Shown piece after piece: positions 1 through 64,000 of a stretch of DNA of 64,000 nt. Below the pieces are notes generated by a model that was not told where the DNA came from, did not search any database, and worked only from the letters and a program-made list of their open reading frames with translations. Numbering within the stretch: position 1 is the first letter of the stretch; the number at the start of each line of letters is the position of its first letter. The stretch comes from an uncultured delta proteobacterium (lineage in GTDB: Bacteria > Myxococcota > Myxococcia > Myxococcales > Myxococcaceae). The stretch spans positions 64,001-128,000 of the forward strand of contig CAVYSY010000054.1 of assembly GCA_963771175.1 (NCBI GenBank), in the 5' to 3' direction. Position numbers and translations under genes: made by a program.

Positions 1-1439
<1,439 letters not shown>

Positions 1440-1467
1440 AGCAACTGGAGCAGGGGGACGAGGTGGC

Positions 1468-2382
1468 TCAACCGGCGGCGCCGTAGCGGAGCGCGTCCCG
1501 GCCCACCTGGGTGATGGCCTCGTCTCCCACGCTCGGCCCGTACTGGAGCAGCGCCACTCCGTAGTGGAACGCCCGGAAGCGCGCGCGGTCCCACGTGGCC
1601 TCGTCGATGTCGCCGTAGGCCTCGCGGAACGCTCCGCGGGCCTCCGGCGGCAGGAAGGTGAAGGCGATGCTCAGGTCCACCGCCGGGTCTCCCAGGTGCA
1701 CGTCTCCCCAGTCAATCACCCCCGTCAGCGTTTGGTTCTCGTCCACCAGCAGGTGCCTCGCGTAGAGGTCTCCGTGTACCCAGCAGGCCCGCCGGGTCCA
1801 CGGTGGCGTGTCCACCAGCCGTGATACCCAGGCGCGGATCGTCCCTCCATCCACCTCCGGGTGGAGTGCTTCCACCTTCGCGAGCCGCTCCAGGATGATG
1901 GGGGCTCGTTTGTGAAGGTCGGCACGGGCAAGCTCGTCTCCCGGGCCCCTCGCCAGGGTCTCGTCGTCCACGGGAATGCGGTGCAGCGCCGCCAGGAACC
2001 TCCCGAGGATGGAGGCGTTTCGAAGGCGTTCCTCGGGCGTCAAGGCCACCGTGCACGCGGTGACTCCGGGCAGCATCTCGTAGCCGACGAACGGGTAGGG
2101 GTAGTCCCCTTCGGGGCGACCGAGCCACTCCGGCACGGGAATGCGCAGCGGCAGGTGGGGCGCCAGCCGGGGCAGGATACGTGCCTCGTTCTCCAGCAGC
2201 CCCGCGGCAATCTTGCGGCGCGGGAAGCGGAACACCCAGCATCCGTCCACCACATAGGCCGCGTTGTCCCAGCCCTTGCCCAGCGGCTCCAGCCTCTGCG
2301 GAGCGATCTCCGGGAACTGCCGCTCCACCAATCCAGTGGCGGCCTCTTCCGTCAGGGTGACGTCCGCGTCCCACACAGGCAT
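1468..2382 (-). CDS. Aminoglycoside phosphotransferase (APH)-family kinase
   Basis: MPVWDADV start; GKGWDN; VFRFPR; Brenner motif HGDLYARHLLV; IDWGD; DPAVDL. Confidence 0.85.
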   Translation of the reverse strand: MPVWDADVTLTEEAATGLVERQFPEIAPQRLEPLGKGWDNAAYVVDGCWVFRFPRRKIAAGLLENEARILPRLAPHLPLRIPVPEWLGRPEGDYPYPFVGYEMLPGVTACTVALTPEERLRNASILGRFLAALHRIPVDDETLARGPGDELARADLHKRAPIILERLAKVEALHPEVDGGTIRAWVSRLVDTPPWTRRACWVHGDLYARHLLVDENQTLTGVIDWGDVHLGDPAVDLSIAFTFLPPEARGAFREAYGDIDEATWDRARFRAFHYGVALLQYGPSVGDEAITQVGRDALRYGAAG

Positions 2383-2417
2383 GGCTCTTCCTCTCCCTCG
2401 GCTCGGTGTGGCGTATC

Positions 2418-4065
2418 CTAGTCCGGGATGAGCAGTCGGTGGTGGCGCAGCGCCTTCGCCACGTTCTTCACCGGCGTCTCCGTCAGCGGGCCATAGCCGA
2501 GCGAGCGGATGAATTCGTCCTCGCTCCCCTCCAGCGCCTGCTTCACCGAGTCCATCACCAGCGTCTCCCGGAAGCCCGCCAGCGATTGCAGCCGCGCCGT
2601 CTGGTTCATCCCCGTGGAGAAGCCGGTGTAGTCCGGTTCGGTCCGAAGAGGCCGCAGCATCGTGTGCGCCAGGTTCAGTCCGATCGCCACGCCCAGCCCC
2701 GGCATGCCCCACCCGCTCGCAGATGCTCCGGACCTCCGGGTCCGTGCTCATCGCCGCCGTGGTGCGCCTGGATGTCCAGCGCCGCCGCGCACCAGCGCGC
2801 TCCGCCCGCTCGCGCCGGCCGCTCCGGAAGAAGGGCGGGCCGAACAGGCCGATGACGCAGTCGCCGACCATCTTGTCGAACACGCCTCCGTGCTCGCCAC
2901 AGCAGCTCCACCACCGCTCGCTCCAGCCGTCCACGAAGCGGCCGATGCGCGCCGGGCTCTCCAGACCTGCTCGCACAGCCGGGTGAAGCCGTTGATGTCC
3001 GCGAAGAGGATGCCCACCTCCTCGTCGCGGCTCGTCAGGTAGTGCGTCGCGTAGTCCGGCGATCCTGCAGCAGCTCGTCGATGACGTCCGCGGAGAAGAA
3101 CTGCGAGAGGTGCGATGCGCTCGCGGTTGTAGTCCATCGAGCCGCTGGCTCAGCGTCGAGGCCAGCACCCGCATCAGGTCCATCGTGTAGCTGGAGAAAC
3201 CCGTCCTCGCCCGACCACAGCAGGATCCGGCCCAGCGGCGCGCTGTGCCGGTGGCCGGCGATGAGCACCGCCTCCATCACCGCGAGGCTCTCGCAGCGCC
3301 TCGCTTCAGCCGCTCGTCTCCGCGCGCCAGCAGTTCCGGGCCGTGCGCGCGCAGCACCGCGTCCAGCACCGGCAGGGTCTGCTCGCCCGACTCGTGCTCC
3401 AGGTGCCCGTTGCGGTACGAGCGGTAGTGCAGCACCGAGGGCCTCACCGCGTCCCGGTACACCAGCAGGAAGCCCGGCACCCGCACCCGCTGCGGCCAGC
3501 GCCAGCACCGCCTCGTCCATGCCCGCCTCGAAGACGGGGTTGGCCAGCAGGTGGTTGAGGTGGAGGATGAGCTCCTGCTTCTCGCTCGCGGTGTGCACCA
3601 GCAGCAGCACGGTGTCGAGCTGCTCGGCCACCGTGTCCAGCATGCGCTCCAGCGAGCCCCGGCCTGCTCGGGCGGGTGTGGTCGCCCACCAGGAACAGGC
3701 CGAGGCGCCCCACCGACTGGCCCACCACGTCCAGCGTCCTGGCTCACCACCGTGCCCTCGCCCTCGCGCCGCGTCGCCCAGCGAGTCGGCCAGCAGCGTG
3801 CCCGGGTAGACGCCGCCGAAGTCCCCCGCGTGGAAGGTCTGCTGCGACGAGCTCCTCGTTGCGCGTGGTGACGGCGACGCCCTGCGCCCCCGTCTCCCGC
3901 AGCACCAACGGGCAGCAACCGGTGGAACGTCTGCGCCAGCGAGGCCCGCTCCCGCACGCACTCCTCCAGCAGCGAGTCCACCTCGCGGTTGAGTGCGTGC
4001 AGCATGCGGAGCTCCTCGAGCTCCGACCCGGCGGTGGCCACCGGCGTGGCCCGTGCGACTGTCAT
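2418..4065 (-). CDS. Class III adenylate cyclase with uncharacterised N-terminal sensory region (frameshifted)
   Basis: Motifs in successive frames: ILFADINGFTRLCE, FDKMVGDCVIGLFG, GVAIGLN, YTGFSTGMNQTARLQS. GGGAG RBS before the ATG at 4065. Confidence 0.85.
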
Positions 4066-4089
4066 GACTTCTCCCTGTGGGGCTCCGCC

Positions 4090-6556
4090 TCAGCGGCAGT
4101 TCTGGTTGGCGTCGAGCGCCTCGCGCAGGTTCTGCGGCGGCGGCAGCTTGCGCGCGGCCATCAGCTCCGCGAACTCCTGTGCGTTGGCCACCTGCAGCCG
4201 CGGGTTGGTGCGCTTCTCCCGGCCAATGGTGCTCGCCCGCTGGCCCTGGTAGTCGTGCGAGGGCAGCACCACCGTGTCCTCCGGCAGCGCCATCAGCCGC
4301 TGGAGGCTCTCGTAGAGCTTCGCCGAGCTGCCCGAGGGCAGGTCCGTCCGGCCGCACGCGCCGATCAGCAGCGTGTCCCCGGTCAGCACCCGACCCGGCA
4401 GCACGAGGCACAGCGCGTCCTCGGTGTGGCCCGGCGTGCGCCATCACCTCGATGCGCAGCTTGCCCAGCTGCAGCGTGTCCCCGTCCTGCAGCCGCTTGT
4501 CCACGCACGGCGGAGTCGCCGCCGCGTGCATCACCATCTGCGCCCCCGTCAGCTCCTTGAGGCGCATGCGAGCCCGACAGGTGGTCCGCGTGGGTGTGCG
4601 TCTCCAGCGTGTAGCGCAGCCGCAGCCGCTTGGACTTGAGCAGGTCCAGGTAGTGGTCCACGTGCTCGCGCAGCGGGTCGACCAGCATCGCCTCGCCCGA
4701 GTCCTTGGTCCGCGATGAGGTAGCTGCGGCACGCCCCGTCCGGCTGGAGCACCTCGAACTCGTAGCCGTGGATGTCTCCGTCCGGCTGCGTGGTGTTGCT
4801 CTCCTGGCGTGGACTCCATCCAGCGGTCCGCGCAGCGGCCGGCGAACTCGGCGCTCACCGCGTCGCCCTTCACCTGGTAGTGGCCGCGCCACTTGCGGTC
4901 GCGCACCCGCTGCACGTACTCCAGCAGCCGGTCCACGTCGCTCTCGTCGTTGTAGAGGCCCACGCTCGCGCGCACCGCGCCCGTGGGAGGCGTCGTCTGG
5001 CCCGCGGCTCTTCGCCTTCGCCGCCAGCAGCTTGTCCATGTAGATGTGCGCGCAGAAGCGGCCGTTGCGCACCGCGATGGCGCCCTCCTCGGAGAGCACC
5101 GCCGCCGCCAGCAGGTCCGACACCCCGTCCACGTTGAAGGTGACCACGCCCAGGCGCTTGCTCGCGTCCGGCGGCCCGTAGAGCGGTGATGCCGCCCATC
5201 TCCTGGAGGCCCTTCAGCATGCGCTCCATGAGCGCGCACCTCGTGGGCGCGCACCTCCTCCATGCCGATGGACTGGAGGAACGAGAGCGCGCGCGCCATG
5301 CCCACCACGCCCGCGATGTTCGGCGTGCCGCCATGGTGCCGGTCCGGCGCCGGCGAGGTACTCGGCATCGCGCGGCGTCACCTTCGAGGCCGTGCCGCCA
5401 CCCGGGAGGTACGGCGGCGCCTGGCTCATCAGCGCGCGCGGCCCGTAGAGGAAGCCCGCGCCGAACGGGGCGTAGGCCTTGTGGCCCGCGCCCGCGAGGA
5501 AGTCGATGTGCTCGGCGTCGTCCGGGTCGCTTCACGTCGATGCGGCATGCGCGCCAGCGCCTGCGCCGCGTCGACCAGGATGAGCGCGCCGTTCTCGTGC
5601 GCCATGCGCGCGATCTTCCGCAGGTCCGGCATCGACGCCGGTGACGTTGGAGCCGGCCGTCACCGCCACCAGCTTCACGTCGTTCTTGCGCAGCAGCTCT
5701 TCCAGGTGGTCGAGGTCCAGCTCACCGTCGTCCGTCGACGCGGGCGCGCAGCACGGGGCCGCGGCGGCGGTGGGGCAGCTCGTTGGAGTGGTGCTCCAGC
5801 TCCGTGGTGACGACCTTGCCGGGCCGGTCCGCCATCACGTGGCTGCACAGGTCGATCGCCTGCGTGGTGTTGTTGGTGAAGCACGACGCGCCCCGCGGCG
5901 CAGCTCGGCGTCGAGGTAGTCCGCGACGATGTAGTAGCACTCCTCGAAGCGCTCGGTGGCCTTGCGCGACAGGTGGTGCGTGCCGCGGTGGATGTTGGCG
6001 TACTCGCGCGCCACGAACTCGGTGTAGGCGCTGAGGACCGAGGCCGGCGCGTGCGTGCTGGCCGCGTGGTCCATGTACACCAGCGGCGCTCCCCCGAGCC
6101 GAGCACCGGCACGCAGCGCGCCACGATGGCGAACTCGTGCCGCACGTCGTCCCAGTTGAGCTTCGCGCCGGGAAGCCGGCACACCACCGCGCCGCCGGAG
6201 ATGGGCAGCCCGAGGTGGCGCCAGCGCTCGATGCCGCCGGCGAGGCTGCGCACGTTGGAGTAGCCCATCTTCAGCAGCACGTCGCCCACCATCGCCGAGC
6301 GGTTGCCGGTGGCGCAGTAGACGACGACGGGCGTGTCCCGCTTCGCCACGTGCTCGTGGACGTGCTTCTCCAGCAGTCCACGCGGCAGGCGCACCGCGCC
6401 CTCCAGGGTGCCGTCGGCCATCTCGTCCGACTCGCGGACATCGAGCAGCACCACGTGGTGGCGCGCCTCGGCGCGGCTGAGCTCCTCGGCGGAGATCTCC
6501 GGCACGCGGCTCAAGGCATCCTTGACGAAGTCCTTGTACGTCCAGGCCTGTGACAT
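4090..6556 (-). CDS. Rhodanese / class V PLP cysteine desulfurase (SufS-like) / MBL-fold persulfide dioxygenase fusion (frameshifted)
   Basis: Rhodanese: LLDVRE, YCATGNRS, LAGGIERW. In the same frame follows DVRHEFAIV, then YMDHAAST, NIHRG, FTNNTT, EHHSN, DAAQ, GHK, GGTPN, RNGRFCAH, RASVGLYN. After that: SYLIAD, DPLRE, ETHTHADH, GHT, TGDTLLI, GRTD, PSHDY, EKRTNPRL. Confidence 0.75.
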
Positions 6557-6875
6557 CCTGCCTCCCTGTGGGTGTGGGCTCGTGGTGGCCCGCTCCTCCC
6601 GTGTCGCGGGCACGCACGGAAGGGGGAGCCGGGGCCCCTGATACCACGCCGGGCGCGAAGGGCCACCGGGCATGGAGGGGGCCGGGCGCCAACCCACACC
6701 CGGGGTTGAGGGAGACCTGACGGACGGCTCGCCATGGCTCCCGGGGACGCGGGGATTTCCCGGCTCTTGACGCGGTGTGCGATGCAAGGGGCCCCCTCTG
6801 TCCCCGTGATGTCTTCGAGTACGGCGCTGGTGGCAGCCGCCCGCAGTGCCTACACTCCGGGAAGGGCGGACGACC

Positions 6876-7173
6876 ATGACCCTTTCTCAGCACCGACCTG
6901 AGGGATGAGATCGCCATCCCCTATTTCCTCTGGGACGACCCGATGACCGTGGGCGAGCTGCGCGAGCGGCTGCTCACGGCTTCCGAGCCGGAGCGCGTAC
7001 GCTTGATTGGCACCATCCTCCGCGAGGCGCGGGACACGGACGTCTGGGAGTGGGTTGCGCTCGAAGAGGTGGTCCAACTCTGGCCACAGCTCCAGCGCCA
7101 CCTGGGCCGTCGGCGAGCCTTCTGGGAGTTCCTCCTCTCGCGCTGGCGTCGGCAAGGACTCCTGCATGGCTGA
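6876..7173 (+). CDS. Small putative antitoxin upstream of an AbiEii-type nucleotidyltransferase (start uncertain, probable indel near the 5' end)
   Basis: PYFLWDDPMTVGELRERL...ILREARDTDVW...FWEFLL; its stop overlaps the next ATG. Confidence 0.6.
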
Positions 7174-7817
7174 TGCACTCAGCCCCTTTCAGCGGGAACT
7201 CCTCGAAGCCTTCTTTCGCCGCGCACCGGCGTTCTATCTCACCGGTGGCGCGGCCCTGGCGGGCTTCTACCTCGGGCACCGGCGGACGGAGGATCTCGAC
7301 CTCTTCACCACCGAAGATGCCTTGGAGTCCGGGGAGCGCGCTCTCCAGGAGGCAGCGGACGAGCTGGGCTCCTCCGTGGAGCGCCTCCAGACAGCACCGG
7401 ACTTTCGCCGCCGCCTCGTGAGGCGGAGTCATGAGTCGTTGGTGGCGGACCTGGTGCGTGAACGCGTCACGGCGGGTCAGCGCACCAAGGTTCAGCGCGG
7501 CGTCGTCAGGCTGGACTCCGCGGAGGAGATCCTCGCCAACAAGCTCTGTGCACTCCTCTCGCGCGCGGAACTGCGAGATTCTGGTGGACGTCATGGCCCT
7601 GGAGAAAACGGGACTGCGCATCGAGGAGGTTCTCCCGGACGCCATGCGGAAGGACGGGGGGCTGACGCCGGCGCAGCTCGCGTGGGTCCTGTCGGAGTTG
7701 CGCATCGGCGATGACGCGCGCATTCCCGGGCGCCTGTCCGCTGCCGAGGTCCGCACAGGGATCGAGTCCCTTATCGAGCGGCTGACCCGCCTCGCGGCCC
7801 CAGCCAATGGCAAGTAA
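7166..7817 (+). CDS. AbiEii/AbiGii-family nucleotidyltransferase toxin (type IV TA), one frameshift near 7580
   Basis: FYLTGGAALAGFYLGHRRTEDLDLF (G-G...DxD nucleotidyltransferase motif); ANKLCALLSRAELRD, continuing as LVDV in the next frame. Confidence 0.8.
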
Positions 7818-7949
7818 CGCCGTGTCGTCCAGCACGGGCTCGGCCGAGTAGCGCCGCTCCCAGAAGCCGCCACTCCAGTCCTCCAGCCGCCCCACCTTCC
7901 TGGAGAGGTTGGCGCGCAGGTACTGCATGAAGCCGGCGAGCGCGGCCCT
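7816..7949 (-). mobile_element. Internal fragment of a Y1/IS200-like (RAYT-type) transposase
   Basis: RAALAGFMQYLRANLSRKVGRLEDWSGGFWERRYSAEPVLDD matches the FM...G-FW-RY-S segment of HUH Y1 transposases. No HUH motif or catalytic Tyr region is present. Confidence 0.7.
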
Positions 7950-8098
7950 CCTGCAGGCGGGGATTTCCCGACTCTGGACGCGGCGTGCGATGCTCCTTGG
8001 CCGCCCGTTCGGTGGGCCACCAGGAGTCCGATGGAGGCTCCAGCAGGTCGCTCGCCGAGCGCGGAAACCACCCTCTCATTGCTCCAGGAGACTTCTCG

Positions 8099-8647
8099 AT
8101 GCGAACCCACTTCTCCCTCATGACGGCCGCGGCCGTGGCCCTGACGTTCGTGCTCGCTTCGCCCGCCCTCGCGGAGTCAGCCAAGGCCCACGCCGCGGAC
8201 GAGGCCACCATCCGCAAGCAGGTGGCCGATCAGACCGAGGCCTGGAACCGCTCCGACGCGGCGGCCTGGAGCAAGGACTTCGCCCCGGACGCGGCGTTCA
8301 TCAACATCGTCGGAAGCGTCTTCAATGGCCGGGCTGAAATCGAGAAGCGGCACGCCTTCGTCTTCGACACCCTCTTCAAGGGCAGCCGGACCCAGGTGAC
8401 GGTGACGCGGCTCGTCTTCGTCGATGCGAACGTGGCGGTGGTCGACATGGAGCACGTGGTGACCGGGTTCACCGGGCTGCCTCCCGGTGTTCAGTCCACG
8501 GAGCCGGGCGTGCTGAAGACCCGAATGCGGTACGTGATGAAGAAGGCCGGCAAGAAGTGGGAAATCGCCGCCGGCCAGAACACGGACGTGAAGCCCGCGC
8601 CGGCTCCCGCCGTCACTCCGGCCAAGGACGCTCCCGCCGGCAGGTAG
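8099..8647 (+). CDS. Secreted NTF2/SnoaL-like protein (SgcJ/EcaC, DUF4440-like)
   Basis: Signal peptide ending SPALA; AWNRSDAAAWSKDFAPDAAFINIVG...GRAEI; WEIAAGQNT; AGGAG RBS. Confidence 0.8.
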   Translation: MRTHFSLMTAAAVALTFVLASPALAESAKAHAADEATIRKQVADQTEAWNRSDAAAWSKDFAPDAAFINIVGSVFNGRAEIEKRHAFVFDTLFKGSRTQVTVTRLVFVDANVAVVDMEHVVTGFTGLPPGVQSTEPGVLKTRMRYVMKKAGKKWEIAAGQNTDVKPAPAPAVTPAKDAPAGR

Positions 8648-8663
8648 CATGCGGAGTGCCGGC

Positions 8664-8727
8664 TCAGAAGCTCAGGCCGAGGCCGGCGAACGGGTCGCCC
8701 ATCCTGTCCCGGTGCCGCTCCCCGTCC
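8664..8727 (-). repeat. Orphan 64-bp copy of the 3' end of the gene at 18770-19675
   Basis: 61/64 identical to 18770-18833; encodes DGERHRDRMGDPFAGLGLSF*. Confidence 0.95.
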
Positions 8728-8792
8728 TCCGGGAAGGTGTCGAAGGACTCGTTTCGACACCGCGTCCCCTACGAATCGTCTGACACCCTGCC
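8728..8792 (+). repeat. REP/REPIN-like element, copy A
   Basis: AGGTGTCGAAG-GACTCG-TTTCGACACCG palindrome followed by CCCTACGAATCGTCTGACACCCTGCC; related copies at 10880, 13236 and 45654. Confidence 0.85.
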
Positions 8793-8895
8793 TGCCTGGC
8801 GCACAGCCCGGGCGGCACCCGTCAGCGGCCCTCCTCGGCCCCTCGGCACCAGCCCGCCACCCTCAAAAGTGCCCCCATCTTTCCTTGGCTCCTTG

Positions 8896-8958
8896 AGTTT
8901 GTGCCGGGTTTGCGGGAACCCTTCACTGTGAAGGGTAGTCACAAACCCGGCACAAACT
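8896..8958. promoter_or_regulatory. 63-bp near-perfect palindrome upstream of the AlbA_2/ATPase gene (putative operator or hairpin)
   Basis: Outer arms AGTTTGTGCCGGGTTTG / CAAACCCGGCACAAACT; inner arms ACCCTTCAC-T-GTGAAGGGT. Confidence 0.65.
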
Positions 8959-8980
8959 TCTGGGTGAGGCACCAGCGGCC

Positions 8981-10814
8981 ATGCAGCGGATTCGAGAGGA
9001 AGTCGAGGTGGCGCTCAGCGGGGTGCTGGCGGGAACGGCCGCACACAAGCTGGAGTCCCCCACCTTGGACTTCAAGGAGCAGGGCCAGGGCGGGCTCAAG
9101 GATTTCATGCCGGGACATCGCGGGCGATGCCGTTTGCTTCGCGAACGCGGGTGGTGGAGCCATCATCATTGGGGTCGACAACAAGCAGGCGGGCCCGCAG
9201 GCATTCAAGGGAACCGACCTCGATTCCGAAGACGTCCGTAGGCGCGTCTACGAACTGAGCAACCCGCCCCTGCTCGTCGAGGCCGAGAACCGGCAATTCG
9301 CGGGTGCTCGTCTGCTCATCCTCTTCGTGCAGCAGAGCATCGATGTCCATGCGGACACTCAAGGGCGGGCCCGGCGCCGTGTGTCGACGGACTGCCTTCC
9401 CATGAGCCCCGACGAGGTGGCCCGTCTGCGAGAGGAGCGCCGGGACTTCGACTGGTCGAGCCAGCCTGGTGAGCGCACGCTCAGCGACGTGTCCCCGATA
9501 GCGCTCGAGGCGGCGCGCCGAAGCCTCGCCACCCTCACGGATGAGACGCGCCGCAAGTATGCGCGTCTCAGCGATCACGACTTGTTGAAGGCGCTCGGGG
9601 TTGTCTCGGAGAAGGGCGCTCTCCTTCGTGCTGGGGAACTGCTCTTCTGCGAAACATCCTGGTCTCCCTTGCTCCAGTACCACTACCGCCAGACACCGGG
9701 TGGCGAGCCTCGTGCCATCGAGCGCATCGAGACACCCCTCGTCCTTGCATTTGAAAAGGTGTTGGGGCTGGTGCAGGCCCGGCTCAATCAGACGCCGATA
9801 TCGCTTCCCAATGGCCAGCAGATCGAAATCGCGGACTTCCCCCAACTGGCTATTCGCGAGGCTATTGCCAACGCCCTCGTCCACCAGGACTTCCGCCTGC
9901 GTCGACCCGTCTTCATCGACCACTCCCCCGAGGTCTTCGTGGTCACCTCACCGGGACCGCTCGTCTCTGGAGTGACTCCTGAGAACATCCTGACGCATCC
10001 ACCCAGGCCGCGTAATCGCACCCTGGCCAAAGCTGCACGCACCCTGGGGTTCGCCGAGGAAGCCGGGCGAGGCGTGGATCGCATGTACCGGGAGATGATC
10101 CGTTCCGGGCGTGACCTTCCCCGAATCGAGGCTTCCTTCGAGCAGGTTCAGGTGAAGCTGGTTGGAGGTGCGCCCAGAACGCAGATCACCCGATTCGTTG
10201 CCCAACTCCCAGAACACGAGCGCGATGACACGGATACCCTGCTGATTCTCTTCCGCCTCTGTCGGAGCAAGACGGTCACGGCGTTGGAGATGGCACCCAT
10301 GCTGCAGAGGTCGGTGGACGAGGCCGAGGCGAGCTTGCGGCGACTCACGAACGACGAGTTGGCCATCCTGGAAGCCACTCGACAGACCGCACGCCTCGCT
10401 CATCCCGCATACCGACTGCGGGGCGAGGTGCTCAAGCGGCTCGGCTCGGCCGTGGATTACCAACGCCGAACCACGGACGAGTTGGATCGAAAAATCATTA
10501 CGCACGTCCGTGAATACGGAAAGGTGAACAATCGTACTCTGCAGAACTTCTTCGACGTGGATGTGCAGCGTGCACGCGACATCCTCTCGGACATGGTGGA
10601 GCGGCAGCTTCTGGTGAAGATTTCCGAGCAGCAACGGGGGCCCTCCGTGGAGTATGGTCCTGGGCCCAAGTTCCCCGGCAAGCGCAAGTCTCGCGCGAAG
10701 GGAACTCGGATGGACAAGCAGCGTGTCCGTTCCGCATCGCAAAAGAAAGACACCAAGACGCTGCCTCTGCCACTCAAGCCTCGCAGGCGAAGCAAGCCAC
10801 GTGGTAGCTCCTGA
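8981..10814 (+). CDS. AlbA_2 (Schlafen-like) + HATPase_c_4 (RecG-C-like) + winged-HTH protein, one frameshift near 9110
   Basis: ESPTLDFKE; VCFANAGGGAIIIGVDN; AIREAIANALVHQDF; SPGPL; PRNRTLA; EEAGRGVDRM; C-terminal HTH-like segments. Lower GC than its neighbours. Confidence 0.85.
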
Positions 10815-10879
10815 CGTGGTGCTTTGGGCTCAGCGGGTGAACCGTTCCGCCGCCGGAGCGCCGCCATCCTCGATCCGCT

Positions 10880-11040
10880 GGCAGGGTGTCGGACGAGTCG
10901 TAGGGGGCGAGGTGTTGGAACAAGTCCTTTGACTCGACTTTCACCATTTTTGACCGGCTCCCTCTGGCCTCCCTCTGGGAAGACGCCTCGTTCTTCCCTC
11001 TGAGGCGCCCAAAATGGCGAAAGTCGAGTTTGACACCTGA
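10880..11040 (-). repeat. REP/REPIN-like element, copy B (inverted relative to A), interrupted by a MITE
   Basis: Reverse complement reads ...TCAAAGGACTTGTTCCAACACCTCGCCCCCTACGACTCGTCCGACACCCTGCC. The terminal TTTGACACCTG is displaced to 11029-11039. Confidence 0.85.
10933..11028. mobile_element. 96-bp MITE-like insertion with 18-bp TIRs and a TTTGA direct repeat
   Basis: TIRs CTCGACTTTCACCATTTT and AAAATGGCGAAAGTCGAG (17/18 match); TTTGA at 10928-10932 and 11029-11033. Confidence 0.75.
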
Positions 11041-11074
11041 TACTGATACTGGGGACGTGGCCTCGAACCGAGCG

Positions 11075-11154
11075 CCAAGAGGGCCGTGCGCGCTCACGCA
11101 GTAGCCGCATCCATTCAGCTCGGACACGTGGAAGGTCTTGAGCGCGCTGGACAT
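11075..11154 (-). pseudogene. AhpD/carboxymuconolactone decarboxylase-like remnant
   Basis: VSELNGCGYCVSAH matches the NGCxYCxxxH motif; only about 25 codons remain. Confidence 0.55.
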
Positions 11155-11174
11155 TACAGCGCCCTCATCCCTCT

Positions 11175-11363
11175 TCAGCAGCAGGCCCCGCCGACCTCCC
11201 GAACCGTGCTCCGGTACTGCACGGCAGCCATGGTCGGACCACACGGGTACACGCCGAAGTGCGTGGTGCGTGAGCCCAGGACCGAGGCAAGCAGCTTGCC
11301 GTAGTACTCGCTCACGAACGCCTGAAGGTTCTGCTGGCCTGGTTCCGCCGGGTTTTCCTTCAT
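11175..11363 (-). pseudogene. Internally deleted ArsM-like methyltransferase remnant
   Basis: N-terminal-type VSEYYGKLL joined directly to C-terminal-type THFGVYPCG...GGACC*; no SAM-binding core. Confidence 0.45.
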
Positions 11364-11432
11364 GTGGGACCGCTCCTTGGAAGGCACGGTCTCCAAGCCA
11401 CGCGGTTCGTTACACGGGGCGCGCCACGCGCT

Positions 11433-11675
11433 TCATTTCTGCTCCGGAGGCGCCATCCCGCGCAAGCGCCTGAGGAGCTCGGCCTTCACCTCCGGAGGCA
11501 CCTGCTCCTGAGGGAGCTGGCCGAGCGTGCGCGCCGTCATCTTCATCTGCCGCAGGTAGGCCCGACAGTGCCGGCACATGCCCAGGTGCATCAGAAATTG
11601 GACTCGCCGCCAAAGGGACATGCGTCCCTCGAGGTATTCGGTAACGAGTTCTGTGAGCTGCTGGCAGGTGAGCAT
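11433..11675 (-). CDS. Zinc-finger (zf-HC2/ZAS) anti-sigma factor
   Basis: MLTCQQLTELVTEYLEG...HLGMCRHC (HxxxCxxC); directly downstream of the ECF sigma gene. Confidence 0.9.
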   Translation of the reverse strand: MLTCQQLTELVTEYLEGRMSLWRRVQFLMHLGMCRHCRAYLRQMKMTARTLGQLPQEQVPPEVKAELLRRLRGMAPPEQK

Positions 11676-11681
11676 GAGCGT

Positions 11682-12374
11682 CTACTTTCGTTCCACGTAC
11701 TCTTCAAGCACCGCCCGCAGCTTCGAGCGCGCCCGATGCAGGAGCACGCGCTGGTTGGTCTCGGAGATGCCCAACACGCTACACACCTCATTGGAGTCGA
11801 GACCGTCGATGTCCCGAAGGGTCACCACGACGCGCTGGTTCGCAGGCAGCGCCGCGATCTCCTCCTCCAATCGCCGCAGCGCCTGTTTTCTTATCAAGAT
11901 CTTGTCCGACGTGTCGTCTTCCCACCGACCCGGTGGGAGTCTCCACATCCCATTCGACTGAAACCGCGCTGGATCTACGGCGGGCTCGTACTCGCCAGAG
12001 GGATCCGCCAGGCCCGAGAACGACACCGTGCGACTCTCGCGCTCCCCGCGCGTCTTCGCCCGGTTGGTGAGGATGCGGAAGATCCACGTCTTGAGCGTCG
12101 AGCGGCCCTCGAACGTAGCCAGTCCGTCGAGGACGCCCACCCAGGTTTCCTGAACGACCTCCTCGGCCACTGCGCGGTTGGGGGTGAAGACGAGGGCCAG
12201 ACGAAGGAGGGGCCCATGGTAGCGATCGATCAACTCCGAGAATGCCCGCTCGTCTCGCGCACGAAGACGCTCGACCAGGGCAAGGTCGCCCGCGGCCGGA
12301 ACGTCCGCCATGGGCACCGTGTCCTGCTCGGTGGCGACACCGCCGGGAGCGGCCATTTTCGCTCGGTCACTCAT
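11682..12374 (-). CDS. ECF RNA polymerase sigma factor
   Basis: AEEVVQETW, FEGRSTLKTWIFRILTN, LPANQRVVVTLRD, NQRVLLHRAR. Start codon uncertain (12374 or 12311). Confidence 0.9.
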   Translation of the reverse strand: MSDRAKMAAPGGVATEQDTVPMADVPAAGDLALVERLRARDERAFSELIDRYHGPLLRLALVFTPNRAVAEEVVQETWVGVLDGLATFEGRSTLKTWIFRILTNRAKTRGERESRTVSFSGLADPSGEYEPAVDPARFQSNGMWRLPPGRWEDDTSDKILIRKQALRRLEEEIAALPANQRVVVTLRDIDGLDSNEVCSVLGISETNQRVLLHRARSKLRAVLEEYVERK

Positions 12375-12668
12375 GCAAGCCTCACAGGCCCGCCAGGACC
12401 GTCCTCCTTCTAAAGACCGTGTGGCCCAGGCTAGCGCGAAGCGTGCGCTCTCGTCCATGTTCCCCTCCCCATGTAACGGACGGCGCGTTGCCGTGACTGT
12501 GCGGCATGAACACGAGCGTGCGGGGGCGCGGGCCGCGCCGGCGCTTGAGATGCTTACGTGTGTAACGGTTGGAGGGCTCCGAGGACAGTGAGGTGTGGCC
12601 CAATTCCTGAGCCGCTCGTTGTCGCCTCTCGGCGATGAACCAATGCCAGTTCCATCAGATAGGACATC

Positions 12669-13157
12669 ATGAAGAATTTCGTGCGACGCAGTGTTCTCCC
12701 CCTGCTGCTTGCAGTCACGCCAATGGTGGGTTGTGGTCCCAGCCAAGGCGCGCCGGACATGGGCGAAAGCGGCGATGACCTCGCCGAGCTCGGGGCTGCC
12801 CTGGTTACCCAGAATCAGGTCCCGGGCATCTACAACGCCACGTTGAAGCGCGTTCGAATCAAGACGTGCACCGCGGGAGGCTTCTGCTCCGTCACCACCG
12901 AGGAGAGAGCCGCATCCGCGGTCTTCACCCTCAACACGGATGGGACCTATTCCTGCACCGGTGCGGACTGCTTCCTGACCTCGGGGACCTGGGCGTTCCC
13001 GCCCTTCGGTGACTGGCGGTACCTCTCCTTCTCCAACGGGGGAGCCAAGGTGGGCGAGGCGCTCCTCGGGGTGCCGTCCCTGACGGTCTACTCGGGGACG
13101 ACCGCACCGAACATCACCGGGGTGTACGTGGACTACGTGTACGCCGTCCACCGCTAA
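12669..13157 (+). CDS. Hypothetical lipoprotein
   Basis: Signal peptide with MVGC lipobox-like motif; AGGA RBS; two Cys pairs. Confidence 0.7.
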   Translation: MKNFVRRSVLPLLLAVTPMVGCGPSQGAPDMGESGDDLAELGAALVTQNQVPGIYNATLKRVRIKTCTAGGFCSVTTEERAASAVFTLNTDGTYSCTGADCFLTSGTWAFPPFGDWRYLSFSNGGAKVGEALLGVPSLTVYSGTTAPNITGVYVDYVYAVHR

Positions 13158-13235
13158 GGGTTGCCACACCGGGTTCCCCCACGGCCTCTACACCGGCCCT
13201 GCCTCGGCACCTGGCATGACGCGATCGCCCCGGAC

Positions 13236-13296
13236 AGGTGTCAAAGGACTCCTTCCGTTTCGAAGCCTTTGACACCCTATTTCGACACCCTATTTC
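13236..13296. repeat. REP-like palindrome, copy C, with a 13-bp terminal tandem duplication
   Basis: Perfect inverted repeat GGTGTCAAAGG...CCTTTGACACC; GACACCCTATTTC twice (13271-13296). Confidence 0.85.
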
Positions 13297-14702
13297 TTCA
13301 GGTCGAGCAGGAAGATGTCGCTCTCCCCGTGCGGGGTCAGCATGCCCGTTCCGAAGTCCACCGGTGCGTGGAAGTCCCCGAGGACGGTGCTCTCTCCCTT
13401 GCGATTCACGGCGATGTCCATGGGACGCACGAAGTCCGAGGCGTAGCCACGCACCCACCGGAGGTCTCCGTCGTCACTGTCGAACCGGGCGACGAACAGG
13501 TTGTCCTTGCTGCCCGGCCGGCCCTCCGGGCGTTTCGAGCCGATGCGGTCACCGGTCTCGTAGGTGCCCGTCACCACCACCCCGTTGCCATCATCCATGC
13601 CGAGGGCGCGCCCCGTATGCCCGAAGTGTCTCACCCAGCACTCGTCGCCATCCCGCTCGTAGGCGACGAGGAAGGCGTCATCCCCGCGGCCCGCACGCAC
13701 CGTGTGCCCGCGGAACGGGAAGCTCTCGAAGAAGGAGCCGGTCATCACCACTCGGTTGTCCTGGACGGCCACGTCCGCCGCCACCCCCTTGGCGCCCACC
13801 AGACGCCGTGTCCAGCGGAGGGCGCCTCGTGGCGAGTACTTGCGCAGGAGCGGATCCCCCACCGCCTCGATGGTGACGTGGGTGCCGCTGACGTAGAGGT
13901 TGTCATGTTCGTCCACCGCCAGACCGACATCCAAGGTGCCCAGCTCGCGGTCGAGGGTGCTCCAGAGCGACTCACCCTCGGACGAGAGCTTCACGAGGAA
14001 GCCCGAGGAGCCCTCGGCGTCAAGGGGCCCCTGTCCGAAATCCACGACTCCGTTGTACCAGCCGGTCACGGCGATGTTGCCGGCCCTGTCCGTCACGACC
14101 CGTGTCGCATTGAGGAAGCCCGTGCCGGGGAATCCGCGCGCCCAGAGGAAGCGGCCCTCGCTGTCGAGCTTCACTACGTAGCGCTCGAATGACAGAGGGC
14201 CACCGCCGTAATCGATGGTCGAGTCATTGCCGAGGTAGCCCGCGAGCACGATGTTGCGCTCCTTGTCGACCGCCACCGTCCTCACGTTCGTGAAGGCGCT
14301 GATGAAGGGACCGGGTGGCACAGGAGTGAAGATGCGGAACCACAGCAGCCCGCCATCGGGGCGGTACTTCGCCAGTGCGATGCTGAAGGTTCCATCGGGC
14401 GGCCCGAGGATGGGACCGGTGCCGAAGTCGATGCTCCCGGAGAACTCTGTCAGCACCACGAGGTTCCCATCCGCGTCCCGGACGACGGCGATGGCACGCT
14501 CGTCACCCGTCCCGTCGATGACCCGGACCCAACGGGTCGCGCCGCGCTGGGACGGTGTGGCCCGGCTGGCTTCGAGCTCGGGCTCCTGCTCCGGGAGTGC
14601 TCCGGTTTCCAGGGGCCCTCCGGTTTCCAGGGGCCCTCCGCACGCCAGGCCCACCGCGACCACCCATCCCCATACACCCATCCACCTGGCCCACCGTTTC
14701 AT
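13290..14702 (-). CDS. Beta-propeller (SBBP-like repeat) lipoprotein
   Basis: LAC lipobox; repeated D-x-x-GN-x-x-x-G...DFG-G...VKL-DG-x-x-W units; GGPLET twice near the N-terminus. Confidence 0.8.
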   Translation of the reverse strand: MKRWARWMGVWGWVVAVGLACGGPLETGGPLETGALPEQEPELEASRATPSQRGATRWVRVIDGTGDERAIAVVRDADGNLVVLTEFSGSIDFGTGPILGPPDGTFSIALAKYRPDGGLLWFRIFTPVPPGPFISAFTNVRTVAVDKERNIVLAGYLGNDSTIDYGGGPLSFERYVVKLDSEGRFLWARGFPGTGFLNATRVVTDRAGNIAVTGWYNGVVDFGQGPLDAEGSSGFLVKLSSEGESLWSTLDRELGTLDVGLAVDEHDNLYVSGTHVTIEAVGDPLLRKYSPRGALRWTRRLVGAKGVAADVAVQDNRVVMTGSFFESFPFRGHTVRAGRGDDAFLVAYERDGDECWVRHFGHTGRALGMDDGNGVVVTGTYETGDRIGSKRPEGRPGSKDNLFVARFDSDDGDLRWVRGYASDFVRPMDIAVNRKGESTVLGDFHAPVDFGTGMLTPHGESDIFLLDLKK

Positions 14703-15061
14703 CCTTCCTCCCTCCTCGACGGGCCCGAAGCAGGCCCATGCAAGGGTTGTGCACGGCCAGGAGGCAGAGAAGTGGACGCGAGGGAGGTACAAACGCCGCA
14801 TCCAAGACCCGAGCCGGGTCTGAAGATGGGGAGGGAGCCCACCTTCCTATCCTGGCAAGCATCGGCCGGCCCGGGGCAGGCAGGCTCACGGGACAGGGTG
14901 AACGCTCTCCTCTCGCATCCCTGACTGGGCAGGGAGCGTCCGTCATCGTTGAGATTCAGGCTGACCGGAGTCGGCGCCTCGGCGCGGAGCAGCCGGCATG
15001 CAGGCCATGAGACCTGAACGCCAGAGGCGCTTCCCTCAGCTCATGCTCGAGCGCGGAGCAA

Positions 15062-15685
15062 CTAGCAGGGGCCGGGGCCGGCGTGGACGCCGGTCTTCAC
15101 GCGCCCCTTGAAGATGCCGAGCGCCGCCGCGAAGCCGGTCACGCGCACCTTGCTGTAGCCGCTGACCTGTCCGCCGACGTTGAACCGGAGCGAGCAGTAG
15201 GCCGGCCAGCAGAGCCCGTTGCAGACGGCGGGGTGCCAGACGCCGGTGGTGGAGACGCTCCCCAGCGGCACCCACGAGCCGTTGTAGCCCCAGGCGTAGC
15301 CGGTGATGGCGATGCCCTCGCAGGAGCTCTCGGTCGTGATCGTCGAGGCCGGTACCGCCTCGACGAAGGCCTGGAAGGGCCGGCCGTTGACCTGCTGCAC
15401 CTCGGTGACGAACTTGTTGGCGCACAGCGGCTGGTCATAGGTGCCGTCGTTGGACGTGGCCGCGCTGTCCGCGTAGCCGCAGTTGGGGCTGTAGAAGGTG
15501 ACCGCCGCGCCGTCGGGCTGGGCCAGGCTCACCGCGCTGTCGGTGCAGGACTCGTAGAGGGCCTGCTCCCGGGTCTCCAGGAGCTCGTCCTGGGCCAGGA
15601 GCTGCTCCTCCTCCGTGGGCGCGCCGCACGCGGCCAGGAGCTGGGTTGCTGCGAGGAGGAGGAGGGAGGGGAGGGTGCGCTTCAT
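15062..15685 (-). CDS. Cys-rich hypothetical lipoprotein
   Basis: MKRTLPSLLLLAATQLLAAC lipobox; myxobacterial-style TREQAL motif; AAGGAG RBS. Confidence 0.75.
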   Translation of the reverse strand: MKRTLPSLLLLAATQLLAACGAPTEEEQLLAQDELLETREQALYESCTDSAVSLAQPDGAAVTFYSPNCGYADSAATSNDGTYDQPLCANKFVTEVQQVNGRPFQAFVEAVPASTITTESSCEGIAITGYAWGYNGSWVPLGSVSTTGVWHPAVCNGLCWPAYCSLRFNVGGQVSGYSKVRVTGFAAALGIFKGRVKTGVHAGPGPC

Positions 15686-15814
15686 GTGGGCAACTCCTTC
15701 GTCATGTCGGGTAGTGAGTGGCTGCACCCTGGTAACGGAGTGGGTCGCGCATCTTCCCGCGCCCATTTTCGGGCGGATTTTCCCGGGCCGGCGCTTCATC
15801 GCCCTCGTTTAGAC

Positions 15815-18612
15815 TCAGGGCATGCTGTTGGGATCCGCTGGGTTGCTGCCCGCGGCCCGCTCGTCTCCGTCGAGCACCCCGTCGAGGTCACGATCTACGC
15901 CGATGCGCTGTCCAGACCCCAGGGGCGTGCAGGTATAGGTCAGCACCCCTTTGCCCGCGACAACGAGCGTGCTCAGGGCCGCGTCGGAGATCGGGGGCAC
16001 GGCCTCTCGGTCGCTCTTGAACTGCCCGCCTCCCAGGTAGAGGAACCCCACCTCGTGCTGGGCGAGGCGGCCCTTGGCGACCAGCTCGCACTCGCCCGCC
16101 TCCGCGCGGTCCTTCAGCAAGTGGATGCGGGGCGCCGCGGCCGCATGGTTGTCAGCCGTGAGCGTCACCTGCTGGCCGACGATGGGCGCCAGGTTGCTGT
16201 CGAACGCCAGCATGAACTGCTCCATGTCCCGCTTGGCTTGGACGCCCGCGGGCGTGTGCGGGATGCCGACGGGGTTCAGTGGGCTCTCATCGAACAGGCT
16301 GTTGAACCGGAACAGGTCCGGGATGGTGCCGTCGTGGTTGAAGCCAAAGCCGCGGATCTGCTCCCCGAGGAAGGGATCGGGCCCGAGCGTGTTGGTGGTG
16401 AAGCCCGCGCCGAACATGCCGACCTTCTGGTACATGTTGCGCAGGTGCGGGACCTTGAGGAACTGCGGCTCCCCGTCGAAGGACGAGCGGCCGTCCGTCC
16501 CGAAGAAGCCGGCGAAAGCTCCCTCCCCTGGGTTGGCATGTGGATCGACCCGGTGGCAGGTCTCGCACGAGCCCTGCGGATCGACCGTGGTCCCGAAGAA
16601 GAAGTCCCGCCCTGCCTGCTGAGCAGGTGTGAGCGAGTTATCGAGGTTCCGGATCGGGTTGGGCGGGTAGGTGAGCTGGAGGATGAAGTCGGTGAACTGC
16701 TGCATCTCCGCGTCGGAGAGCTGCGCGGACCGCCCGAGCAAGCTCACGAAGGTGGGGTTGAACTTCTTGAACGCGGCGGCCTCGTCGAAGGCCCCGCTGT
16801 TCGGCTGGGAGCTGGGCGCATCGTTGCCACCGGTGCGGTCGCCGCGCCAGTGCATCGGGCCGTGGTTGGCCATGCCACGCAGGCTCTGCGTCGTCATCGG
16901 CCCCTTCAGCGGGTGGAAATCGGGGTCAAAGCCGAACAGGGGATCGTCGCCGAACGGAGGCAGCGGCGGGACGAAGGGGCCCGGGTTGTTCAGCACGGCG
17001 CCGTCCGGATCGCCCAGGTCCCACGCCAGGCTGTCGAAGTCGCCGAAGATGTGGCAGCTGCCGCAGGACGAGTCACCGTGGCTGGAGCTGCGCCGCGCGT
17101 CGTACAGGAAGGGCCGCCCCGCCACCACGCTGGGGGGCTCGGGGTTGTACATCGGCACGTGAGCCAGCTCGCCGCGCGTGGCGGTGTCGATGATGGAGAT
17201 GGCGTTGTCGAAGCGCGTCAGCACGTACAGGCGCCCGCGGGCCTCGTCCAGCACCATGCCGGTAGGGCCGCCGCCGCTCAGGAGAATCTGGTTGGCCGGG
17301 CCAGGCACGAAGGTGTCGGCCTCGAGCGCGGCGGTGGAGTAGACGCCCAGCCTGGACGAGCCGAAGGCGGCTACGTAGAGGGTGGCGCCGTCTGGAAGTG
17401 ACCGCCATGCCGAGCGGCTGCGCCAGGCTCTTCTCACTCTCCGCATTGGGGAGCGGGGCGCAGCACGTGCCGTAGTCGATGTGCTTGTTGAGGTGGCGCG
17501 GGGTGACGCCCGCGGGGCTCAGCACGGTGATGCGGCTCTCGTGCAGATGCCCCCGGAGCGTGCTGCCGCCGAAGAGGCCCGCGCCCTCGAAGCGCAAGTC
17601 GTTACGCGCCTCGGTATTGCTGACGTACACCTTCCCGTTCACCGGGTTGACGACCATGTTGAACAGCACCGTGCCCACGCCGGAGTAGAAACCACCTGGG
17701 CCCGCGAGCTGCGCCGGCGGATTGGCGTTGGCGTCGATGACGAACACGTCCTTGTCCGGCAGGGAGAACTTCACCTGGTCATCCCACGGGCGGTTCAGCA
17801 CGTCGACCCAGTGCTCGCCGTTGAACTTGACGATGAGCCCCACCTCGGGCGCTGGCACCCCCGCGAGGTTGGTGTTCGGTCCGGGCACGCCGCCGGCTGC
17901 CTCGCCGCCATCGGGCACCTGCAATTCGCTGAGCACCGTGGTGCGATTTCCAGAGTGGAACGCGGCTGCGTAGACACGCGAGCCGTCCGGCGTCACCGCG
18001 AGTGCTCGGGGCGTGTCGCTGAAGAGGGTGAGGATCGTGAGCGGGCTGCCCCCGAGCGAGGTGCCCAGGTGGGCGGCATCGAATATCCAGACATCGGCCC
18101 GGCCGATGCCCGGCGTGGTGAGCTGCGGATCAAAGGGAGCGTTCTGGCCACGGTGGGCGGTCGTGATGAAGGCGCGGCTCTTCCCGGGCCCGGCGAAGAC
18201 GATGTCCCGAGGCTCGTCGCCCACGAGCAGGGTCCGCACGACGCGTCCGCTTCTCTCCGCTCGGGCTGAGCCGCACGACGCTGACGCTGTCGGACAGGTG
18301 ATTGACAACCCAGACCTCCTCGTTGCTCCGGGCCGCGACGGCGACCGGCTCGAGCCCGACGGGCACCGAGGCGCGGTGACGGAGGCCTGGGGTTCCGACC
18401 TGGAAGACCTCGAGGCGGTTGTCGGGTGTATTGACGGCGAAGAGGAGCTTGCCATCCGGCGAGAGCGCGAGCGGGCGGACCTGGCCGCTCTCGAAGAGCG
18501 TGAAGGACGGTGCCACCGAGGGCACACCGCTCGCTGAAGAGCAGATGAATAACGCCGCGATGAGAATGGATTTGGAGATGGCCTGGCTGGCCATCCTCGT
18601 CAGTGCTGTCAT
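15815..18612 (-). CDS. Secreted YVTN/YncE beta-propeller fused to a di-heme cytochrome c peroxidase/MauG-like domain (two frameshifts)
   Basis: [34 protein letters not shown] repeats; two CxxCH motifs (CGSCH, CETCH); TQSLRG, HWRGDR, KVPHLRN. Confidence 0.8.
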
Positions 18613-18769
18613 GATTTCCCCCGTGGCGTTGGTCACTGAGAAGCTCAGTCACCTGCGATGCTGCTGGCCACCTGGGGACGTCTACCGGATGCAAGGTTCG
18701 GAGGGACCAGCCCCTCGGGGCAGGTCCATTCACGATGTTGGCCGTGAAGCGGAATCCTTGGAGCGCAGT

Positions 18770-19675
18770 TCAGAAGCTCAAGCCGATGCCGGCGAACGGG
18801 CCGCCCATCCTGTCCCGGTGCCGCTCCCCGTCCAGGAGGCCGCGATCATCCAGCAGTAGCCCGCGCCAGCCTCCGCGCAGGGTCAGCATGCCCAGGTGGA
18901 CCGCCAGGCCGAGCTGTCCGTCCAGTTGCAGGTGGGGGAAGGGCACCCACTGCATTCGGCCCTCCAGGTCCAGCGCGCCGAACAGGCACCGCTCGAAGGA
19001 CAGGGCCATGTTGGGGCCGATGAAGATGGCGTCCGGTGCGCGCGCCCAGGCGAGACCACCTTCGACCCGGAGTCGGCCCCGCTCGCTCGCGTACGCCGCG
19101 AGTGTCACGTTCGCCTCCGCCAACTGGAGGTGGTCCGTCTCGTCCGAGCCGTCATCCGCGCGCAGGTTCATCGCCGTCAGCCGCGTGGAGACGCCCCAGC
19201 GGCGCCCCTCGAGGCCCAGGCCGAACCCCAGCGCCCCGCCTTCCTTGAGGGCGAGCCCCTCCACTCCCATCCGCACCAGCAACGAGTGGTTGGGCTCATC
19301 CGCCTCCTGCGTCGTCACCCAACGCGAGCGGCGGTAGTACGCGCCCGCGACGGCGGGAACCCATACAGGGCGCGGAATGATGACGGGCCTCACGGAGTCG
19401 GGGTCCGGGTTCTCGTCACCGTTGTTCGAAGGGGCACCGTCCGGCTCCTGTCCCACCGGCGTGGCGCGATGGACCCGACGGCGGGGACTGTCGGTGCGGT
19501 AGGCGTGGAACCTCCACCCCATGGAGCCGCCGGAGACGCGGGCGCCACCGGAAGAAGACGAGCCCCCCGAGGAGCGGGAGCCCCCCGACTTGCCGAAGCG
19601 GGCATCGGCGGCGGCGGGGGTGAAGAAGCACCCGGCCGCCAGCGCGGCACACATCATCTGCCTGGGGGTTGGCAC
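18770..19675 (-). CDS. Secreted/outer-membrane beta-barrel-like hypothetical protein
   Basis: GTG start after AGGAG; signal peptide ending ADA; G/S-rich linker; amphipathic strands; terminal Phe (GLSF). Confidence 0.7.
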   Translation of the reverse strand: MPTPRQMMCAALAAGCFFTPAAADARFGKSGGSRSSGGSSSSGGARVSGGSMGWRFHAYRTDSPRRRVHRATPVGQEPDGAPSNNGDENPDPDSVRPVIIPRPVWVPAVAGAYYRRSRWVTTQEADEPNHSLLVRMGVEGLALKEGGALGFGLGLEGRRWGVSTRLTAMNLRADDGSDETDHLQLAEANVTLAAYASERGRLRVEGGLAWARAPDAIFIGPNMALSFERCLFGALDLEGRMQWVPFPHLQLDGQLGLAVHLGMLTLRGGWRGLLLDDRGLLDGERHRDRMGGPFAGIGLSF

Positions 19676-19927
19676 AGGGAGGTCTCCTGGGAAAACGTGC
19701 CAGCTCATCCCAGCATGTTCCCCGCCCGCGTTCCTCCGCTCCTCCGAGGGGTGACACCTGCCCGACAGGTTGATGGCCGGTTCATGAACACAGCCGCGCC
19801 AGTGTTTTCGCAACGTGACGGCTCCGAGGGGATTCCCATTCGCTGAGAAATAATCAGGCCTCGGGTCCCTCCTGACTCGCGCGGCGCGGACGCCCGTGAG
19901 AGCATGGGCGATGGCGGAGGCCCGGCG

Positions 19928-21622
19928 ATGACGATTCGCGCCAAGGTGTTGTTGTTCGCGGCGATGGCCATCGCGCTCGTATGCCTCATGGGCGTTCACC
20001 TCTTCGTCGGCGCTCGCAACGGCCGGGTGATTCGCGAGCATCTCACGGCCACCCAGGGGCAGCTCGACGGCCTGGGCCGGGTGAGTGCCATGGCCTGGCC
20101 CTACCTCAACGAGCTGGTCCAACTGCGGCATGTGACGGGGAGCACCGAGCGCGTGCGGCTCGAGTTGCTGGAGCGGCTGGAGGTGGAGCTGGCATCGCTC
20201 GAGGAGAGCATGACTCGGGAGTGGCGGTTGCTGCCGGAGAGGACTCCCGAGGTCGAGCGGCGCGAGCAGGAGGAGCTCCGGAAGGACCTGTGGCGATGGG
20301 CGGAGCGGGCGGAGGCGCGCGTGAGTTCCATCCCACGGGGCTCGCCGGTCGGCTCCGTGGTGGAGTGGTCGCTGTACACGGAGTTCGAACAGACCGTGGG
20401 CCGGCGCATCGAGGAGATGCGGCACGCGGAGCAGGCCGAGATGGACGTGTTGCGTCTACGGTGGGACGAGAGCGAGCGGACCGGCCAGCAGCTCGCGATG
20501 CTCGTCCCCGCCATCTGCATCGTGCTCGTGCTGGTGCTCGGCTTCGCCATCCTCGTCCCCATGCAGCGCTCGCTCCGGAGGCTCACGGAGGTGGCCGAGC
20601 GCATCGGGCGCGGGGACTTCGATATCCGCACCGCGGTGGCGGGCCACGACGAGTTGGGCACGCTCGCGCGCGCCTTCGACCGCATGGCCGGCGAGCTCCG
20701 GACGATGCTCGACGAGAAGCAACGGCTGATACGGGCCGAGGCCGAGTCCTCCGAGCGCGAGGCCCGCCGCTACCACGCCCTGCTGGAGGGGATGGTGCTC
20801 GCGCGCACCGCGGATCTCGGCGAGGCCAACGCCCGGCTGCAGGAGAGCCTCCAGCAGCTCCAGGAGGCCCAGGAGCAGCTCCTCTTCGCGGATCGGCTCG
20901 CCTCCGTGGGGCGGCTCGCCGCGGGCGTGGCGCATGAGATCAACAACCCGCTCTCCTTCATCCTCAGCAACCTGCGCTTCGCCCGGGGCGAGCTGCGGGA
21001 CCTGGTGAGTGCGCCCTCCGAGGAGGACCGGCAGGAGTTGCTGTCGGCGCTCGACGAGGCGCATGAGGGCGCCGAGCGGGTCCGCTTCATCGTGCAGGAC
21101 CTCAAGACGCTGTCGCGGCCGGATGACGTGGCGCTCAGCGCGGTGAGCCTGGAGTCGGTGGTACGCAGCGCGGCCAAGATGGCGCACCACGAGGTGCGCG
21201 ACCGCGCGCGGCTGGTGCAGGAGTGCGACGGGGTGCCTCCGGTGCGCGCCAACGCGGCACGGCTGGGTCAGGTGTTCCTCAACCTCTTCCTCAACGCGGC
21301 GCATGCCATCGACCCGGGCCGCGAGAGGGAGAACGAGATTCGCGTGGTGGCCCGCGTCTCCTCTCCGGGCCGGGTCACCGTGGAGGTGCGCGACACCGGC
21401 TCCGGCATTCCGGCCGAGCACCTCGGGCGCGTCTTCGAACCGTTCTTCACCACCAAGCCCATCGGCATGGGCACGGGGCTGGGGCTGCCGGTGTGCCATC
21501 GCATCATCACCGCGCTCGGCGGGGAGATTCGCGTCGAGAGCGAGGTGGGGCGCGGCACCACCTTCTTCATCACCCTGCCCGCGGCCGAGGACTCCGGCAC
21601 TCCCGCGCAGTCGGCGGCCTGA
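19928..21622 (+). CDS. HAMP-domain sensor histidine kinase
   Basis: Two TM helices; HAMP DELGTLARAFDRM; H-box AHEINNPL; NLFLNA, DTGSG, FFTTK, GTGLGL. Confidence 0.93.
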   Translation: MTIRAKVLLFAAMAIALVCLMGVHLFVGARNGRVIREHLTATQGQLDGLGRVSAMAWPYLNELVQLRHVTGSTERVRLELLERLEVELASLEESMTREWRLLPERTPEVERREQEELRKDLWRWAERAEARVSSIPRGSPVGSVVEWSLYTEFEQTVGRRIEEMRHAEQAEMDVLRLRWDESERTGQQLAMLVPAICIVLVLVLGFAILVPMQRSLRRLTEVAERIGRGDFDIRTAVAGHDELGTLARAFDRMAGELRTMLDEKQRLIRAEAESSEREARRYHALLEGMVLARTADLGEANARLQESLQQLQEAQEQLLFADRLASVGRLAAGVAHEINNPLSFILSNLRFARGELRDLVSAPSEEDRQELLSALDEAHEGAERVRFIVQDLKTLSRPDDVALSAVSLESVVRSAAKMAHHEVRDRARLVQECDGVPPVRANAARLGQVFLNLFLNAAHAIDPGRERENEIRVVARVSSPGRVTVEVRDTGSGIPAEHLGRVFEPFFTTKPIGMGTGLGLPVCHRIITALGGEIRVESEVGRGTTFFITLPAAEDSGTPAQSAA

Positions 21623-21798
21623 GCAGGACGGCGGCGCGGGCCGGCGCGTGTTGGCCGTCGGACGTACGGCGGGTGCAAGGGCTTTCCGAGCGCAAACTGT
21701 TCAACGCTCGCACGCGTGAAATTCCTCACGCCCCCAGCGTCGGGAAACCGGCATCCCCATGCTGTCGTCGCAAGTCGTCCAACACATGGAGGTCACGG

Positions 21799-22200
21799 AT
21801 GCCGCCGCGTGGAGTGAAGAACCCGAAGCGAGTGAGGCAGTACCAGAAGATCAAGCAGTCGGCGCGCAAGCAAGGCGCGAGCGTGGGGCGGGCCGAGGAG
21901 CTCGCCGCCCGCGTGGTGAACAAGCAGCGCCGCAAGGCGGGTGAGACGAAGGGCGCCTCCAAGCGCTCCTCGACGAAGACGGCGGCGAAGAAGCTCGCGT
22001 CCAGTTCGCGCCGTGCGAAGCCGGCCCGCGGCACGCGCAGCACCGGGGCCAAGTCGCGCACCCTCAAGGCGGCGGGCAGGACGGGCCGCAAGACGGGCAC
22101 CACGTCGCGCTCGAGCAGCCGCTCCGGCGCCTCTCGCAAGACGAGCAGCTCGTCGCGCGCCCGCGGCCGGAGCGCCTCCTCGTCGCGCTCGAAGAAGTAG
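21799..22200 (+). CDS. Small highly basic K/R/S-rich protein
   Basis: MPPRGVKNPKRVRQYQKIKQSA...AEELAARVVNKQR with a histone-like tail; GGAGG RBS. Confidence 0.75.
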   Translation: MPPRGVKNPKRVRQYQKIKQSARKQGASVGRAEELAARVVNKQRRKAGETKGASKRSSTKTAAKKLASSSRRAKPARGTRSTGAKSRTLKAAGRTGRKTGTTSRSSSRSGASRKTSSSSRARGRSASSSRSKK

Positions 22201-22252
22201 CTGAGGGCGCGAGCAGTTGACGGCCGTGCTAGCTTTCGTGCCACGGTCCTCC

Positions 22253-22930
22253 ATGTCTCCTGCTCCGAAGTTGTGCCATGTCTTCGTCTTCGTCGAGCCG
22301 GGTGCTCCCGAGGCTGCGCGGTTGGAAGAGGCGGGCCTCCGGGAGAGCTTCCGGCGTCGACATCCGGGGCAGGGCACGACGAATGTCTGTTATTGCTTCG
22401 ACAACGCCTACCTCGAGCTTCTCTGGGCGGAGGACGAAGCGGCGATGACCGGGCCGGCGATTGCGCGGACCCGGCTCGCTGAACGGGCACGGTGGCGGGA
22501 GACGGGGGCCTCGCCTTTCGGTATCGCGCTGCGCACCGAGGCTCCCGACGAGCCGCTGCCCTTTCCCTCCTGGGATTATCGGCCGCCCTATCTGCCCGCC
22601 GGCATGGCCATTCCCGTGGCCCTCGCGAGCGAAGACCCGAGGCAGCCCTTCCTGTTCCGGTCACCTGGCAGCAGCAGGCCCGATGCCTGGACCGATGGCA
22701 GGGCCGGAGACAGGCAACGGCAAGCGGGTCTGGCGGAGATCATCGGCATCGAGCTCGACCTTCCAGCGCGCGTCCCGCCCAGTGATGCGCTGCGGCTCCT
22801 GGTCGAGATGGGCCTCCTCACGTTCGGTGGTTCCGCCGACGAACAGCCGGGAATGGTGTTGTCGCTGTCGCGTGTCGACGGCGGACCACCGCGCCGCTTG
22901 TCGCTGCCCGGGTTCCGCTGGCTCGAATAG
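22253..22930 (+). CDS. VOC/glyoxalase-like protein
   Basis: HVFVFV...HPGQGTTN...FDNAYLELLW...SPFGIALR. Confidence 0.75.
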   Translation: MSPAPKLCHVFVFVEPGAPEAARLEEAGLRESFRRRHPGQGTTNVCYCFDNAYLELLWAEDEAAMTGPAIARTRLAERARWRETGASPFGIALRTEAPDEPLPFPSWDYRPPYLPAGMAIPVALASEDPRQPFLFRSPGSSRPDAWTDGRAGDRQRQAGLAEIIGIELDLPARVPPSDALRLLVEMGLLTFGGSADEQPGMVLSLSRVDGGPPRRLSLPGFRWLE

Positions 22931-22939
22931 GAGCCCGGC

Positions 22940-22958
22940 ACGAATCGCCTGACACCTT
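22940..22958 (+). repeat. Half REP-like element
   Basis: ACGAATCGCCTGACACC matches 8771-8787 at 16/17. Confidence 0.65.
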
Positions 22959-23097
22959 CGCTGGGCCACGGGGCGCGCGAGCCCGTTCACCACGTCGAGC
23001 CGCCCGCCAGGCCGGGCTGCGGCGATGAGCTGCTCGGCGTGCTCGCGCACCAGGGTCCGGATGTGCTCCAGGTCCTCCCGGCGCAGCGCATAGCGTC
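22959..23097 (-). pseudogene. Cytochrome P450-like internal fragment
   Basis: ALRREDLEHIRTLVREHAEQLIAAARPGGRLDVVNGLARPV resembles P450 helices C-E; no start codon, no heme motif. Confidence 0.5.
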
Positions 23098-23343
23098 GTG
23101 CTGTGCTGTGGCGCAGTATGCGCCGACTCCAAACCGACACGGCGGGAACAGCGCCCGAGTCTAGCGAAACCGGCTCGCCATCGCATCGCATGGCGCGAGC
23201 GCTCGGGTTTCCAGACGCCCTTCCGGCCAGCGTCGCTGACGCTCCGACTGTGGCGGGCCCCTGGAAGAGAAGTCCTACGGCCCCCTCGCCATCGCCCGGT
23301 TTTTAGGGTAAATGTGGATTTCCAATTTTCAAAGGAGTTGAGC

Positions 23344-23811
23344 ATGCGTGGATTCGCACTCGTGGGTCTGGTGGCGATGTTGATCGGCTGTGGTCCGGAG
23401 TTCGCGGGAGAGCAGGAGGCGCAGACGCAGGCGCAGGGAGCGCCCGAGTCGTGGTGCAACAGCTACACCACGCAGCAGTTCTGCCCGAAGAACGTCTGTT
23501 TCTGGGATGCCTCGAGGACGCCCTCGTGTACCTCGCAGGCCTCGGCCTCCGCGGTGGTAGTGGCGCAGGGAGCCCCGGAGTCGTGGTGCAACAGCTACAC
23601 CACGCAGCAGTTCTGCCCGAAGAACGTCTGCGTGTGGGACGCCTCGAGGACTCCCTCGTGCACCCTGCCGGCCGCCTCCGTGGTGGCGCAGGGAGCGCCC
23701 GAGTCGTGGTGCAACAGCTACACCACGCAGCAGTTCTGCCCGAAGTACATCTGCGCCTGGGACGCCTCGAAGACGCCCTCATGCACCCTGCCGGCCGCCT
23801 CCCTGCAGTGA
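23344..23811 (+). CDS. Lipoprotein with three tandem 4-Cys repeats
   Basis: LIGC lipobox; AAGGAG RBS; three copies of AQGAPESWCNSYTTQQFCPKxxCxWDASxTPSCT. Confidence 0.85.
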   Translation: MRGFALVGLVAMLIGCGPEFAGEQEAQTQAQGAPESWCNSYTTQQFCPKNVCFWDASRTPSCTSQASASAVVVAQGAPESWCNSYTTQQFCPKNVCVWDASRTPSCTLPAASVVAQGAPESWCNSYTTQQFCPKYICAWDASKTPSCTLPAASLQ

Positions 23812-23905
23812 CGCCGAGGGTGGCCTGGAGCGGAAAGGCATGCTCGCCGTAGAGGACCTGGTGCGGTAGCGGGCCTGGTCGTGGAGGTAAGGGGGCACGG
23901 TTCCT

Positions 23906-24029
23906 TGGCTCGCGCCCGTGCCCGCAGTCCGAGAAGCGGCAGCCAGCAGCCAGCGCGAGGACCTCCGCGAATGCCTGGCTCAGGCCCTCCTCCTCTCCCC
24001 ATAGCCCGAGCTCGCGCATCCCAGGCGAG
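23906..24029 (-). pseudogene. rsgA: Fragment of ribosome biogenesis GTPase RsgA
   Basis: SPGMRELGLW...AFAEVLALAAGCRFSDCGHGREP matches the (D)TPG-R-LGL and CRFxDCxHxxEP zinc-knuckle region. Confidence 0.7.
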
Positions 24030-24257
24030 CGAAGGCCCCACTGTCCTGTTCGTCCTCGGTGGGTCTCAGCAAGCACTCGCGGGCAGCGAGGGCAGCGTCA
24101 TCGTGATGGGCTGGGGCCTCCCGAGCTGCTCCAGCACCGCCGCCAGTTCCTGCGCATGACTCCGGAGCGCCACCCGTGCCGGAGCCGCGGGCCGACCGTC
24201 TCCCGTGGGCGATGGTCGTCCACCCCGAGAGCCAGTCCGATGGCATAGGATTCCGGC

Positions 24258-25121
24258 GTGACTCTCACCCCGAGCTCCGCCTCGCCCGTGCGCTTCGCCA
24301 CGCGCCGTGCGGAGATGGACAACCCCTCCATTCCCCTGCGGCTCAGGCTGCGCGCGCGTCTGCGCTGGCGGACGCTGGATGTCCTGAGCCGGGCCGTGCG
24401 CCCCTTCCGCCGGCCCCGTCCCGGCGAGGTGCGCATCGCGATGTACCACGCCGTCTTCCCGGACGAGCTTCCCGGCTTCGAGGCCCAGCTCCGCTACTTC
24501 CGCGACCACTTCAAGCCCGTCTCGCTCACCGGGGCGCTGGACGCGCTCGAGCGCGGGCGGGTGGATGAGCCGCTGCTGGCCATCACCTTCGACGATGGCT
24601 TCGAGGACAATCTCACCCTGGCCGCGCCCGCCCTCGAGGCGCACGGCATGCGCGCCACCTTCTTCATTCCCAGCCACTCCCTCCAGCTTCGCGAGGACGA
24701 CCCGGCCGGCCACCAGGCCTTCTCGCGGGAGCGCCTCGGGCTGGGACTCCCGATGAAACACCTCTCCGCCGCGCAGTTGCGGGAGCTGCGCGCACGCGGG
24801 CACGAGATCGGCTCGCACTCCGAGACCCACCGGCCCATGGGCGGCCTGCCACCGCACGAGGCCGAGCGCGAGCTCGCCGACTCCAAGCGCCACCTCGAGC
24901 AGGCCCTGGGCGAGCCCATCCACTACTTCGCATGGCCCTTCGGCTGGCCGAAGGACTTCTCCCCGGAGCTGGCTCGGACGGCGGCGCGCCTGGGCTACCG
25001 AAAGACGCTCTCCGCCTCACGTGGCCCCAACCGGCCGGGAGACCCCCAGCCCTGGCTCCACCGCGACCACGTGGACCCCTTCTGGCCGCTGTCCCACGTG
25101 CGCTACTTCTTCGAGCGCTAG
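24258..25121 (+). CDS. Polysaccharide deacetylase (CE4/NodB)
   Basis: MYHAV, ITFDDG, ATFF, EIGSHSETH, FAWPFG. Confidence 0.9.
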   Translation: MTLTPSSASPVRFATRRAEMDNPSIPLRLRLRARLRWRTLDVLSRAVRPFRRPRPGEVRIAMYHAVFPDELPGFEAQLRYFRDHFKPVSLTGALDALERGRVDEPLLAITFDDGFEDNLTLAAPALEAHGMRATFFIPSHSLQLREDDPAGHQAFSRERLGLGLPMKHLSAAQLRELRARGHEIGSHSETHRPMGGLPPHEAERELADSKRHLEQALGEPIHYFAWPFGWPKDFSPELARTAARLGYRKTLSASRGPNRPGDPQPWLHRDHVDPFWPLSHVRYFFER

Positions 25122-26332
25122 TCGCCGGGCTCGCGCTCGGTGCGCACCCACTCCCGGGGCGCTCCCCGCGCGCGCAGCTTGAGCATGACCTTCCAGGCGA
25201 CATAGGCCGGGGCGGCGGTGACGAGCACCCGCAGCCCCCACGCGCCCAGCCCCGAGAGCACCCAGCCGCGCAGCACGTAGCCCACCAGCGCCACCACCGA
25301 GAGCGCCCAGGGGAAGAGCGAGAGCGCGGGGCCCTCGAGGAGAGCGTCGAGCCCCAGGGCCAGCACCAGTCCAATCCCGGCGGTCAGCGACACGGTGCTC
25401 AGCGGGGGCACGAGCAGATCCACCCCGAGGTCCACCAGGAGCGGCTCGCGGCGGCGCAGGCCCTCCTTCATCAGGGGCAGCCCCAGCCGGCGGGACAGGG
25501 CGCGGCGGCCTCCCTCCCAGCGCAGCCGCTGCGAGCGCGACACCCGCTCGGTGTCGGGGATGGCGCTGCGCACGCTCGCCTCGTGCACGTAGGCCACCCG
25601 GTAGCCCGCGCGGCCCAGGGCGATGCCGTACTCCAGGTCCTCCACCACCGAGTGTGCCTGGTGCGGCACCGCCCGCAGCACCTGGCTCGACAGCCCCATG
25701 CCGTTGCCGCGCAGGCCCACCGACAGCCCCAGCCGGTCGCGCGCCAGCGAGCGCACGCCGTTGAAGAGGGCGAAGGCGATGGTCATCAACCCGGCGCGCC
25801 AGGAGCTGGTGCGGTTGAGCACCTCGTTGCGCGCCTGCAGCGCGTGCGCACCGTGCTCGAAGTGGGCCGCGAAGGCGGAGAGGAGGTTGGGGGAGATCTC
25901 CGTGTCCGCGTCCACCACCACCACCGCGTCCGCGAAGCCGTCCCGCAGGGAGAACTGGAAGGCGTGTTCGAGCGCGTGGCCCTTGCCGCGGTGCTCGGTG
26001 TCCTGGCGCACCAGCACCTTCGCGCCCGCGCGCTCGGCCCGCTCGGCCGTACTGTCCGTGCAGTTGTCCGCCACCACCAGCACCCGGCGCAGCTCGGCCG
26101 GCCAGTCCACCGACAGCAGGTTGCGCACCGTCGACGCGATGCCCTGCTCCTCGTCATGCGCGGGGACGATGATGTCGAAGCGCATCCGCCGCGCCGGGCT
26201 CGGGAGGGGAGCGGGACTCCGGGCCAGCAGGGCCAGGACGAGCAGGTACCCGGTGGTGGCGAGCACCGGCAGCCCGAGCAGGGCGAGGAGGCAATCCAGC
26301 AGGAAGGTCATATCGTCGAGCCGGCCGCTCAC
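25118..26332 (-). CDS. GT2 glycosyltransferase
   Basis: VPAHDEE, ADNCTD, GKGHAL, VDAD, GNGM, EDL, QRLRW; C-terminal TM helices. Confidence 0.92.
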   Translation of the reverse strand: MSGRLDDMTFLLDCLLALLGLPVLATTGYLLVLALLARSPAPLPSPARRMRFDIIVPAHDEEQGIASTVRNLLSVDWPAELRRVLVVADNCTDSTAERAERAGAKVLVRQDTEHRGKGHALEHAFQFSLRDGFADAVVVVDADTEISPNLLSAFAAHFEHGAHALQARNEVLNRTSSWRAGLMTIAFALFNGVRSLARDRLGLSVGLRGNGMGLSSQVLRAVPHQAHSVVEDLEYGIALGRAGYRVAYVHEASVRSAIPDTERVSRSQRLRWEGGRRALSRRLGLPLMKEGLRRREPLLVDLGVDLLVPPLSTVSLTAGIGLVLALGLDALLEGPALSLFPWALSVVALVGYVLRGWVLSGLGAWGLRVLVTAAPAYVAWKVMLKLRARGAPREWVRTEREPGD

Positions 26333-26582
26333 TCACCCGAGTCGCTCCGCGCTTCTCCATGTCTTGGGGAGGGCCAGCACGCGTCGCTGGAAGGCAGAAT
26401 AGGGGCCGCCCTCCGAGGGGTCTACTTTACCCGAATCCCCGGCGAGCCGCCCCCTGGCCGAGGCGCGGAGGGGCGCATAGGCGGAATAGAGGCCGTGTTG
26501 ACTGCCCCAGGTTGTTCGCTAGCGGGGGATTGCGCTCTGACAGGCCTTTGGGGCCCCGCAACGCCGTGCCAGTTTGCAGGGC

Positions 26583-27143
26583 ATGGCACGGACCGAGAAG
26601 GAGAAGATGCTCGCGGGCGAGCTGTACGTCGCGGCGGCTCCGGAGCTGGTGGCCGAGCGCGCCCGCGCGCGTAAGCTGTTGCGTGCCTACAACCAGTCCA
26701 CCGAGGACGAGCTGAAGCAACGCGAGAGCCTGCTCTCCCAACTCCTGGGTGCAGTGGGCGCGGGGGCGTGGATCGAACCGCCGTTCTTCTGTGACTACGG
26801 CGAGCACATCCGGCTGGGCGCGCGCGTGTACATGAACTTCCAGTGCGTCATCCTCGACTGCAATCCGGTGACGCTGGGGGATGATGTGTTCCTGGGACCC
26901 GGCGTGCAGATCTACGCGGCCACGCACCCGCTGGACCCGGACGAGCGAATCAAAGGCCCCGAGTTGGGGCGCCCTGTCACCATCGGCGCCAAGGTGTGGA
27001 TTGGTGGCGGGTCCATCATCTGCCCGGGCGTCACCATTGGTGAGGGTTCCACCATTGGTGCCGGCAGCGTGGTGGTGCGGGACATTCCCCCCTACGTCTT
27101 CGCCGCGGGTAACCCCTGCCGCGTCATCCGGCCCCTGCGCTGA
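26583..27143 (+). CDS. maa: Maltose/galactoside O-acetyltransferase
   Basis: EKEKMLAGELY, PFFCDYG, ATHP, hexapeptide repeats, GNPCR. Confidence 0.88.
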   Translation: MARTEKEKMLAGELYVAAAPELVAERARARKLLRAYNQSTEDELKQRESLLSQLLGAVGAGAWIEPPFFCDYGEHIRLGARVYMNFQCVILDCNPVTLGDDVFLGPGVQIYAATHPLDPDERIKGPELGRPVTIGAKVWIGGGSIICPGVTIGEGSTIGAGSVVVRDIPPYVFAAGNPCRVIRPLR

Positions 27144-27160
27144 GCGCCTCGTCCGCCGCC

Positions 27161-27820
27161 TCAGGGAGGGGCCGGCTCCTCGGAGAGGTAGAGTTCCCGG
27201 AAGCCGGCCACGTCCTCTCCGATGGGGCCGACCTCGCGCCCATCCGGCTCCAGCAGCCAGTACCAGTCATACGAGCCGCCGCCGAGGAAGTACTTGTGCA
27301 TCTGGACGATGAGCCGGCCCCGGTGCTCGCCGCGCGTGACGACCTCCAGGCTGTTGCCCGGGGCGACGAACTGCTCCTTGCCCGTGGCGACGTCGACCTT
27401 GTGGACGGCGCTCGAGGTCGCCCAGGCCGCGCTCAGGAAGAAGACCGTCTTCCCGTCCGCGGAGAACTGGGGCGACTGGAGTCCTCCCAGGAACTTCTTC
27501 GGCTCCTCGCTCCCGGTCGAGCGCACCAGCCGCCGCGCCTTGCCTCCCGCGAGCTCCATCCACCAGAGCTCATTGGCCTCCACCTCGCCCGTCGCGGACT
27601 CCAGCATGCCGGCGGAGCCCCTCCGCACGAAGACGACGGCCCGGCCATCCGGCGAGAGGCTCGGCTGCGAGTCCTGACCCGAGGACGTCAGTGTGCGCCT
27701 GGCCCCACTCGGCTCCACGAGCACGAGCTGGCCCTTGTCCTCCACGACCCGGGGGCCTCGGGCCCACGCGGGCAGGGCCAGCGCGAGGACGAGGAGCGGC
27801 ACCTTCCAGGCTGTCTTCAT
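27161..27820 (-). CDS. Secreted TolB/PD40-like partial propeller protein
   Basis: Signal peptide ending AWA; PSLSPDGRAVVF and PQFSADGKTVFF; start overlaps the upstream stop codon. Confidence 0.75.
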   Translation of the reverse strand: MKTAWKVPLLVLALALPAWARGPRVVEDKGQLVLVEPSGARRTLTSSGQDSQPSLSPDGRAVVFVRRGSAGMLESATGEVEANELWWMELAGGKARRLVRSTGSEEPKKFLGGLQSPQFSADGKTVFFLSAAWATSSAVHKVDVATGKEQFVAPGNSLEVVTRGEHRGRLIVQMHKYFLGGGSYDWYWLLEPDGREVGPIGEDVAGFRELYLSEEPAPP

Positions 27821-28194
27821 GCGCCGAACCAGAGCCCCACGCCCCCCAGCAGACCCAGGGTGACGAACATCCCCACGAGCATCCACGTCTGCTGGCGAGA
27901 CCAGCCCAGGGCCTCGCCATACTTGCGGCCACACACCCACGTGAGCGCCGCGAGCCCGAGGCAGATGTTCACGGGCCCCAGGGCGATCAGCCCCCGGCGC
28001 GCCGTGTCGCCCACCTCCAGGAATGCCAGCAGCAGCAGGGGCCCGAAGCCGACGATGAGTCCGCCGAGCACGAACCCGAGCACCCGCAACGTTCCGGGCC
28101 CGGACAGCTCCAGCGCATCCAGCAACTGCCCCCAGAGCGAAGGTGACTCGGGTGCTGGCCGCTCGCGGCGGCGCTGGGGAGAGGCCGGGGCCAT
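27817..28194 (-). CDS. Small three-TM membrane protein
   Basis: Three hydrophobic segments; tightly coupled to both neighbours. Confidence 0.7.
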   Translation of the reverse strand: MAPASPQRRRERPAPESPSLWGQLLDALELSGPGTLRVLGFVLGGLIVGFGPLLLLAFLEVGDTARRGLIALGPVNICLGLAALTWVCGRKYGEALGWSRQQTWMLVGMFVTLGLLGGVGLWFGA

Positions 28195-28197
28195 GCG

Positions 28198-29343
28198 TCA
28201 GCCCTGCTCGGCGCCTTCGAAGGTCACCTGGGCCTTCGACATGACGTGCTCGACGACCATCAGATACCAGCCGAGATCATGCAGCTGTCGCGTCGTCTCC
28301 TTGGACTCCCGCAGCGCGGCCTTCACGTCGGCCGCCGTGAGGCCGAAGGGCTCGGTGTTCTCCACCAGCAGCTCCTCCAGCTTCTCGGGCGTGAGGGTGA
28401 GCTTGTCCTGCTCCGCCACGGCCTTCAGCGCGAGCCCGATGCGCAGGCGGCGCTCGGCCTCCTGCCGCGTGCTCGGGTCCGTCATCCACGCCTCGAGCGC
28501 TTCCCGCTGCTCGTCCACGTCGAAGTTCCGCTCGACCATGGCGAAGCCTTCCGCCGCCGCCCAGCGCCGACGGATTTCCTCGTCCACCAGCTTGCGGGAC
28601 ACCTCGACGCCGGCGCGGCGAGCCACCTCGTCGAGCACGAGATCGCGCGCTCGCACCCAGAGCTCATCGGCCAGCTCGTTCTCCAGCTCCTCGCGGAGGT
28701 GCTCCATCACCTCGTCGAGCGAGTCTCCGAGCCCCAGCTTCTTCAGGAAGCCGGGCTGCGTCTCGTCCGGCATCTTCACCTCGCGCGCGGCGCGGATGTC
28801 GACGAGGAAGCGGACCGGCTTGCCCCGCAGAGACTCCACCGGGTAGTCGTCCGGGAGCTCCAGCAGGGCCTGGACACTGCCCCCCACCGAGCCTTCGGCC
28901 ACCGCCTCGGCGAAGCCCGGCAGCGCGACGATGGGCGCCAGCTCCATCCACTGCCCGAAGCGCGCCGAGAAGGGGATGAGCTTGCCCTCGGCGTAGCCCA
29001 GCATGTCGAGCTTGACGTCATCCCCCAGCTCGACGCGCTCGCCCTCGGCCCGCTCGCGCACGGTGGCCATCGCCCGCTTCTTCTCGTGGAAGCGGGTGAT
29101 GAGGTCCTCCTCGGTGAAGTCCTCCGCCTCGGGGACCCGGACCGCCAGGCCCTCGAGGGACGGCGCCTTCACCGCCGGCAGGGCGACCGGCTCGGCGGAC
29201 ATCACGCCGGCGATGGGGCTCATCTTGAGGAGTCGTTCGACTCCCTGACCTTCTTTTCGGGGACGCTGGTTGCTCACGGGGGCTCCAGGGACGTAGGCCA
29301 GCCCCCGTTCATGCCAGTGGGTGACGAAGGGCCGGCGCGTCAT
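28198..29343 (-). CDS. Trigger factor paralog (FKBP-like + C-terminal chaperone domain) lacking the ribosome-binding domain
   Basis: VELGDDVKLDMLG, LPGFAEAV, LPDDYPVESLRGKPVRFLVDI, EAERRLRIGLALKAVA; no GFRxGxxP motif. Confidence 0.75.
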   Translation of the reverse strand: MTRRPFVTHWHERGLAYVPGAPVSNQRPRKEGQGVERLLKMSPIAGVMSAEPVALPAVKAPSLEGLAVRVPEAEDFTEEDLITRFHEKKRAMATVRERAEGERVELGDDVKLDMLGYAEGKLIPFSARFGQWMELAPIVALPGFAEAVAEGSVGGSVQALLELPDDYPVESLRGKPVRFLVDIRAAREVKMPDETQPGFLKKLGLGDSLDEVMEHLREELENELADELWVRARDLVLDEVARRAGVEVSRKLVDEEIRRRWAAAEGFAMVERNFDVDEQREALEAWMTDPSTRQEAERRLRIGLALKAVAEQDKLTLTPEKLEELLVENTEPFGLTAADVKAALRESKETTRQLHDLGWYLMVVEHVMSKAQVTFEGAEQG

Positions 29344-29373
29344 GCGTCGTCTTCTAGCCCAGAGCGTCGCCTA

Positions 29374-30426
29374 TTAGAAGAAGGCGCCCACGATGCTCGA
29401 CACGGTGGAGACGGCCGCGCCCACCTGGCTGACGATGGGGATGTTGGTGGCCGCGGCGATGGAGCCGACGGCGGTGATGACCGACGTCACCTTCTTGCCC
29501 GTGCTGGCGTTGCGGTCCGCCAGCGTCGCCACCGCCTGGGCCGTGTCGACGGCCGCCATGGCCACGTTGAGGCCCGGAGCGAAGCGGGCCGCCGCCTTGG
29601 CCGCCGGACCCGCCGCCGCGCGAGCACCCGCCTTGAGGGCCGCCTCGGCCGCCTCACGGCCCGCGGCGTTCAGCGTCGCCTTGGCCGCCGCGCGCGAGGC
29701 ACTGCCCGCCACGCCCTTGGCCAGCGAGCCTCCCACCTTCGTCGCCGCGTCCTTGGCCGCCTCGGTGATGGCTCGGCGCGCCACCTTGGAGGTCGCACCC
29801 TCGAAGACCTGCTTCAGCGCGTTGTTGGCCGCGGCCTTCGCCACGTCGTCGCTGACCTTGGGGGCCACGCGCTTGAAGGCATCGAGGGCGGCCTTCTCCG
29901 CCCCGAGCATCCCGGACACGGTCTTCGCGTGGAGCAACCCACCGGCGACCTTGCTGCCCTGGATGCCGCCCGAGGCCACATTGAGGGTCGCCTTCGCCGC
30001 GTCCAGCGACGAGCGCGCCGCCTTGGTGATGTCGTCACGGCTGCCCGTGCGCACCGCGTTGCGGATGTCGCCCACCGCCGTGCCCACCGACTTGACGGCC
30101 GTGAAGACGCCGAAGGCGCCCGCGACGCCCTTGGTCTGCGCCATCACCTTCTGCAGCGGGCCGAACTTGCCCGCGGCCACGGTGGGGTTGCTGATGTACC
30201 CAAGCCCCTTGGGCCCGAGGATTCCCTCCACCGGGAGCTTCTTCGTGGCCCGGCTGATCTGCTCGACCGCGTCCTTGCCGAAGGCGATGGCCTTCGAGGA
30301 CTGGGTGACCACCGCCGTGGCCCCCTTGATGGTCTTCTCGTGCTGCTTCACCGTCTGCTTCACATCGGAGACGGTCTTCTTCACCTGCCGGGTGACGTTC
30401 TGGAAGCTCTTCTTGATGGAGGTCAT
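29374..30426 (-). CDS. Ala/Lys-rich amphipathic helical protein of unknown function
   Basis: 350-aa intact ORF with GC3-biased codons; hydrophobic C-terminal hairpin ending VGAFF. Confidence 0.75.
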   Translation of the reverse strand: MTSIKKSFQNVTRQVKKTVSDVKQTVKQHEKTIKGATAVVTQSSKAIAFGKDAVEQISRATKKLPVEGILGPKGLGYISNPTVAAGKFGPLQKVMAQTKGVAGAFGVFTAVKSVGTAVGDIRNAVRTGSRDDITKAARSSLDAAKATLNVASGGIQGSKVAGGLLHAKTVSGMLGAEKAALDAFKRVAPKVSDDVAKAAANNALKQVFEGATSKVARRAITEAAKDAATKVGGSLAKGVAGSASRAAAKATLNAAGREAAEAALKAGARAAAGPAAKAAARFAPGLNVAMAAVDTAQAVATLADRNASTGKKVTSVITAVGSIAAATNIPIVSQVGAAVSTVSSIVGAFF

Positions 30427-30553
30427 GCGCAGCCTCGGATTTGGAGGATTTCCTTGGGGGAATTATCCGCCATCTGTCCGGGAAGTTGCGTCCCCCTTGC
30501 TTAATTACCTTTGCCTACATCTCTCGGATTCTAAAAAGCGCGGAAAAACGGTA

Positions 30554-30581
30554 TTGACATAAAATTACATTATCCTATTCT
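30554..30581 (+). promoter_or_regulatory. Putative sigma-70 promoter in an AT-rich divergent intergenic region
   Basis: TTGACA-N16-TATTCT upstream of the S8 protease. Confidence 0.55.
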
Positions 30582-30617
30582 TCAGGAGTTCCCCCGTTGT
30601 TCGAGGAAATCGCGCCC

Positions 30618-31757
<1,140 letters not shown>

Positions 31758-31800
31758 TCCTCGCCCCGCTCCTCCCGGGCTGAAGACATAGCCACCTCGC

Positions 31801-31843
31801 GGCGCCCTCTCTCGTCTCTGGACGGGAGGGGGCGTCGTGTTTT
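31801..31843. terminator. Putative intrinsic terminator between convergent genes
   Basis: Imperfect hairpin GGCGCCCTCTCTCGTC / GACGGGAGGGGGCGTC followed by GTGTTTT. Confidence 0.55.
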
Positions 31844-31859
31844 GGGGGCGCTCAGGTGC

Positions 31860-32288
31860 TCAGCGGCCGTCGGGCGGCAGCGCGGCGGCGGCGGTGATGA
31901 GCGCGCGTGTCACCTCGGCGGGGAGCTCGCCCTCGTGCGCGAAGGCGAGACCCACCACGGCGCGCACCTCTCCGGTCGCGTCGAGCACGGGCAGGGCCAC
32001 CGAGGCGCGCACGGGCACGGCTCGCGCACCGGGCATGACGCGGCCGCTCTGGTCCGTCTGGAGGTTGCACGTCTGCACTGGCTCCTTGGTGGCGAAGGCG
32101 ATGCCGGCCATGCCCTTGCCGTGGGGGATGGTGCGCACGGCGTTGACTACCGGGGGAGGGATGTTGAGTGCGGCCACCAGCTCGAGGGTCTCTCCGCGCC
32201 GCAGGTGCACGGTGCCGGCCATGCCTCCCTCCTGGGAGGCGAAGGACTCCAACCACGACTGGTACGGCTGCTGATGAGATGCGTCCAT
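31860..32288 (-). CDS. Stand-alone GAF domain protein
   Basis: IPHGKGMAGIAF...PVQTCNL...ASVALPV...VVGLAF. Confidence 0.8.
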   Translation of the reverse strand: MDASHQQPYQSWLESFASQEGGMAGTVHLRRGETLELVAALNIPPPVVNAVRTIPHGKGMAGIAFATKEPVQTCNLQTDQSGRVMPGARAVPVRASVALPVLDATGEVRAVVGLAFAHEGELPAEVTRALITAAAALPPDGR

Positions 32289-32440
32289 GGTCCGTCTCCG
32301 CGGGGTGGGTGCGTGAACGGAGCCAATCTAGAAATCAAGCGGGTGAGCGCCACGCACGCCGCATGTTCCCATCGACGGATGCGCTCTCGAGCCGACGAAA
32401 CGGGAGGACCCCGAGTGTGGACGGGGCCCTGGATTATCAC

Positions 32441-33025
32441 CTAGTGGGCTCTCTGGAGCGTCTCCAGGCGCAGCACGCGGGCGGGATTGCCGAGCGCCAG
32501 GTGACCGGGTGGCACCGACGTGGTCACCACGCTCCCGGCGGAGATGACGGAGCCCGCTCCAATCTCCACACCGGGCTCGATGATGGCGCCGTGGGCAATC
32601 CAGACATCGTCCCCAACCGTCACCGGAGCCGGTTTCCCCTGGTGGCCGTCGGAGATGCGCACCCGCGAGGCAATCATGCAGCGGCGGCCAATCCGGACGC
32701 TCTGGTGGGCCTCGATGGAGAAGCCGTAGTTGAAGATGCACCTCTCTCCGATGGAGAGGTGGGCGCCGGCATGGCAGCGCAGGTCCGACGGCAGCATCCC
32801 GTCGGCGAAGCAGACCCGGTCTCCGATGGTGACGTGGCCCTCGGCGATGCAGTGCAGGTCCCCTGCCAGATAGACGTAGCGGCCGAGCTCGCAGTGGCGC
32901 AGGACGAGCTGGGCCCGGGTGACGCCCAGCACCCGGTGCAAGAGCTGGCGCGCCTGGGCGGGGCTGGAGGTGAAGTACCGCAGCAGGTGGGCGAGCTCAC
33001 TTCTCGTGGGGACGAGCGTGTTCAT
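32441..33025 (-). CDS. Hexapeptide-repeat acyltransferase
   Basis: Left-handed beta-helix repeats; VGDDVWIAHGAIIEPGVEIG; GNPAR. Confidence 0.88.
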   Translation of the reverse strand: MNTLVPTRSELAHLLRYFTSSPAQARQLLHRVLGVTRAQLVLRHCELGRYVYLAGDLHCIAEGHVTIGDRVCFADGMLPSDLRCHAGAHLSIGERCIFNYGFSIEAHQSVRIGRRCMIASRVRISDGHQGKPAPVTVGDDVWIAHGAIIEPGVEIGAGSVISAGSVVTTSVPPGHLALGNPARVLRLETLQRAH

Positions 33026-33549
33026 GGGCTCCTCCTTTGGATGGAGGCGGGCGCGCCGCAGAGCTCGACTCCCGGCGGAAAGCGACGCGAGATGACGGTT
33101 CCCGAGCGGACGACCGTCCCCGCCCCCAGGTGGGTTCCCGGCAGGAGGATGCTCCGGACCCCCATCATCACCTCCTCGGCCACCTCCACCGGATGCGACT
33201 CCGGGAGCTCCAGCCGGTTCCCCTTCAGCGGGTGGAAGTGGTTGTCGATGATTTTGCAGTAGCCCCCCACGTGGCTGCGCGCGCCGATGTGCACCCGCTG
33301 GAGTGCCTCGATGGACGTGCCCCCCTCGATGTAGACGTCATCGTCGATGAGGAGCTCCGCACCGGAGCCGACATGCAGCTCGATGGGCGTGCGCCGGCCG
33401 TCGAGCATCACCCTCGCGCCGAGCCGGATGCGGCCTCCCCCGCGGATGCAGAGCCTCCCCTGGGCCAGGGTGCCAGGGCCCACCTCGGTGCAGTGCCGGA
33501 GCCGGAGTCGGGACGCCAGGGCGGTCCCCAGGGAAATAGAGAGCACCAT
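33022..33549 (-). CDS. Hexapeptide-repeat acyltransferase
   Basis: Beta-helix repeats; IIDNHFHP; ILLPGTHLG; GAPA. Confidence 0.85.
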   Translation of the reverse strand: MVLSISLGTALASRLRLRHCTEVGPGTLAQGRLCIRGGGRIRLGARVMLDGRRTPIELHVGSGAELLIDDDVYIEGGTSIEALQRVHIGARSHVGGYCKIIDNHFHPLKGNRLELPESHPVEVAEEVMMGVRSILLPGTHLGAGTVVRSGTVISRRFPPGVELCGAPASIQRRSP

Positions 33550-33553
33550 GCCC

Positions 33554-33820
33554 TCACCCCTTCCTCTTGCGGTTCACGAAGGCCGTGAGCCGCGAGATGG
33601 TGTCGAGGTTCTCCGGGAGGATTTCCGCGTCCGCCACGGTGAGGCCGAGGTCGTGCTCGAGGAAGCCGACCAGCTCGAGCACCCCCGTCGAGTCGATGAT
33701 GCCGCTGTCGAGCAGCGACGCCTCGTCCGAGAGACTGGCGGGGTTGGCGACGTAGAAGTTGTGGAGAACGAAGTGCCGGAGGGTGGCACGGACGTCGGAT
33801 TCTGGGACCGTGGCTATCAT
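33554..33820 (-). CDS. Acyl/aminoacyl carrier protein
   Basis: LLDSGIIDSTGVLELVGFLE (phosphopantetheine Ser); PENLDTI. Confidence 0.92.
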   Translation of the reverse strand: MIATVPESDVRATLRHFVLHNFYVANPASLSDEASLLDSGIIDSTGVLELVGFLEHDLGLTVADAEILPENLDTISRLTAFVNRKRKG

Positions 33821-35379
33821 ATGAGCTCCGTCTTCTTGATCTTGCCCGTGCTCGTCTTCGGCAGGGCCGGGACGAGCACGAACGTTGGGGGACCATGAAG
33901 GTCTCCAGGTGGGCCTGGCACTCGCGCAGGAGCTCCGCCTCGGTGAGCGTCACTCCGGCCTCGAGGACGACGAAGGCCTTGACCGCCTGGCCGAGCAGCT
34001 CGTCGGGGACGCCGATCACCGCCGCCTCCTTGACGCCCGGGATGTTGGTGAGGGCGTTCTCGACCTCCTTGGGCGCCACCTTCTCGCCGCGGGACTTGAT
34101 GATGTCGTCCATGCGGCCGACGAAGTACAGGTAGCCCTCCTCGTCGAGCCGGCAGAAGTCGCCGGTGTAGAGCACCAGCTCGCCGGGCAGCGGCCCGGGC
34201 CGGAGCTTCTTCGCCGTCTCCTCGGGCTTCTCCCAGTAGCCCTGCATCACCGTGGCGCCGCGGATGACGAGCTGGCCCACCTCGTTCGGCGCCGAGCCGG
34301 CGGCCCTCCTCGTCGACGAGCCACAGCTCGGTGTTGGGGATGGCGATGCCCACGCTGTCCGGCTTGCGGTCGAGGTCCTCCGGCGGCAGGTACGTGCAGC
34401 GCTTGCACTCGGTGAGGCCGTACATCGAGTAGATGCGGGCCTGGGGGAAGAGCCGCTGGAGCATCCGGATGTGCTTGACGGGCAGCGCCGCCGCGGTGTT
34501 GGTCACGTAGCGGATGCGTGACAGGTCATAGGTCTCGAGCGACTTCAGCTCCGCGAGGATGGCGAAGATGGTGGGCACGCCGGGAAAGCCCGTCACCCCC
34601 TCGTTCGCCATCAGGCTCAGGACCTGCGCCGGGTACGCGAAGGAGCGCTCGAGCACCAGACGCGCGCCCATCCGGAAGGCCATGATCATCTGGTAGAGCC
34701 CGTAGTCGAAGGCCAGCGGCAGCACGCCGAGGATGACGTCGTCCTCGACGTTTCGCAGGTAGGTGGTGATGGAGGTCGCCGCGGTGAGCATGTTGCGGTG
34801 GGTGAGCATCACGCCCTTCGGGTCGCCCGTGCTGCCCGAGGTGTAGATGATGGCGGCCAGGTCGATGTCGAGGTTGGTGCGGGGCGGAGGGGAGTCGGTG
34901 GGCTCGGCGGCCAGGGCACCCTCGAAGGACGCCGCGGGCAGGTCCCCGAGCGGCGCCGCGTCGAGGGCCCCCGAGACGAGCAGCGTCCTCAGGTGGGGGC
35001 CGCGGCGGGCCGCCTCGGCGACGACGCCGGCCAGGTGCGCGTCGGTGATGAGGCCGGCGGCGCGGCAGTCATTGAGGAGGTAGGCGAGCTTGTCGACCTT
35101 CGTCAGCGGGTTAACCATGGAGACGACGGCGTTGGCCTTGAGCACGGCCCAGAAGGAGATGACGGTCTCGACGGTGTTGTCGGCGAAGACGACGACGCGG
35201 TCGCCGCGCTGCACCCCGCGCCGGACGAGGGCGTGCGCGAGCGCGTTGGAGCGCTCGTCGAGCTCGGCGTAGGTGAGCCGCTGGCCCCGGCAGACGAGCG
35301 CGACCTTGTCGGGCAGCCGGCGGGCCGAGTGCTGCAGGTAGTCGTGGAGCTGGGGAATGGCGTGGTCGAGCGTTTCCAT
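33817..35379 (-). CDS. AMP-dependent adenylation enzyme (acyl/aminoacyl-ACP ligase), frameshifted
   Basis: YTSGSTGDPKG, LPLAFDYGLYQ, MYGLTEC, TGD, GRMDDIIKSRGEKV, PKTSTGK. Confidence 0.9.
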   Translation of the reverse strand: METLDHAIPQLHDYLQHSARRLPDKVALVCRGQRLTYAELDERSNALAHALVRRGVQRGDRVVVFADNTVETVISFWAVLKANAVVSMVNPLTKVDKLAYLLNDCRAAGLITDAHLAGVVAEAARRGPHLRTLLVSGALDAAPLGDLPAASFEGALAAEPTDSPPPRTNLDIDLAAIIYTSGSTGDPKGVMLTHRNMLTAATSITTYLRNVEDDVILGVLPLAFDYGLYQMIMAFRMGARLVLERSFAYPAQVLSLMANEGVTGFPGVPTIFAILAELKSLETYDLSRIRYVTNTAAALPVKHIRMLQRLFPQARIYSMYGLTECKRCTYLPPEDLDRKPDSVGIAIPNTELWLVDEEGRRLGAERGGPARHPRRHGDAGLLGEARGDGEEAPARAAARRAGALHRRLLPARRGGLPVLRRPHGRHHQVPRREGGAQGGRERPHQHPGRQGGGGDRRPRRAARPGGQGLRRPRGRSDAHRGGAPARVPGPPGDLHGPPTFVLVPALPKTSTGKIKKTELI

Positions 35380-35381
35380 GT

Positions 35382-37411
35382 TCAGGCTCCCAGGCGCTCG
35401 ATGAGCGTCTCGGGGGTGACGGGGCCGGCGGAGGGCGCGGCGCGCAGCAATTGCCGGTGCAGCAGCTGCGTCGAGAGGACGCCGACGAGGGCCATGTTGT
35501 CGGTGTTGGAGAACTGGGCGCGTCGGGCCTGGGCCTGGCACTTGGCCCACAGGCGCGCGACGGCAGCGGGCTCGAAGACGCCCGCCTCGCGCAGGGCGGC
35601 CTCGCCCAGCACCTCGTCCACCCACTCGGGGCGCTTGTCCCCCACGAAGCGACAGCGCGTCCGGCGCGCGGTAGGGCTGCTTCTTGCGCCGCAGGATCGC
35701 GGCGGGCAGGAGCTCCTCGGCGGCGCGCTTGAGGACGTGCTTCTCGTCGAGGACGCGCAGCTTGTAGGACGGGGGCAGCGAGCTCGCGAGCGCCACCACG
35801 TCGGTGTCGAGGAAGGGGAAGCGGCCCTCGACCGAGTGCGCCATCAGCATGCGGTCGCCCTGCGAGGAGAGGAGGTAGCCGGAGAGCAGCGTGCGGATCT
35901 CGAGGTACTGGTCCTGCGCGAGGGCGACCAGCGGGCGAACTCCGGCGGGCAGCGTGTCGAGCAGCCGCGGCGACGACGTCGCAGCCCGCTCGGCCGCCCG
36001 CCGCATGCTCGGCGCGAGAAGAGCCGCTTGAGGGCGCTGGTGGTGTGCCAGCGCGGCTCGTGCGCGAAGCCGGGCTCGCCGCCACGCCGCGAGGTCGCGG
36101 CCGAAGAACTGCCGCGCCATCGCCCGCTGGGAGACCGGCGAGCGCGCGAGGTACGGGATAGAGCCGCTCGAGCAGGCGCGGCCGCAGCCGCGAGCCGGGC
36201 TGCCGCGCCCAGAAGCGGCGCACCTTCGCCCTCGCGGAAGAGGTCGTAGCCGGCGAACATCTCGTCGGCGCCCTCGCCGGTGAGCACGACCTTGATGCCG
36301 GCCTCGCGCACGAGCCGCGAGAGCAGGAAGAGCGGCGCCGGCGCGGTGCGCAGGAGCGGCCGCTCGGCGTGGGCGACGACCTCCGGGAAGACGCGCGGCG
36401 ATGTCCTCGCGCGACACGACGACCTCGCGGTGCTCGCTGCCGAGCCGCTGGCCATGAGCGCGCTGGAACTCCGTCTCGTCGTACTCGGCGTCGTCGAAGC
36501 GCAGCGAGAAGGTGCGAAAGCGGCTCCCCCGTGGCGTCGCGCCCGAGCGCGGCGACGAGCGAGCTGTCGAGGCCGCCGGAGAGGTAGCTGCCCGACCGGC
36601 ACGTCGGCGCGCAGCATGCGCAGGCGGGTCGCCTCCTGCGAGCGCGTCGCGCACCGCGCTCCGCCGCCTCGTCGAGCGAGCCGTGGAAGCCGCCCGTCGC
36701 CGGCCTCCGGGAAGCGCGGCTGCCAGAAGGGACGCTCGTGGCGCGCTCCGCCGCGCCGCGAGGTGCGCACGTGGCCGGGCTCGCAGCTCCGTCGACGCCC
36801 GCGAAGACGCTCTGCGGCGGCACCACGCGTCCAGAAGGTGAAGGTCTCGCTCGAGGCCCGACCGGGTCGAACGCGCGCGGCAGCGAGGGCTCGCCGGCGA
36901 AGATGCGCCTTCACCTCGCTCGCGAAGCACGAGCCGCCCGTCGTGCTCGCACGACGTAGAGCGGGCGCACGCCGAGCCGGTCGCGCGCGAGCACGAGCGT
37001 CTCCTCGCGCGTCGTCCCAGAGCGCGACGGCGAACTGGCCGTTGAAGCGCTCGAAGGCGCCTTCGCCCCACTCCTCGTAGGCGTGGACGATGACCTCGGT
37101 GTCGCTCCGCGTGCGGAAGCGGTGGCCCAGCGCGCGAGCTCCTCCCGCAGCTCGACGTAGTTGAAGATCTCGCCGTTGAAGACGACCCAGAGCGTGCCGT
37201 CCTCGTTGGCGAGCGGCTGCTGGCCGGTGGCGAGGTCGATGATCGAGAGCCGCGCGTGGGCGAGGCCCGCGCGGCGCGATCGCGATAGACGCCGAACTCG
37301 TCGGGGCCGCGGTGGCGCAGAGCGCGCCGACCATCCGCAGCGAGCTGCGTCGCGCGTCGGGCGGCGGCCGCGGCCTCCCGGAGGCGCGACGATGCCGGCG
37401 ATGCCGCACAT
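35382..37411 (-). CDS. asnB: Asparagine synthase (glutamine-hydrolysing)-like amidotransferase, many indels
   Basis: [65 protein letters not shown]. Confidence 0.9.
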
Positions 37412-37416
37412 CGACG

Positions 37417-38400
37417 TCAGACCTCGCCGGACCGGCTGCGACCAGCAGCGGCGGCGCGTGCAGGTAGCGGGTCGGCGCGCCGCTTGGCTGTCGATGTCCC
37501 GGTAGACGCGCTCGACCTGCGCCTCGGTCGAGGCCGACCGCCGGCGCCACCTCCGCGGCGGGCACGCTGGTGGTCGTGCGCGTAGAGGCACAGGTCCATG
37601 CTGTCGTAGGGCAGCGCGAAGTAGAACTCCTCCTGCGTCTGCGGCATGCGAGTAGGTGTCGGTGGTCGGCGGGCGCGCGGCGGATCTCCTCGGGCACGCC
37701 GAGGTAGCTCGGCGAGCGCGTAGACCTGGGTCTTGTAGAGGTGGGCGATGGGCTTGAAGTCGGCGGCGCCGTCGCCCTGCTTGACGAAGAAGCCCTGGTC
37801 GTACTCGAGCCGGTTGGGCGTGCCCGCCACCGCGTAGTTGAGCCGGTCGGCGTGGTAGTACTCGATCATCTTGCGCACGCGCTGCTTGAAGTTGGTGGCG
37901 GCGACGAGCTGCAGGTAGGCGTCGAGCGGCATGCGCGCGGTGCGCAGCTCGCCCGCGGGGTCTGCGACGGTGAGCTGGGAGACGTTGAGGCGCTCGCTCT
38001 CGAGGATGGACGGCAGCGTCATCTTGCAGCGCCAGCCCTCGCCGTAGTCCGGGAAGACCGTGCGGATGGCCTCGTCCTGGCGCGCGTAGCAGCCGGCGGC
38101 GGCGAGCGTGGGCGCGATGTCCTCGACGGCGGACGCGACGCCGAGCGCCTCGACCACCTGGCGGCCGAGGCGCAGCGAGTCGGCGGAGGAGTCGCGCTCG
38201 GGCATGAGGAGGCCGAGCACCCGCTCCTGGCCGAGCGCCCGCGCGCAGAGCACGGCGACCACCGAGCTGTCGATGCCGCCGGAGACGCCGACGACCGCAC
38301 CGCGGCGCTTCAGGTCTCCGAGCACGTGCTCGCGGATGGCGAGCTCCGCGTCACGAGCGACCGACGCGGCGTCGATCTCGAGCACACTTTTCGAGAACAT
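37417..38400 (-). CDS. nadE: NadE-like ATP pyrophosphatase (NAD synthetase paralog), frameshifted
   Basis: [48 protein letters not shown]. Confidence 0.85.
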
Positions 38401-38678
38401 GGGCGGCCCCCCCCGGGCTCCACTCCCTGCTGCATGGCCTTGGCTCCGCAAGGACCCTACGGGAGACGACCAGGGCATCCCTGGCATTGGATGCCAGGAT
38501 TGGCGTCTCACGGCAGAGTTTGTATAGGAGGGGAACTCGCCGCGAGCTGTGAAGCGAGGAGAAGACGGCTGCTTGACAATGAATTTCGGAAAAGGCGCTT
38601 CCGGACTTCAATGGGTTCGTGAGCCGACTTTTCTCCTGCCCAACCGTATGAGGCGCGCGGGACCGTCAGCGCGGCCAC

Positions 38679-39565
38679 TCACTGCCGAGCGATTGGGGCG
38701 GCGGCTTGGCGCTGAAGATGGGCGCGTAGCACTCTCCCTGGTGCTCGTAGAGATCGTCCGGGCATGGGGCCTTGAGCCGTGAGGCATCCAGCAGGCGCCC
38801 ACCAGCTCTACCTGGACGTGGCGAGTGCAGGGGGGGCGCTTCTGTCCTTTGAAGGGCTCGCGAGGCAGGGGCCGGGCGAGCACAGGCTCCCCCTGGGGCG
38901 TGGTGTCCGCGAGCCAACCGCTGCTGAAAGGGTCCGGCGTCTCGACTGCCGTCGGTACCTCGTGGCTCACGGGCGCTGGCGCGGCTCTCGCCAAGGGGTC
39001 CGCACCGCTCGGCGGTTGGGACTCGGGACACAGGCGGACCAGCGCGAAGAGCAGGGCACACACCCCGGCGGTGCCCGCCAGCACCAGCCCCAGGCGCCGC
39101 CAGGGGCGAGGCTCGTGGGAAGTAGGGACGACCTGGGCCATGCGCCCCACTCCCTCGCGCACCTCCTCGAACGTGCACACCAGCGACTCCACGGAGTGCC
39201 TGTCGGGGGCAACGGACCAGGGGGTGTGCTCCACCTCCATGGCGAGATAGCCCGGGGACGCCGAGGAGATGCAGCGCACCCTCCAGTCCGTCAGCGGCAC
39301 CCGTCCTCGGTGGCGGGCTTGAGCACCAGGGCCGTTGCCCCGCTCGTCTCGTGTGTGGCCCGGTAGAGCTCCCCCTGGCTGTGCGCGGCCTGCGGCACCT
39401 GCTCCTGGATGCGGTACGGCCCCAACTGCTCCGGTTCCTCCCGGCTCGACTCGGACTTCTTCTTCGTGCCCACGCGCGCTCCTCGCTGGCCTCTCCGCCT
39501 GCTCGAGGCCTGAGGCTTCTATCTGCACCGGGTTGAGCCCCCGCTCCAGGAGGTGCACGGTGCAT
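38679..39565 (-). pseudogene. Degenerate Ser/Thr-kinase-derived membrane protein, copy 1 (frameshifted)
   Basis: LGPYRIQEQV...GELYRATHETSG (kinase N-lobe-like), a TM helix, then Cys-rich PFKGQKRPPC...GACW...PCPDDLYEHQGECY; paralog at 43647. Confidence 0.65.
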
Positions 39566-39772
39566 CAGGGGGTGCCCTACTCCACAGGTGCTGAACCTCA
39601 CGCTCCGCGGCAGCGTGGCCCGGGCGCAGTGTCTGCATGAGCTGAGAACGGCCTCCGCGGCTGGCCTCACGTGGCTGGCGCAGCGCAGGGACAAGAGCGC
39701 CACCTTCCAGCTCGTGGGTCTCGGGCGCCCACTGAATGTGCAGAAGAGCCGGAATTCTGGCAACCTCGGGGG

Positions 39773-40312
39773 ATGAATTCACTGGCTCGTCGGTATCGAC
39801 TCACGCTCGTGTCGCTGCTCCTCGCGGGGACGGTGGGCTGCGACCAGGTCACCAAGCAACTGGCCATTCCGCAACTCCGTGACGAGCCTGCCCAAACCTT
39901 CCTGGGCGGGTTCCTGCGGCTCGCCTTCGCCGAGAATCCCGGCGCGTTCCTGAGCCTCGGCGGCGACCTTCCTGGCCCCGTGCGATTCTGGCTGCTCATC
40001 ACGGGCGTGGGCCTGCTCCTCCTCGGCGCGCTGCTCTACCTCGTGATGAGCCGCCGGCTCGGGCGTCTCCATTCCGCGGCGCTCGCCCTGGTCGTTGGCG
40101 GCGGAGTGAGCAACTGGTTCGACCGCCTGGTGAACGATGGACGTGTCGTGGACTTCATGAACCTCGGCATCGGCTCATTGCGCACTGGCATCTTCAACGT
40201 GGCGGACGTGGCCATCATGCTCGGCGCCGGACTGCTGCTTCTGGCTGCGCGAGGAGCGAACAGCGTTGGAGCAGGACCGGGGGGCTCTGACCAGGGGGGC
40301 TCCCTGGCGTGA
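39773..40312 (+). CDS. lspA: Lipoprotein signal peptidase II paralog
   Basis: DQVTK, NPGAFLS, GGVSNWFDR, VVDF, FNVAD. Confidence 0.92.
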   Translation: MNSLARRYRLTLVSLLLAGTVGCDQVTKQLAIPQLRDEPAQTFLGGFLRLAFAENPGAFLSLGGDLPGPVRFWLLITGVGLLLLGALLYLVMSRRLGRLHSAALALVVGGGVSNWFDRLVNDGRVVDFMNLGIGSLRTGIFNVADVAIMLGAGLLLLAARGANSVGAGPGGSDQGGSLA

Positions 40313-40325
40313 GTGGGGGCCGCGC

Positions 40326-41474
40326 TCACGTGAGCGCGAAGGTGTAGCCCGCGACGAGCCCGAGCGTCACGATGACGAACAAGGCCGTGAGCGCCACCAT
40401 GAGGCCCTCGTGCACGCGCTCCCGCTTCCCCAGGAGCCCGAGCGCCAGGCACACCGGAAAGGCAATCATCACGTAGCGCGCGAGGCCTTGGATGGACTGG
40501 GTGGACAGCGGGAGGAGCAGGCCCAGGAGCACGTAGGCGGCGAGCGCCCACCGCTTGCGCCGGGCCCAGAACCCCACCGCCCAGAACCCCACCAGCGCGG
40601 CGGCGAAGTTGAGCAGCTTGAAGTTCCAGGGCACGGCCACCTCCCAGGGCCGCCGCAGGTAGTCCCACAGCGGGGCCAGGAAGAACCCGGCAGTGCGTCC
40701 CCAGGCGGACCTGGATGTCGCTGAACGCGAGCGCGTTGCCCGTGAGGTCTGTGCAGGAACGCGGCGAAGGCCAGCAACCCCACCGGCACGAGCAGCAGCC
40801 AGAGGGCATCGCGGCGTGGACGCCCCGGGTTGCGCTCGAGGTACAGCAGCGCGAGCGCGGGCAACAGCAGCAGCCCGTTGGGACGCGAGGCCGAGGCGAG
40901 CGCACCCGCGAGGCCCGCGAGCCACATCCGCCCCGTGGCCGCTCCCCAGAAGCTCGCGACGCACAGGAGCAGGAAGATGCGACTCGGTCGTGGGCAGCGA
41001 GAAGAAGACGCTCGTCGGCCACAGCGCCGTGTACAGGACGGCCCGGCGCGCCGCCGCCTCCTCCAGGCCGAGCGCCAGGGCCAGCTCATGGAGCAGCACG
41101 AGCGCGAGCAGCAGCAGCACCGTCGAGAGCACCATGCCCGTGACGCGCACCTCTCCCGTCACCTGCCCCGCCGCGCGCATGAGGAGTGGCATCACGGGGA
41201 AGAAGGCCCAGTTGTGTTGCCGGGCCACATCGAAGGGGATGGCCTCGTAGCCCTTCTCGGCGATGCCGACATACCACTCGCCATCTCCGCGCATCGCGAG
41301 CTCGGACAGCGCGGGTCCCCCACCGGCGGCCAGTCCCTCATTGCGCAACCCGGGCCAGGGCGGGCGGTTGGCGGGCACCAGCCCCACCAGCACGAGCGCG
41401 AGCACGAGGGCCCGGGAGACGAGGAAGGCCCACCCCGCCGAGCGCAGGGAACTCCATTGGCCCCCGGTTTTCAT
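40326..41474 (-). CDS. GT-C mannosyltransferase-like membrane protein (PIG-V/GT76-like), frameshifted
   Basis: RGDGEWYVGIAEKGY, AFFP, PTSVFFSLPTTES, SRPNG, RYVMIAFP; many TM helices. Confidence 0.8.
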   Translation of the reverse strand: MKTGGQWSSLRSAGWAFLVSRALVLALVLVGLVPANRPPWPGLRNEGLAAGGGPALSELAMRGDGEWYVGIAEKGYEAIPFDVARQHNWAFFPVMPLLMRAAGQVTGEVRVTGMVLSTVLLLLALVLLHELALALGLEEAAARRAVLYTALWPTSVFFSLPTTESHLPAPVRRELLGSGHGADVARGPRGCARLGLASQRAAAVARARAAVPRAQPGASTPRCPLAAARAGGVAGLRRVPAQTSRATRSRSATSRSAWGRTAGFFLAPLWDYLRRPWEVAVPWNFKLLNFAAALVGFWAVGFWARRKRWALAAYVLLGLLLPLSTQSIQGLARYVMIAFPVCLALGLLGKRERVHEGLMVALTALFVIVTLGLVAGYTFALT

Positions 41475-41484
41475 GCGCGGGAGT

Positions 41485-42402
41485 CTACTCACGGACCTTC
41501 CCGGACAGCCGCTCGGGAATGCGCGCAACGAGCACGTCGATGGCGGCGCGCACCTTCGAGGGCAGGTGCTTGTTCTGTGGCCAGACGGCGTAGATTTCAT
41601 TGCCGTAACGGCGCTCCTCCTCCAGCACCGTGACGAGCCGTCCGTCGCGCAGGCGCTCCGCGACGAGCCAGCACGGAAGCCACGCCAGTCCGGCGCCCTG
41701 CACCGCGGCGTCAGCGATGGTCTCCACGTCATCGAAGCGCAGGCGCGAGGGGACCGACACGAGCTGCTCGCCCCCCTGCCCATCCGGGAACCGCCAGGGT
41801 TTGGTGATGCCGTTGCGCCCATAGACGATGGCCTCATGGCCGTCCAACTCCCCGAGTGTCGCGGGACGGCCGTGCCTGGCGAGGTAGGCCGGCGCGGCGC
41901 AGACCACCATCTCCTGGGCGCCCAGCCTGCGAGCCGTCAGGCCGGCATGGTCCGCCAGGGGCGCGACGCGCACCGCCAGGTCGTAGCCCTCCTCGATGAG
42001 GTCCACCACGCGGTCACTGAAGGAGACCTCCACCTCCAGCCTGGGATGCTGGTGGGCCAGCTCCCAGAGCAGGGGGGCCGCGCAGTGCCGGCCAAACATC
42101 ACCGGCGCACTCACTCGGAGGCGGCCGGTAGGGGCGCGGCGGCCAGAGTCAAGCGCCGCCGTGCCTGCCTCCAGCTCCGCCAGCGCGCGCACGCAGCGCT
42201 CGTAGAAGGCCTGACCATCCTCGGTGAGGCTCTGCCGCCGTGTGGTGCGCAGGAACAGGCGCGCTCCCAGGTGCGCCTCCAGCCGGGCAATGCTCTTGCC
42301 CACAGCCGAGCGCGACAGGCCCATTCGCTCGGCGGCGAGCGAGAAGCTCCCGGCCTCGGCGGCCTGGACGAACGCGAGGATTCCGCTGAAGCGCTCCATC
42401 AT
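41485..42402 (-). CDS. LysR-type transcriptional regulator
   Basis: GSFSLAAERMGLSRSAVGKSIARLE, LFLRTTR, DLIEEGYDLAVR; divergent from the MDR gene. Confidence 0.95.
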   Translation of the reverse strand: MMERFSGILAFVQAAEAGSFSLAAERMGLSRSAVGKSIARLEAHLGARLFLRTTRRQSLTEDGQAFYERCVRALAELEAGTAALDSGRRAPTGRLRVSAPVMFGRHCAAPLLWELAHQHPRLEVEVSFSDRVVDLIEEGYDLAVRVAPLADHAGLTARRLGAQEMVVCAAPAYLARHGRPATLGELDGHEAIVYGRNGITKPWRFPDGQGGEQLVSVPSRLRFDDVETIADAAVQGAGLAWLPCWLVAERLRDGRLVTVLEEERRYGNEIYAVWPQNKHLPSKVRAAIDVLVARIPERLSGKVRE

Positions 42403-42521
42403 GACTCCGCTCTCATTGGCGACTTCGTGTCCGCGGTGAACCGACGGGATGTCGCTACTGGAGAAATCCTCTCGCCTCTATATCCCCCTCGACTCTTCCA
42501 CGCACTGACCGGGAGCAGACG

Positions 42522-43544
42522 ATGGGTGGCACGATGAAGCGTTGGCAGTTGTGGCAGGCGGGCCGGGGAAACCTGGAGTTGGCGGACGTGGCGATTCCCA
42601 GCCCGGGCCCGGGCGAGGTCCTGGTCCGCGTCTCGGCGGTGTCACTCAACTACCGCGAGAAGCTCTTCCTGGACGGGGCTGGGTACGCGAATGCGCCCGG
42701 GCCGTATGTCCCGACCTCCGACATGGCGGGGGAGGTCGTCGCCACCGGGGCGGGCGCCCACCGCTTCAAGGAAGGCGACCGGGTCCTCGCCAACTTCCAG
42801 ACCGACTGGGTAGACGGCGCGGTGCCTCGCGCGAATGGCGGAGTGCGCAGTCTGGGCGGCAGCGTGCCGGGCGTGTTGGCCGAGTACGTGGCCATGCCCG
42901 AGAGCTGGCTGGTGGCCTCACCCGGAACGCTGGACGACGTGCAGGCGAGCACGTTGCCGTGTGCCGGGCTCACCGCCTGGACCGCACTGGTGGAGTTGGG
43001 GGGGCTGCGCCCGGGCCAGACGGTGGTGACGCAGGGCACGGGCGGCGTGTCCCTGTTCGCCGTGCAGCTCGCCTCGGCCATGGGCGCGCGGGTCATCGTG
43101 GTCTCGGGGGATGAGGACAAGCTTTCCCGCGCGAGGGGGCTGGGCGCGGCCCACGGCATCCATCGTCGCCACACGCCGGACTGGGAGAAGGCCGTGCTCG
43201 ACCTCACCCGGGGCGAGGGCGCCGACCACATCCTGGAGTTGGTCGGTGGCGCCAACCTCGCCCGCTCGGTGAACGCCCTTGCGTCCGGCGGGCGCATCTC
43301 CCTGATTGGCGTGCTGGAGGGCTTCGAGGTCCGCTTCCCGGTGATGCCGCTGTTCCAGTCGCAGGGCATCATCCAGGGCATCTTCGTCGGACATCGGCGC
43401 GGCCTGGAGAACCTGGTGCGCGCGGTCGACCGGCTCTCGCTCAAGCCCGTGGTCGATACCGTCTACCCGCTCGCCGACTTCCCGAAGGCGCTGGAGCACC
43501 TGGACCGCGGGCCCTTCGGCAAGCTCGTGATTCGCGTCCGCTAG
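42522..43544 (+). CDS. MDR-family NAD(P)-dependent oxidoreductase
   Basis: SLNYR, SDMAGEVV, LPCAGLTAW, QGTGGVS, FGKLVI. Confidence 0.92.
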   Translation: MGGTMKRWQLWQAGRGNLELADVAIPSPGPGEVLVRVSAVSLNYREKLFLDGAGYANAPGPYVPTSDMAGEVVATGAGAHRFKEGDRVLANFQTDWVDGAVPRANGGVRSLGGSVPGVLAEYVAMPESWLVASPGTLDDVQASTLPCAGLTAWTALVELGGLRPGQTVVTQGTGGVSLFAVQLASAMGARVIVVSGDEDKLSRARGLGAAHGIHRRHTPDWEKAVLDLTRGEGADHILELVGGANLARSVNALASGGRISLIGVLEGFEVRFPVMPLFQSQGIIQGIFVGHRRGLENLVRAVDRLSLKPVVDTVYPLADFPKALEHLDRGPFGKLVIRVR

Positions 43545-43556
43545 TCGCCGCGGCTC

Positions 43557-43610
43557 CCGGCGCCTGCTCGAGCGCCGGGGCCTGTTCGCCTGGTGAGGCC
43601 CGGCGGGGCT
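43557..43610 (+). repeat. Orphan 54-bp exact copy of the 3' end and flank of the radical SAM gene
   Basis: Identical to 47611-47664. Confidence 0.95.
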
Positions 43611-43646
43611 ACTTCGGCCTGTAGCGCCGACGATGCGCTGCGCCAC

Positions 43647-44257
43647 TCACTGCCCGAGCGATTGGGGCGGCGGCCTGGCGCTGAAGACGGGCGCATAGCA
43701 CTCCCCCTGGTGCTCGTAGAGGTCATCTGGGCAGGGGGCCTTGAGCCTGTGAGGCATCCAGCAGGCGCCCACCAGCTCTACCTGGACGTAGCGAGTGCAT
43801 GGGGGGCGCTTCTGCCCTTTAAAGGGCTCGCGCGGTAGGGGCCAGGAGAGTACAGGCCCCCGCTGAGGCTCGCCGTCCGCGAGCCAACCTCTGACGAAAG
43901 GGTCCGGCTTCTCGGCGGCCGTCAGCACCTCAGGGCTCACGGGCGTTGGTGCGGCTCTCTCCAAGGGGTCCGCACCGTTCGGCGGTTGGGTCTCAGGGTT
44001 CAGGAGGACCAGCAACAAGAGCACGGCACTTCCGCTCGTCTTGCGTGTGGCCCGGTAGCGTTCTCCCTGGCTGTGCGTGGGTTGCGGCACCTGCTCCTGG
44101 ATGCGGTAGGGCCCCAACTGCTCCGGTTGCTCCCAGCTCGACTCGGCCTTCTTCTCCGTGCCCACGCGTGCTCCTCCCAGGCCTCCTCGTTCGCTCAAGG
44201 CCTGAAGCTCCTATCTGCACCGGGTTGGGCGCTCGCTCCAGGAGGTGCATGGTGCAT
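43647..44257 (-). pseudogene. Kinase-derived protein, copy 2, with an internal deletion
   Basis: Highly similar to 38679-39565 but lacks about 270 bp between the TSG motif and the TM helix. Confidence 0.7.
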
Positions 44258-44306
44258 CAGGGGGCGCCCTGCCCTACAAGTGGCGTGGCTCTCTGGATCT
44301 TCCTGC

Positions 44307-44424
44307 CTACGAAGGTGTCAAACACCTCGTACGGCACAGGTGCAGCGCAACGCGCCAGGCGAAGTGTTTGACACCTTCCCCGACACCTTCCCCCGGGGAA
44401 GACGCCTCGTTCTTCCCTCTGAGG
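44307..44424. repeat. REPIN-like hairpin, copy D, with a 12-bp terminal duplication
   Basis: Inverted repeat GAAGGTGTCAAACACCTCG...CGAAGTGTTTGACACCTTC (18/19); GACACCTTCCCC twice; then GGGAAGACGCCTCGTTCTTCCCTCTGAGG, also present at 10977-11005. Confidence 0.85.
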
Positions 44425-44442
44425 TGCTCAAGCGCTCCGGCG

Positions 44443-45630
44443 CTACCGGTAGAAGTGGTCCGCGAGGAGGCGGGCGTTGAAGAGCATGGCGTCGTAGCTC
44501 GTGTAGACACCGTGCCCGAAGCACGTCGCCAGGCAGTTCGGCAGGGCGCCCGTGCCCCGGTCGCCGTAGTCGACGAGGTAGCTGAACCCGTCCCGCGGCA
44601 CGCGCGCGCCGTGGCGCACGTGCTGGAGCCACGCCTTCACGTCATAGCCCTCGCCGAGGATGGCATCGAGCCGCGCGGCCAGCTCCCGCTCCTTCGCGCT
44701 GCCCGGCGGCAGGTCCGAACCGGCGATGCCCCACTGATGCACGTAGTCGCCACTCTCGGTGTTGAGGACGCCGGCGACGGTGCTCCCGCGCGGCTCCGCG
44801 CCCCGGTGGTTGATGACGTGGAGGACGCGGCACCGCCGGCCCGCGGCCCAGCCATAGCGCGGCGGCATGCCGAAGGTGGCGATGTCGAGCCGCGCGCGGG
44901 CGACCCCGCGCGCCATCTCCTGCAGCGCCTCCGTGGGCTCGCCCGCGTCGCGCACGGCCTGCCAGAGCGCCTCCGCGGTCCGCGCCGGGTAGACGAGCTG
45001 CGTGAGCAGGGCGAGCACCTGGCCGCCATGGCTGTGCCCGAGCAGCAGCGTCCGCTTGCTCCCGAGCTCCGAGGTGCCCAGGAGCCGCAGCAGCTCCACG
45101 GCCGCGCGCAGGCGGGCGACGTGGTTGTTCGCCGAGGACCAGACGAAGCGCGTCGCGCGGAGGTCGCCGCCCAGCGCCTTCTCGAAGAGCGAGACGTACT
45201 CGGGGGTGTAGTTGCCGAGATCTCGCAGGACGCGATCGCTCGGGAGCTTGGAGAGGCGGCGCAGGGACGGCATGAGCCCCGGACTCAGCGCCGAGAGGGG
45301 CCCCTCGAGCGCGGCGAGCAGCAGGGTGGGATCATGGCCGACGAAGGTGCCATGCACGAAGACGACGTGGCGCACCCCGGCGCGGCGCAGCCGGCGGCCC
45401 GCCTGCTCCATCGCCTCGCGCCAGGCGGGAGATTGGGCCTCGAGGACGGGCGTCTCGCGAGCGAACGGCGGCATCGCTTCGCGCGCCCGCACCGCGAACG
45501 TCCCGGGCCGCGGCGCGGCGTCGTACTGCTGGGGTTGGCAGAGGGCCGGCGTCGGGCGGAGCCGCCACGCGATGACGAGCCCGGCGATCGCGGCGGCGAG
45601 GAGGAGGAGCGTGAGGGCGAGCCACAGCAT
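44443..45630 (-). CDS. Membrane-anchored alpha/beta hydrolase
   Basis: N-terminal TM helix; FVHGTF; FVWS; GHSHGG nucleophile elbow; late His (FGHG). Confidence 0.75.
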   Translation of the reverse strand: MLWLALTLLLLAAAIAGLVIAWRLRPTPALCQPQQYDAAPRPGTFAVRAREAMPPFARETPVLEAQSPAWREAMEQAGRRLRRAGVRHVVFVHGTFVGHDPTLLLAALEGPLSALSPGLMPSLRRLSKLPSDRVLRDLGNYTPEYVSLFEKALGGDLRATRFVWSSANNHVARLRAAVELLRLLGTSELGSKRTLLLGHSHGGQVLALLTQLVYPARTAEALWQAVRDAGEPTEALQEMARGVARARLDIATFGMPPRYGWAAGRRCRVLHVINHRGAEPRGSTVAGVLNTESGDYVHQWGIAGSDLPPGSAKERELAARLDAILGEGYDVKAWLQHVRHGARVPRDGFSYLVDYGDRGTGALPNCLATCFGHGVYTSYDAMLFNARLLADHFYR

Positions 45631-45653
45631 GCCGTGGCAGCTTATCGGGAAGC

Positions 45654-45746
45654 CGGATGGGGTGTCCGGATGGGGTGTCAGACGACTCGTAGGGCGCGAA
45701 GGTCGGAACGAGTCCTTTGACACCTGACCGGGGACACCTGACCGGG
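45654..45746 (-). repeat. REP/REPIN-like element, copy E, with tandem duplications at both ends
   Basis: Reverse complement AGGTGTCAAAGGACTCGTTCCGACCTTCGCGCCCTACGAGTCGTCTGACACCC; CGGATGGGGTGTC twice and GACACCTGACCGGG twice. Confidence 0.88.
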
Positions 45747-45804
45747 GCGGGCCCGCACCTTCATCGCGGTCTAGAGTGCTCACGACCCCTTTCCTGGAGG
45801 GCCC

Positions 45805-46554
45805 ATGGGGCACACCGCCGAGTACGACACCCTGGCCGAGGAGTACCAGCAGTCCAAGCTGATTCCCTTCCGTCTCGAACTCGAGCACTACAGCCTGTTC
45901 GAACAGCTGGGCGATCTCCGGGGCAAGCGGGTGCTGGACCTGGCCTGTGGCGAGGGCTTCTACAGCCGGCGGATGAAGCGGCGGGGGGCGGCCACCGTTC
46001 ATGGGGTGGACGTGTCCTCGGCGATGATCGAGCTGGCTCGCGAGGCCGAGCGCCGCGAGCCGCTCGGGTGTACCTACTCGGTGGGCGATGTGGCCGGGCT
46101 CGAGCGCCTGGGCGACTTCGACCAGGTGGTCGGCTGTTACCTGCTCAATCAGGCGCGGACACGCGAGCAGCTCCTGGACTTCTGCCGGGCCATCCGCCGC
46201 AACCTCGTGCCGGGCGGGCGCTTCGTGGGGGTCGCCGACAACCCGCGCAGTGACCCGAAGCACTACGAGAGCTACCGCCCCTATGGCCTCACCAAGCAGG
46301 TCCCCTCGCCGCGCACCGAGGGGGACCTCATCACCCTCACCTTCTTCAACCCGGACGGCACGAGCTTCCAGCTCACCAATGCCTACCTGGCGCCCGAAGC
46401 CTATGAGTGGGCCTTCCGTGAGGCGGGCTTCTCCTCCTTCCAGTGGGTGCCCGTGAGGGCGCGTCCCAACCCGGACAACGAGGCCGCCGTCTTCTGGCAG
46501 CGGTTCGCGGAGATGGAGCCCCTGGTCCTCGTGGAGGCCCGCTCGGACGGATAG
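45805..46554 (+). CDS. Class I SAM-dependent methyltransferase
   Basis: VLDLACGEG, GVDVS, GDV, FDQV, YLLN, LVPGGRF; GGAGG RBS. Confidence 0.92.
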   Translation: MGHTAEYDTLAEEYQQSKLIPFRLELEHYSLFEQLGDLRGKRVLDLACGEGFYSRRMKRRGAATVHGVDVSSAMIELAREAERREPLGCTYSVGDVAGLERLGDFDQVVGCYLLNQARTREQLLDFCRAIRRNLVPGGRFVGVADNPRSDPKHYESYRPYGLTKQVPSPRTEGDLITLTFFNPDGTSFQLTNAYLAPEAYEWAFREAGFSSFQWVPVRARPNPDNEAAVFWQRFAEMEPLVLVEARSDG

Positions 46555-46564
46555 GCACGGGCTC

Positions 46565-46578
46565 TCTGACACCCTGCC
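46565..46578 (+). repeat. Half REP-like element
   Basis: TCTGACACCCTGCC, identical to 8779-8792, 10 bp after the methyltransferase stop. Confidence 0.55.
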
Positions 46579-46666
46579 GGAGTCCGCGCGCCAGCGAAGC
46601 AGGCTGGCGGACTCGGTCCCCTGGCGCCGACTGCGCCGCCCGCGCCAGGGGGCTACGTTTGCCCTC

Positions 46667-47650
46667 ATGAGCTGGCCTGCGTATCTGGCGCTCCATGAAA
46701 GCGGAGAGTTGAAGCGGCGTGCGGAGGAGGCGGTCGCCGCGCTGGGTTCCTGCCGCCTCTGCCCGCGCGACTGTGGCGTGGACCGACTGGCCGACCGGAA
46801 GATGGCCTGCAAGGTGGGCCGGAAGGCGCGCGTCTCGGCGCACTTCGCGCACTTCGGCGAGGAGGACTGCCTGCGCGGCTGGAACGGCTCGGGCACGATC
46901 TTCTTCTGCGTGCTGCAACCTGCGCTGCGTCTTCTGCCAGAACTGGGAGACCTCGCAGGACGGGCGAGCGGCCGCGAGGTGGCCGCCGCACGAGCTGGCC
47001 GAGCTGATGCTCGACCTGCAGGAGCGGGGCTGCCACAACATCAACTTCGTCACGCCCGAGCACGTGGTGCCGCAGATCCTCGAGGCGCTGGTGCATCGCG
47101 GTCGAGCGCGGGCTGCGGCTGCCGCTCGTCTACAACACCGGCGCCTACGACTCGGCTGGAGAGCCTGCGCGCTGCTCGACGGCGTGGTCGACATCTACAT
47201 GCCGGACTTCAAGTTCTGGACGCCGCGAGTCCGCCGCGCGCGGTACCTGCAAGGCGCGCGGACTATCCGGAGCGCGGCGCGGCGGACGATTCGCGAGATG
47301 CACCGGCAGGTGGGCGACCTGGTGGTCGACGAGCGACGGCCTCGCGCGGCGCGGGCTGCTCGTGCGCCACCTGGTGATGCCGGGCGGCGCTGGAGGAGAC
47401 GCGAGGCGATCCTGGGCTGGCTCGTCGCGAGGAGCTCGGCCCGGACACGTACGTCAACGTCATGGACCAGTACCACCCGGACGGGCGGGTGCTGCGCGAG
47501 CCCCAGCGCTTCCCCGCGCTGACCCGGCCGCTGTCGCGGGGCGACTTCCAGCGGGCCGTGGAGTACGCGCGGGAGGCGGGGCTGCGGCGGCTCGACGAGC
47601 GGAGGCCGCACCGGCGCCTGCTCGAGCGCCGGGGCCTGTTCGCCTGGTGA
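46667..47650 (+). CDS. PflX-like radical SAM protein, many indels
   Basis: CRLCPRDC, HFGEE, GSGTIFF, CNLRCVFCQN, HNINFVTP, DIYMPDFK, VRHLVMPG, MDQYHP. Confidence 0.88.
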
Positions 47651-47664
47651 GGCCCGGCGGGGCT

Positions 47665-47691
47665 CCGGGAAGGTGTTTGACACCTTCCCGG
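47665..47691. repeat. Compact REP-like palindrome, copy F
   Basis: CCGGGAAGGTGT-TTG-ACACCTTCCCGG, a perfect 12-bp stem. Confidence 0.85.
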
Positions 47692-47707
47692 GACGAGCCC
47701 GGGGAAC

Positions 47708-48304
47708 CTACGTCGCCTCGGGTGCCCCGAGAACTGCCGCGGCCCAGGTGGGGAGGGGGGAGTGACGCTCGACGGCCATGCCCCGCTCCAATCGTCCGAG
47801 CAGGCGGTACGGATTTCGGGCATCGCTGTTGTCGTACAGACGCGTCTCGTCCACGAACCTCGCCGCCTGCGCCAGGTTGGCGAGCGTGCGGGGGAAGCGG
47901 CTGAAGAGCTTCTCGTCCGGCACGTCATGTCCGCCCTGGGCTACCCGGCTGATGACACGCGCCTGCGACAGCTCGGGCGAGTCCAGCCCGATGAACAGGA
48001 GGACGACCCGGTAGCCGGCCGTCATGGCTTCACGCAAGAAGGCGAGCTTGTCCCCAGCCGGGTCGGAGAACACGGTTTCCATGCAGAAGCTCTCGCCCTC
48101 CGTGACGAGGGCTCGTCGCTCGGCATCCGCCGCTCGCGCGGCGGCGTACGAGGCACCGGCCGGGTCCTCGGGGGCAATCGCGAGCGCGAGGAGATCGGCG
48201 TTGACGAAGCGCAAGCCGGTCACCCGGAGCCTCCGCTCGAAGAACGTGGACTTTCCCGCCCCATTGGGGCCGGCGAGCACCACGAGCGTGGGCTGCGTGC
48301 TCAA
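47708..48304 (-). CDS. Zeta-toxin-like P-loop ATPase
   Basis: AGPNGAGKST, FVNAD, ETVFS, RVAQGGHDVP, YDNS. Confidence 0.88.
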   Translation of the reverse strand: MSTQPTLVVLAGPNGAGKSTFFERRLRVTGLRFVNADLLALAIAPEDPAGASYAAARAADAERRALVTEGESFCMETVFSDPAGDKLAFLREAMTAGYRVVLLFIGLDSPELSQARVISRVAQGGHDVPDEKLFSRFPRTLANLAQAARFVDETRLYDNSDARNPYRLLGRLERGMAVERHSPLPTWAAAVLGAPEAT

Positions 48305-48684
48305 CGTGGATCCGTACCTTCCGGGACGAACACCCGCCCGACGAACTTCCCACGCGTTCGGGTCCCGTCCGGGTTCTCACGCACGATGCCGCCCGGCCGC
48401 TCGGGATCGGCGCTGTAGAGGGGCTGGCTCGAGGCCGCGAGGTGGGCACGCATCTCGTCCTGCCCCTCGGTCGACTCCGCGTAGGTCAGTGCGTCCTCGA
48501 GCGACAGCAACTCTTTGCCGCGGCGCTTGAGCGCCCGGATCTGCCCGTGGCCAAGTACCGCCTCCACGGCCATTCCCAGTCGCACCCAGTGTTCGATCTG
48601 GCCCGTGATGGAGCGATCGCTCGTCTCCGCTTCCTCACGCGCCAAACTCACGATCTCATCGCTAATGCGCAGGGGAAGTCCCAT
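48301..48684 (-). CDS. ParD-like RHH antitoxin
   Basis: MGLPLRISDEIV...RSITGQIEHWVRLG; 4-bp overlap with the ATPase gene. Confidence 0.8.
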   Translation of the reverse strand: MGLPLRISDEIVSLAREEAETSDRSITGQIEHWVRLGMAVEAVLGHGQIRALKRRGKELLSLEDALTYAESTEGQDEMRAHLAASSQPLYSADPERPGGIVRENPDGTRTRGKFVGRVFVPEGTDPR

Positions 48685-48718
48685 GACCCAACCTCCACAT
48701 CGCAAGATTCTACGTTCA

Positions 48719-48735
48719 TGTAGCAATATGCTACA
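48719..48735. promoter_or_regulatory. Palindromic operator of the TA operon
   Basis: TGTAGCA-ATA-TGCTACA, about 35 bp upstream of the antitoxin start. Confidence 0.6.
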
Positions 48736-48838
48736 GGCCCGCCTCGTCGGCAACGTTCTGTGTTCTCGGTAGGTTGTTGTCCCATGGCTCGCCTGCCCGC
48801 TCGCTTCCACTACAGGAGATGAAGCGGCCGGCCAGCCA

Positions 48839-48869
48839 CTACGAAGGTGTCAAACACCTCGTACGGCAC
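48839..48869 (+). repeat. REP-like arm, 31-bp exact repeat of 44307-44337
   Basis: CTACGAAGGTGTCAAACACCTCGTACGGCAC. Confidence 0.9.
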
Positions 48870-49016
48870 GGTTACGACAAGGGGAAGACACCCTCCAAGC
48901 GGCACCAGCAGCAGCAGATCGCCATCGCCGAGCGGCGTCTGGCCCTCTTCAAGCAACGCGAAAGGGAGAATGTCGAGCGGCAGCCCTCGCCCGCTACAGC
49001 CAAGCGGCGGAAGTAG
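48867..49016 (+). pseudogene. C-terminal remnant of a RelE/HigB-like toxin
   Basis: GYDKGKTPSKRHQQQQIAIAERRL; upstream of an XRE gene; truncated at the REP arm. Confidence 0.6.
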
Positions 49017-49066
49017 CCTTGCCGATTATGGGTTATAGGAATATCATTGGACCCGAAGGAGGGGCG

Positions 49067-49483
49067 ATGCGCACTCTCAAGGACCTGACAACCTTCGTGG
49101 AGAAGGAGGCAGCCAGCGAGGGCCCTGCTGCCCAGGCTGCCCTCCAGGCGGAGCGCGACCGCTTCCGTATCGCCCGAGAACTCGCCGAGGTGCGCAAGGC
49201 GAAGGGGCTCACTCAAAGCCAGCTCTCCGAGCGCTCGGGGGTGCCCCAGAGTGAGATCAGCAAGATGGAGTCGGGCAGGGCGAACGCCACCGAATTGACG
49301 CTCTTCAAGGTGCTGCACGCGCTGGGCTACGCCGTTCGTCTGGAGCCGCTCGGACGCACCACGGCCTCCAAGCGGGAGACCCTCCCCCGTGTCAGCCGTT
49401 CAGCGCGGACTGGTACACCCCGGCGAGCGCCCGCGCCTCGTGCGCCACGCCGAAGCGCTGGCGCGCCTCCTCGGCGGCGTTGA
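49067..49483 (+). CDS. XRE/HigA-like HTH antitoxin (3' end overlaps the convergent GT4 gene)
   Basis: RKAKGLTQSQLSERSGVPQSEISKMESGRAN; AAGGAGG RBS. Confidence 0.82.
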   Translation: MRTLKDLTTFVEKEAASEGPAAQAALQAERDRFRIARELAEVRKAKGLTQSQLSERSGVPQSEISKMESGRANATELTLFKVLHALGYAVRLEPLGRTTASKRETLPRVSRSARTGTPRRAPAPRAPRRSAGAPPRRR

Positions 49484-50395
49484 GCCCCACCTGCCGCGCC
49501 CGCTCCGGCTCGCGGAAGAGCATCGTGAGCAGCTCGCGCAGCGCCGGCACGTCCCCGGGCTCGTACATGAAGCCCGTGCGCCCGTGCTCGATGACGGCCG
49601 GCACGTGCGGCAGCCGCGTCACCACCGGACAGCAGCCGCTCGCCATCGCCTCCACCAGCACCATCGAGAAGGCCTCGCCGTACGAGGGGTGCACCAGGAT
49701 GCTCATCCCCTGGTACCAGGGCACCACGTTCTTGTGCTCGCCCGCCAGCACCAGCTGCCCCTCCGTGGACTCGCGCAGCTTCTCGGCCCACGCCGCGTCC
49801 TTGCCCTTGGCCAGCCCCACCAGCACCGGCTTCCACTCGGGGAAGTCGCGCAGCAGCGGGCGGATGGCCTCCACGAAGTCGCCCTGGCCCTTCTTGGGGC
49901 GCACCCGGCCCACCACTCCCACCCCGTAGCGCCCGCCCAGTCCCAAGCGACTGCCACGCCGCCGCACGGTCCGCCGGCGGCACGAAGCGCGTCCAGATCC
50001 ACCCCGTGCGTCACAATCTGGGACGGCATCCCCATCGACTCCGCGCCCTGCGGGTTGAGCGTGACGAGCTGCTCGGCGTAGCGGGCGATGAAGCGGGTGA
50101 ACCAGCTCGGCGCGTAGGCGCCGTGGCGCGTGTAGACGAGCCGCACCTGCTTCCCCAGCATCTTCAGCAGGAAGCCGAAGAGCAGCTCGTTGTTGCGGTG
50201 CGCGTGCCAGACCACCGGCTCCTCGCGGATGCGCCGCCACAGCTCGCCCCACGGTATCCGCGGCACGTCCGCCGCCAGGTGCTTGCCCAGCGCCCGCGTC
50301 TCCATCAGGCGCGCGAGCTCGGGGACGATCAGCTCGGTGTGGGCGGTGACGCCGGTGCGGCGCCGGTGGAAGTGCGGATGGACGACGAGTGGCAT
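49392..50395 (-). CDS. GT4 glycosyltransferase (LpcC-like LPS core transferase), frameshifted
   Basis: HRRRTGVT, WHAHRNNE, HGVD, VGRVRPKKG, EAFSMVLVEAMASG. Confidence 0.85.
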
Positions 50396-50651
50396 GGGCG
50401 AGGGGGCTTCGGTCAAAACGCCGGTGTCTCTATCCCACCGGTGCCCTCCCGTCATCCGGACGACTTCAGTTGCGCCCGCCTCGCACGTGGCGTGTAGGTC
50501 TGGCGCACCTCTCCCACCTTTGGCGCCCTGGAGGTGCACAGGGCCCGGGTGGCCGCTCGTGGGGCGAGCAGCCCCGAGAGGCCCCGGCACGCGACGTGAA
50601 GAACGACCCGAGGTCAGAGGTTGACTCCTGGAGCTTACCTCCGGAGTCATC

Positions 50652-51963
50652 ATGGACCGTACGGGCAGTGCAGACCTTCCCCTCCATTCAGGCCGCGTGC
50701 CGGACTGGCTCGCCGAGCGCATGGCGCGCATGTCGCGCGTGCTGGTGGAGGCGCTCGTTCTCCAGTACGGCCGCCACGAGGTGCTGCGCCGGCTCGCGCA
50801 CCCCTTCTGGTTCCAGTCGCTCGGCGCCGTCATGGGCATGGACTGGCACTCGTCGGGCGTCACCACCACCGTGCTCGGCGCGCTCAAGCGCGGGCTGACT
50901 CCGGGCGGGCGCCAGCTCGGGTTGTACGTGGTGGGCGGCAAGGGCATGCAGGCGCGCCGCACCCCCGACGAGCTGCGCATCATCGGCGACCGCGTGGGCA
51001 TCGACGCCGACGCGCTCATCCGCGCCAGCCGTCTCGCGGCCAAGGTGGACAGCGCCGCGGTGCAGGACGGCTTCGAGCTGTATTCCCACAGCCTCATCCT
51101 CTCGGACGACAACGCGTGGGCGGTGGTGCAGCAGGGGATGAATACCGAGGCGCGGCAGGCCCGGCGCTACCACTGGCTCTCCGAGGGCCTCGGCAGCTTC
51201 GTGGAATCGCCCCACGCCGCCATCGAGGGGCCGCCCCAGGGCGTCATCCTCAACCTCACGGACAGGCGCGCCGCGAGGGCCCGGGCCGCCCAGGTGGAGC
51301 TCGTGTCCCAGGGGCCCGACGTGGTGGTGGGCGCGCTGCGCAAGCTGCGTCCCCAGGAGGCGCCCACTCCCGTCACCGCGCCCCTGCCGCTGCCGCACCT
51401 GCAGATGCCCCTGCACGAGGCGGTGACGCGCGATGATGTCCTCCTGCGCCGGCTCCACGGCACGCTGGCCGCCGCGGCCGAGCAGGGCCCCAAGGACTTC
51501 TCCGAGCTGCTCCTCACCCCCGGCGTGGGCGCTCGCACCGTGGCGGCGCTGGCCAGCGTGGCCGAGGTGATTCACGGCTCGCCCTCGCGCTTCACGGACC
51601 CCGCGCGCTTCTCGTTCGCCCAGGGCGGCAAGGACCGGCAGCCCTTCCCGGTGCGGCTCGACGTCTACGATGAGACCCTGCGCGTGCTGCGCGCGGCGGT
51701 GGACGCGGCGAGGCTCGGCAACGACGAGAAGCTCCAGGCCCTGCGCGAGTTGGACCGGCAGGCGCGCCGGCTCGAGGCCGTGGCCACCGGCCCCTCCTTC
51801 GAGGCGCTCGTCGAGGAGGGGTGGAAGGACGTGGGCGAGTTGCTGCCCACCGACGCTCCCCCGCAGGCGGCCTCGGGGGCGTCCCGGCTGGCGGCGCGCT
51901 CCCTCCACCCAGGGCCAGCTCGAGCTGCCCGGCCTGGGGGAGACCCTCGCAAGTAACAAGTAA
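50652..51963 (+). CDS. DUF763 family protein (C-terminal frame uncertain)
   Basis: ADLPLH, PFWFQSLG, GMDWHSSG, AKVDSAAVQDG, QQGMN, ARRYHW, GVGART, FSFAQGGKD. Confidence 0.85.
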
Positions 51964-52069
51964 GGTGCTCGACATCTCCGGTGAGGGGTCTCGGGACTGT
52001 ACCGGGGGCTCATGGCAGAAGGTCTTCTGCCTCTCCTGCTCCCCCCAGGTGACACAGGGAGTCTTCATC

Positions 52070-54560
52070 GTGCCGAGCAACCAGGCCTCTTCCCGGCAGG
52101 GGAGGGCGCGAGCGGAGCGGTACTCGCACCCCGGCTGGAAGGGCGGGTGCTGGTGGTCGATGACAACGGAGGCCAGGCGGTACCTCGTCACCCAGACGCT
52201 GCGCATGGCGGGCATGGAGGTGCTGGAGGCGGTGAGCGGCCAGGAGGCCCTCGCGGTGATGGCACAGCGGCCGTGGTGGTGCTCGAGGTGCGCCTGCCGG
52301 ACATGAGTGGCTTCGAGGTCTGTCGCCAGCTCAAGGCCTTGCCCGCCACCGCCGCCATCCCCGTCCTCTACATCTCGGACCTGCTGCAGGACGAGGAGCT
52401 GGAGGCGCGGCTGTTCGACGATGGCGCGGACGGCTACATCCCCCAGCCCATCGAGCCGCAAGCACCTGGTGGCGCAGACGTGGGCCCTGGTGCGGATGCG
52501 GCGGGCGAGCAGGCCCGACAGCGCGAGCGCGAGGAGGCCCAGGCCGAGCGGGAGCGGCTCCAGCGCGAGCTGGACGAGGACGCAGTCGCAGGCGCGGCGG
52601 CTCACCGAGTCGCGGCGTGGTGGGCGTCTTCTACTGGAACATGGACGGCGCCATCCTGGATGCCAACGACACCTTCCTCTGCCATGGTGGGCTACACGCG
52701 CGAGGACCTCGCGAGAGGGCCGGCTCGACTGGCGGAAGATGACGCCACCGGAGTGGGCGGCGGCGGGATGACCGGTGTCATCGAGGAGCTGCGCGACCGG
52801 GGCGTGGGCGCGCTCGCGGACAAGCAGTACTTCCGCAAGGACGGCCCGGGTGGACGTCATCCGGGGAGTCGCGGCGTTCGAGGGTGACCCGAATCGTGGC
52901 GTGACGCTGGCGGTGGACATCACCGCGCGCCGGGAGGCCGAGCGTCGGCTGAAGCAGCTCATGGGCGAGCTGGAGTCCAGCGAGGCCCGGCTGCGCCTGG
53001 CGCTGGAGGGCGCCGCGCTCGGCACGTGGAGCCATGACTTCGCCACCCGGGAGACCCACTGGGATGCGCGTGCCAGGGAGCTGTTCGGGCTGTCTCCCGA
53101 GGCACCCGTGGACCTGGACGTGTGGCGTGCGGGGGTGCACTCGGAGGATTGGGAGCGGGTAGCGGCGGTGGCCCGGCGCGCGCTGGCCGGGAGGACGGTG
53201 GTTGCTTCGAGGCCGAGTACCGGACGGTGGGGCTCCAGGATGGCGGCGTGCTGCGGTGGATTGCCTCGCGGGGCCGGGTCTTCTTCGACACGGAGGGGCG
53301 GGCGCTGCGCTTCCTGGGCACCTACCTGGACATCACCGAGCGCAAGCTGGCCGAGCAGCGCGCCGCGGAGCTGCAGGCCACCACGGCCGCCTTCGCGCAA
53401 CGCGCTCACCCCGGGGGAGGTGGGCCATGCGCTGGTGGAGCACGGGCTGAAGTCCCTGGACGCCTACGCGGGCGCCGTCAGCATGGTGGAGGGCGAGCAG
53501 CTCCGTCTGCTCAGCCAGTTCGGCTACCCCGCCAGCTTCCCCCGGGACTACCACTTCGTCCCGCTCCGCCGCGTCGTGCCCTCCACCGTGGCGGTACTCG
53601 GGGGGCAGCACCGTCGGGTGCCAGTGCTCGGACTCCTTCGAGCGCGAGTGGCCCGAGTTCAGCCAGGACGTCCGGGGCAGCCGGGGCCGGTGCTGGTTGA
53701 GCACGCCGTTGAAGGTGGGGGAGCGGGTGGTGGGAGTGCTGGGGCTGAGCTTTTGCACGCCACGCCGCTTCAGCGCGCGGGAGCTCGCGCACCTGGATTC
53801 ACTCGGCGAGCTCTGCGCCCAGGCCCTGGTGCGCGCCCGGCTCTACGAGGAGGAGCGGCGGGCCAAGGAGGAGGCGCGCCGCCGCGCGGAGCTGGAGCAG
53901 CAGTTCCTCGGGATGGTGAGCCACGACTTGCGCAACCCCCTGCGGCCTATTCGCTGGGCGCGCACGCTGCAGCGCCTGGAGCGGCCCTCGCCGGAAGCGC
54001 GTGATGCGCACGGCCACCCGCATCGGGACGAGCGCGGACACGATGGGGCGGATGGTGTCCGACCTGCTCGACTTCACGCGCGGGCGGCTGGGCGGAGGCC
54101 TTCCCCTGGAGCGCCAGCCGAACGACCTGGTGCTCCTGTGCCACGAGGTCATCGACGAGTTCTCGGTGACACACCCGGGCCAGGAAATCCGACTGGAGGG
54201 AGACTCGCGGTGCGAGGGGTGGTGGGACGGACCTGGCATGCGGCAGGTGCTCTCCAACCTGCTGTCCAACGCGCTGAGGCACGCGCGGGAGGGGACGGCG
54301 GTGCGCGTGAGGGTGAGGGGCTCGGTGGAGGAGGTGGAGCTGTCGGTGTCCGACGAGGGCGAGCCCATTCCGCCGGAGCTGCTGCCGGTGCTCTTCGAGC
54401 CGTTCCGTCGGGGCCAGCTCGAAGTTCCGGCCAGCGGGGAGCCTGGGGCTGGGGCTCTCATCGTGCACCAGGCGGTGGCGGGGCACGGCGGGAAGGTGGA
54501 GGTCGCCACGGGAGCGGCGGGCACCACCTTCACGGTGCGTGCCGCGCGGGGCGTCATCGA
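52070..54560 (+). CDS. Hybrid receiver-PAS-PAS-GAF histidine kinase, many indels (ends approximate)
   Basis: RVLVVDD...LPDMSGFEVC; two PAS/PAC domains (DITARR, DITERK); GAF; H-box VSHDLRNPL; NLLSNA; D-G box. Confidence 0.8.
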
Positions 54561-56272
54561 GCGCGGGCGCGCGCCGGAGGGGGAGGAACTCGGGCCGCCA
54601 CATCTCGGCCTCGAGCAGGGCCTCCAGGTCCGCGGGCAGCTCGCGCGTGGCCACTCCGTCCTTCTGCGCCTGGCGGATGACGGCCATGGCCACCTGACGG
54701 CTCGCCGCGCGAATCCGGTCCATGCGCGGGTACAGCGCGCCCTGCGCCAGCCGCGCCCCGTCCGTGTAGTCCGCCAGCGCCAGCGACGCCGCCGTCAGCA
54801 TCCCGTCCGTCACCCGCTTCGCCCGCGTCAGCAGCACGCCCAGCCCCAGTCCCGGGAAGATGAAGGCGTTGTTGCCCTGGCCCACCGGGTGCGGTGTCCC
54901 GTTCCACTCCACGTCCTCGAAGGGGCTGCCCGTGGCCACCATCGCCTTGCCGTCCGTCCACCGGTAGATGTCCGCCGGCACCGCCTCGCTGTTCGCCGTC
55001 GGGTTGCTCAGCGCGAACACCACCGGGTACGGCGTGTTCGCCGCCACCGCCTTCACCACGTCCTCGCCGAACGCCCCGCGCTGCCCGCTCAGGCCCAGCA
55101 GCACCGTCACCTTCGCCTCGCGCACCGTCTCCAGCAGGCTGGGAATCGAACCCTGAAGCTTCCAGCCCGCCACGCGCGCCGGCTCCTGCGCGAGCTCCAG
55201 CTTGTACGGCTCCAGCCCCTTGCGGTCCTTCAGGATGAGGCCCTTGGAGTCGATGAGGTAGATGCGCTCGCGCGCCTGCTGCGTGCTCAGGCCCCTGCGC
55301 TCCAGGCCGCGGACGATCTGCCGCGCCACGCCCACGCCGCCCGGCACCCGCGCCGTTCACCAGGTACACCTGCTGTCCGAGCGTCGTCTGGCTGCGCCGC
55401 GTGGCCGTCAGCAGGCCCGCGAGCACCACCGCGCCCGTGCCCTGGACGTCGTCATTGAACGAGGGCAGCTCGTCCCGGTACCGGTCCAGCACGTCGAAGG
55501 CCTTCTGCTTGCTGAAGTCCTCCCACTGCAACAGCACGTGGGGGAAGCGCTGCTTGAGCGCCATCACGAAGGTGTGGATGAAGTCGTCGTACTCCTGGCC
55601 CTCCATGCGCGGGCGCTTCACGCCCAGGTAGAGCGGGTCGTCGAGCAGCTCCTTGCGGTTGGTGCCCACGTCCAGCTCCACCGGCAGCGTCACCGCCGGG
55701 TCGATTCCCGCCGCGGCCGTGTACAGCGACAGCTTGCCGATGCAGATGGCCATGCCGCCGAAGCCCTGGTCTCCAATCCCGAGAATCCCCTCGTTGTCCG
55801 TGGCGACAATCAGCTGCACGTCCGGGAAGGGCGTGTGGGCCAGCAGCGAGTCGATTTCTCCGATGTTCTCCGGGTTCACCACCAGCCCGCGCGGGTAGCG
55901 GTAGATGCGGCTGAACTGCTCCACCGCCTGCGCCACCGTGGGCGTGTAGATGATGGGCATCATCTCCTCGATGTGCCGGTTCACCAGGGCGTAGAAGAGC
56001 ACCTCGCTGCGGTCCTGCAGGGCGCGCAGGAAGACGTGCTTCTCCAGGTCCGAGCGGAAGGAGCGGAAGTTGGCGTAGGAGCGCTCGAGCTGCTCGTCCA
56101 GCGTGGACACGTGCGTGGGCAGGAGCCCCAGCAGGCCGAACTCGCGCCGCTCCTCCAGGCTGAAGGAGGTGACCTTGTTGAGCAGGGGCAGGCGGGTGAG
56201 CACCAGCCCGGACAGGTGCGTCTCGAGGTAGGGGCGGCCGTTGGCGTCGAGCTTCTTCTCGTACTGTTTCAT
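54554..56272 (-). CDS. maeA: NAD-dependent malic enzyme, frameshift near 55345 (3' end approximate)
   Basis: PIIYTPTV, ILGIGDQG, GKLSLYT, LDVGTN, QWEDF, FNDDVQGTG, GAGAG, LSNPT, ATGSPF, QGNNAFIFPG. Confidence 0.93.
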   Translation of the reverse strand: MKQYEKKLDANGRPYLETHLSGLVLTRLPLLNKVTSFSLEERREFGLLGLLPTHVSTLDEQLERSYANFRSFRSDLEKHVFLRALQDRSEVLFYALVNRHIEEMMPIIYTPTVAQAVEQFSRIYRYPRGLVVNPENIGEIDSLLAHTPFPDVQLIVATDNEGILGIGDQGFGGMAICIGKLSLYTAAAGIDPAVTLPVELDVGTNRKELLDDPLYLGVKRPRMEGQEYDDFIHTFVMALKQRFPHVLLQWEDFSKQKAFDVLDRYRDELPSFNDDVQGTGAVVLAGLLTATRRSQTTLGQQVYLVNGAGAGRRGRGAADRPRPGAQGPEHAAGARAHLPHRLQGPHPEGPQGAGAVQAGARAGAGARGGLEASGFDSQPAGDGARGEGDGAAGPERAARGVRRGRGEGGGGEHAVPGGVRAEQPDGEQRGGAGGHLPVDGRQGDGGHGQPLRGRGVERDTAPGGPGQQRLHLPGTGAGRAADAGEAGDGRDADGGVAGAGGLHGRGAAGAGRAVPAHGPDSRGEPSGGHGRHPPGAEGRSGHARAARGPGGPARGRDVAARVPPPPARARAR

Positions 56273-56494
56273 GGGGGAAACTTCGTCTCTGGAATGTCTT
56301 GGGGGGAGGGACGATCCTCTATCGACTCGTCGGGCACGTCGCCAAGCGCCCTCACCAGGCAGGCATAAGCCGTGGAGCAGGTCTCCCATGCGTCGGGGGC
56401 GTGACTCCTCGCGCCAACGCGACGCGTCACCGAGCGTCACCCGAAGGCGATTGACCTCCCAGGTCCAGAGGCAGGCGCGGTAGCGTGCCGCGTC

Positions 56495-57056
56495 ATGGCA
56501 GAGACGCAGCAGCTCATCTTCAGTCACAGTCTCCAGGGCCTGATGTCGCGCGCGTTCCCGGGGGGCGTGCCTCCGGAGCTCAAGGCGAAGTGGCGCACGG
56601 AGGGGGTGGACCTGGACCGGCCGTTGTTGCCCGCCTACCCGCGCGAGACGTGGGCCCGCTTCATCGCGCTCGGCGCCCAGCAGACCTTCCCCCTCGAGCC
56701 CCGGGAGCTGGCCTGGCGCAAGATGGGCGAGCGCATGGTGGACGGCTACCAGGAGACCCTGATTGGCCGCGCCATGTTCTCCACGCTCCGGCTGCTCGGG
56801 CCGCGGCGCAGTGCTGCAGCGCAGCCAGAAGAACTTCCGCTCCGGCAACAACTACACCGAGGTCCGCCTCACCGACGTCTCACCCACGGTGGTGGATGTC
56901 TGGTTCAACGAGACGGACGACGTGCTGCGCCACTTCACCGTGGGGCTGGTGCTCGCGGGCATGCGCGCCGGCGGCGCCGTGGAGCCCCAGGCGGACATCC
57001 ACCTCGCCGACTCCCAGGGCTTCACCATCCGTGCCTCCTGGAAGGAGAAGGCCTGA
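56495..57056 (+). CDS. DUF2378 family (myxobacterial) protein, frameshift near 56810
   Basis: GVDLDRPLLPAYP, GYQETLIGRA, LLGPRR, NFRSGNNY. Confidence 0.82.
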
Positions 57057-57077
57057 GCCGTTGCAACCCTGCGGGCC

Positions 57078-57270
57078 TCCATTCCCGCCTCGCTGGTGGC
57101 CTCGGCGCCCTCGGGCAACGTGGCGACCGTCGTCGTCACCAACCCGGCGCCGGGCGGTGGCGCCTCCGCCGGGGTGTCCTTCGGGGTGGCCACGAAGGCC
57201 GTCTCGCTGGCCAGTGACGTGCAGCCCCTCTTCACCGCGAACTGCGCGACGGCCGGGTGCCACAACACCA
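57078..57270 (+). pseudogene. Fragment of an IPT/TIG + CxxxxCH c-type heme protein
   Basis: VVVTNPAPGGGAS then SLASDVQPLFTANCATAGCH; no start codon; followed by an 18-bp tandem repeat at 57276-57311. Confidence 0.5.
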
Positions 57271-57522
57271 CCATCGCAGCACTCGGAGCCGCTGCAGCAC
57301 TCGGAGCCGCTGGAGCCGGAGGAGGGGCGTCCCCTCTTCCGCGGGTGGAGGATTGTCCGAAAAAGGGACGGACTGTCCGAGATAAGGACACTCCACCGCC
57401 GTTCCGGAACGTCAGGGCGTTTTACATTCCGCCGCGCCCGGAATTGTCGATACGGGCTAAAATCTCTCTGATTTCGAGAGTTTAAGGCTCCAGCGCCTGC
57501 GCAGGACTCACGGGGCTCCGGG

Positions 57523-57539
57523 TTGGCAAGGCTCTTGCT
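57523..57539 (+). promoter_or_regulatory. Sigma-54 (-24/-12) promoter
   Basis: TTGGCAAGGCTCTTGCT fits TGGC with GG-N10-GC spacing, about 70 bp upstream of the protease start. Confidence 0.65.
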
Positions 57540-57609
57540 CATTAGGCACGAGCTTCCCGGCAAGCAGGGTTTCCGAGATTTTCCCCCGCCGGTATCCGAG
57601 GTGCGACAC

Positions 57610-59106
57610 ATGAGCCGTATCAACTGGAAGTCGACGATGCTCGCCGCTGCGCTGGTGCCTGCCATGGCGCAGGCCGCCGATGGCCGTTTCATCATCCAGT
57701 TCAAGGAGGGCCACGCCAACGGCCGCGCGGTGGTGGAGTCCCTCGGTGGCTCGGTGAAGCTGGAGATTGCGGGCACGAGGGCGGTGGCCGCCGTCCTCCC
57801 GGAGAAGGCGCTGCAGGGCCTGAAGAACAACCCGGCGGTGGAGTTCATCGAGGAGGATGCCAAGCGCTACCCGATGGCGCAGAGCACCCCGTACGGCATC
57901 GACATGGTCCAGGCGCCGCTCGTGTGGAGCGGGGGCACCACGGGCGCCGGCCGCAAGGTGTGCATCATCGACTCCGGTCTGTACCTGGCCCACGAGGACC
58001 ACGCGGGCACCACCAAGTCCGTGACCGGCTACCCCGCCGGCTGGAACACCGACAAGTGCCACCACGGCACGCACGTGGCGGGCACCATCGCCGCGCTGAA
58101 CAACTCCACTGGCGTGGTGGGCGTGCTGCCCAACGGCGTGGACCTGCACATCATCAAGGTGTTCGGCGATGACTGCGCCTGGACCTACGCCTCGGGCCTG
58201 GCGGACGCGGCCAACCGCTGCGTGAGCGCGGGCGCCAACGTCATCAGCATGTCGCTGGGTGGTGGCGCCAAGAACCGCACCGAGGAGACGGCGTTCAAGA
58301 ACGCCTTCAGCAGTGGCGTGCTCTCCATCGCCGCGGCGGGCAACGGTGGCAATGCCACGCTGAGCTATCCGGCCTCCTACCCCATCGTCGTCTCGGTGGG
58401 TGCGGTGGACAGCGCCAAGAACATCGCCTCCTTCTCGCAGTACAACAACCAGGTGGACGTGTCCGCCCCCGGCGTGGGCGTGCTCTCCACGGTCGGCGCC
58501 AAGCAGGACAACCTCCTCACTGTCGCTGGCTCCACCTACTCGGGTGGCTACGTCGATGGCGCGGCCCGCACGGCGGGCGTGACGGGCGCGCTGGCCGACG
58601 GCGGCCTGTGCGACTCCGTGGGCGCCTGGGCCGGCAAGGTCGTCCTCTGCCAGCGCGGCACCATCGCCTTCAATGACAAGGTGGTGAACGTGAAGGCCGG
58701 TGGCGGCATCGGCGCGGTCATCTACAACAACGTGGCGGGCGGCTTCGCCGGCACGCTGGGCACGGGCGTCACCAGCACCATCCCGGCCATCTCCCTGAGC
58801 CTCGAGGACGGCCAGGCCATCATCGCCGCCGGTGGCATCGGCCAGTCGGCCACCGAGGTGAGCTCGGTGACCGACCCGGGCAGCGGCTACGAGCTCTTCG
58901 ATGGCACGTCCATGGCGACCCCGCACGTGTCCGCGGTGGCGGCCCTCATCTGGAGCTACAAGCCCACCTGGACCCCCGCGCAGATCCGCGAGGCCCTCGA
59001 GAAGACGGCCGAGGACCGCGGCGCGGCTGGCCGTGACAACTACTACGGCTTCGGCATCGTTCGCGCCCAGGCGGCCCTGGACTACCTGAAGGCCACCTAC
59101 CCGTAA
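57610..59106 (+). CDS. Secreted S8 subtilase with PA domain
   Basis: Signal peptide; IIDSG, HGTHVAG, AAAGN; PA insert (LCQRG...IYNN); GTSMATPHV. Confidence 0.95.
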   Translation: MSRINWKSTMLAAALVPAMAQAADGRFIIQFKEGHANGRAVVESLGGSVKLEIAGTRAVAAVLPEKALQGLKNNPAVEFIEEDAKRYPMAQSTPYGIDMVQAPLVWSGGTTGAGRKVCIIDSGLYLAHEDHAGTTKSVTGYPAGWNTDKCHHGTHVAGTIAALNNSTGVVGVLPNGVDLHIIKVFGDDCAWTYASGLADAANRCVSAGANVISMSLGGGAKNRTEETAFKNAFSSGVLSIAAAGNGGNATLSYPASYPIVVSVGAVDSAKNIASFSQYNNQVDVSAPGVGVLSTVGAKQDNLLTVAGSTYSGGYVDGAARTAGVTGALADGGLCDSVGAWAGKVVLCQRGTIAFNDKVVNVKAGGGIGAVIYNNVAGGFAGTLGTGVTSTIPAISLSLEDGQAIIAAGGIGQSATEVSSVTDPGSGYELFDGTSMATPHVSAVAALIWSYKPTWTPAQIREALEKTAEDRGAAGRDNYYGFGIVRAQAALDYLKATYP

Positions 59107-59157
59107 TCGCTGTCACCCCCGAGTCGCCCGGTCTCCTGTGGACCGGGCCTCTCACCC

Positions 59158-59195
59158 ACCGCCTCGGCCTTTGCTGGCCGGGGCGGTGTCGTTTC
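59158..59195. terminator. Putative intrinsic terminator
   Basis: Hairpin ACCGCCTCGGCC / GGCCGGGGCGGT followed by GTCGTTT, between convergent genes. Confidence 0.55.
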
Positions 59196-59225
59196 GGCGG
59201 TCCCTCGGAGGGGGCCGCGCGGCGC

Positions 59226-59930
59226 CTACTTCGGCGGGGGGGCGTACAGCTTCTCGGCGCGGTGGAAGAGCACCCACGAGGTGATGATGTACTTGTCGTT
59301 GGACTCCGGCTTGTTGCCCCGGTGGGTGTGGGTGAAGCCGGCGGGGAAGATGAGCATGCGGCCGGCCTTCGACTGCACCTTCTTCTCCTGGTAGTAGAAC
59401 TCGGTCTCGCCGCCCCCGGGCACGTCGTTCAGGTAGAACTGGAACGCCAGCACCCGGTGCAGCGGCTCGCAGGCCGCGTCCTTCGGATACACCTCCGAGT
59501 GCCAGTGCGGGTAGCCGCCGATGCCCTTGAGGTACTTCTGGATGGTGAGGTCACCGTAGCGGTAGAGGTGGCCGACGAGCTGGTCGAAGAAGGGCTCACC
59601 CACCTCCTCGAAGTTCTCCCGCGAGAGCGTCACCACCTGGCCCGTCTTCGGGTGCTTGGCCGACATCGCGACGGCGCCAATCAGGCTGTAGAGGTACTTG
59701 CGCAGGTAGCTCTTGAGCGGGGGAAACGAGGCATCCAGCAGGCGGAACAGCAGCTGCTGGTACTCCGGATGGAGGTTGAGCGTGAGGTCGTAGCTGTCCT
59801 TCTTGGTGGTGTCGATGCCACCGCCCGTTCGGCCCCGCTGCACGTGGGGGCTCTTCTCGAACAGCTGGATGATCTCCTGGCACTGCTTGGGTGACAGGAC
59901 GTCGTCGTGGACTTCGATGAAATCGGTCAT
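59226..59930 (-). CDS. 2OG-Fe(II) oxygenase
   Basis: WHSE, YLND-GGETEF, IFPAGFTHTHRG, KYIIT. Confidence 0.88.
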   Translation of the reverse strand: MTDFIEVHDDVLSPKQCQEIIQLFEKSPHVQRGRTGGGIDTTKKDSYDLTLNLHPEYQQLLFRLLDASFPPLKSYLRKYLYSLIGAVAMSAKHPKTGQVVTLSRENFEEVGEPFFDQLVGHLYRYGDLTIQKYLKGIGGYPHWHSEVYPKDAACEPLHRVLAFQFYLNDVPGGGETEFYYQEKKVQSKAGRMLIFPAGFTHTHRGNKPESNDKYIITSWVLFHRAEKLYAPPPK

Positions 59931-60008
59931 GGAGGGTGGGGGGGAGGCAGGTGGGCCAGACGATATAAGATGGTGGCCACGGAGAGGATCCCCCCACCAG
60001 GCGACGCT

Positions 60009-60470
60009 TCAGCGGAGGGAGAGGAGCTCCACGTCGAAGATGAGCACCGAGTCGGGCGGGATGCTGCCGTTGCCCGCCTTGCCGTAGCCCAGGTGGGAGG
60101 GGAGGACGAGCCGGCGCTGGCCGCCGACCTTCATGCCGGCGAGCCCCTCGTCCCAGCCCTTGATGACGTTGCCCGCGCCGAGCACGAACGAGAAGGCGCG
60201 GCTGTTGTCGCGCGAGGTGTCGAACAGGGTGCCGTCCGGGAGCCAGCCGCTGTAGTGGACGATGAGGGTGCGGCCGGAGGTGGCCTCCTCGCCGGTGCCT
60301 GGCTCCAGGTCCTGCGTGTAGAGGCCGGAGTCGCTGCGGGTCATCGCGTTGAGGTCCACGCCCAGCGCGGGCGCGTACTGCACCTTCGTCGGGTCTCCCG
60401 AGTCCGGGTTGCCACAGGCGGAGAGGAGCAGCGGCAGGCAGGCGGAGAGGAACAGGAGGAGTCGGCGCAT
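60009..60470 (-). CDS. FKBP-type peptidyl-prolyl isomerase, lipoprotein
   Basis: LSAC lipobox; VHYSGWL-DG-FD, VIKGWDEG, YG, IPP-S-LIFDVEL. Confidence 0.93.
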   Translation of the reverse strand: MRRLLLFLSACLPLLLSACGNPDSGDPTKVQYAPALGVDLNAMTRSDSGLYTQDLEPGTGEEATSGRTLIVHYSGWLPDGTLFDTSRDNSRAFSFVLGAGNVIKGWDEGLAGMKVGGQRRLVLPSHLGYGKAGNGSIPPDSVLIFDVELLSLR

Positions 60471-60534
60471 GAGGAGAGGCTCTCTCTGGAGTGAGGGGAG
60501 TGCGAGCGTAACAGGGGCGTGGTGAGAGGGAGCG

Positions 60535-61317
60535 CTACTGGCGCGGACCGCCGCCCGCCCACTGGTAGCCCACGGTGGCGCCCGAGCCGATGAAGCCCAG
60601 CGCGATGTACTTGCGCACCAGCATGAGTTGGTCACTGTTGCCCACCATTTCCTCCAGCAGCCCGTGGATGGCCACGCCGAGCAGCATGCCCACCGCCGCG
60701 CCCCCCAGTGCTCCGAGGAACGCGTCCCCCCGGTTCTGGCTGCCATCGAAGGCCAGCTCGCCCAGCCCCCAGGTGCCCAGGGCCGCGGCGGGGGGCGTCA
60801 GCGCCAGGCCCACGCCAAAGACCGCCACGTCCAGCTCCGCCCAGCGCCCTCCCGCGTTCGCCGGCTGGAGGAACAGCAGCCCTCCTGTCAGCGAGCCCAC
60901 GACGCTCCCGGCCGCCGTTTCGGCCGCCGTCACCCACAGCCGCTCTCCCTCCATGCGGCTCGCCCCGTACACACCGCCGAGCGGCACCAGCGAGGCCGTC
61001 CCGTACGCCACCCACGCCCCGGCGGAGATTGGCAGGTCCGCCGCCACCTGTGGGGGCGTGTTCGCGGGGCTCGGGGCGGGGGCCGGCTCGACCTTCGGCG
61101 CCTCCGCCTTCGGAGCGGGCTCGACCTGGAGGGCCAGGAGCTCGATGCCCTGGGAGGGCAGCAGGGACAGGGCGACGGGGACTCCCCGGGCCCGCGCCGC
61201 CAGGGGCCCCTCGTGGGAATCGGAGAGGGGACGGCCCCGCGCGCACGGCGCCTCGAGCACGGTGCCGAGGAGCATGAGGGACGCCAGGTGGGAGAGTAGG
61301 GAGGCGGACAGGTGCAT
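60535..61317 (-). CDS. Gly-rich membrane hypothetical protein
   Basis: Several Gly/Ala-rich hydrophobic helices; GC3 bias. Confidence 0.65.
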   Translation of the reverse strand: MHLSASLLSHLASLMLLGTVLEAPCARGRPLSDSHEGPLAARARGVPVALSLLPSQGIELLALQVEPAPKAEAPKVEPAPAPSPANTPPQVAADLPISAGAWVAYGTASLVPLGGVYGASRMEGERLWVTAAETAAGSVVGSLTGGLLFLQPANAGGRWAELDVAVFGVGLALTPPAAALGTWGLGELAFDGSQNRGDAFLGALGGAAVGMLLGVAIHGLLEEMVGNSDQLMLVRKYIALGFIGSGATVGYQWAGGGPRQ

Positions 61318-61474
61318 GGTGTCTTCGCGGGTAGGGATGGGCCCGCGGACGCACTCCGTCCACCGGGACACCCTCCTCGGCACGTACCAGCGGACAGTGG
61401 ACGGACGGCACTGTCCACGGTTGGACGGAGCGCTCGGGACAGTCAGCCGTGAGGCGCGTGACTAGCTTTCGCGC

Positions 61475-62728
61475 GTGAGGAATCCGTGGCCGCTGCTGGT
61501 GCTCGCCCTCCTGCTGGTGGGCTGTCCCTTGCCGAATCATCGGCATGCGCTGCGCATCCGCGACGACGTGCCCGAGTCGCCCGAGGGGATGTCGCTGGCC
61601 TGGTACCAGACGGTGGGCGTGGAGCTGGAGCCGGGCAATCAGGTGGAGCTCGTCCACAACGGCCACGTCTTCGACGTGCTCGAGCGCGAGATTCGCGCCG
61701 CCCGCTCCAGCATCCACATCCTCGTCTATATCTGGCGTCCGGGAGACCCGTCGGATCGGCTCATCCGGGCGCTGCGCGAGCGCCATCCCGGAGTGGCCTG
61801 CCGCGTCCTCGTGGACCCGCTGGGCAGCATCCGCTTCGAGGACGACGTGGCGCCGCAGCTCGTGGCGGCCGGCTGTGAGGTGCGCATCTTCCGCTCGCTG
61901 CGGGGCACCATCGCCACGCTGGACCTGAAGCGCATCCAGGCGCGGCTGCACCGCAAGATCGTGGTGCGCGATGGCGTGGCCGGCCTCACCGGGGGCTGGG
62001 GCATCTGGAAGAGCTGGGAGGGCGACGGGCGCAAGCCGGGCGAGTGGCGCGATGCCAACATCTGGCTCCACGGGCCGGCGGTGCGGGGGATGCAGCTCGC
62101 CTTCGCGCAGAACTGGCAGGAGGCCGGTGGAAGCCTGCTCCCACCCGACGTCTTTCCCGAGCCCATCCCCGCCGCGGGCCAGGTGCGTGCCGGCTTCGTC
62201 ACCCACACGGCCGCGCCCGTGCTCACCAACGCCGAGCGGATGACGCTGCTGGCCATCGCCTCGGCGAAGAAGCGGCTGTGGATCTCCAACTCGTACTTCA
62301 TCCCCACCGGCCCCATCCAGGACATGCTCATCGCCAAGGTGAAGGCGGGAGTGGACGTGCGGGTGCTCACCCCCGGGCGGCACCACGACATCCCCCCGGT
62401 GCACGAGGGCCAGCGCGCCACCTACGCGCGGCTGCTGGAGAACGGCGTGCGCATCTGGGAGTACGAGGTGTCGATGATGCACTCCAAGACCATCCTGGTG
62501 GACGAGCGGCTGTCGATGGTGGGCTCGACGAACCTGGACCCGCTGGCGTTCAGCGCGGAGGAGGGCTCGCTGGTGGTGGACGACCCGGCGCTGGCCGCGC
62601 AGCTCGCCCGGGACTTCGAGGAGGACGTCCAGCACTCGGTGGAGATCCGCTGGGACTCGTGGCGTCGGCGCGGCCTCATCAAGCGACTGTCGGAGCGGGT
62701 GGCGGTGCTCATCGGCCGATACCTCTGA
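61475..62728 (+). CDS. Cardiolipin synthase-like phospholipase D (lipobox-bearing)
   Basis: Two HKD motifs (HRKIVVRD, HSKTILVD); WRD; SYFIP; GSTNLD; LVGC. Confidence 0.9.
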   Translation: MRNPWPLLVLALLLVGCPLPNHRHALRIRDDVPESPEGMSLAWYQTVGVELEPGNQVELVHNGHVFDVLEREIRAARSSIHILVYIWRPGDPSDRLIRALRERHPGVACRVLVDPLGSIRFEDDVAPQLVAAGCEVRIFRSLRGTIATLDLKRIQARLHRKIVVRDGVAGLTGGWGIWKSWEGDGRKPGEWRDANIWLHGPAVRGMQLAFAQNWQEAGGSLLPPDVFPEPIPAAGQVRAGFVTHTAAPVLTNAERMTLLAIASAKKRLWISNSYFIPTGPIQDMLIAKVKAGVDVRVLTPGRHHDIPPVHEGQRATYARLLENGVRIWEYEVSMMHSKTILVDERLSMVGSTNLDPLAFSAEEGSLVVDDPALAAQLARDFEEDVQHSVEIRWDSWRRRGLIKRLSERVAVLIGRYL

Positions 62729-62833
62729 CGCCCGCCCGCCCCGGGGGCCCCGGTTGCTGGCCGGGACATCCTGGCGTACAGGCAGCGGGCGATGATGCCG
62801 GGCGCCTTCCAGGGAGCGAGCAGGCGGAACACC

Positions 62834-63628
62834 ATGCGTGCGCGGGTGTCCGGGGCCCTCGGCGTCTCGGTGGCACTGCACGTGCTCGGCGCGGTGGCCC
62901 TGGGGTGGGGTGCGTCGGAGCCGGAGCGCGTCGTGCCGGGCCGGCCGCTGGAGGTGCAGCTCGTCTGGCGCGATGCGTCGAGGAGCGGAGTGCCCGGGCC
63001 GGCTTCCCCCGAGGCCCCCGCCCCGCGCCCCCCTCCCGGACGGCGCCAGAAGGGGGGCCGTGCTCGTGTGCAGTCCCCGCCGGAGGTGCATGCCCCCGCG
63101 CCTGCTCCGGCGGCGGCCCCGTCCGAGCCGGAGCCCGAGGCCGTTGCCTCCGAGTCTCCCTCCAGTGGCCCGCTGGCGGCCGTGGAGTCGGTGAACCCGG
63201 GGGCTCTGTCGGGACAGGGCGACGAGGGGTCCGCTCCGTCGGGTCCGTCGGGAGGAGGGGCGTCTCCCGAGGTGCGCTCTCCGGGAGGGGGCACGCCTGG
63301 AAGCCGCGCGGGCGGATTGGACTCGGAGCTCGGGGCCTACCGCGAGCAGCTCTCCCGGCGAGTGACCCGGCAGCGGCGCTATCCCGCACAGGCGGTGCGG
63401 CTCGGCCTGGAGGGCACGGTGCTGGTCCGCGTACGTATCAACCACGATGGCGCGCTGGCCGCGCCGCCCCGGCTCGAGGGCTCCTCGCGCTTCCGGGTGC
63501 TGGACGTCGAGGCCCTGCGCATGGTGGAGGCCGCCGCGCCTTTCGCGCCCCTTCCCTCGGAGCTGATTCGGGAATCGGCCGAGTTCGTCATCCCGGTGAG
63601 CTTCTCCCTGCGCGCCACGGCGGGCTGA
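62834..63628 (+). CDS. tonB: TonB family energy transducer
   Basis: SVALH TM motif; Pro-rich linker; YPAQAVRLGLEGTVLV, SSRFRVLD, IPVSF. Confidence 0.85.
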   Translation: MRARVSGALGVSVALHVLGAVALGWGASEPERVVPGRPLEVQLVWRDASRSGVPGPASPEAPAPRPPPGRRQKGGRARVQSPPEVHAPAPAPAAAPSEPEPEAVASESPSSGPLAAVESVNPGALSGQGDEGSAPSGPSGGGASPEVRSPGGGTPGSRAGGLDSELGAYREQLSRRVTRQRRYPAQAVRLGLEGTVLVRVRINHDGALAAPPRLEGSSRFRVLDVEALRMVEAAAPFAPLPSELIRESAEFVIPVSFSLRATAG

Positions 63629-63769
63629 GCCCTCCCACTTCTGGTCCGGGTCGTGGGGGCGATCTCGCCGCCTGCCCACTCACCGGTTAGAGTGCTGGCT
63701 TGGTTACGGGGAGGCACCTGGGCTCGGTCTGCGCGTGTGCTTCCCCAAGCGTCACTGCGGGAGGGCGGT

Positions 63770-64000
63770 ATGGACGGCGCCATGAACAGTCTCAACGGCC
63801 TCCTGGCCATCTACCAGGAGGATCGTTTCTTCTATGTCGGCGTCTGCTCCGCGCTGCTGAGCATCACCGCGTTCCTGGTGTTCGCGCTGCCGTGGACGTG
63901 GCTGGCCCACAAGAACCCCGAGTCGCTGAAGAAGTACCGGGTGCAGGGCAAGGACTTCCCGGTGCAGCGGTGGTTCAAGCCGTCGCTGCAGCGGTTCGCC
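63770..64000 (+). CDS. Probable sterol desaturase/fatty acid hydroxylase family protein, N-terminus only
   Basis: Open frame MDGAMNSLNG...FLVFALPWTWLAHKNPESLKKYRVQ resembles the ERG25-like N-terminal KY-IQ motif; the His boxes would lie beyond the window. Confidence 0.5.
   Translation, partial: MDGAMNSLNGLLAIYQEDRFFYVGVCSALLSITAFLVFALPWTWLAHKNPESLKKYRVQGKDFPVQRWFKPSLQRFA

Follow-up and report, generated by a model that had tools for sequence, protein, structure and literature searches.

Gene content and domain layout of the locus

The window, a stretch of 64,000 nucleotides, carries on its minus strand, between 6556 and 4090, a gene whose product unites a rhodanese with a PLP cysteine desulfurase of the SufS type and a persulfide dioxygenase (PDO) of the ETHE1 type. 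Its ATG at 6556 and its TGA at 4092-4090 were read directly. Based on Pfam and an alignment to P0001, an intact 817-AA homolog from Archangium, the gene (4090..6556) comprises about 817 codons plus TGA and is arranged as rhodanese, desulfurase, cysteine-bearing tail and PDO, with 14 single-base frameshifts. In the frameshift-aware alignment to P0001, 816 AA were aligned, 779 of them identical (95.5%), with no in-frame stop codon and with every catalytic residue kept in the window copy.

The rhodanese domain (6218..6493, minus strand; Pfam PF00581, 2.2e-18) reaches 67 bits for the window piece and 64.5 bits for P0001 against a cut-off of 22.2. Its catalytic-cysteine loop of the C-x-x-G-x-R type is present as CATGNRS, with the Cys81 codon at 6316-6314. 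The first-pass annotation had placed this loop in frame with the start of the desulfurase, which is borne out by one frame from 6556 to about 6087, in which the rhodanese runs unbroken into the desulfurase N-terminus (LNWDDVRHEFAIV...).

The type II (SufS/CsdA-like) desulfurase domain (4898..6160, minus strand) is recovered by Pfam as Aminotran_5 pieces in alternating frames, which are collinear with profile positions 1-59, 65-106, 157-185, 191-239, 242-284 and 299-349. It matches SufS entries of the PDB at 7e-67 to 1e-53, and the Foldseek comparison to SufS structures yields TM scores (target) of 0.86-0.90. The codons of the PLP lysine Lys358 and of the catalytic Cys499 (motif GRFCAH) lie at 5480-5478 and 5054-5052 on the minus strand. 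The NCBIfam models TIGR01979 (sufS; 326.3 bits vs a cut-off of 475.1), PRK09295 (232.9 vs 661) and CsdA (202.7 vs 607) all stay below their cut-offs, and the fusion protein falls under no curated NCBIfam model. As modelled, the domain is SufS-like in its predicted fold, yet not a curated SufS or CsdA. It is followed by a C-terminal extension or linker (4750..4897, minus strand) with the invariant motif GRCADRWME (4840-4814), which contains Cys572 (4834-4832). In the AF2 monomer, residues 562-587 have a pLDDT below 50, and the position of the tail is not confident.

The ETHE1 or type I PDO domain (4093..4749, minus strand) was assigned from PDB matches, alignment to 4ysb and family invariance. 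On the minus strand, it carries HTHADH at 4598-4581, His706 at 4428-4426, Asp723 at 4377-4375, Arg732 of GRTD at 4350-4348 and His763 at 4257-4255, as well as the invariant Cys680 (4507-4505) and Cys816 of the terminal NQNCR (4098-4096). All four motifs on which the ETHE1-type assignment had originally been based (THTHADH, GRTD, PSHDY and the terminal NQNCR) could be located in the window copy. The iron ligands of ETHE1 are presumably among these metal positions of the MBL fold. The closest PDB matches are 9rhq (1.2e-48), 4ysb (the PDO of Myxococcus xanthus; 1.1e-45), BpPRF (4.4e-45) and ETHE1 4chl (1.3e-41), compared to 1.1e-23 for glyoxalase II, and the GSH_gloB model of NCBIfam reaches 108.9 bits vs a cut-off of 200.8. 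The domain aligns over its full length, terminal cysteine included, with 4ysb, 9rhq, BpPRF and 8zbd. Judged by these matches, it is far closer to solved PDOs than to glyoxalase II.

As reported in the first-pass annotation, a cyclase gene starts 24 bp downstream of the fusion gene: a spacer of 24 nt (4066..4089, minus strand; read directly), with a GGGAG ribosome-binding-like motif, separates the TGA from an ATG at 4065. This gene (2418..4065, minus strand; about 542 AA; 21 single-base frameshifts) combines a GAF-like region with a class III adenylate/guanylate cyclase domain, which is C-terminal and lies at about 3029-2520. It does not belong to the conserved three-domain module, and neither does an aminoglycoside/choline-kinase-type phosphotransferase (APH family) gene in a single intact frame (1468..2382, minus strand; PF01636, 2.7e-40), with one GC3 phase over 1473-2374. 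A partial AMP-binding gene of the acyl/aryl-CoA ligase type (1..1420, plus strand; Pfam AMP-binding, 9.6e-32) is also present. Pfam scans of 7 + 76 ORF pieces revealed no suf/isc, moa, thiolation, TauE or SQR genes in the window, in agreement with the earlier statement that no suf/isc, moa or tRNA-thiolation genes are nearby.

Conservation of the three-domain fusion

A homolog search returned 157 matches, and domains were counted in the best 120. Rhodanese, Aminotran_5 and Lactamase_B, the architecture for which a search had been proposed, occur together in 97 of the best 120 of the 157 matches, at lengths of 795-870 AA. Among 79 related genomic loci, 17 contain the complete three-domain gene, which is a single ORF in all 17. 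The earlier description of a dioxygenase that follows with no stop codon between the domains holds only after frame correction, where no stops remain; uncorrected, the sequence does not form a single ORF. Since the frameshift at 4807, just beyond the GRCADRWME motif of the tail, lies exactly at the desulfurase-PDO junction, continuity at this point rests on the homologs. A stop near 4810 was absent from the homologs checked, and all 17 complete loci read through the junction as one ORF; therefore, the fusion stands. On this comparative evidence, the three-domain fusion is regarded as genuine and its family as tightly conserved and mainly myxobacterial.

Invariant in 97/97 members are PLP Lys358 and desulfurase Cys499, the PDO His/Asp positions 650, 652, 654, 655, 706, 723 and 763, the GRTD arginine and the terminal NxxC cysteine of the PDO, and R571, C572, A573, D574, W576, M577 and E578 of the tail (family motif GRCADxWME). 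The rhodanese active-site position is C in 66 members, S in 30 and D in 1. Therefore, this cysteine is not a defining trait of the family, and since 31 of the 97 proteins have Ser or Asp in its place, a relay through the rhodanese cannot be obligatory. The tail extension also occurs in relatives without a PDO, namely at nine loci with rhodanese, desulfurase and tail and at four with desulfurase and tail only. As no PDO lies within about 8 kb of these loci, a fused PDO is not required for the desulfurase and tail to work.

Three further proteins join these domains in other ways: P0242 has the order PDO, rhodanese, SufS-like desulfurase and tail, P0282 joins a BpPRF-like PDO-rhodanese to an IscS-type desulfurase, and P0276 joins a 3tp9-like PDO-rhodanese-rhodanese to a SufS-type desulfurase. 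That desulfurase, rhodanese and PDO have been fused repeatedly and in differing orders is strong comparative evidence that they work together, even where they are separate proteins. No publications on the three-domain enzyme were found in a literature search. The fusion is a real, unstudied myxobacterial enzyme, a variant built from known kinds of components and not a signalling operon.

Comparison with known systems

The desulfurase shares with SufS and CsdA the PLP fold, the lysine in GHKAYAPFG and the catalytic cysteine in a loop of the R-x-G-x-x-C-A type (GRFCAH). It differs from them in its own invariant cysteine-bearing C-terminal tail, in being joined to a rhodanese and a PDO, in scoring under the SufS cut-off and in having no sufE, sufU or sufBCD nearby; no SufE, SufU, CsdE or suf genes were detected among 117 neighbouring proteins from 30 loci or in the window scans.

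With the ETHE1 or type I PDOs (4chl, 4ysb, 9rhq), the dioxygenase domain shares an end-to-end alignment and HxHxDH, PGHT, TGD, GRTD, HDY and the terminal N-x-x-C, with the difference that it is here the C-terminal domain of a desulfurase. This position suggests that the persulfide may be delivered by the protein, instead of or besides free glutathione persulfide. PDO and rhodanese are also found in one chain in BpPRF (5ve3) and in CstB of Staphylococcus aureus, but their order is reversed here and a whole desulfurase lies between them. According to the excerpt of PMC12934615, CstB has a His2Asp triad, and its PDO oxidises its own cysteine persulfide at the iron and hands it on to the fused rhodanese. 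The fusion enzyme would be a natural test case for the question, raised by this 2026 work on CstB, of whether PDOs can act on protein-bound persulfides. In sqr-pdo clusters, the PDOs fused to rhodanese are all of type III, as far as described in the available part of PMC9163753, whereas the PDO here is ETHE1-like. An assignment to the PRF class (BpPRF, CstB, Blh), in which an N-terminal PDO is followed by one or more C-terminal rhodaneses, was rejected because the order here is rhodanese, desulfurase and PDO and because NF040641 (the bifunctional ST/SDO model of NCBIfam) is under its cut-off (101.1 bits vs 625).

COG1104 represents desulfurases of the IscS/NifS type. It was used to find the natural desulfurase-rhodanese fusion of Pseudorhodoferax sp., a PLP homodimer for which the transfer of cysteine-derived persulfide was shown biochemically, as stated in the excerpt of PMC8931425. 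This protein likewise combines a desulfurase with a rhodanese in a single chain, but its desulfurase comes first, it has about 54 kDa, and it contains no PDO; neither 'dioxygenase' nor 'lactamase' occurs in PMC8931425. In desulfurase-encapsulin operons, a SufS-type desulfurase is genetically linked to a rhodanese (PMC10925157, in part), but the sulfur is stored there in elemental form, while here it would be oxidised. The family 2A cargo cysteine desulfurase model NF041166 is the second-best NCBIfam match; this assignment was rejected since the score is far under the cut-off (254.4 bits vs 800) and no encapsulin was found among the neighbours. Neither encapsulin nor serine acetyltransferase is present among the 117 neighbours examined.

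Proposed function of the fusion enzyme

In the known routes, bacteria dispose of cysteine sulfur either by desulfhydrases that release toxic sulfide, followed by SQR and PDO, or by cysteine dioxygenase. One polypeptide that joins a cysteine desulfurase to a PDO would, if true, constitute a third route without free sulfide. On balance, we consider it probable that the fusion enzyme turns cysteine into alanine and either sulfite or thiosulfate in an O2-dependent manner via an enzyme-bound persulfide, that the frameshifts in the window are assembly errors and that the cyclase is no partner. Substrate and product of the family are predicted from its sequences.

In the proposed mechanism, the PLP domain would turn L-cysteine into L-alanine, with Cys499 taking up the sulfur to form a persulfide, as the conserved residues and the chemistry of SufS suggest. 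A mobile cysteine could then pass on the sulfane sulfur, be it Cys572 of the tail, which is invariant, or Cys81 of the rhodanese in those members that have it; a small thiol, for instance glutathione, may or may not serve as an intermediate. The PDO domain, of the non-heme-iron kind, would use O2 to form sulfite, which the rhodanese might join with a second persulfide to form thiosulfate. The product may be exported by a TauE permease, which could be co-transcribed in some lineages: a TauE/SafE sulfite exporter gene immediately follows the fusion gene on the same strand at L001, L004, L005 and L021, i.e. at 4 of the 19 loci keeping the 3' end, with L001 and L004 not being independent because they are close relatives. 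In total, cysteine sulfur would be removed with O2 and without free sulfide, as cysteine catabolism or detoxification.

A module that makes, relays and oxidises sulfane sulfur and also takes part in signalling had been proposed initially. Its enzymatic half is supported by the catalytic residues kept in 97/97 members, the PDO matches and the TauE adjacency, which fits oxidation to sulfite because TauE is a sulfite exporter and lies directly downstream; its signalling half did not hold. As a counterpoint, a TauE gene is found beside the fusion gene in only 4/19 loci and is missing from the window.

A more far-reaching version, which we regard as tentative and rather doubtful, is a self-contained 'cysteine sulfur oxidase' independent of thiol cofactors. 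Here, the desulfurase would load sulfur onto Cys572 of a swinging tail, which would put the persulfide straight into the iron site of the PDO, and sulfite, or thiosulfate formed by way of the rhodanese, would leave without free sulfide or glutathione persulfide, in an enzyme that would have evolved at least four separate times, with four domain orders and two types of desulfurase.

Alternatively, the enzyme could mainly serve sulfur assimilation or persulfide and thiosulfate handling, like BpPRF and CstB, and not cysteine catabolism. Examples are the detoxification of low-molecular-weight persulfides, the use of sulfur from thiosulfate, or a desulfurase that gives or takes sulfane sulfur for biosynthesis. 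PDO-rhodanese fusions are established and BpPRF matches at 4.4e-45; CstB forms thiosulfate from two persulfides (excerpt of PMC12934615), and the Pseudorhodoferax fusion transpersulfidates proteins (excerpt of PMC8931425). The relatives without a PDO further imply a PDO-independent role of the desulfurase-tail unit. However, the PLP lysine and the catalytic cysteine of the SufS-type domain are intact in 97/97 members, which suggests that the sulfur comes from cysteine. Acceptor genes of the suf, isc, moa or thiolation kind occur neither in the window nor among the 117 neighbours, and the TauE adjacency points to the export of an oxidised product. We therefore consider this explanation unlikely.

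Origin of the broken reading frame

The frameshifts in the fusion gene, 12 of +1 nt and two of +2/-1 nt, were placed by the alignment to P0001 at 6084, 5896, 5736, 5633, 5542, 5529, 5354, 5233, 5184, 5009, 4807, 4707, 4568 and 4438 (minus strand). In the GC3 frame plot, about 18 phase switches lie between 6088 and 2375, with a GC3 of about 0.9-1.0 in every segment. Together, the fusion gene and the cyclase contain 35 frame-breaking indels in 3.45 kb, mostly of +1 nt and without in-frame stops, and the insertions are window-specific when compared to Cystobacter fuscus DNA. The AMP-binding gene contains isolated 1-nt insertions at 178, 291, 324, 728 and 1022, and malic-enzyme and Asn-synthase/AMP-binding genes elsewhere in the window are also split between frames. 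Since the fusion gene, the cyclase and other genes of the window are broken alike, the 14 frameshifts are most likely assembly errors.

A very recent, truly decaying pseudogene comprising this copy and the cyclase, instead of a mis-assembled intact gene, could explain why the 35 indels are clustered from 6084 to 2634 while the rhodanese part and, on the other side, the APH gene are clean. This is improbable given that the corrected paths are free of in-frame stops, that protein identity to the orthologs is 95.5% and 90%, that GC3 remains at about 0.9-1.0 throughout, and that nearly all events are +1 insertions, an error-like spectrum. Isolated +1 insertions in the AMP-binding gene and split housekeeping-type genes such as malic enzyme also argue against decay. 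The broken frames of the window are most likely errors in the sequence, which calls for polishing.

The neighbouring cyclase and the flanks

The window cyclase aligns to P0121 over 540 AA, 486 of which are identical (90.0%), with 21 frameshifts and no stops. Pfam Guanylate_cyc scores 46 bits on the ortholog P0121 and 44.5 bits on P0126 against a cut-off of 21.9, and only 17.9 bits on the window piece due to the frameshifts. The GAF-like N-terminal region is a language-model lead only (score 0.92).

The first-pass annotation had read both genes as a persulfide-signalling operon, with sulfane sulfur acting on cAMP synthesis or with cysteine catabolism governed by cAMP. The two genes share a strand and are separated by 24 nt that include the GGGAG motif, no terminator-like site was found on the minus strand within 1300-7200 and hence between them, and the cyclase has an N-terminal region of sensory type, GAF-like on the weak 0.92 lead. 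The cyclase gene may thus be co-transcribed with the fusion gene in this strain. However, the expected conserved adjacency failed: Guanylate_cyc is absent from all 117 neighbouring proteins in 30 loci, and tblastn placed the full-length orthologs P0121 and P0126 in 0/79 related loci, a set that does not include the context of P0001. The window cyclase pieces, one of seven being out of frame, were likewise found in 0/79 loci (tblastn). The cyclase is also missing at the syntenic C. fuscus site, and the genera with named members of its family (Myxococcus, Corallococcus, Pyxidicoccus and Hyalangium) do not occur among the named fusion matches listed, most matches being nameless. These comparisons indicate a lineage-specific neighbour that is not a functional partner of the fusion enzyme. 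A signalling operon is very improbable here and, as a conserved system, appears close to refuted, so that for this window an 'operon with a cyclase' does not describe a conserved system.

A module that handles selenium, with a selenocysteine lyase and the rhodanese as selenium carrier, is very improbable. In its favour, SufS/CsdB-type enzymes double as selenocysteine lyases, the PDB entries 1jf9 and 6ndn, named selenocysteine lyases, are among the desulfurase matches, and SclA (137 bits, cut-off 525) and the rhodanese-related (seleno)protein model (48, cut-off 115) of NCBIfam match weakly. However, these scores are far under their cut-offs, selD or selenoprotein genes are absent from the scans of the window and neighbours, the TauE adjacency fits sulfite, and persulfide dioxygenases are not known to act on selenium.

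The APH gene had no match in the 79 loci (tblastn). C. fuscus is syntenic on both flanks of the fusion gene, yet lacks window positions 1420-4808 and with them the APH gene, the cyclase gene and the part that encodes the PDO domain. The AMP-binding gene belongs to the flank common to both, with 85.9% DNA identity to L014 10536-11950.

Fusion gene in the window and its reading frame

Long spurious ORFs are abundant in the window because its G+C content is about 70%. Coding phases were assigned with a third-codon-position G+C frame plot and Viterbi segmentation, and the minus-strand phase segments were translated and scanned in pieces with Pfam. A single coding phase was found over 6089-6644 and another over 1473-2374, with approximately 18 phase switches between 6088 and 2375. 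In minus-strand order, the pieces match a rhodanese domain (2.2e-18), Aminotran_5 in six colinear stretches (profile positions 1-59, 65-106, 157-185, 191-239, 242-284 and 299-349) and Lactamase_B in two. Farther downstream lie a weak Guanylate_cyc piece and then an intact APH-family phosphotransferase gene (1468-2382, 2.7e-40). The N-terminus of the desulfurase is reached from the rhodanese without a frame break. The fusion gene (4090-6556, minus strand) ends in ...NQNCR-TGA with the stop at 4092-4090, and after 24 nt the start codon ATG of a class III cyclase gene (2418-4065, minus strand) follows at 4065.

P0001, an intact 817-aa homolog from Archangium that is used here for residue numbering, was found by querying longer proteins with the rhodanese piece. 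When P0001 was aligned to 6556-4093 with frameshifts allowed, 816 residues were covered, 779 of them identical (95.5%). This alignment contains no stop but crosses 14 frameshifts, of which 12 are +1 nt and 2 are +2/-1 nt. All motifs listed in the first-pass annotation (CATGNRS, THTHADH, GRTD, PSHDY and NQNCR) are present in this alignment, which, together with the Pfam pieces, confirms its observation of a rhodanese, a SufS-type cysteine desulfurase and an ETHE1-type persulfide dioxygenase (PDO) at this locus.

The broken frame could reflect decay of the gene or errors in the assembly. For the neighbouring cyclase, the same type of alignment to a full-length ortholog of 542 aa (P0121) required 21 frameshifts, contained no stop and gave 90.0% identity over 540 residues. 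In a DNA alignment with the homologous locus of Cystobacter fuscus (L014), the same positions appear as window-specific single-base insertions, mostly outside homopolymers. The AMP-binding gene at 1-1420 is likewise broken by isolated +1 insertions, and a malic-enzyme gene (53950-56851) and an Asn-synthase/AMP-binding gene (33820-37697) are split between frames. Since the indels are numerous, are nearly all insertions, introduce no stops, leave a high protein identity and affect several unrelated genes, assembly error accounts for them much better than decay does, and the broken frame of the fusion gene is probably an artefact. Patches of single-base insertions, hitting unrelated genes, occur at 2634-6084, 1-1420, about 33.5-41.5 kb and about 52-57 kb, and elsewhere, for example at 24.1-27.8 kb and 57.3-64 kb, one frame persists over long distances. 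This alternation looks like uneven consensus quality of the assembly.

A CCACAGGGAG-like stretch, which includes a likely ribosome-binding site, precedes the starts of both the fusion gene (6557-6580, minus strand) and the cyclase gene (4066-4089, minus strand). The resemblance may be due to chance in a G+C-rich genome. A scan for promoter-like sites and minus-strand terminators returned none, a result that is uninformative for an organism with 70% GC.

Homologs and their architecture

Among the best 120 of 157 database matches, 97 combine Rhodanese, Aminotran_5 and Lactamase_B in 795-870 aa and 7 have two domains in about 580-630 aa; the remaining 16, which are fragments or rhodanese-only proteins, were left out. 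The source names among the matches listed are Archangium, Myxococcaceae, Cystobacter, Nannocystaceae, Kofleriaceae and 'Deltaproteobacteria'. The family is compact, with members at least 53% identical to P0001 in the alignment. Its only curated name is 'aminotransferase class V-fold PLP-dependent enzyme', and no curated NCBIfam model matched the fusion at its cut-off.

A scan of genome contigs resulted in 79 loci, which were classified by domain-wise tblastn. Complete three-domain genes are present in 17 loci (L001-L008, L010-L013, L015, L016, L018, L019 and L028), and three more are truncated by a contig end (L009, L021 and L030). Rhodanese, desulfurase and tail occur together in nine (L014, L023-L027, L029, L031 and L032), desulfurase and tail in four (L017, L020, L022 and L059), and the desulfurase only in all other 46. 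In each of the 17 complete three-domain loci a single ORF covers the entire match, and thus none of them has a stop at the counterpart of window position 4810, which the first-pass annotation had named as evidence against a fusion. These ORFs and the 97 three-domain proteins demonstrate that the fusion is real.

Conserved residues and domain identities

Conservation was counted in an alignment of the 97 full-length three-domain members. Invariant in 97/97 are the PLP lysine Lys358 and Cys499 (in GRFCAH) of the desulfurase, R571-C572-A573-D574, W576, M577 and E578 of the tail, and H650, H652, D654, H655, H706, D723, R732, H763, Y765 and Asn813 as well as Cys680 and Cys816 of the PDO domain. Cys126 in the first linker and Cys712 are kept in 92/97. 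Position 81 of the rhodanese is more variable, with Cys in 66, Ser in 30 and Asp in 1 of the 97 members. The window copy holds each of the conserved residues, including Cys81, Cys126 and Cys712. Many three-domain proteins with Ser or Asp at position 81 terminate in ...NQRCLE.

An AlphaFold2 monomer model of P0001, computed with the 97-member alignment as input, reached a mean pLDDT of 84.6 and a pTM of 0.64. Values below 50 occur only at residues 562-587, the region of the invariant tail motif. The tail is therefore conserved yet predicted not to be fixed in the monomer. The central domain matches SufS structures in the PDB at 7e-67 to 1e-53, and Foldseek with the model assigns it the SufS fold with a TM of 0.86-0.90 on the target. 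This search of the PDB returned single-domain SufS matches only (query TM 0.45) and no solved multi-domain relative. The C-terminal domain matches PDO structures (9rhq 1.2e-48, 8zbd 1.1e-46, 4ysb 1.1e-45, BpPRF 4.4e-45), including human ETHE1 (1.3e-41) and Arabidopsis 2gcu (3.4e-37), whereas glyoxalase II is reached at only 1.1e-23. The PDO domain of the complete locus L016 aligns with 4ysb from end to end, including the terminal N-x-x-C. The top PDB matches 8odq and 9ddd were considered as encapsulin cargo enzymes, which was rejected since they are SufS-SufU complexes of M. tuberculosis.

Neighbouring genes

The first-pass annotation had proposed that the fusion and the cyclase form a persulfide-signalling operon. 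This linkage is not supported, as cyclase adjacency is absent in all loci examined. Pfam found Guanylate_cyc in 0 of 117 proteins encoded within two genes on each side of 30 loci, and tblastn with the full-length cyclase orthologs P0121 and P0126 detected no cyclase in the 79 loci. Eight window pieces, one of which (3865-4064) was translated out of frame, also gave no tblastn match to these 79 loci at 1e-5. The cyclase belongs to a conserved family of its own of about 540 aa, with named members in Archangium, Myxococcus, Corallococcus, Pyxidicoccus and Hyalangium, and has no match in NCBIfam.

Synteny between the C. fuscus locus and the window extends to both flanks (DNA identity of 85.9% to 2-1420 and 83.0% to 4808-6566), and the intervening 1420-4808, comprising the APH gene, the cyclase gene and the PDO domain, is replaced by only about 0.8 kb. 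The replacement holds an ORF of 194 aa without a Pfam match. The C. fuscus gene encodes rhodanese, desulfurase and tail, and its homology to the window ends at 4808, right after RCADRWME. Because P0021 and P0030, two Cystobacter-named proteins, are two-domain as well, the sequences suggest that the Cystobacter lineage lost the PDO domain.

In L001, L004, L005 and L021, 4 of the 19 loci retaining the 3' end of the fusion, a gene for a TauE/SafE sulfite exporter follows on the same strand, with a gap of 4-10 nt or an overlap with the end of the fusion gene. The exporters of L001 and L004 are 84% identical and come from close relatives, while those of L005 and L021 are distant (51-53%). No TauE was found in Pfam scans of the window. 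The scans were also negative for suf, isc, moa and thiolation genes, in agreement with the first-pass annotation. Within two genes on either side of 30 loci, Pfam revealed no generally conserved neighbour other than TauE. Neighbours seen once are a LysR regulator (L005), a PALP enzyme (L007), a sulfatase (L012) and a Pyr_redox_2 protein (L013).

Four two-domain loci of Planctomycetota (L027, L029, L031 and L032) have a common context, with a TSCPD gene and ribosomal protein L9 before the rhodanese-desulfurase-tail gene and a succinyl-CoA-ligase-type gene after it. This arrangement looks like clade synteny, and the TSCPD protein may be either a functional partner or part of that synteny. In L028, a malic-enzyme gene (10467-12059) is located directly downstream of the fusion on the opposite strand, and the window (53950-56851) and C. 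fuscus also have such a gene in the wider neighbourhood. This proximity is probably old synteny rather than a functional association.

Recurrent fusion of the three activities

When 1.84 billion cluster representatives were searched in full with phmmer, one representative with the same domain order (P0241, 827 aa) was returned, along with three further arrangements of PDO, rhodanese and desulfurase. P0242 (886 aa) consists of a type I PDO, a rhodanese, the desulfurase of the fusion family and a tail ending in RCNDAWME, with 49% identity over residues 4-579. P0282 (768 aa) combines a BpPRF-like PDO-rhodanese (8.8e-39, residues 5-359) with an IscS/NifS-type desulfurase (2e-80). The truncated P0276 (746 aa) joins a 3tp9/3r2u-like PDO-rhodanese-rhodanese (3.2e-76), whose PDO is CstB-like, to a SufS-type desulfurase. 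These three proteins are permuted or independently assembled fusions. The varied domain orders and desulfurase classes argue for a functional coupling of the desulfurase, rhodanese and PDO activities.

Possible route of cysteine sulfur

SufS-type enzymes form alanine and an enzyme persulfide, for which an acceptor is required, and PDOs convert persulfide to sulfite. In the fusion, cysteine sulfur would pass from Cys499 to a mobile cysteine, namely Cys572 of the tail and Cys81 of the rhodanese where present, then to the iron site of the PDO, and would leave as sulfite or thiosulfate. A strict relay is at odds with the absence of Cys81 in 31/97 members and with 13 loci in which the tail occurs without any PDO nearby. 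The enzymatic part of the earlier interpretation, a module that forms, relays and destroys sulfane sulfur, is plausible and strengthened by the domains, conserved residues, single ORFs, the TauE subset and the recurrent fusion, and its signalling part is not supported.

For the individual steps, PMC8931425 describes a natural desulfurase-rhodanese fusion that hands on cysteine-derived persulfide, and PMC12934615 describes CstB, which oxidises the persulfide on its own Cys201 and passes the S-sulfonate to its rhodanese to yield thiosulfate. The literature search, with most subscription journals and supplements outside its coverage, returned PDO-rhodanese fusions, one desulfurase-rhodanese fusion and encapsulin-linked desulfurase/rhodanese pairs. 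None of these papers dealt with a desulfurase joined to a PDO or with the three-domain form. As far as could be seen, the parts are all known, and the combination, the invariant Cys-bearing tail and the recurrence are undescribed. The fusion is well suited to enzymological work without being a system of a new kind.

Other segments of the window

Upstream of the fusion gene, about 12 kb (6566-18770) have no counterpart in the C. fuscus locus, with which synteny resumes at 18770. The G+C content of this segment is lower, at 0.61-0.66 between 9.5 and 12 kb. It contains genes for an AbiEii-type nucleotidyltransferase (7166-7711), a SnoaL/DUF4440 protein (7985-8644), a Schlafen AlbA_2/HATPase_c_4 protein (8901-10811) and a sigma-70-family protein (11685-13169, minus strand), and may have been inserted as an island carrying defence-type genes. 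A zeta-toxin/AAA_33-like ORF and an adjoining ParD-like antitoxin ORF (47711-48849, minus strand) likely form a toxin-antitoxin pair, which lies inside a further segment (21624-49410) that is not covered by the synteny with C. fuscus.

Follow-up and report, generated by a model that had tools for sequence, protein, structure and literature searches.

What are the short GGTGTC...GACACC palindromes that recur between the accessory genes of this genome, and do they play a part in how such genes are gained, lost and shuffled? The window (the whole 64-kb stretch analysed here) was annotated in a first pass from its letters alone, and nine such loci were read either as an apparently undescribed myxobacterial REPIN family or as recombination sites that drive gene acquisition and loss. 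Related sequence is indeed present at nine of the nine loci. Very probably, these elements all derive from a single family of ~1.09-kb transposons, as its TIRs, its internally deleted miniatures (LE-RE doublets of 43, 52 and 62 nt), its solo ends and its partially duplicated ends, produced by nicking and rejoining at the tips. The family is genus-wide and expanded in this genome of the Archangium-type soil bacteria: 54 motif matches are found here versus 0–17 in the other genomes. Within the genus, 15 of 17 further genomes carry the motif, and outside it one of 23 does (three matches, another genus of the same family).

Nine related loci within two islands

All nine loci fall inside two strain-specific islands, 4.1–18.8 kb and 22.2–49.4 kb, which are missing from the conserved backbone of relatives. 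The bare hexamers are common in the window (32 and 31 copies) and uninformative alone. Extended motifs gave six and four window matches versus 0.00 in 100 shuffles, the patterns having been derived from the same data on which they were tested. A window scan found no extended motif or element match at 49.4–64 kb, which bears out the earlier remark that the housekeeping-like region is free of them.

The most complete copies are doublets. E1 (8728..8792, minus strand) is a full 52-nt LE'-RE doublet with tips, its core at 8736-8787 matching model positions 1-51 (nhmmer E=2e-14). The 11-6-11 dyad that had been noticed here exists, but its stem is 9 bp and its loop 8 nt, and it forms the inner part of the 52-nt doublet. 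Immediately beside E1, at 8664..8727, lies a 64-nt copy of the 3' end of a backbone gene (18770-18833; self-BLAST 95%), cut exactly at the E1 tip; the orthologues of this gene in relatives match both copies. In E2 (10885..11052, plus strand) the doublet occupies 10885-10933 (E=1e-11, model positions 1-48), and its final 9 nt, TTTGACACC, are displaced to 11029-11037 by a second hairpin element of ~95 nt with inverted ends of its own; a 6-nt tandem CTGATA follows the displaced terminus. E6 (45654..45746, plus strand) contains a full doublet at 45674-45724 (E=9e-14) and is stuttered on both sides, the tip being repeated in tandem both on the left (CGGATGGGGTGTC twice) and on the right (GACACCTGACCGGG twice).

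Two further loci are miniatures of other lengths. E3 (13237..13296, plus strand) begins with a 43-nt LE-RE miniature (13237-13279), after which GACACC and its 7-nt tip CTATTTC are repeated in tandem. Comparison with the Y1 element copies described below identifies this miniature as the transposon's own LE (GGTGTCAAAGGACTC) and RE (GCCTTTGACACC), and the stop codon of a minus-strand ORF (13290-14801) lies inside the stutter. E5 (44307..44431, plus strand; 44307-44393 without the hairpin piece) is a miniature of 62 nt that represents a second TIR subtype (GGTGTCAAACACCTCG...CGAAGTGTTTGACACC) and continues into a stuttered GACACCTTCCCC and then into a piece of the second hairpin element at 44389-44431, a 91% match to 10970-11012 in E2.

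The remaining loci, all on the plus strand, are partial. E4 (22941..22958) is a solo arm (22941-22956; CGAATCGCCTGACACC plus tip), E8 (47665..47691) consists of an LE tip and an RE tip in direct fusion (CCGGGAAGGTGT/TTGACACCTTCCCGG), and E9 (48839..48869) is a left end of 31 nt that belongs to the second TIR subtype and is 100% identical to 44307-44337. Joined to E8 is the second copy (47611-47664, plus strand) of a 54-nt stretch found downstream of an ADH gene (43557..43610; self-BLAST 100% over 54 nt). The inner edge of E9 is joined to an unrelated toxin-antitoxin-like module, and homology to genome G004 begins at 48867. The weakest locus, E7 (46565..46578), is only a 14-nt solo tip, TCTGACACCCTGCC, identical to 8779-8792, the 13-nt core of which (CTGACACCCTGCC) has ten genome copies versus 0.4 expected. 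Placement within about 15 bp of a stop codon, as the first-pass annotation put it, holds roughly for E4 (10 nt past the stop of a glyoxalase-like gene), E7 (11 nt after a methyltransferase stop codon), E8 (17 nt) and E5 (19 nt), while E3 overlaps a stop codon. Its remark that elements sit at truncation points agrees with E1 and E8, which adjoin truncated or duplicated sequence (self-BLAST).

A divergent Y1 transposase between inverted ends

The parent element is ~1.09 kb long and contains a 930-bp ORF for a 310-aa RAYT-like HUH/Y1 single-strand-DNA transposase; a full-length gene copy with inverted ends was identified. The gene is found at 24 loci, of which two are intact, three are near-full but broken and 19 are fragments, the near-full copies being 80-93% identical; because reading frames of housekeeping-like genes are broken in this assembly too, 'broken' copies may be sequencing errors. 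Both LE and RE are present in four of the five near-full copies, the stop codon of the gene lies inside RE, and the TIRs share the core GGTGTCAAAGGAYTCG, extended by a tip of 6–9 nt. The last 16 nt of RE are identical to the right arm of the 52-nt unit. Compared with the LE of the Y1 element, the left arm of this unit (GGTGTCAGACGAYTCGTAGG) deviates at ~5 of 20 positions, and no Y1 gene copy bearing this arm was found. Among the 19 gene fragments, nine keep the RE-side end and one the LE-side end. The window holds an internal gene fragment without ends of its own (7812..7955, minus strand; residues 90-137 of a 330-aa query ORF, tblastn 81% over 48 aa), 134 nt of which are multi-copy in relatives at ~90% identity.

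The protein is a divergent member of the HUH/Y1 superfamily. Across 25 aligned homologues, H63 and H65 of the metal-binding HuH motif (SNH-F-H-LLV) and the motif Y122-x3-H126-G127, with its predicted catalytic tyrosine, are invariant. NCBIfam REP_Tyr_transpos is matched over 139 of 146 profile positions (E=5.7e-13), and all scores stay under the curated cut-offs (Pfam Y1_Tnp, 21.1 versus 23 bits; REP_Tyr_transpos, 49 versus 80; transpos_IS200, 12 versus 55). No direct sequence match was found in the PDB. For an AlphaFold model (pLDDT 78.3), the top Foldseek match was the E. coli RAYT in complex with a REP hairpin (4er8_A; E=1e-4, target TM 0.62, 146 columns); the IS200/IS605 TnpA structures of ISDra2 and IS608 (2xm3, 2vhg, 2a6o) came next. 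Only the N-terminal ~145 residues match the Y1 fold; the C-terminal half of ~165 aa has no clear fold match, and Pfam at E<=0.01 returned Y1_Tnp alone, with no C-terminal HTH domain detected. Homologues are annotated at JGI as 'REP element-mobilizing transposase RayT'.

Copy number, hairpins and stuttered tips

A genome-wide search with the nhmmer model of the 52-nt doublet gave 65 hits, 34 of them full-length. The ends counted over the genome number 153, in 46 clusters, 28 of which are singletons. No more than 10 kb separates 69 of these 153 ends from a Y1 locus, versus 5.8 expected. Together with the inverted ends shared by the gene copies, this co-clustering supports the proposed link to a RAYT-like Y1 transposase. 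Units within a cluster are co-oriented (26 of 29 on contig C49). As single-stranded DNA, the 52-nt unit is predicted to fold at -12.5 kcal/mol (z = -3.5) into an imperfect hairpin, the 16 arm pairs of which are kept in 32–34 of the 34 copies; one arm pair covaries (C-G in 20, T-A in seven and T.G in six copies), which may reflect shared descent. GACACC is followed by TTCCCGG-type tips, and 41 of the 153 ends are stuttered, 30 of these being true tandem copies.

In the mechanism that we favour, the Y1 enzyme would bind the hairpin formed by the paired arms on single-stranded DNA, nick on or close to the outer border of the 6–9-nt tip beyond GACACC and then rejoin. Short doublets would be mobilised in trans, like MITEs or REPINs, and repeated or abortive rounds of nicking and rejoining could leave both the tandem 'GACACC+tip' stutters and the inside-truncated, end-anchored copies. 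Occasional joining of an end to foreign DNA may then account for some, not most, accessory-gene borders. Target site, cleavage site and mobility in trans are inferred, because no transposition event or clean empty site was seen (conserved DNA on both sides at none of 20 unit loci in relatives and at neither of the two lone copies in genome G000). Altogether, none of the 22 units examined is flanked by conserved DNA on either side at once.

Relation to known systems

Among described systems, the one nearest to this family is the TIRtron/TIRYT (Di Nocera, De Gregorio & Rocco 2013, PMC3733652) and not the classical REPIN-RAYT. As in TIRtrons, a RAYT-like HUH/Y1 gene lies between long TIRs that are not GTAG-type REPs, one TIR overlaps the gene end, and the TIRs are also dispersed as a moderately abundant family of singles, dimers and clusters (PMC3733652). 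Unlike in these, the gene here is multi-copy with many wrecks, and its TIR (CCGGGNAGGTGTCAAAGGAYTCG) does not fit the GGGGWSAS of many, not all, TIRYT TIRs; by eye, GGGG[AT][CG]A[CG] is absent from ...AGGGTGTCA... and ...AAGGTGTCA.... The available text of PMC3733652 describes no counterpart of the stuttered tips. TnpA-Y1 proteins of subclass 2.1 are characterized by the class-2 motif Y-x3-NP and a C-terminal HTH (Bac_DnaA_C, HTH_23 or HTH_28), and the 20 TIRYTs of this subclass all carry the HTH (Quentin et al. 2018, PMC6006769). The protein studied here, with an invariant Y-x3-HG and Y1_Tnp as its only Pfam match, shows neither of these two features. Neither PMC3733652 nor PMC6006769 mentions myxobacteria (0 occurrences), and no description of the family in this group was found in the literature, in line with the impression that it had not been described.

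REPINs share with the present doublets two inverted arms with a short spacer that form a hairpin, a unit too short to encode anything and presumably in need of a Y1 enzyme in trans, and the specificity with which a type of repeat goes with its enzyme (Bertels & Rainey 2011, PMC3337134). In that account, RAYTs are ~500 bp long, single-copy and REPIN-flanked, whereas the gene here is 930 bp long, occupies 24 loci, is bounded by its own TIRs and encodes the motif Y-x3-HG; the doublets number 34 at full length (65 model hits), not hundreds.

Elements of the IS200/IS605 group have hairpin-forming ends and short non-autonomous derivatives, and their ends carry different subterminal hairpins, not inverted repeats. 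The present family resembles them in the HUH/Y1 fold, the hairpin-forming ends, the co-oriented copies within a cluster and the short non-autonomous derivatives, and differs in its transpos_IS200 score of only 12 bits and in its ~165-aa C-terminal half. Two likenesses are functional analogies. The stretch at 44.3–48.9 kb resembles an integron attC array in that a repeated imperfect palindrome stands between single genes or gene pairs; unlike in integrons, there is no Phage_integrase match on contigs C54, C49 or C44, gene orientation is mixed and most cassette-like borders have no repeat. The truncated copies anchored at an end and the ends joined to foreign DNA resemble the one-ended capture of rolling-circle HUH elements (IS91/ISCR, Helitrons); genome-wide, however, no evidence for flank transduction was found here.

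Do the elements shape the gene mosaic?

Three joints in the window fall exactly at tips (8727/8728, 47664/47665 and 48869/48870), the sequence beyond the tip being duplicated or truncated (self-BLAST), and in genome G004 the homology common to six other genomes begins at the base after a stuttered outer tip. The elements therefore probably make some joints of the mosaic. They are associated with it and are not its general cause, because a hand tally of match ends over the two islands places an element at only seven of 35 module borders. The same figures leave only part of the proposal that the elements drive gene acquisition and loss: some joints lie on tips, but 28 of the 35 borders are element-free within 100 nt and flank duplication is not enriched genome-wide (27 of 153 flanks versus 40 of 306 controls).

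It is conceivable, if on the less probable side, that the elements are passive passengers, which insert and persist in dispensable intergenic DNA and do not contribute to the gain, loss or shuffling of genes, their tip joints being a coincidence of dense packing. The element-free borders and the negative flank test are as expected for passengers, as are the absence of elements from the outer borders of both islands and from homologues of island modules in relatives (0 of 14 loci). The joints at tips, three in the window and the one in G004, argue against this, as does the absence of conserved DNA on both sides in all 22 units (0/22). A domesticated system of the classical kind, in which a single-copy, vertically inherited RAYT maintains host-serving REP doublets, would account for the hairpin fold of the doublet, the fold match to the E. 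coli RAYT, REP_Tyr_transpos as best NCBIfam family and the JGI name RayT. We regard it as very unlikely, since copy number and gene anatomy contradict it: the gene occurs at 24 loci, many of them decayed, where RAYTs are described as single copy (PMC3337134), it is 930 bp and not ~500 bp long, it is TIR-flanked with its stop codon within a TIR, it encodes Y-x3-HG and not Y-x3-NP (PMC6006769), and the doublets occur in tens of copies versus hundreds. Of the REPIN reading proposed at first, the hairpin-forming 52-nt doublet is supported, and a REPIN-RAYT system in the strict sense is not.

Host sites without mobility, such as terminators, mRNA-stabilising hairpins or operators, could equally be intergenic, lie just past stop codons and form a stable hairpin of -12.5 kcal/mol, yet this reading is highly improbable. 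The elements have no T-run, E1–E3 are not among the four terminator-like sites at 8–14 kb, an Rfam search gave no family match, and the units point either way with respect to the adjacent gene; neither the conserved backbone nor the orthologous genes of relatives contain them. Their ends, moreover, are common to the transposase gene, as the sequence relation to the Y1 element shows. The idea that the elements act only as terminators thus finds no support. We give next to no credence to tyrosine-recombinase sites, whether Xer/dif-like as the 11-6-11 dyad had suggested or attC-like, that move gene cassettes. Dyad symmetry, one gene or gene pair between successive elements at 44.3–48.9 kb and the co-orientation of units on C49 would fit such sites. 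A dif site occurs once per replicon, whereas the dyad here is internal to a 52-nt repeat with 34 full-length copies; none of eight Phage_integrase matches lies on the element-rich contigs C49, C44, C54, C6, C28 or C30, none of the 84 window ORFs matches a recombinase family at E<=1e-5, and the genes between elements face both directions. Xer/dif sites, integron sites and terminators were rejected, the loci being ends, miniatures and tips of the Y1 transposon.

Transposon ends as possible reusable joints

A more far-reaching reading, which we consider doubtful, treats the ends of this transposon as reusable joints: an HUH nick at a tip would be sealed to other DNA through a one-ended, rolling-circle-like or template-switching reaction, and single genes or gene pairs would come to be strung between ends and reshuffled. 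Its footprints would be the dense run of alternating genes and elements at 44.3–48.9 kb, the truncated copies anchored at an end and, in several species, the breaks of synteny exactly at tips. If true, the large genomes of myxobacteria would possess an integrase-free route to accessory-gene arrays that proceeds through single-stranded DNA.

Palindromic units and a cognate Y1 transposase gene

Related sequence is present at all nine dispersed GGTGTC...GACACC loci listed in the first-pass annotation (E1–E9), and we conclude with confidence that these palindromes derive from a RAYT-like Y1 transposon, as its ends, miniatures and scars. As bare hexamers, GGTGTC (32 occurrences in the window) and GACACC (31) are uninformative alone. 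For the longer string TTTGACACC, the genome has 126 occurrences versus about 24 expected from composition, and alignment of its sites yields a 52-nt imperfect palindrome, GGTGTCAGACGAYTCGTAGGGGGCGAGGTGTCGGAACGARTCCTTTGACACC, followed by tips of 6–9 nt. The genome-wide copy count that had been proposed gives, by iterated nhmmer, 65 model matches to the 52-nt unit, 34 of them full length. Full-unit matches in the window lie in E1 (8736–8786, minus strand), E2 (10886–10933, plus strand) and E6 (45675–45724, plus strand), whereas E3 (13237–13296) includes a 43-nt left-end/right-end miniature and E5 (44307–44431) one of 62 nt that belongs to a second end subtype, which has eight matches genome-wide, four of them inside the window. 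E4 (22941–22958), E7 (46565–46578) and E9 (48839–48869) are solo arms or tips, and E8 (47665–47691) consists of a left and a right tip fused together. Extended motifs have six and four window matches versus none in 100 shuffles, a partly circular test given the data-derived patterns, and they give no match at 49.4–64 kb, the stretch already described as free of elements.

Two further sequence classes ending in TTTGACACC form inverted pairs ~1.1 kb apart, and the ORF between them encodes SNHFHLLV and a conserved tyrosine. This Y1 gene, coding for 310 aa, is found by tblastn at 24 genomic loci (two intact, one of these on contig C44, three near-full but broken and 19 fragments), with one fragment at window 7812–7955. 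The 'broken' copies may be sequencing errors, because the assembly (9.83 Mb, 58 contigs, 69% G+C, 82% complete) shows frame breaks in housekeeping-like genes: based on Pfam matches to ORFs, malic enzyme, AMP-binding enzyme, asparagine synthase/AMP-binding and class-V aminotransferase genes are split across overlapping frames (window 53947–56851, 1–1439, 33817–37697 and 3035–6917), which suggests assembly indel errors or real pseudogenes. The best families for the protein are Pfam Y1_Tnp and NCBIfam REP_Tyr_transpos, each scoring under its cut-off, and residues H63, H65 and Y122 are invariant across 25 homologues. A PDB sequence search with the protein gave no match and the fold search alone did; the AlphaFold model (pLDDT 78) best matches the Escherichia coli RAYT-REP complex 4er8 and next IS200/IS605 transposases, over its first ~145 residues only.

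The motif flanks the gene on both sides in four of the five near-full copies, the arrangement that the first-pass annotation had suggested looking for, and the right end contains the Y1 stop codon (...CTT TGA CACC). The 52-nt unit has a right arm identical to the last 16 nt of the Y1 right end and a left arm that is a diverged form of the Y1 left end; a Y1 gene copy carrying exactly this left arm was not found. Within 10 kb of Y1 loci lie 69 of the 153 ends, against 5.8 expected, 23 of those 69 being the genes' own. Shared ends and co-clustering thus bear out the earlier link of the elements to a RAYT-type Y1 transposase.

A family of genes for ~257-aa proteins (window 38666–39590 and 43647–44282; locus L051, 7456–8229) is present at 14 loci in the source genome and many times per genome across the genus. 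The protein has an N-terminal 'GPYxIQEQV' region, one membrane helix predicted by eye and a 4-cysteine C-terminal domain, and has no Pfam match. A right end lies within 150 nt downstream of the gene in 5/14 source-genome copies and an upstream arm in 1/14, while the full layout of left arm, gene and right end occurs in one copy there and one in the relative G004. Derivation of the 52-nt unit from a second element carrying this membrane-protein gene has weak support from these arrangements.

Hairpin, stutters and scars

Folded as single-stranded DNA, the 52-nt unit has a predicted energy of -12.5 kcal/mol (z = -3.5), and sixteen arm pairs are retained in 32–34 of 34 distinct copies. One pair covaries (C-G 20, T-A 7, T.G 6, C.C 1), which lends the hairpin modest backing, and shared descent could also explain it. 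Three types of scar recur: stuttered tips, end-anchored truncations and tip-exact joints. Stuttering, in which 'GACACC plus 6–9-nt tip' is repeated in tandem one to three additional times, affects 41 of the 153 ends, and the tip is repeated faithfully in 30 of these 41. Among the 19 Y1 gene fragments, the right-end side is kept in nine and the left-end side in one. Units inside clusters are co-oriented, as on C49, a 52-kb contig that is a dense array over its whole length (29 unit matches, 26 co-oriented); it carries a broken Y1 copy (36775–37703) and ladders of longer partial copies, all reaching the outer tip, including partial right-end ladders at 30.6–30.9 kb. A second small hairpin element, with core GGGAAGACGCCTCGTTCTTCCCTCTGAGG and its own inverted ends CTCGACTTTC..GAAAGTCGAG, is located at window 10926–11031 and 44389–44431 and at C52:177560–177635, inside or beside the main elements and abutting TTTGAC(ACC) each time.

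On the family's known chemistry, that of IS608 and the RAYT structures matched by fold, we hypothesize that the Y1 enzyme would recognise the hairpin on single-stranded DNA and nick near the tip edge, that miniatures would be mobilised in trans, and that stutters and end-anchored truncations may be products of repeated or abortive nick-and-rejoin.

Islands, joints and accessory genes

Proteins of the window, which is C54:64001–128000 of the assembly, have homologues with Archangium and Cystobacter names, and window genes were assigned by Pfam on long ORFs. When mapped onto five relatives, which are distant species representatives at 70–95% identity, the window shows conserved backbone at 1–4078, 18760–22206 and 49392–64000, and the two islands between these segments contain all nine elements and the Y1 gene fragment. 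In two relatives (G015 and G008), a 24–36-bp gap between convergent genes takes the place of the 27-kb island, and the others have different DNA there. Island genes are typical accessory genes, among them those for a Schlafen/AlbA_2-HATPase_c_4 protein, an ECF sigma factor, a methyltransferase, a zeta/ParD-like pair and an HTH antitoxin. In the relatives, homologues of the island genes occur at scattered places and lack such ends (0/14 loci), as do six loci of the 44443–45630 gene. Two adjacent toxin-antitoxin-like modules, 47708–48810 (Zeta_toxin/AAA_33 with ParD_like) and 48872–49390 (a truncated upstream ORF, then an HTH_3 antitoxin-like gene), mark the right-hand margin of the 27-kb island, and within ORF 23098–23811 a ~125-nt repeat recurs in tandem about three times (23430–23805; copies 88% alike). 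Directly after the E1 tip lies a different dispersed repeat of ~100 nt (8791–8893), with about 29 other copies at ~80–90% identity, one of which adjoins a tyrosine-recombinase fragment on contig C38. It is followed by a 63-nt inverted repeat (8896–8958), 86% self-complementary and just upstream of the Schlafen/AlbA_2-HATPase_c_4 gene (8901–10814), that looks like an operator.

A serious alternative is that the elements are pure passengers of the islands and play no part in gene shuffling. An element lies within 100 nt of only 7 of the 35 module borders of the two islands (an approximate count of match ends made by hand), there is none at the outer island borders, and duplicated or transduced flanks are not enriched next to the ends (27/153 versus 40/306 controls placed 400 and 800 nt further out). 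Against this stand joints exactly at tips: a 64-nt copy of a backbone gene's 3' end terminates at E1, the flank downstream of ADH has an identical 54-nt copy that terminates at E8, two different sequences are joined at the same base to the 31-nt left end in E5 and E9, and in G004 a flank common to six other genomes begins at the first base past a stuttered tip. A solo tip lies about 40 nt from the G004 break in another relative, G007, and homology to the relatives starts or stops 0–25 nt from E5, E6, E7 and E9. The tip-exact joints suggest that nick-and-rejoin may occasionally link an end to foreign DNA. Hence, the first-pass proposal that the elements drive gene gain and loss, with breakpoints in synteny falling on them, is only partly supported, by these joints but not by the border tally, the flank test or the outer island borders. 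None of the two lone source-genome copies and the 20 unit loci taken from six relatives has conserved DNA on both sides. Likewise, no clean empty site revealing target or duplication was found when two source-genome copies were compared with the genus, 20 relative loci with the source genome and two of these with the genus, one flank always being variable; insertion or excision polymorphism of units was not observed in the relatives compared. At G004 L055 1390–1479, the left tip of a unit is abutted by an 80–90-nt sequence of which almost every genome of the genus has several copies (89–99% identity).

Other identities were rejected. The 11-6-11 dyad noted earlier is the inner third of E1. Its reading as a Xer/dif site fails, as do integron sites, since the repeat has many copies and there is no recombinase nearby. 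Terminator and known-RNA readings were both rejected on search results, and a classical REPIN-RAYT system because of the copy number and size of the gene and its Y-x3-HG motif.

Relation to known systems and distribution

As described in PMC3733652, the TIRtron/TIRYT architecture agrees with that of the Y1 transposon, but the GGGGWSAS motif given there is absent from the Y1 ends; similarly, the HTH domain ascribed to subclass 2.1 in PMC6006769 is undetectable in the Y1 protein. Myxobacteria go unmentioned in both papers. No description of the family was found among the papers listed on RAYT with myxobacteria, on TIRYT and on REP/REPIN/MITE in myxobacterial genera, in keeping with the earlier view that it is apparently undescribed in myxobacteria. 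A 20-nt right-arm motif, with one mismatch allowed and a reversed-pattern control that gave 0 everywhere, has 54 matches in the source genome and 0–17 in 17 further genomes of the genus (present in 15/17); outside the genus, it was found in one further genus of the family, and the remaining 22 genomes searched had no match.

RAYT-like enzymes and their repeats are widespread, most of the enzymes are single-copy and look immobile, and DNA movement in cells is still largely inferred. In the Y1 family, unlike most RAYT-like systems, intact genes in multiple copies occur together with matching miniatures and numerous scars, and the genus is culturable with several complete genomes. Because these features are combined and spread through a culturable genus, the family lets experiments approach the cut site, the movement of miniatures in trans and the reshuffling of accessory genes by end-joining. 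For annotation, it explains a set of recurring palindromes and small pseudogene fragments in strain-specific islands of Archangium/Cystobacter.

Follow-up and report, generated by a model that had tools for sequence, protein, structure and literature searches.

Tandem Duplications Starting at GACACC at the Ends of a RAYT-like Y1 Element Family in Myxobacteria

The ends of a short palindromic repeat family carry tandem duplications in which the terminal hexamer GACACC is repeated together with the few nucleotides next to it. These duplications were first seen in the window (the whole 64-kb stretch of DNA analyzed) and are found throughout the genome and the genus. The hairpins involved are miniature non-autonomous derivatives (MITE) of a mobile element of 1.04–1.09 kb from myxobacteria of the Archangium/Cystobacter group. 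A possible reading, put forward here tentatively, is that the duplications are natural footprints of the RAYT-like Y1 transposase of this element, acting in a cycle of nicking, priming, and resealing.

Duplications in the Window

The four tandem duplications of the original prediction were all exact in sequence and position on re-reading, and each unit begins exactly at GACACC (table 1). All of them adjoin hairpins with arms ending in GGTGTC and GACACC. Element 1 is located in a spacer with minus-strand genes on either side, and its DNA fold has −13.4 kcal/mol (z −3.2); for element 2, z is −4.3 and −5.1. A stop codon had been placed at 13290, and CTA at 13290–13292 is indeed the reverse-strand TAG stop of the minus-strand ORF 13290–14801. 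It sits within the second copy of the duplication, showing that the elements alter gene ends.

Table 1. Hairpins, Duplications, and Other Ends in the Window
Feature	Positions	Strand	Description
Y1 transposase gene fragment	7812..7955	-	Residues 90–137; 81% identity to intact copy (tblastn); contig 71812–71955
Solo end ...GTCGAGTTTGACACC then TGATAC twice (11038–11049)	11029..11049	+	Duplication covers flank only
Hairpin element 1	13237..13276		40 nt, GGTGTCAAAGG...CCTTTGACACC; contig CAVYSY010000054.1 77237–77276
Tandem duplication, element 1	13271..13296	+	2 × 13 nt, GACACC + CTATTTC, GACACCCTATTTC twice
Hairpin element 2	44314..44375		62 nt, GTAC/GTGTTT ("K-like") subfamily
Tandem duplication, element 2	44370..44393	+	2 × 12 nt, GACACC + TTCCCC, GACACCTTCCCC twice
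Tandem duplication, element 3, left end	45654..45679	-	2 × 13 nt, CGGATGGGGTGTC twice; minus-strand reading GACACC + CCATCCG
Hairpin element 3	45674..45724	+	51 nt, main 52-nt family, internal GTAG
Tandem duplication, element 3, right end	45719..45746	+	2 × 14 nt, GACACC + TGACCGGG, GACACCTGACCGGG twice
Short palindrome CCGGGAAGGTGTTTGACACCTTCCCGG	47665..47695		End motif, heptamer on both sides, without duplication
Solo end, GTACGAGGTGTTTGACACC type	48846..48870	-	Without duplication

The flanks had been described as unique, which applies to two of the four ends. CTATTTC (element 1) and TGACCGG (element 3, right end) are genome-unique, whereas TTCCCC (element 2) is the consensus of the family and CCATCCGG (element 3, left end) recurs at another copy, on contig C21. 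Genome-wide, the 7 nt after GACACC form a semi-conserved, subfamily-specific terminal heptamer of the element. The two unique flanks demonstrate in-place copying of local sequence. In addition, the mutated hexamers GACACG and GGCACC are duplicated together with their own flanks, so that the locus-by-locus copying of local sequence is borne out.

As predicted, the arrangement is not a classical target-site duplication; element 3 has CGGATGG doubled on its left side and TGACCGGG doubled on its right side. Like the target-site duplications of DDE transposons and MITEs, the units are short direct repeats beside an element end. Unlike them, both copies lie on one side of the element, the units include 6 nt of the element, and the sequence duplicated at the left end of an element differs from that at its right end. 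The duplication is confined to one repeat family and for this reason the proposed mechanistic scar is the best reading. The two routes suggested for it are not supported in the form given. Rather than lying at a fixed distance outside the hairpin, the constant boundary coincides with the inner (5′) side of GACACC, within the basal stem, and the outer boundary is the variable one. An extra copy that bears the flank of its own locus, and brings no second core of the element, is at odds with repeated insertion at one site.

In run X2, Logan contigs read through both duplications of element 3 with no gap, but they are not independent support because X2 may be the sample behind the window's assembly. 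The duplication of element 2 is also found in a Logan contig of the related strain X20. At the left end of element 3 this strain has one base more, giving a 14-nt unit. X20 differs by ~3% over the aligned stretch, yet shares one duplication, and this comparison of sequences suggests that the duplications are old and not the result of current activity.

Frequency and Anatomy of the Duplications

The regular expression of a hexamer plus 5–9 nt, repeated twice, was searched on both strands of the 9.83-Mb genome. In this search, which had been proposed as a check, GACACC ranked first among hexamers with 43 matches. The runners-up, with at most 13 matches each, were sub-strings or complements of GACACC units. 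The best unrelated hexamer, GCCGCC, had 8 matches despite a genome frequency 4.3 times greater than that of GACACC. A chance origin of the duplications is excluded.

Among the exact tandem duplications of the whole genome, GACACC is contained in 14 out of 16 of period 13 and in 8 out of 15 of period 14. The start coincides with the 5′ edge of the hexamer in 39 of the 52 exact tandem duplications (period 9–60) that contain GACACC, and five more start at offset 1. Tandem repeats near the 156 classified ends start at offset 0 (n = 32), −1 (n = 3), or +4 (n = 3), and at 35 of these 156 ends GACACC and the next 6–9 nt are duplicated exactly.

Replication slippage or template switching, induced by the hairpin alone and with the transposase uninvolved, was weighed against these counts. 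Hairpins stall polymerases, and the hairpins of this family are stable (z −2.2 to −5.1 in four of the six strands folded). However, slippage needs microhomology and there is none between the base preceding the unit and the unit's end, while the start is fixed at one phosphodiester in the 39 cases mentioned above. The other hairpins of the genome add almost nothing, since duplications without the hexamer number only 2 out of 16 (period 13) and 7 out of 15 (period 14). Moreover, unit length varies within single arrays, and therefore an array is not a single unit amplified by slippage. This explanation is quite unlikely.

Units of 12, 13, 14, and 15 nt number 13, 12, 7, and 5, respectively. Their last two bases (CG 10, GG 7, CC 7, others 13) reveal no motif, and on an identical flank the outer boundary shifts by 1–3 nt, for instance falling after TTCCCG, TTCCCGG, or TTCCCGGAG. 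The arrays are concatenated modules, each ending directly after GGTGTC, the internal hexamer included.

These features also bear on a cleavage at two sites, in which the transposase would cut both the hexamer edge and a true terminus 6–9 nt beyond it. The end segment of 12–15 nt would then be swapped between sister strands or re-integrated, and one product would gain a copy. Since the heptamer following GACACC is semi-conserved and differs between subfamilies, the outer boundary may be a real element end. Furthermore, the arrays resemble shuffled modules bounded at hexamer edges, and enzymes of the IS608 type cut ~10 nt 3′ of the right-end hairpin. On the contrary, the outer boundary moves on one flank sequence and follows no motif, the reciprocal product (ends without the hexamer) is rare, with ~4 repeat-context ends deviating at the hexamer among those listed, and a foreign-flank unit was not recognized. 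Cleavage at two sites is thus considered unlikely.

Duplication at one end of an element is independent of that at the other. In 32 hairpins, the duplication was found at both ends in 3, at one end in 9, and at neither in 20 (permutation P = 0.20), so that nothing points to the palindrome being cut in a concerted way. This is evidence against a staggered double-strand break, made by the transposase or by a host nuclease on an extruded cruciform, with one strand severed at the hexamer edge and its partner 12–15 nt farther out. Fill-in and joining would repeat the overhang in tandem, with one boundary fixed by sequence and the other set by distance, which matches the observed anatomy. Y1/HUH enzymes act on single strands according to PMC8266576, and a staggered break is very unlikely.

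Duplications in Other Genomes

The duplication pattern is present in 16 of 17 genomes of the same genus, and the reversed control pattern had no match in any of the 41 genomes searched. In other Archangium/Cystobacter genomes, loci were picked via transposase homology and not via the duplication pattern; of the 102 classified ends at these loci, 25 have an exact duplication, with unchanged unit lengths. Duplicated ends make up about one quarter in every genome examined.

An assembly or sequencing artefact might be suspected in a draft of 58 contigs, but identical structures are found in complete genomes of other species and in Logan contigs of other runs, leaving this explanation a negligible probability.

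The steady proportion of about one quarter would suit selection, if extra copies were useful, for example as binding sites for the C-terminal domain of the transposase or for a host protein, and spread pre-duplicated via transposition. Other transposons do have ends with multiple sites. Still, flank and unit length vary between loci, and selection explains maintenance and not origin. Because the duplications extend to unique flanks and privately mutated hexamers, at least many of the events were local. Selection is a very unlikely source of the duplications.

The Element and Its Transposase

The elements, which the original prediction had left unidentified, are now recognized as the ends of a RAYT-like Y1 transposase element and as miniature forms derived from it. 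The hairpins and the 1.04–1.09-kb units have in common a 16-nt terminal inverted repeat, CGAGTYCTTTGACACC. The large units are bounded by inverted GGTGTCAAAGG...CTTTGACACC and contain an ORF of 330–340 aa. GTAG (or GTAC) is located inside the 52-nt hairpins and was not seen at the ends flanking transposase genes.

The 330-aa product of the large element is, by its predicted function, a RAYT-like Y1 (HUH) tyrosine transposase. It matches NCBIfam REP_Tyr_transpos with E = 1.8e-13, as do all 21 aligned homologues (best E = 2.7e-14), and the HxH motif (H83, H85) and Y142 are invariant in the 21 aligned sequences. The AlphaFold model (pLDDT 74) has the REP-associated tyrosine transposase 4ER8 as its top structural match (E = 3.4e-5, TM 0.70 on target), followed by the transposases of ISDra2, IS608, and IS200. 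The scores lie under the curated cut-offs of NCBIfam NF047646 (50.6 vs. 80 bits) and Pfam Y1_Tnp (21.1 vs. 23). A C-terminal extension of 170 aa is without Pfam match; a scan of residues 165–330 with E up to 10 returned only two chance-level matches, to other families.

In this genome, tblastn showed two intact, three frameshifted full-length, and more than 12 fragmentary copies of the transposase gene, the draft assembly being 82% complete. Cystobacter fuscus has several copies per genome.

Proposed Mechanism

How tyrosine transposases multiply REP-type repeats is an open question in the field (Corneloup et al.). According to PMC8266576, TnpAREP forms a 5′-phosphotyrosine link and a free 3′-OH, and the latter is able to prime replication. 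When an unrelated "attacking" oligonucleotide is added, it can resolve the covalent link and be fused at the cleavage site.

The duplications always start at the phosphodiester 5′ of GACACC and extend outward into the adjoining sequence. From this anatomy, a transposase that nicks 5′ of GACACC (after any base N) and stays on the 5′ end, while a 3′-OH located 12–15 nt further reseals the strand, is the most plausible origin, though one that falls a little short of probable. In detail, single-stranded DNA would be nicked by the transposase at this bond, and its tyrosine would become covalently joined to the 5′ G, shielding that end against flap nucleases. The phosphotyrosine would then be attacked by a 3′-OH already carrying the next 12–15 nt, and the strand would be resealed. 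Such a 3′-OH may belong to the nicked strand, once this has been extended a short way by strand-displacement synthesis, or to a nascent strand at a fork. The product would read ...T[GACACC X][GACACC X]Y, and one replication round would turn it into a fixed tandem duplication. Longer arrays, with modules all ending at the hexamer edge, could result from repeated rounds and from nicking of the 52-nt hairpin at its internal hexamer.

Several points count against such a nick. The breakpoint falls within the stem of the long hairpin, where the DNA fold makes single-strandedness not obvious, and cuts on opposite strands would be required at the two ends of an element. The dinucleotide implied for the cut also differs from that of E. 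coli TnpAREP (see below). The presence of only two intact transposase genes in the 82%-complete assembly, the NCBIfam and Pfam scores below cut-off, and the apparent age of the duplications weigh in the same direction. Identical statistics would be expected from a host factor specific to this family, or from a structure-specific nuclease that attacks the hairpin.

A scar with one base-exact boundary, at about one quarter of the ends and genus-wide, makes it possible to predict, in a directly testable way, where the enzyme cuts and what becomes of the covalent intermediate. The branch of the family concerned is multi-copy and apparently still IS-like. If the footprint reading is true, this would be the first in vivo map of a RAYT-like cut site, located 5′ of GACACC. 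REP/TIR clusters would then enlarge as end modules accrete locally, the missing step in models of REP/BIME array spread. If the cause is slippage or a host nuclease, the duplications are a curiosity of one repeat family.

Comparison with Known Systems

In rolling-circle Rep proteins and conjugative relaxases, the chemistry is similar to the one proposed (nick, 5′-phosphotyrosine, synthesis from the 3′-OH, and rejoining of the displaced 5′ end), but here synthesis would halt at 12–15 nt instead of completing a full round, and would leave a chromosomal duplication. The likeness is one of mode of action only, not of membership. Both rolling-circle-type and relaxase-type routes are suggested for the spread of REPs in PMC8266576.

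The IS200/IS605 elements (IS608, ISDra2) share with the present element the Y1 transposase fold and the lack of a classical target-site duplication. Their hallmark is cleavage beside a short fixed motif (PMC8266576). They differ in having subterminal hairpins, both cut on one strand, and not inverted repeats as found here. Excision of IS200/IS605 elements leaves behind a sealed donor joint; such a joint of GGTGTC and GACACC (GGTGTCGACACC) had no match in this genome.

The REP/RAYT systems (REPtrons, with E. coli TnpAREP [PDB 4ER8] and the Pseudomonas REPINs) are similar in several respects. The transposase is of the Y1/HUH type with 4ER8 as its closest fold, and a short palindromic repeat, dispersed intergenically (the 156 classified ends), stands in inverted orientation on either side of its gene. 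The GTAG within the main hairpin may correspond to the tetranucleotide at the 5′ foot of REP hairpins. The differences are a multi-copy, decaying gene versus a single domesticated copy (groups 2 and 3), a score under the curated family cut-off, the C-terminal extension, and repeats which act as terminal inverted repeats. The implied cut is between T and G (C and A on the other strand), unlike that of E. coli TnpAREP; the latter is reported to cleave between C and T, and one group 3 enzyme between C and A (PMC8266576). In the literature on REPs, no report was found of a 12–15-nt end duplication with a fixed start.

The TIRYTs, or TIRtrons, were described by Di Nocera 2013 (PMC3733652) and correspond to subclass 2.1 of Quentin 2018 (PMC6006769). 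The ends here are (N)GGTGTCAAAGG and not the GGGGWSAS motif given there. None of their C-terminal HTH domains (Bac_DnaA_C, HTH_23, HTH_28) appeared in the Pfam scan of residues 165–330. As in TIRtrons, a RAYT-like gene is bounded by terminal inverted repeats (here GGTGTCAAAGGACTCG ... CGAGTTCTTTGACACC) which also form a dispersed family. The relatives described are from Acidobacteria, and the nearest outgroup homologues of the present transposase are likewise acidobacterial, with 39–45% identity.

Tandem Duplications at the Hairpin Ends

The four tandem duplications of the window agree exactly, in sequence and coordinates, with the original prediction, which had described GACACC and its flank as doubled at four element ends (see the table). 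Immediately inside each of them lies a hairpin with arms ending in GGTGTC and GACACC. The CTA at 13290–13292, expected to be the stop codon of the neighboring gene, is indeed the TAG of a minus-strand ORF (13290–14801). Since this stop is located in the second copy of the duplication next to element 1, the copy holds the last codons of the gene.

Location of the hairpins, their end duplications and a transposase gene fragment in the window
Feature	Position	Sequence	Other strand	Adjoins
Transposase gene fragment	7812–7955			
Element 1 (hairpin)	13237–13276			
Tandem duplication	13271–13296	2x GACACCCTATTTC		Element 1
Element 2 (hairpin)	44314–44375			
Tandem duplication	44370–44393	2x GACACCTTCCCC		Element 2
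Tandem duplication	45654–45679	2x CGGATGGGGTGTC	GACACCCCATCCG	Element 3
Element 3 (hairpin)	45674–45724			
Tandem duplication	45719–45746	2x GACACCTGACCGGG		Element 3

The regular expression proposed with the prediction (a hexamer plus 5–9 nt, twice in tandem) was applied to both strands of the window's genome assembly (9.83 Mb, 58 contigs, 69.4% G+C, 82% complete). Compared with the control hexamers, GACACC ranked first with 43 matches, and the runners-up, with at most 13 matches, are sub-strings or complements of GACACC units. The top unrelated hexamer, GCCGCC, had 8 matches despite being 4.3 times more frequent in the genome. Among the 816 exact tandem duplications with a period of 9–60, the hexamer is found inside 52, including 14 of the 16 with period 13 and 8 of the 15 with period 14. 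The tandem end duplications are highly non-random.

The Repeat Family and Its Transposase

The sequence TTGACACC occurs in 177 copies in the genome, most of which belong to a single repeat family with few subfamilies. Its most frequent hairpin form is asymmetric and 52 nt long (GGTGTC AGACGACTCGTAGGGGGCGAGGTGTCGGAACGAGTCCTTT GACACC), and is present in 2–12 copies per genome in five complete genomes of relatives. No Rfam family reached the gathering score between positions 9000 and 50000 of the window, the hairpins being without an Rfam match.

The 16-nt end CGAGTYCTTTGACACC of the hairpins also delimits, in inverted orientation, units of 1.04–1.09 kb with an ORF of 330–340 aa. This ORF terminates at a TGA inside the end motif (CTT TGA CACC), and thus the inverted repeat encodes the last residues of the transposase (ARVL or ARIL). 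In the copy at 35712–36701 of contig C44, as in other copies, the proposed breakpoint falls within this stop codon (CTT T|GA CACC).

The encoded protein matches the NCBIfam model REP_Tyr_transpos (E 1.8e-13) with 50.6 bits, the curated cut-off being 80, and Pfam Y1_Tnp with 21.1 bits, at a cut-off of 23. The NCBIfam model matches all 21 aligned homologues, in which the HxH motif (H83 and H85) and Y142 are invariant. A sequence search of the PDB gave no match and relatives were reached via fold search only: the top match of the AlphaFold model (mean pLDDT 74) is 4ER8 (E 3.4e-5, TM 0.70 on target), a REP-associated tyrosine transposase with a bound REP hairpin, followed by the transposases of ISDra2, IS608, and IS200. 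The shared 16-nt end and this transposase evidence identify the hairpins as miniature derivatives of an IS-like Y1 transposase element related to RAYTs.

For the conserved extension at residues 165–330, Pfam gave no match. This C-terminal extension of 170 aa, predicted to consist mostly of helices, is kept from Archangium to Acidobacteriota with the motifs PLPCW, HPHTRP, and FPxxSFPP (L001:313–1305 and homologues, alignment A1).

In the window's genome, the transposase gene exists in multiple copies and is in decay: two copies are intact, three are full-length with frameshifts, and more than 12 others are fragments. In named records, the family is found in Archangium, Cystobacter fuscus, and Vitiosangium, and remoter homologues (39–45% identity) in Acidobacteriota.

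The REP/RAYT system is the closest in mode of action and fold, but its gene is single-copy, whereas here it is multi-copy and misses the curated score cut-off. TIRYTs and TIRtrons, according to excerpts of PMC3733652 and PMC6006769, are similar in their terminal inverted repeats and acidobacterial relatives, but the GGGGWSAS motif and C-terminal HTH domains described there are absent here. Full-text searches of the literature gave no description of a base-exact end duplication of 12–15 nt or of this Archangium family. The elements are of a known kind, that is, a Y1 transposase with REP/TIR repeats, and the regular end scar is a variation on it.

Anatomy of the End Duplications

In total, 156 ends of the genome were sorted by the bases preceding the hexamer, and GACACC plus flank identically doubled was scored as exact. 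Class R (..TCCTTT) comprises 86 ends, 18 exact and 6 more within two mismatches. The respective numbers are 9 and 1 of 49 for class L (..TCGTCT), and 8 and 3 of 21 for class K (..GTGTYT).

The inner boundary of the duplication is fixed and the outer one floats. In detail, the start coincides with the 5′ edge of GACACC in 39 of the 52 hexamer-holding duplications and is offset by 1 in five more; for the start of tandem repeats near the 156 ends, an offset of 0 was counted 32 times, and offsets of −1 and +4 three times each. Units of 12, 13, 14, and 15 nt were found 13, 12, 7, and 5 times in the genome, and one flank may have several cut points (TTCCCG|, TTCCCGG|, and TTCCCGGAG|). Longer arrays are strings of modules, each ending at a hexamer edge, including the internal hexamer of the 52-nt hairpin. 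The fixed point was thus misplaced by the original prediction, which put it outside the hairpin; it is inside, at the 5′ edge of GACACC. The duplications do represent a scar and, as had also been proposed, are not classical target-site duplications, because both copies are on one side and the left and right sequences differ.

The information content around the breakpoint is high from −13 to +6, moderate in the next 7 nt, and nil further out. The 7-nt flank has the consensus TTCCCGG at one end and CTGSCCGG at the other. Subfamilies that differ by substitutions inside the hairpin differ in these heptamers as well, which are thus for the most part the terminal segment of the element, under loose conservation. 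The flanks had been considered unique, which is true of CTATTTC and TGACCGG in this genome, but TTCCCC equals the consensus, and CCATCCGG is found again at a copy in contig C21. The hexamer variants GACACG and GGCACC are doubled along with their own flanks. The doubling of unique flanks and privately mutated hexamers reveals a process that copies local sequence and not the insertion of a fixed oligonucleotide.

One end of a hairpin is duplicated independently of the other. Among 32 hairpins, both ends are duplicated in 3, one in 9, and neither in 20 (permutation p 0.20), and concerted events at both ends are unsupported.

Other Genomes and Sequencing Runs

The pattern CTTTGACACC-N5-10-GACACC is present in 16 of 17 genomes of the same genus, in 1 of 7 from other genera of the family, and in none of 16 from other families. 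The reversed pattern, used as control, had no match in any of the 41 genomes. In 29 loci chosen by the pattern, a sample biased by this choice, 28 ends were exact, 9 near, 4 different, and 32 single. Loci chosen by transposase homology gave the same picture as the window's genome: among 102 classified ends, 25 were exact, 8 near, 3 different, and 66 single, with units of 12, 13, 14, 15, and 16 nt (n = 10, 8, 5, 1, and 1).

Logan contigs of sequencing run X2, possibly the source sample, span both duplications of element 3 without gaps. Contigs of run X20, from a related strain with differences of ~1–3% in long pieces, share the duplication at 44370–44393. The scars are therefore inherited and at least one predates the divergence, so they are not hypervariable. 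At 45654–45679, X20 has an extra base at 45665, giving a 14-nt unit versus the 13 nt of the window, explained either by a separate, second duplication event or by an indel of 1 nt within a run of G. The other runs cover the stretch with short, divergent pieces, uninformative on the duplications.

In the genomes of the same genus that were searched, all too distant for comparing filled with empty sites, the closest match of the flanking gene has 68% identity. A 19-mer of the neighboring gene retrieved four metagenomic loci, matching by the 19–20-mer alone, and these were rejected as chance matches.

A quick repeat scan of five acidobacterial homologue loci showed no comparable ends. Upstream of two acidobacterial homologues (L084:1019–1078 and L087:828–988), there are short direct repeats of a 16-nt motif (three copies, 20–24 nt spacing) and of a 37-nt motif (three copies).

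Origin of the Scar

The end duplication is family-specific, in place, and one-sided; the GACACC sequence defines one boundary to the exact base, and distance roughly sets the other. Slippage without the transposase is quite unlikely: the junctions lack microhomology, the unit length varies inside one array, and other hairpins of the genome have almost no such duplications, so that generic hairpin slippage fits poorly.

Since the duplications are family-specific and the Y1 transposase is the family-specific factor at hand, we tentatively propose, as a realistic possibility, that they arise from a transposase nick resealed by an outlying 3′-OH. The enzyme would nick at N|GACACC, the protein-linked 5′ end would be spared from flap removal, and a 3′-OH located 12–15 nt further on would reseal the strand. 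The latter could belong to the nicked strand, following a short stretch of displacement synthesis, or to a nascent strand at a fork. For TnpAREP, excerpts of PMC8266576 describe a 5′-phosphotyrosine link with a free 3′-OH as a potential primer of replication; the link can also be resolved by an unrelated attacking oligonucleotide, which becomes fused at the cut, and both are possible ways of REP spread. The end scar gives a testable prediction of the cleavage site.

Against nicking and resealing, the cut dinucleotide is unlike the C|T of the Escherichia coli TnpAREP, the proposed site lies within the stem of the long hairpin, opposite strands would have to be cut at the two ends, and the 12–15 nt ruler is not accounted for. 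Cleavage at two sites with exchange of the end segment is an unlikely source, and a staggered break, filled in and rejoined, a very unlikely one. It is equally doubtful that extra copies were retained as binding sites, which is compatible with the other alternatives.

Excision was rejected as a common outcome: the empty joint GGTGTCGACACC has no occurrence in the genome and hexamer-less ends are rare. Reciprocal deletion products were also rejected, as only about four repeat-context ends deviate at the hexamer and form no class.

Further Repeats

Contig C49 (52 kb; loci L004 and L005) is a repeat-dense island with about 60 end motifs, occupying most intergenic spacers. Between them lie unremarkable genes of diverse kinds (a methyltransferase, a HYR-domain protein, a Ser/Thr kinase, ApbE, and BBE oxidoreductases). 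Of its 13 complete hairpins, 11 have a common orientation, which would fit strand-specific insertion.

A short palindrome, GGGAAGACGCCTCGTTCTTCCCTCTGAGG, is located beside two hexamer ends (10979–11007 and 44396–44425). Together with the stretch ...AAAATGGCGAAAGTCGAGTTTGACACC, found in contig C52 too, it points to another type of composite repeat. At the solo end TTTGACACC (11029–11037), the flank TGATAC alone is doubled (11038–11049), starting 6 nt beyond the usual breakpoint.
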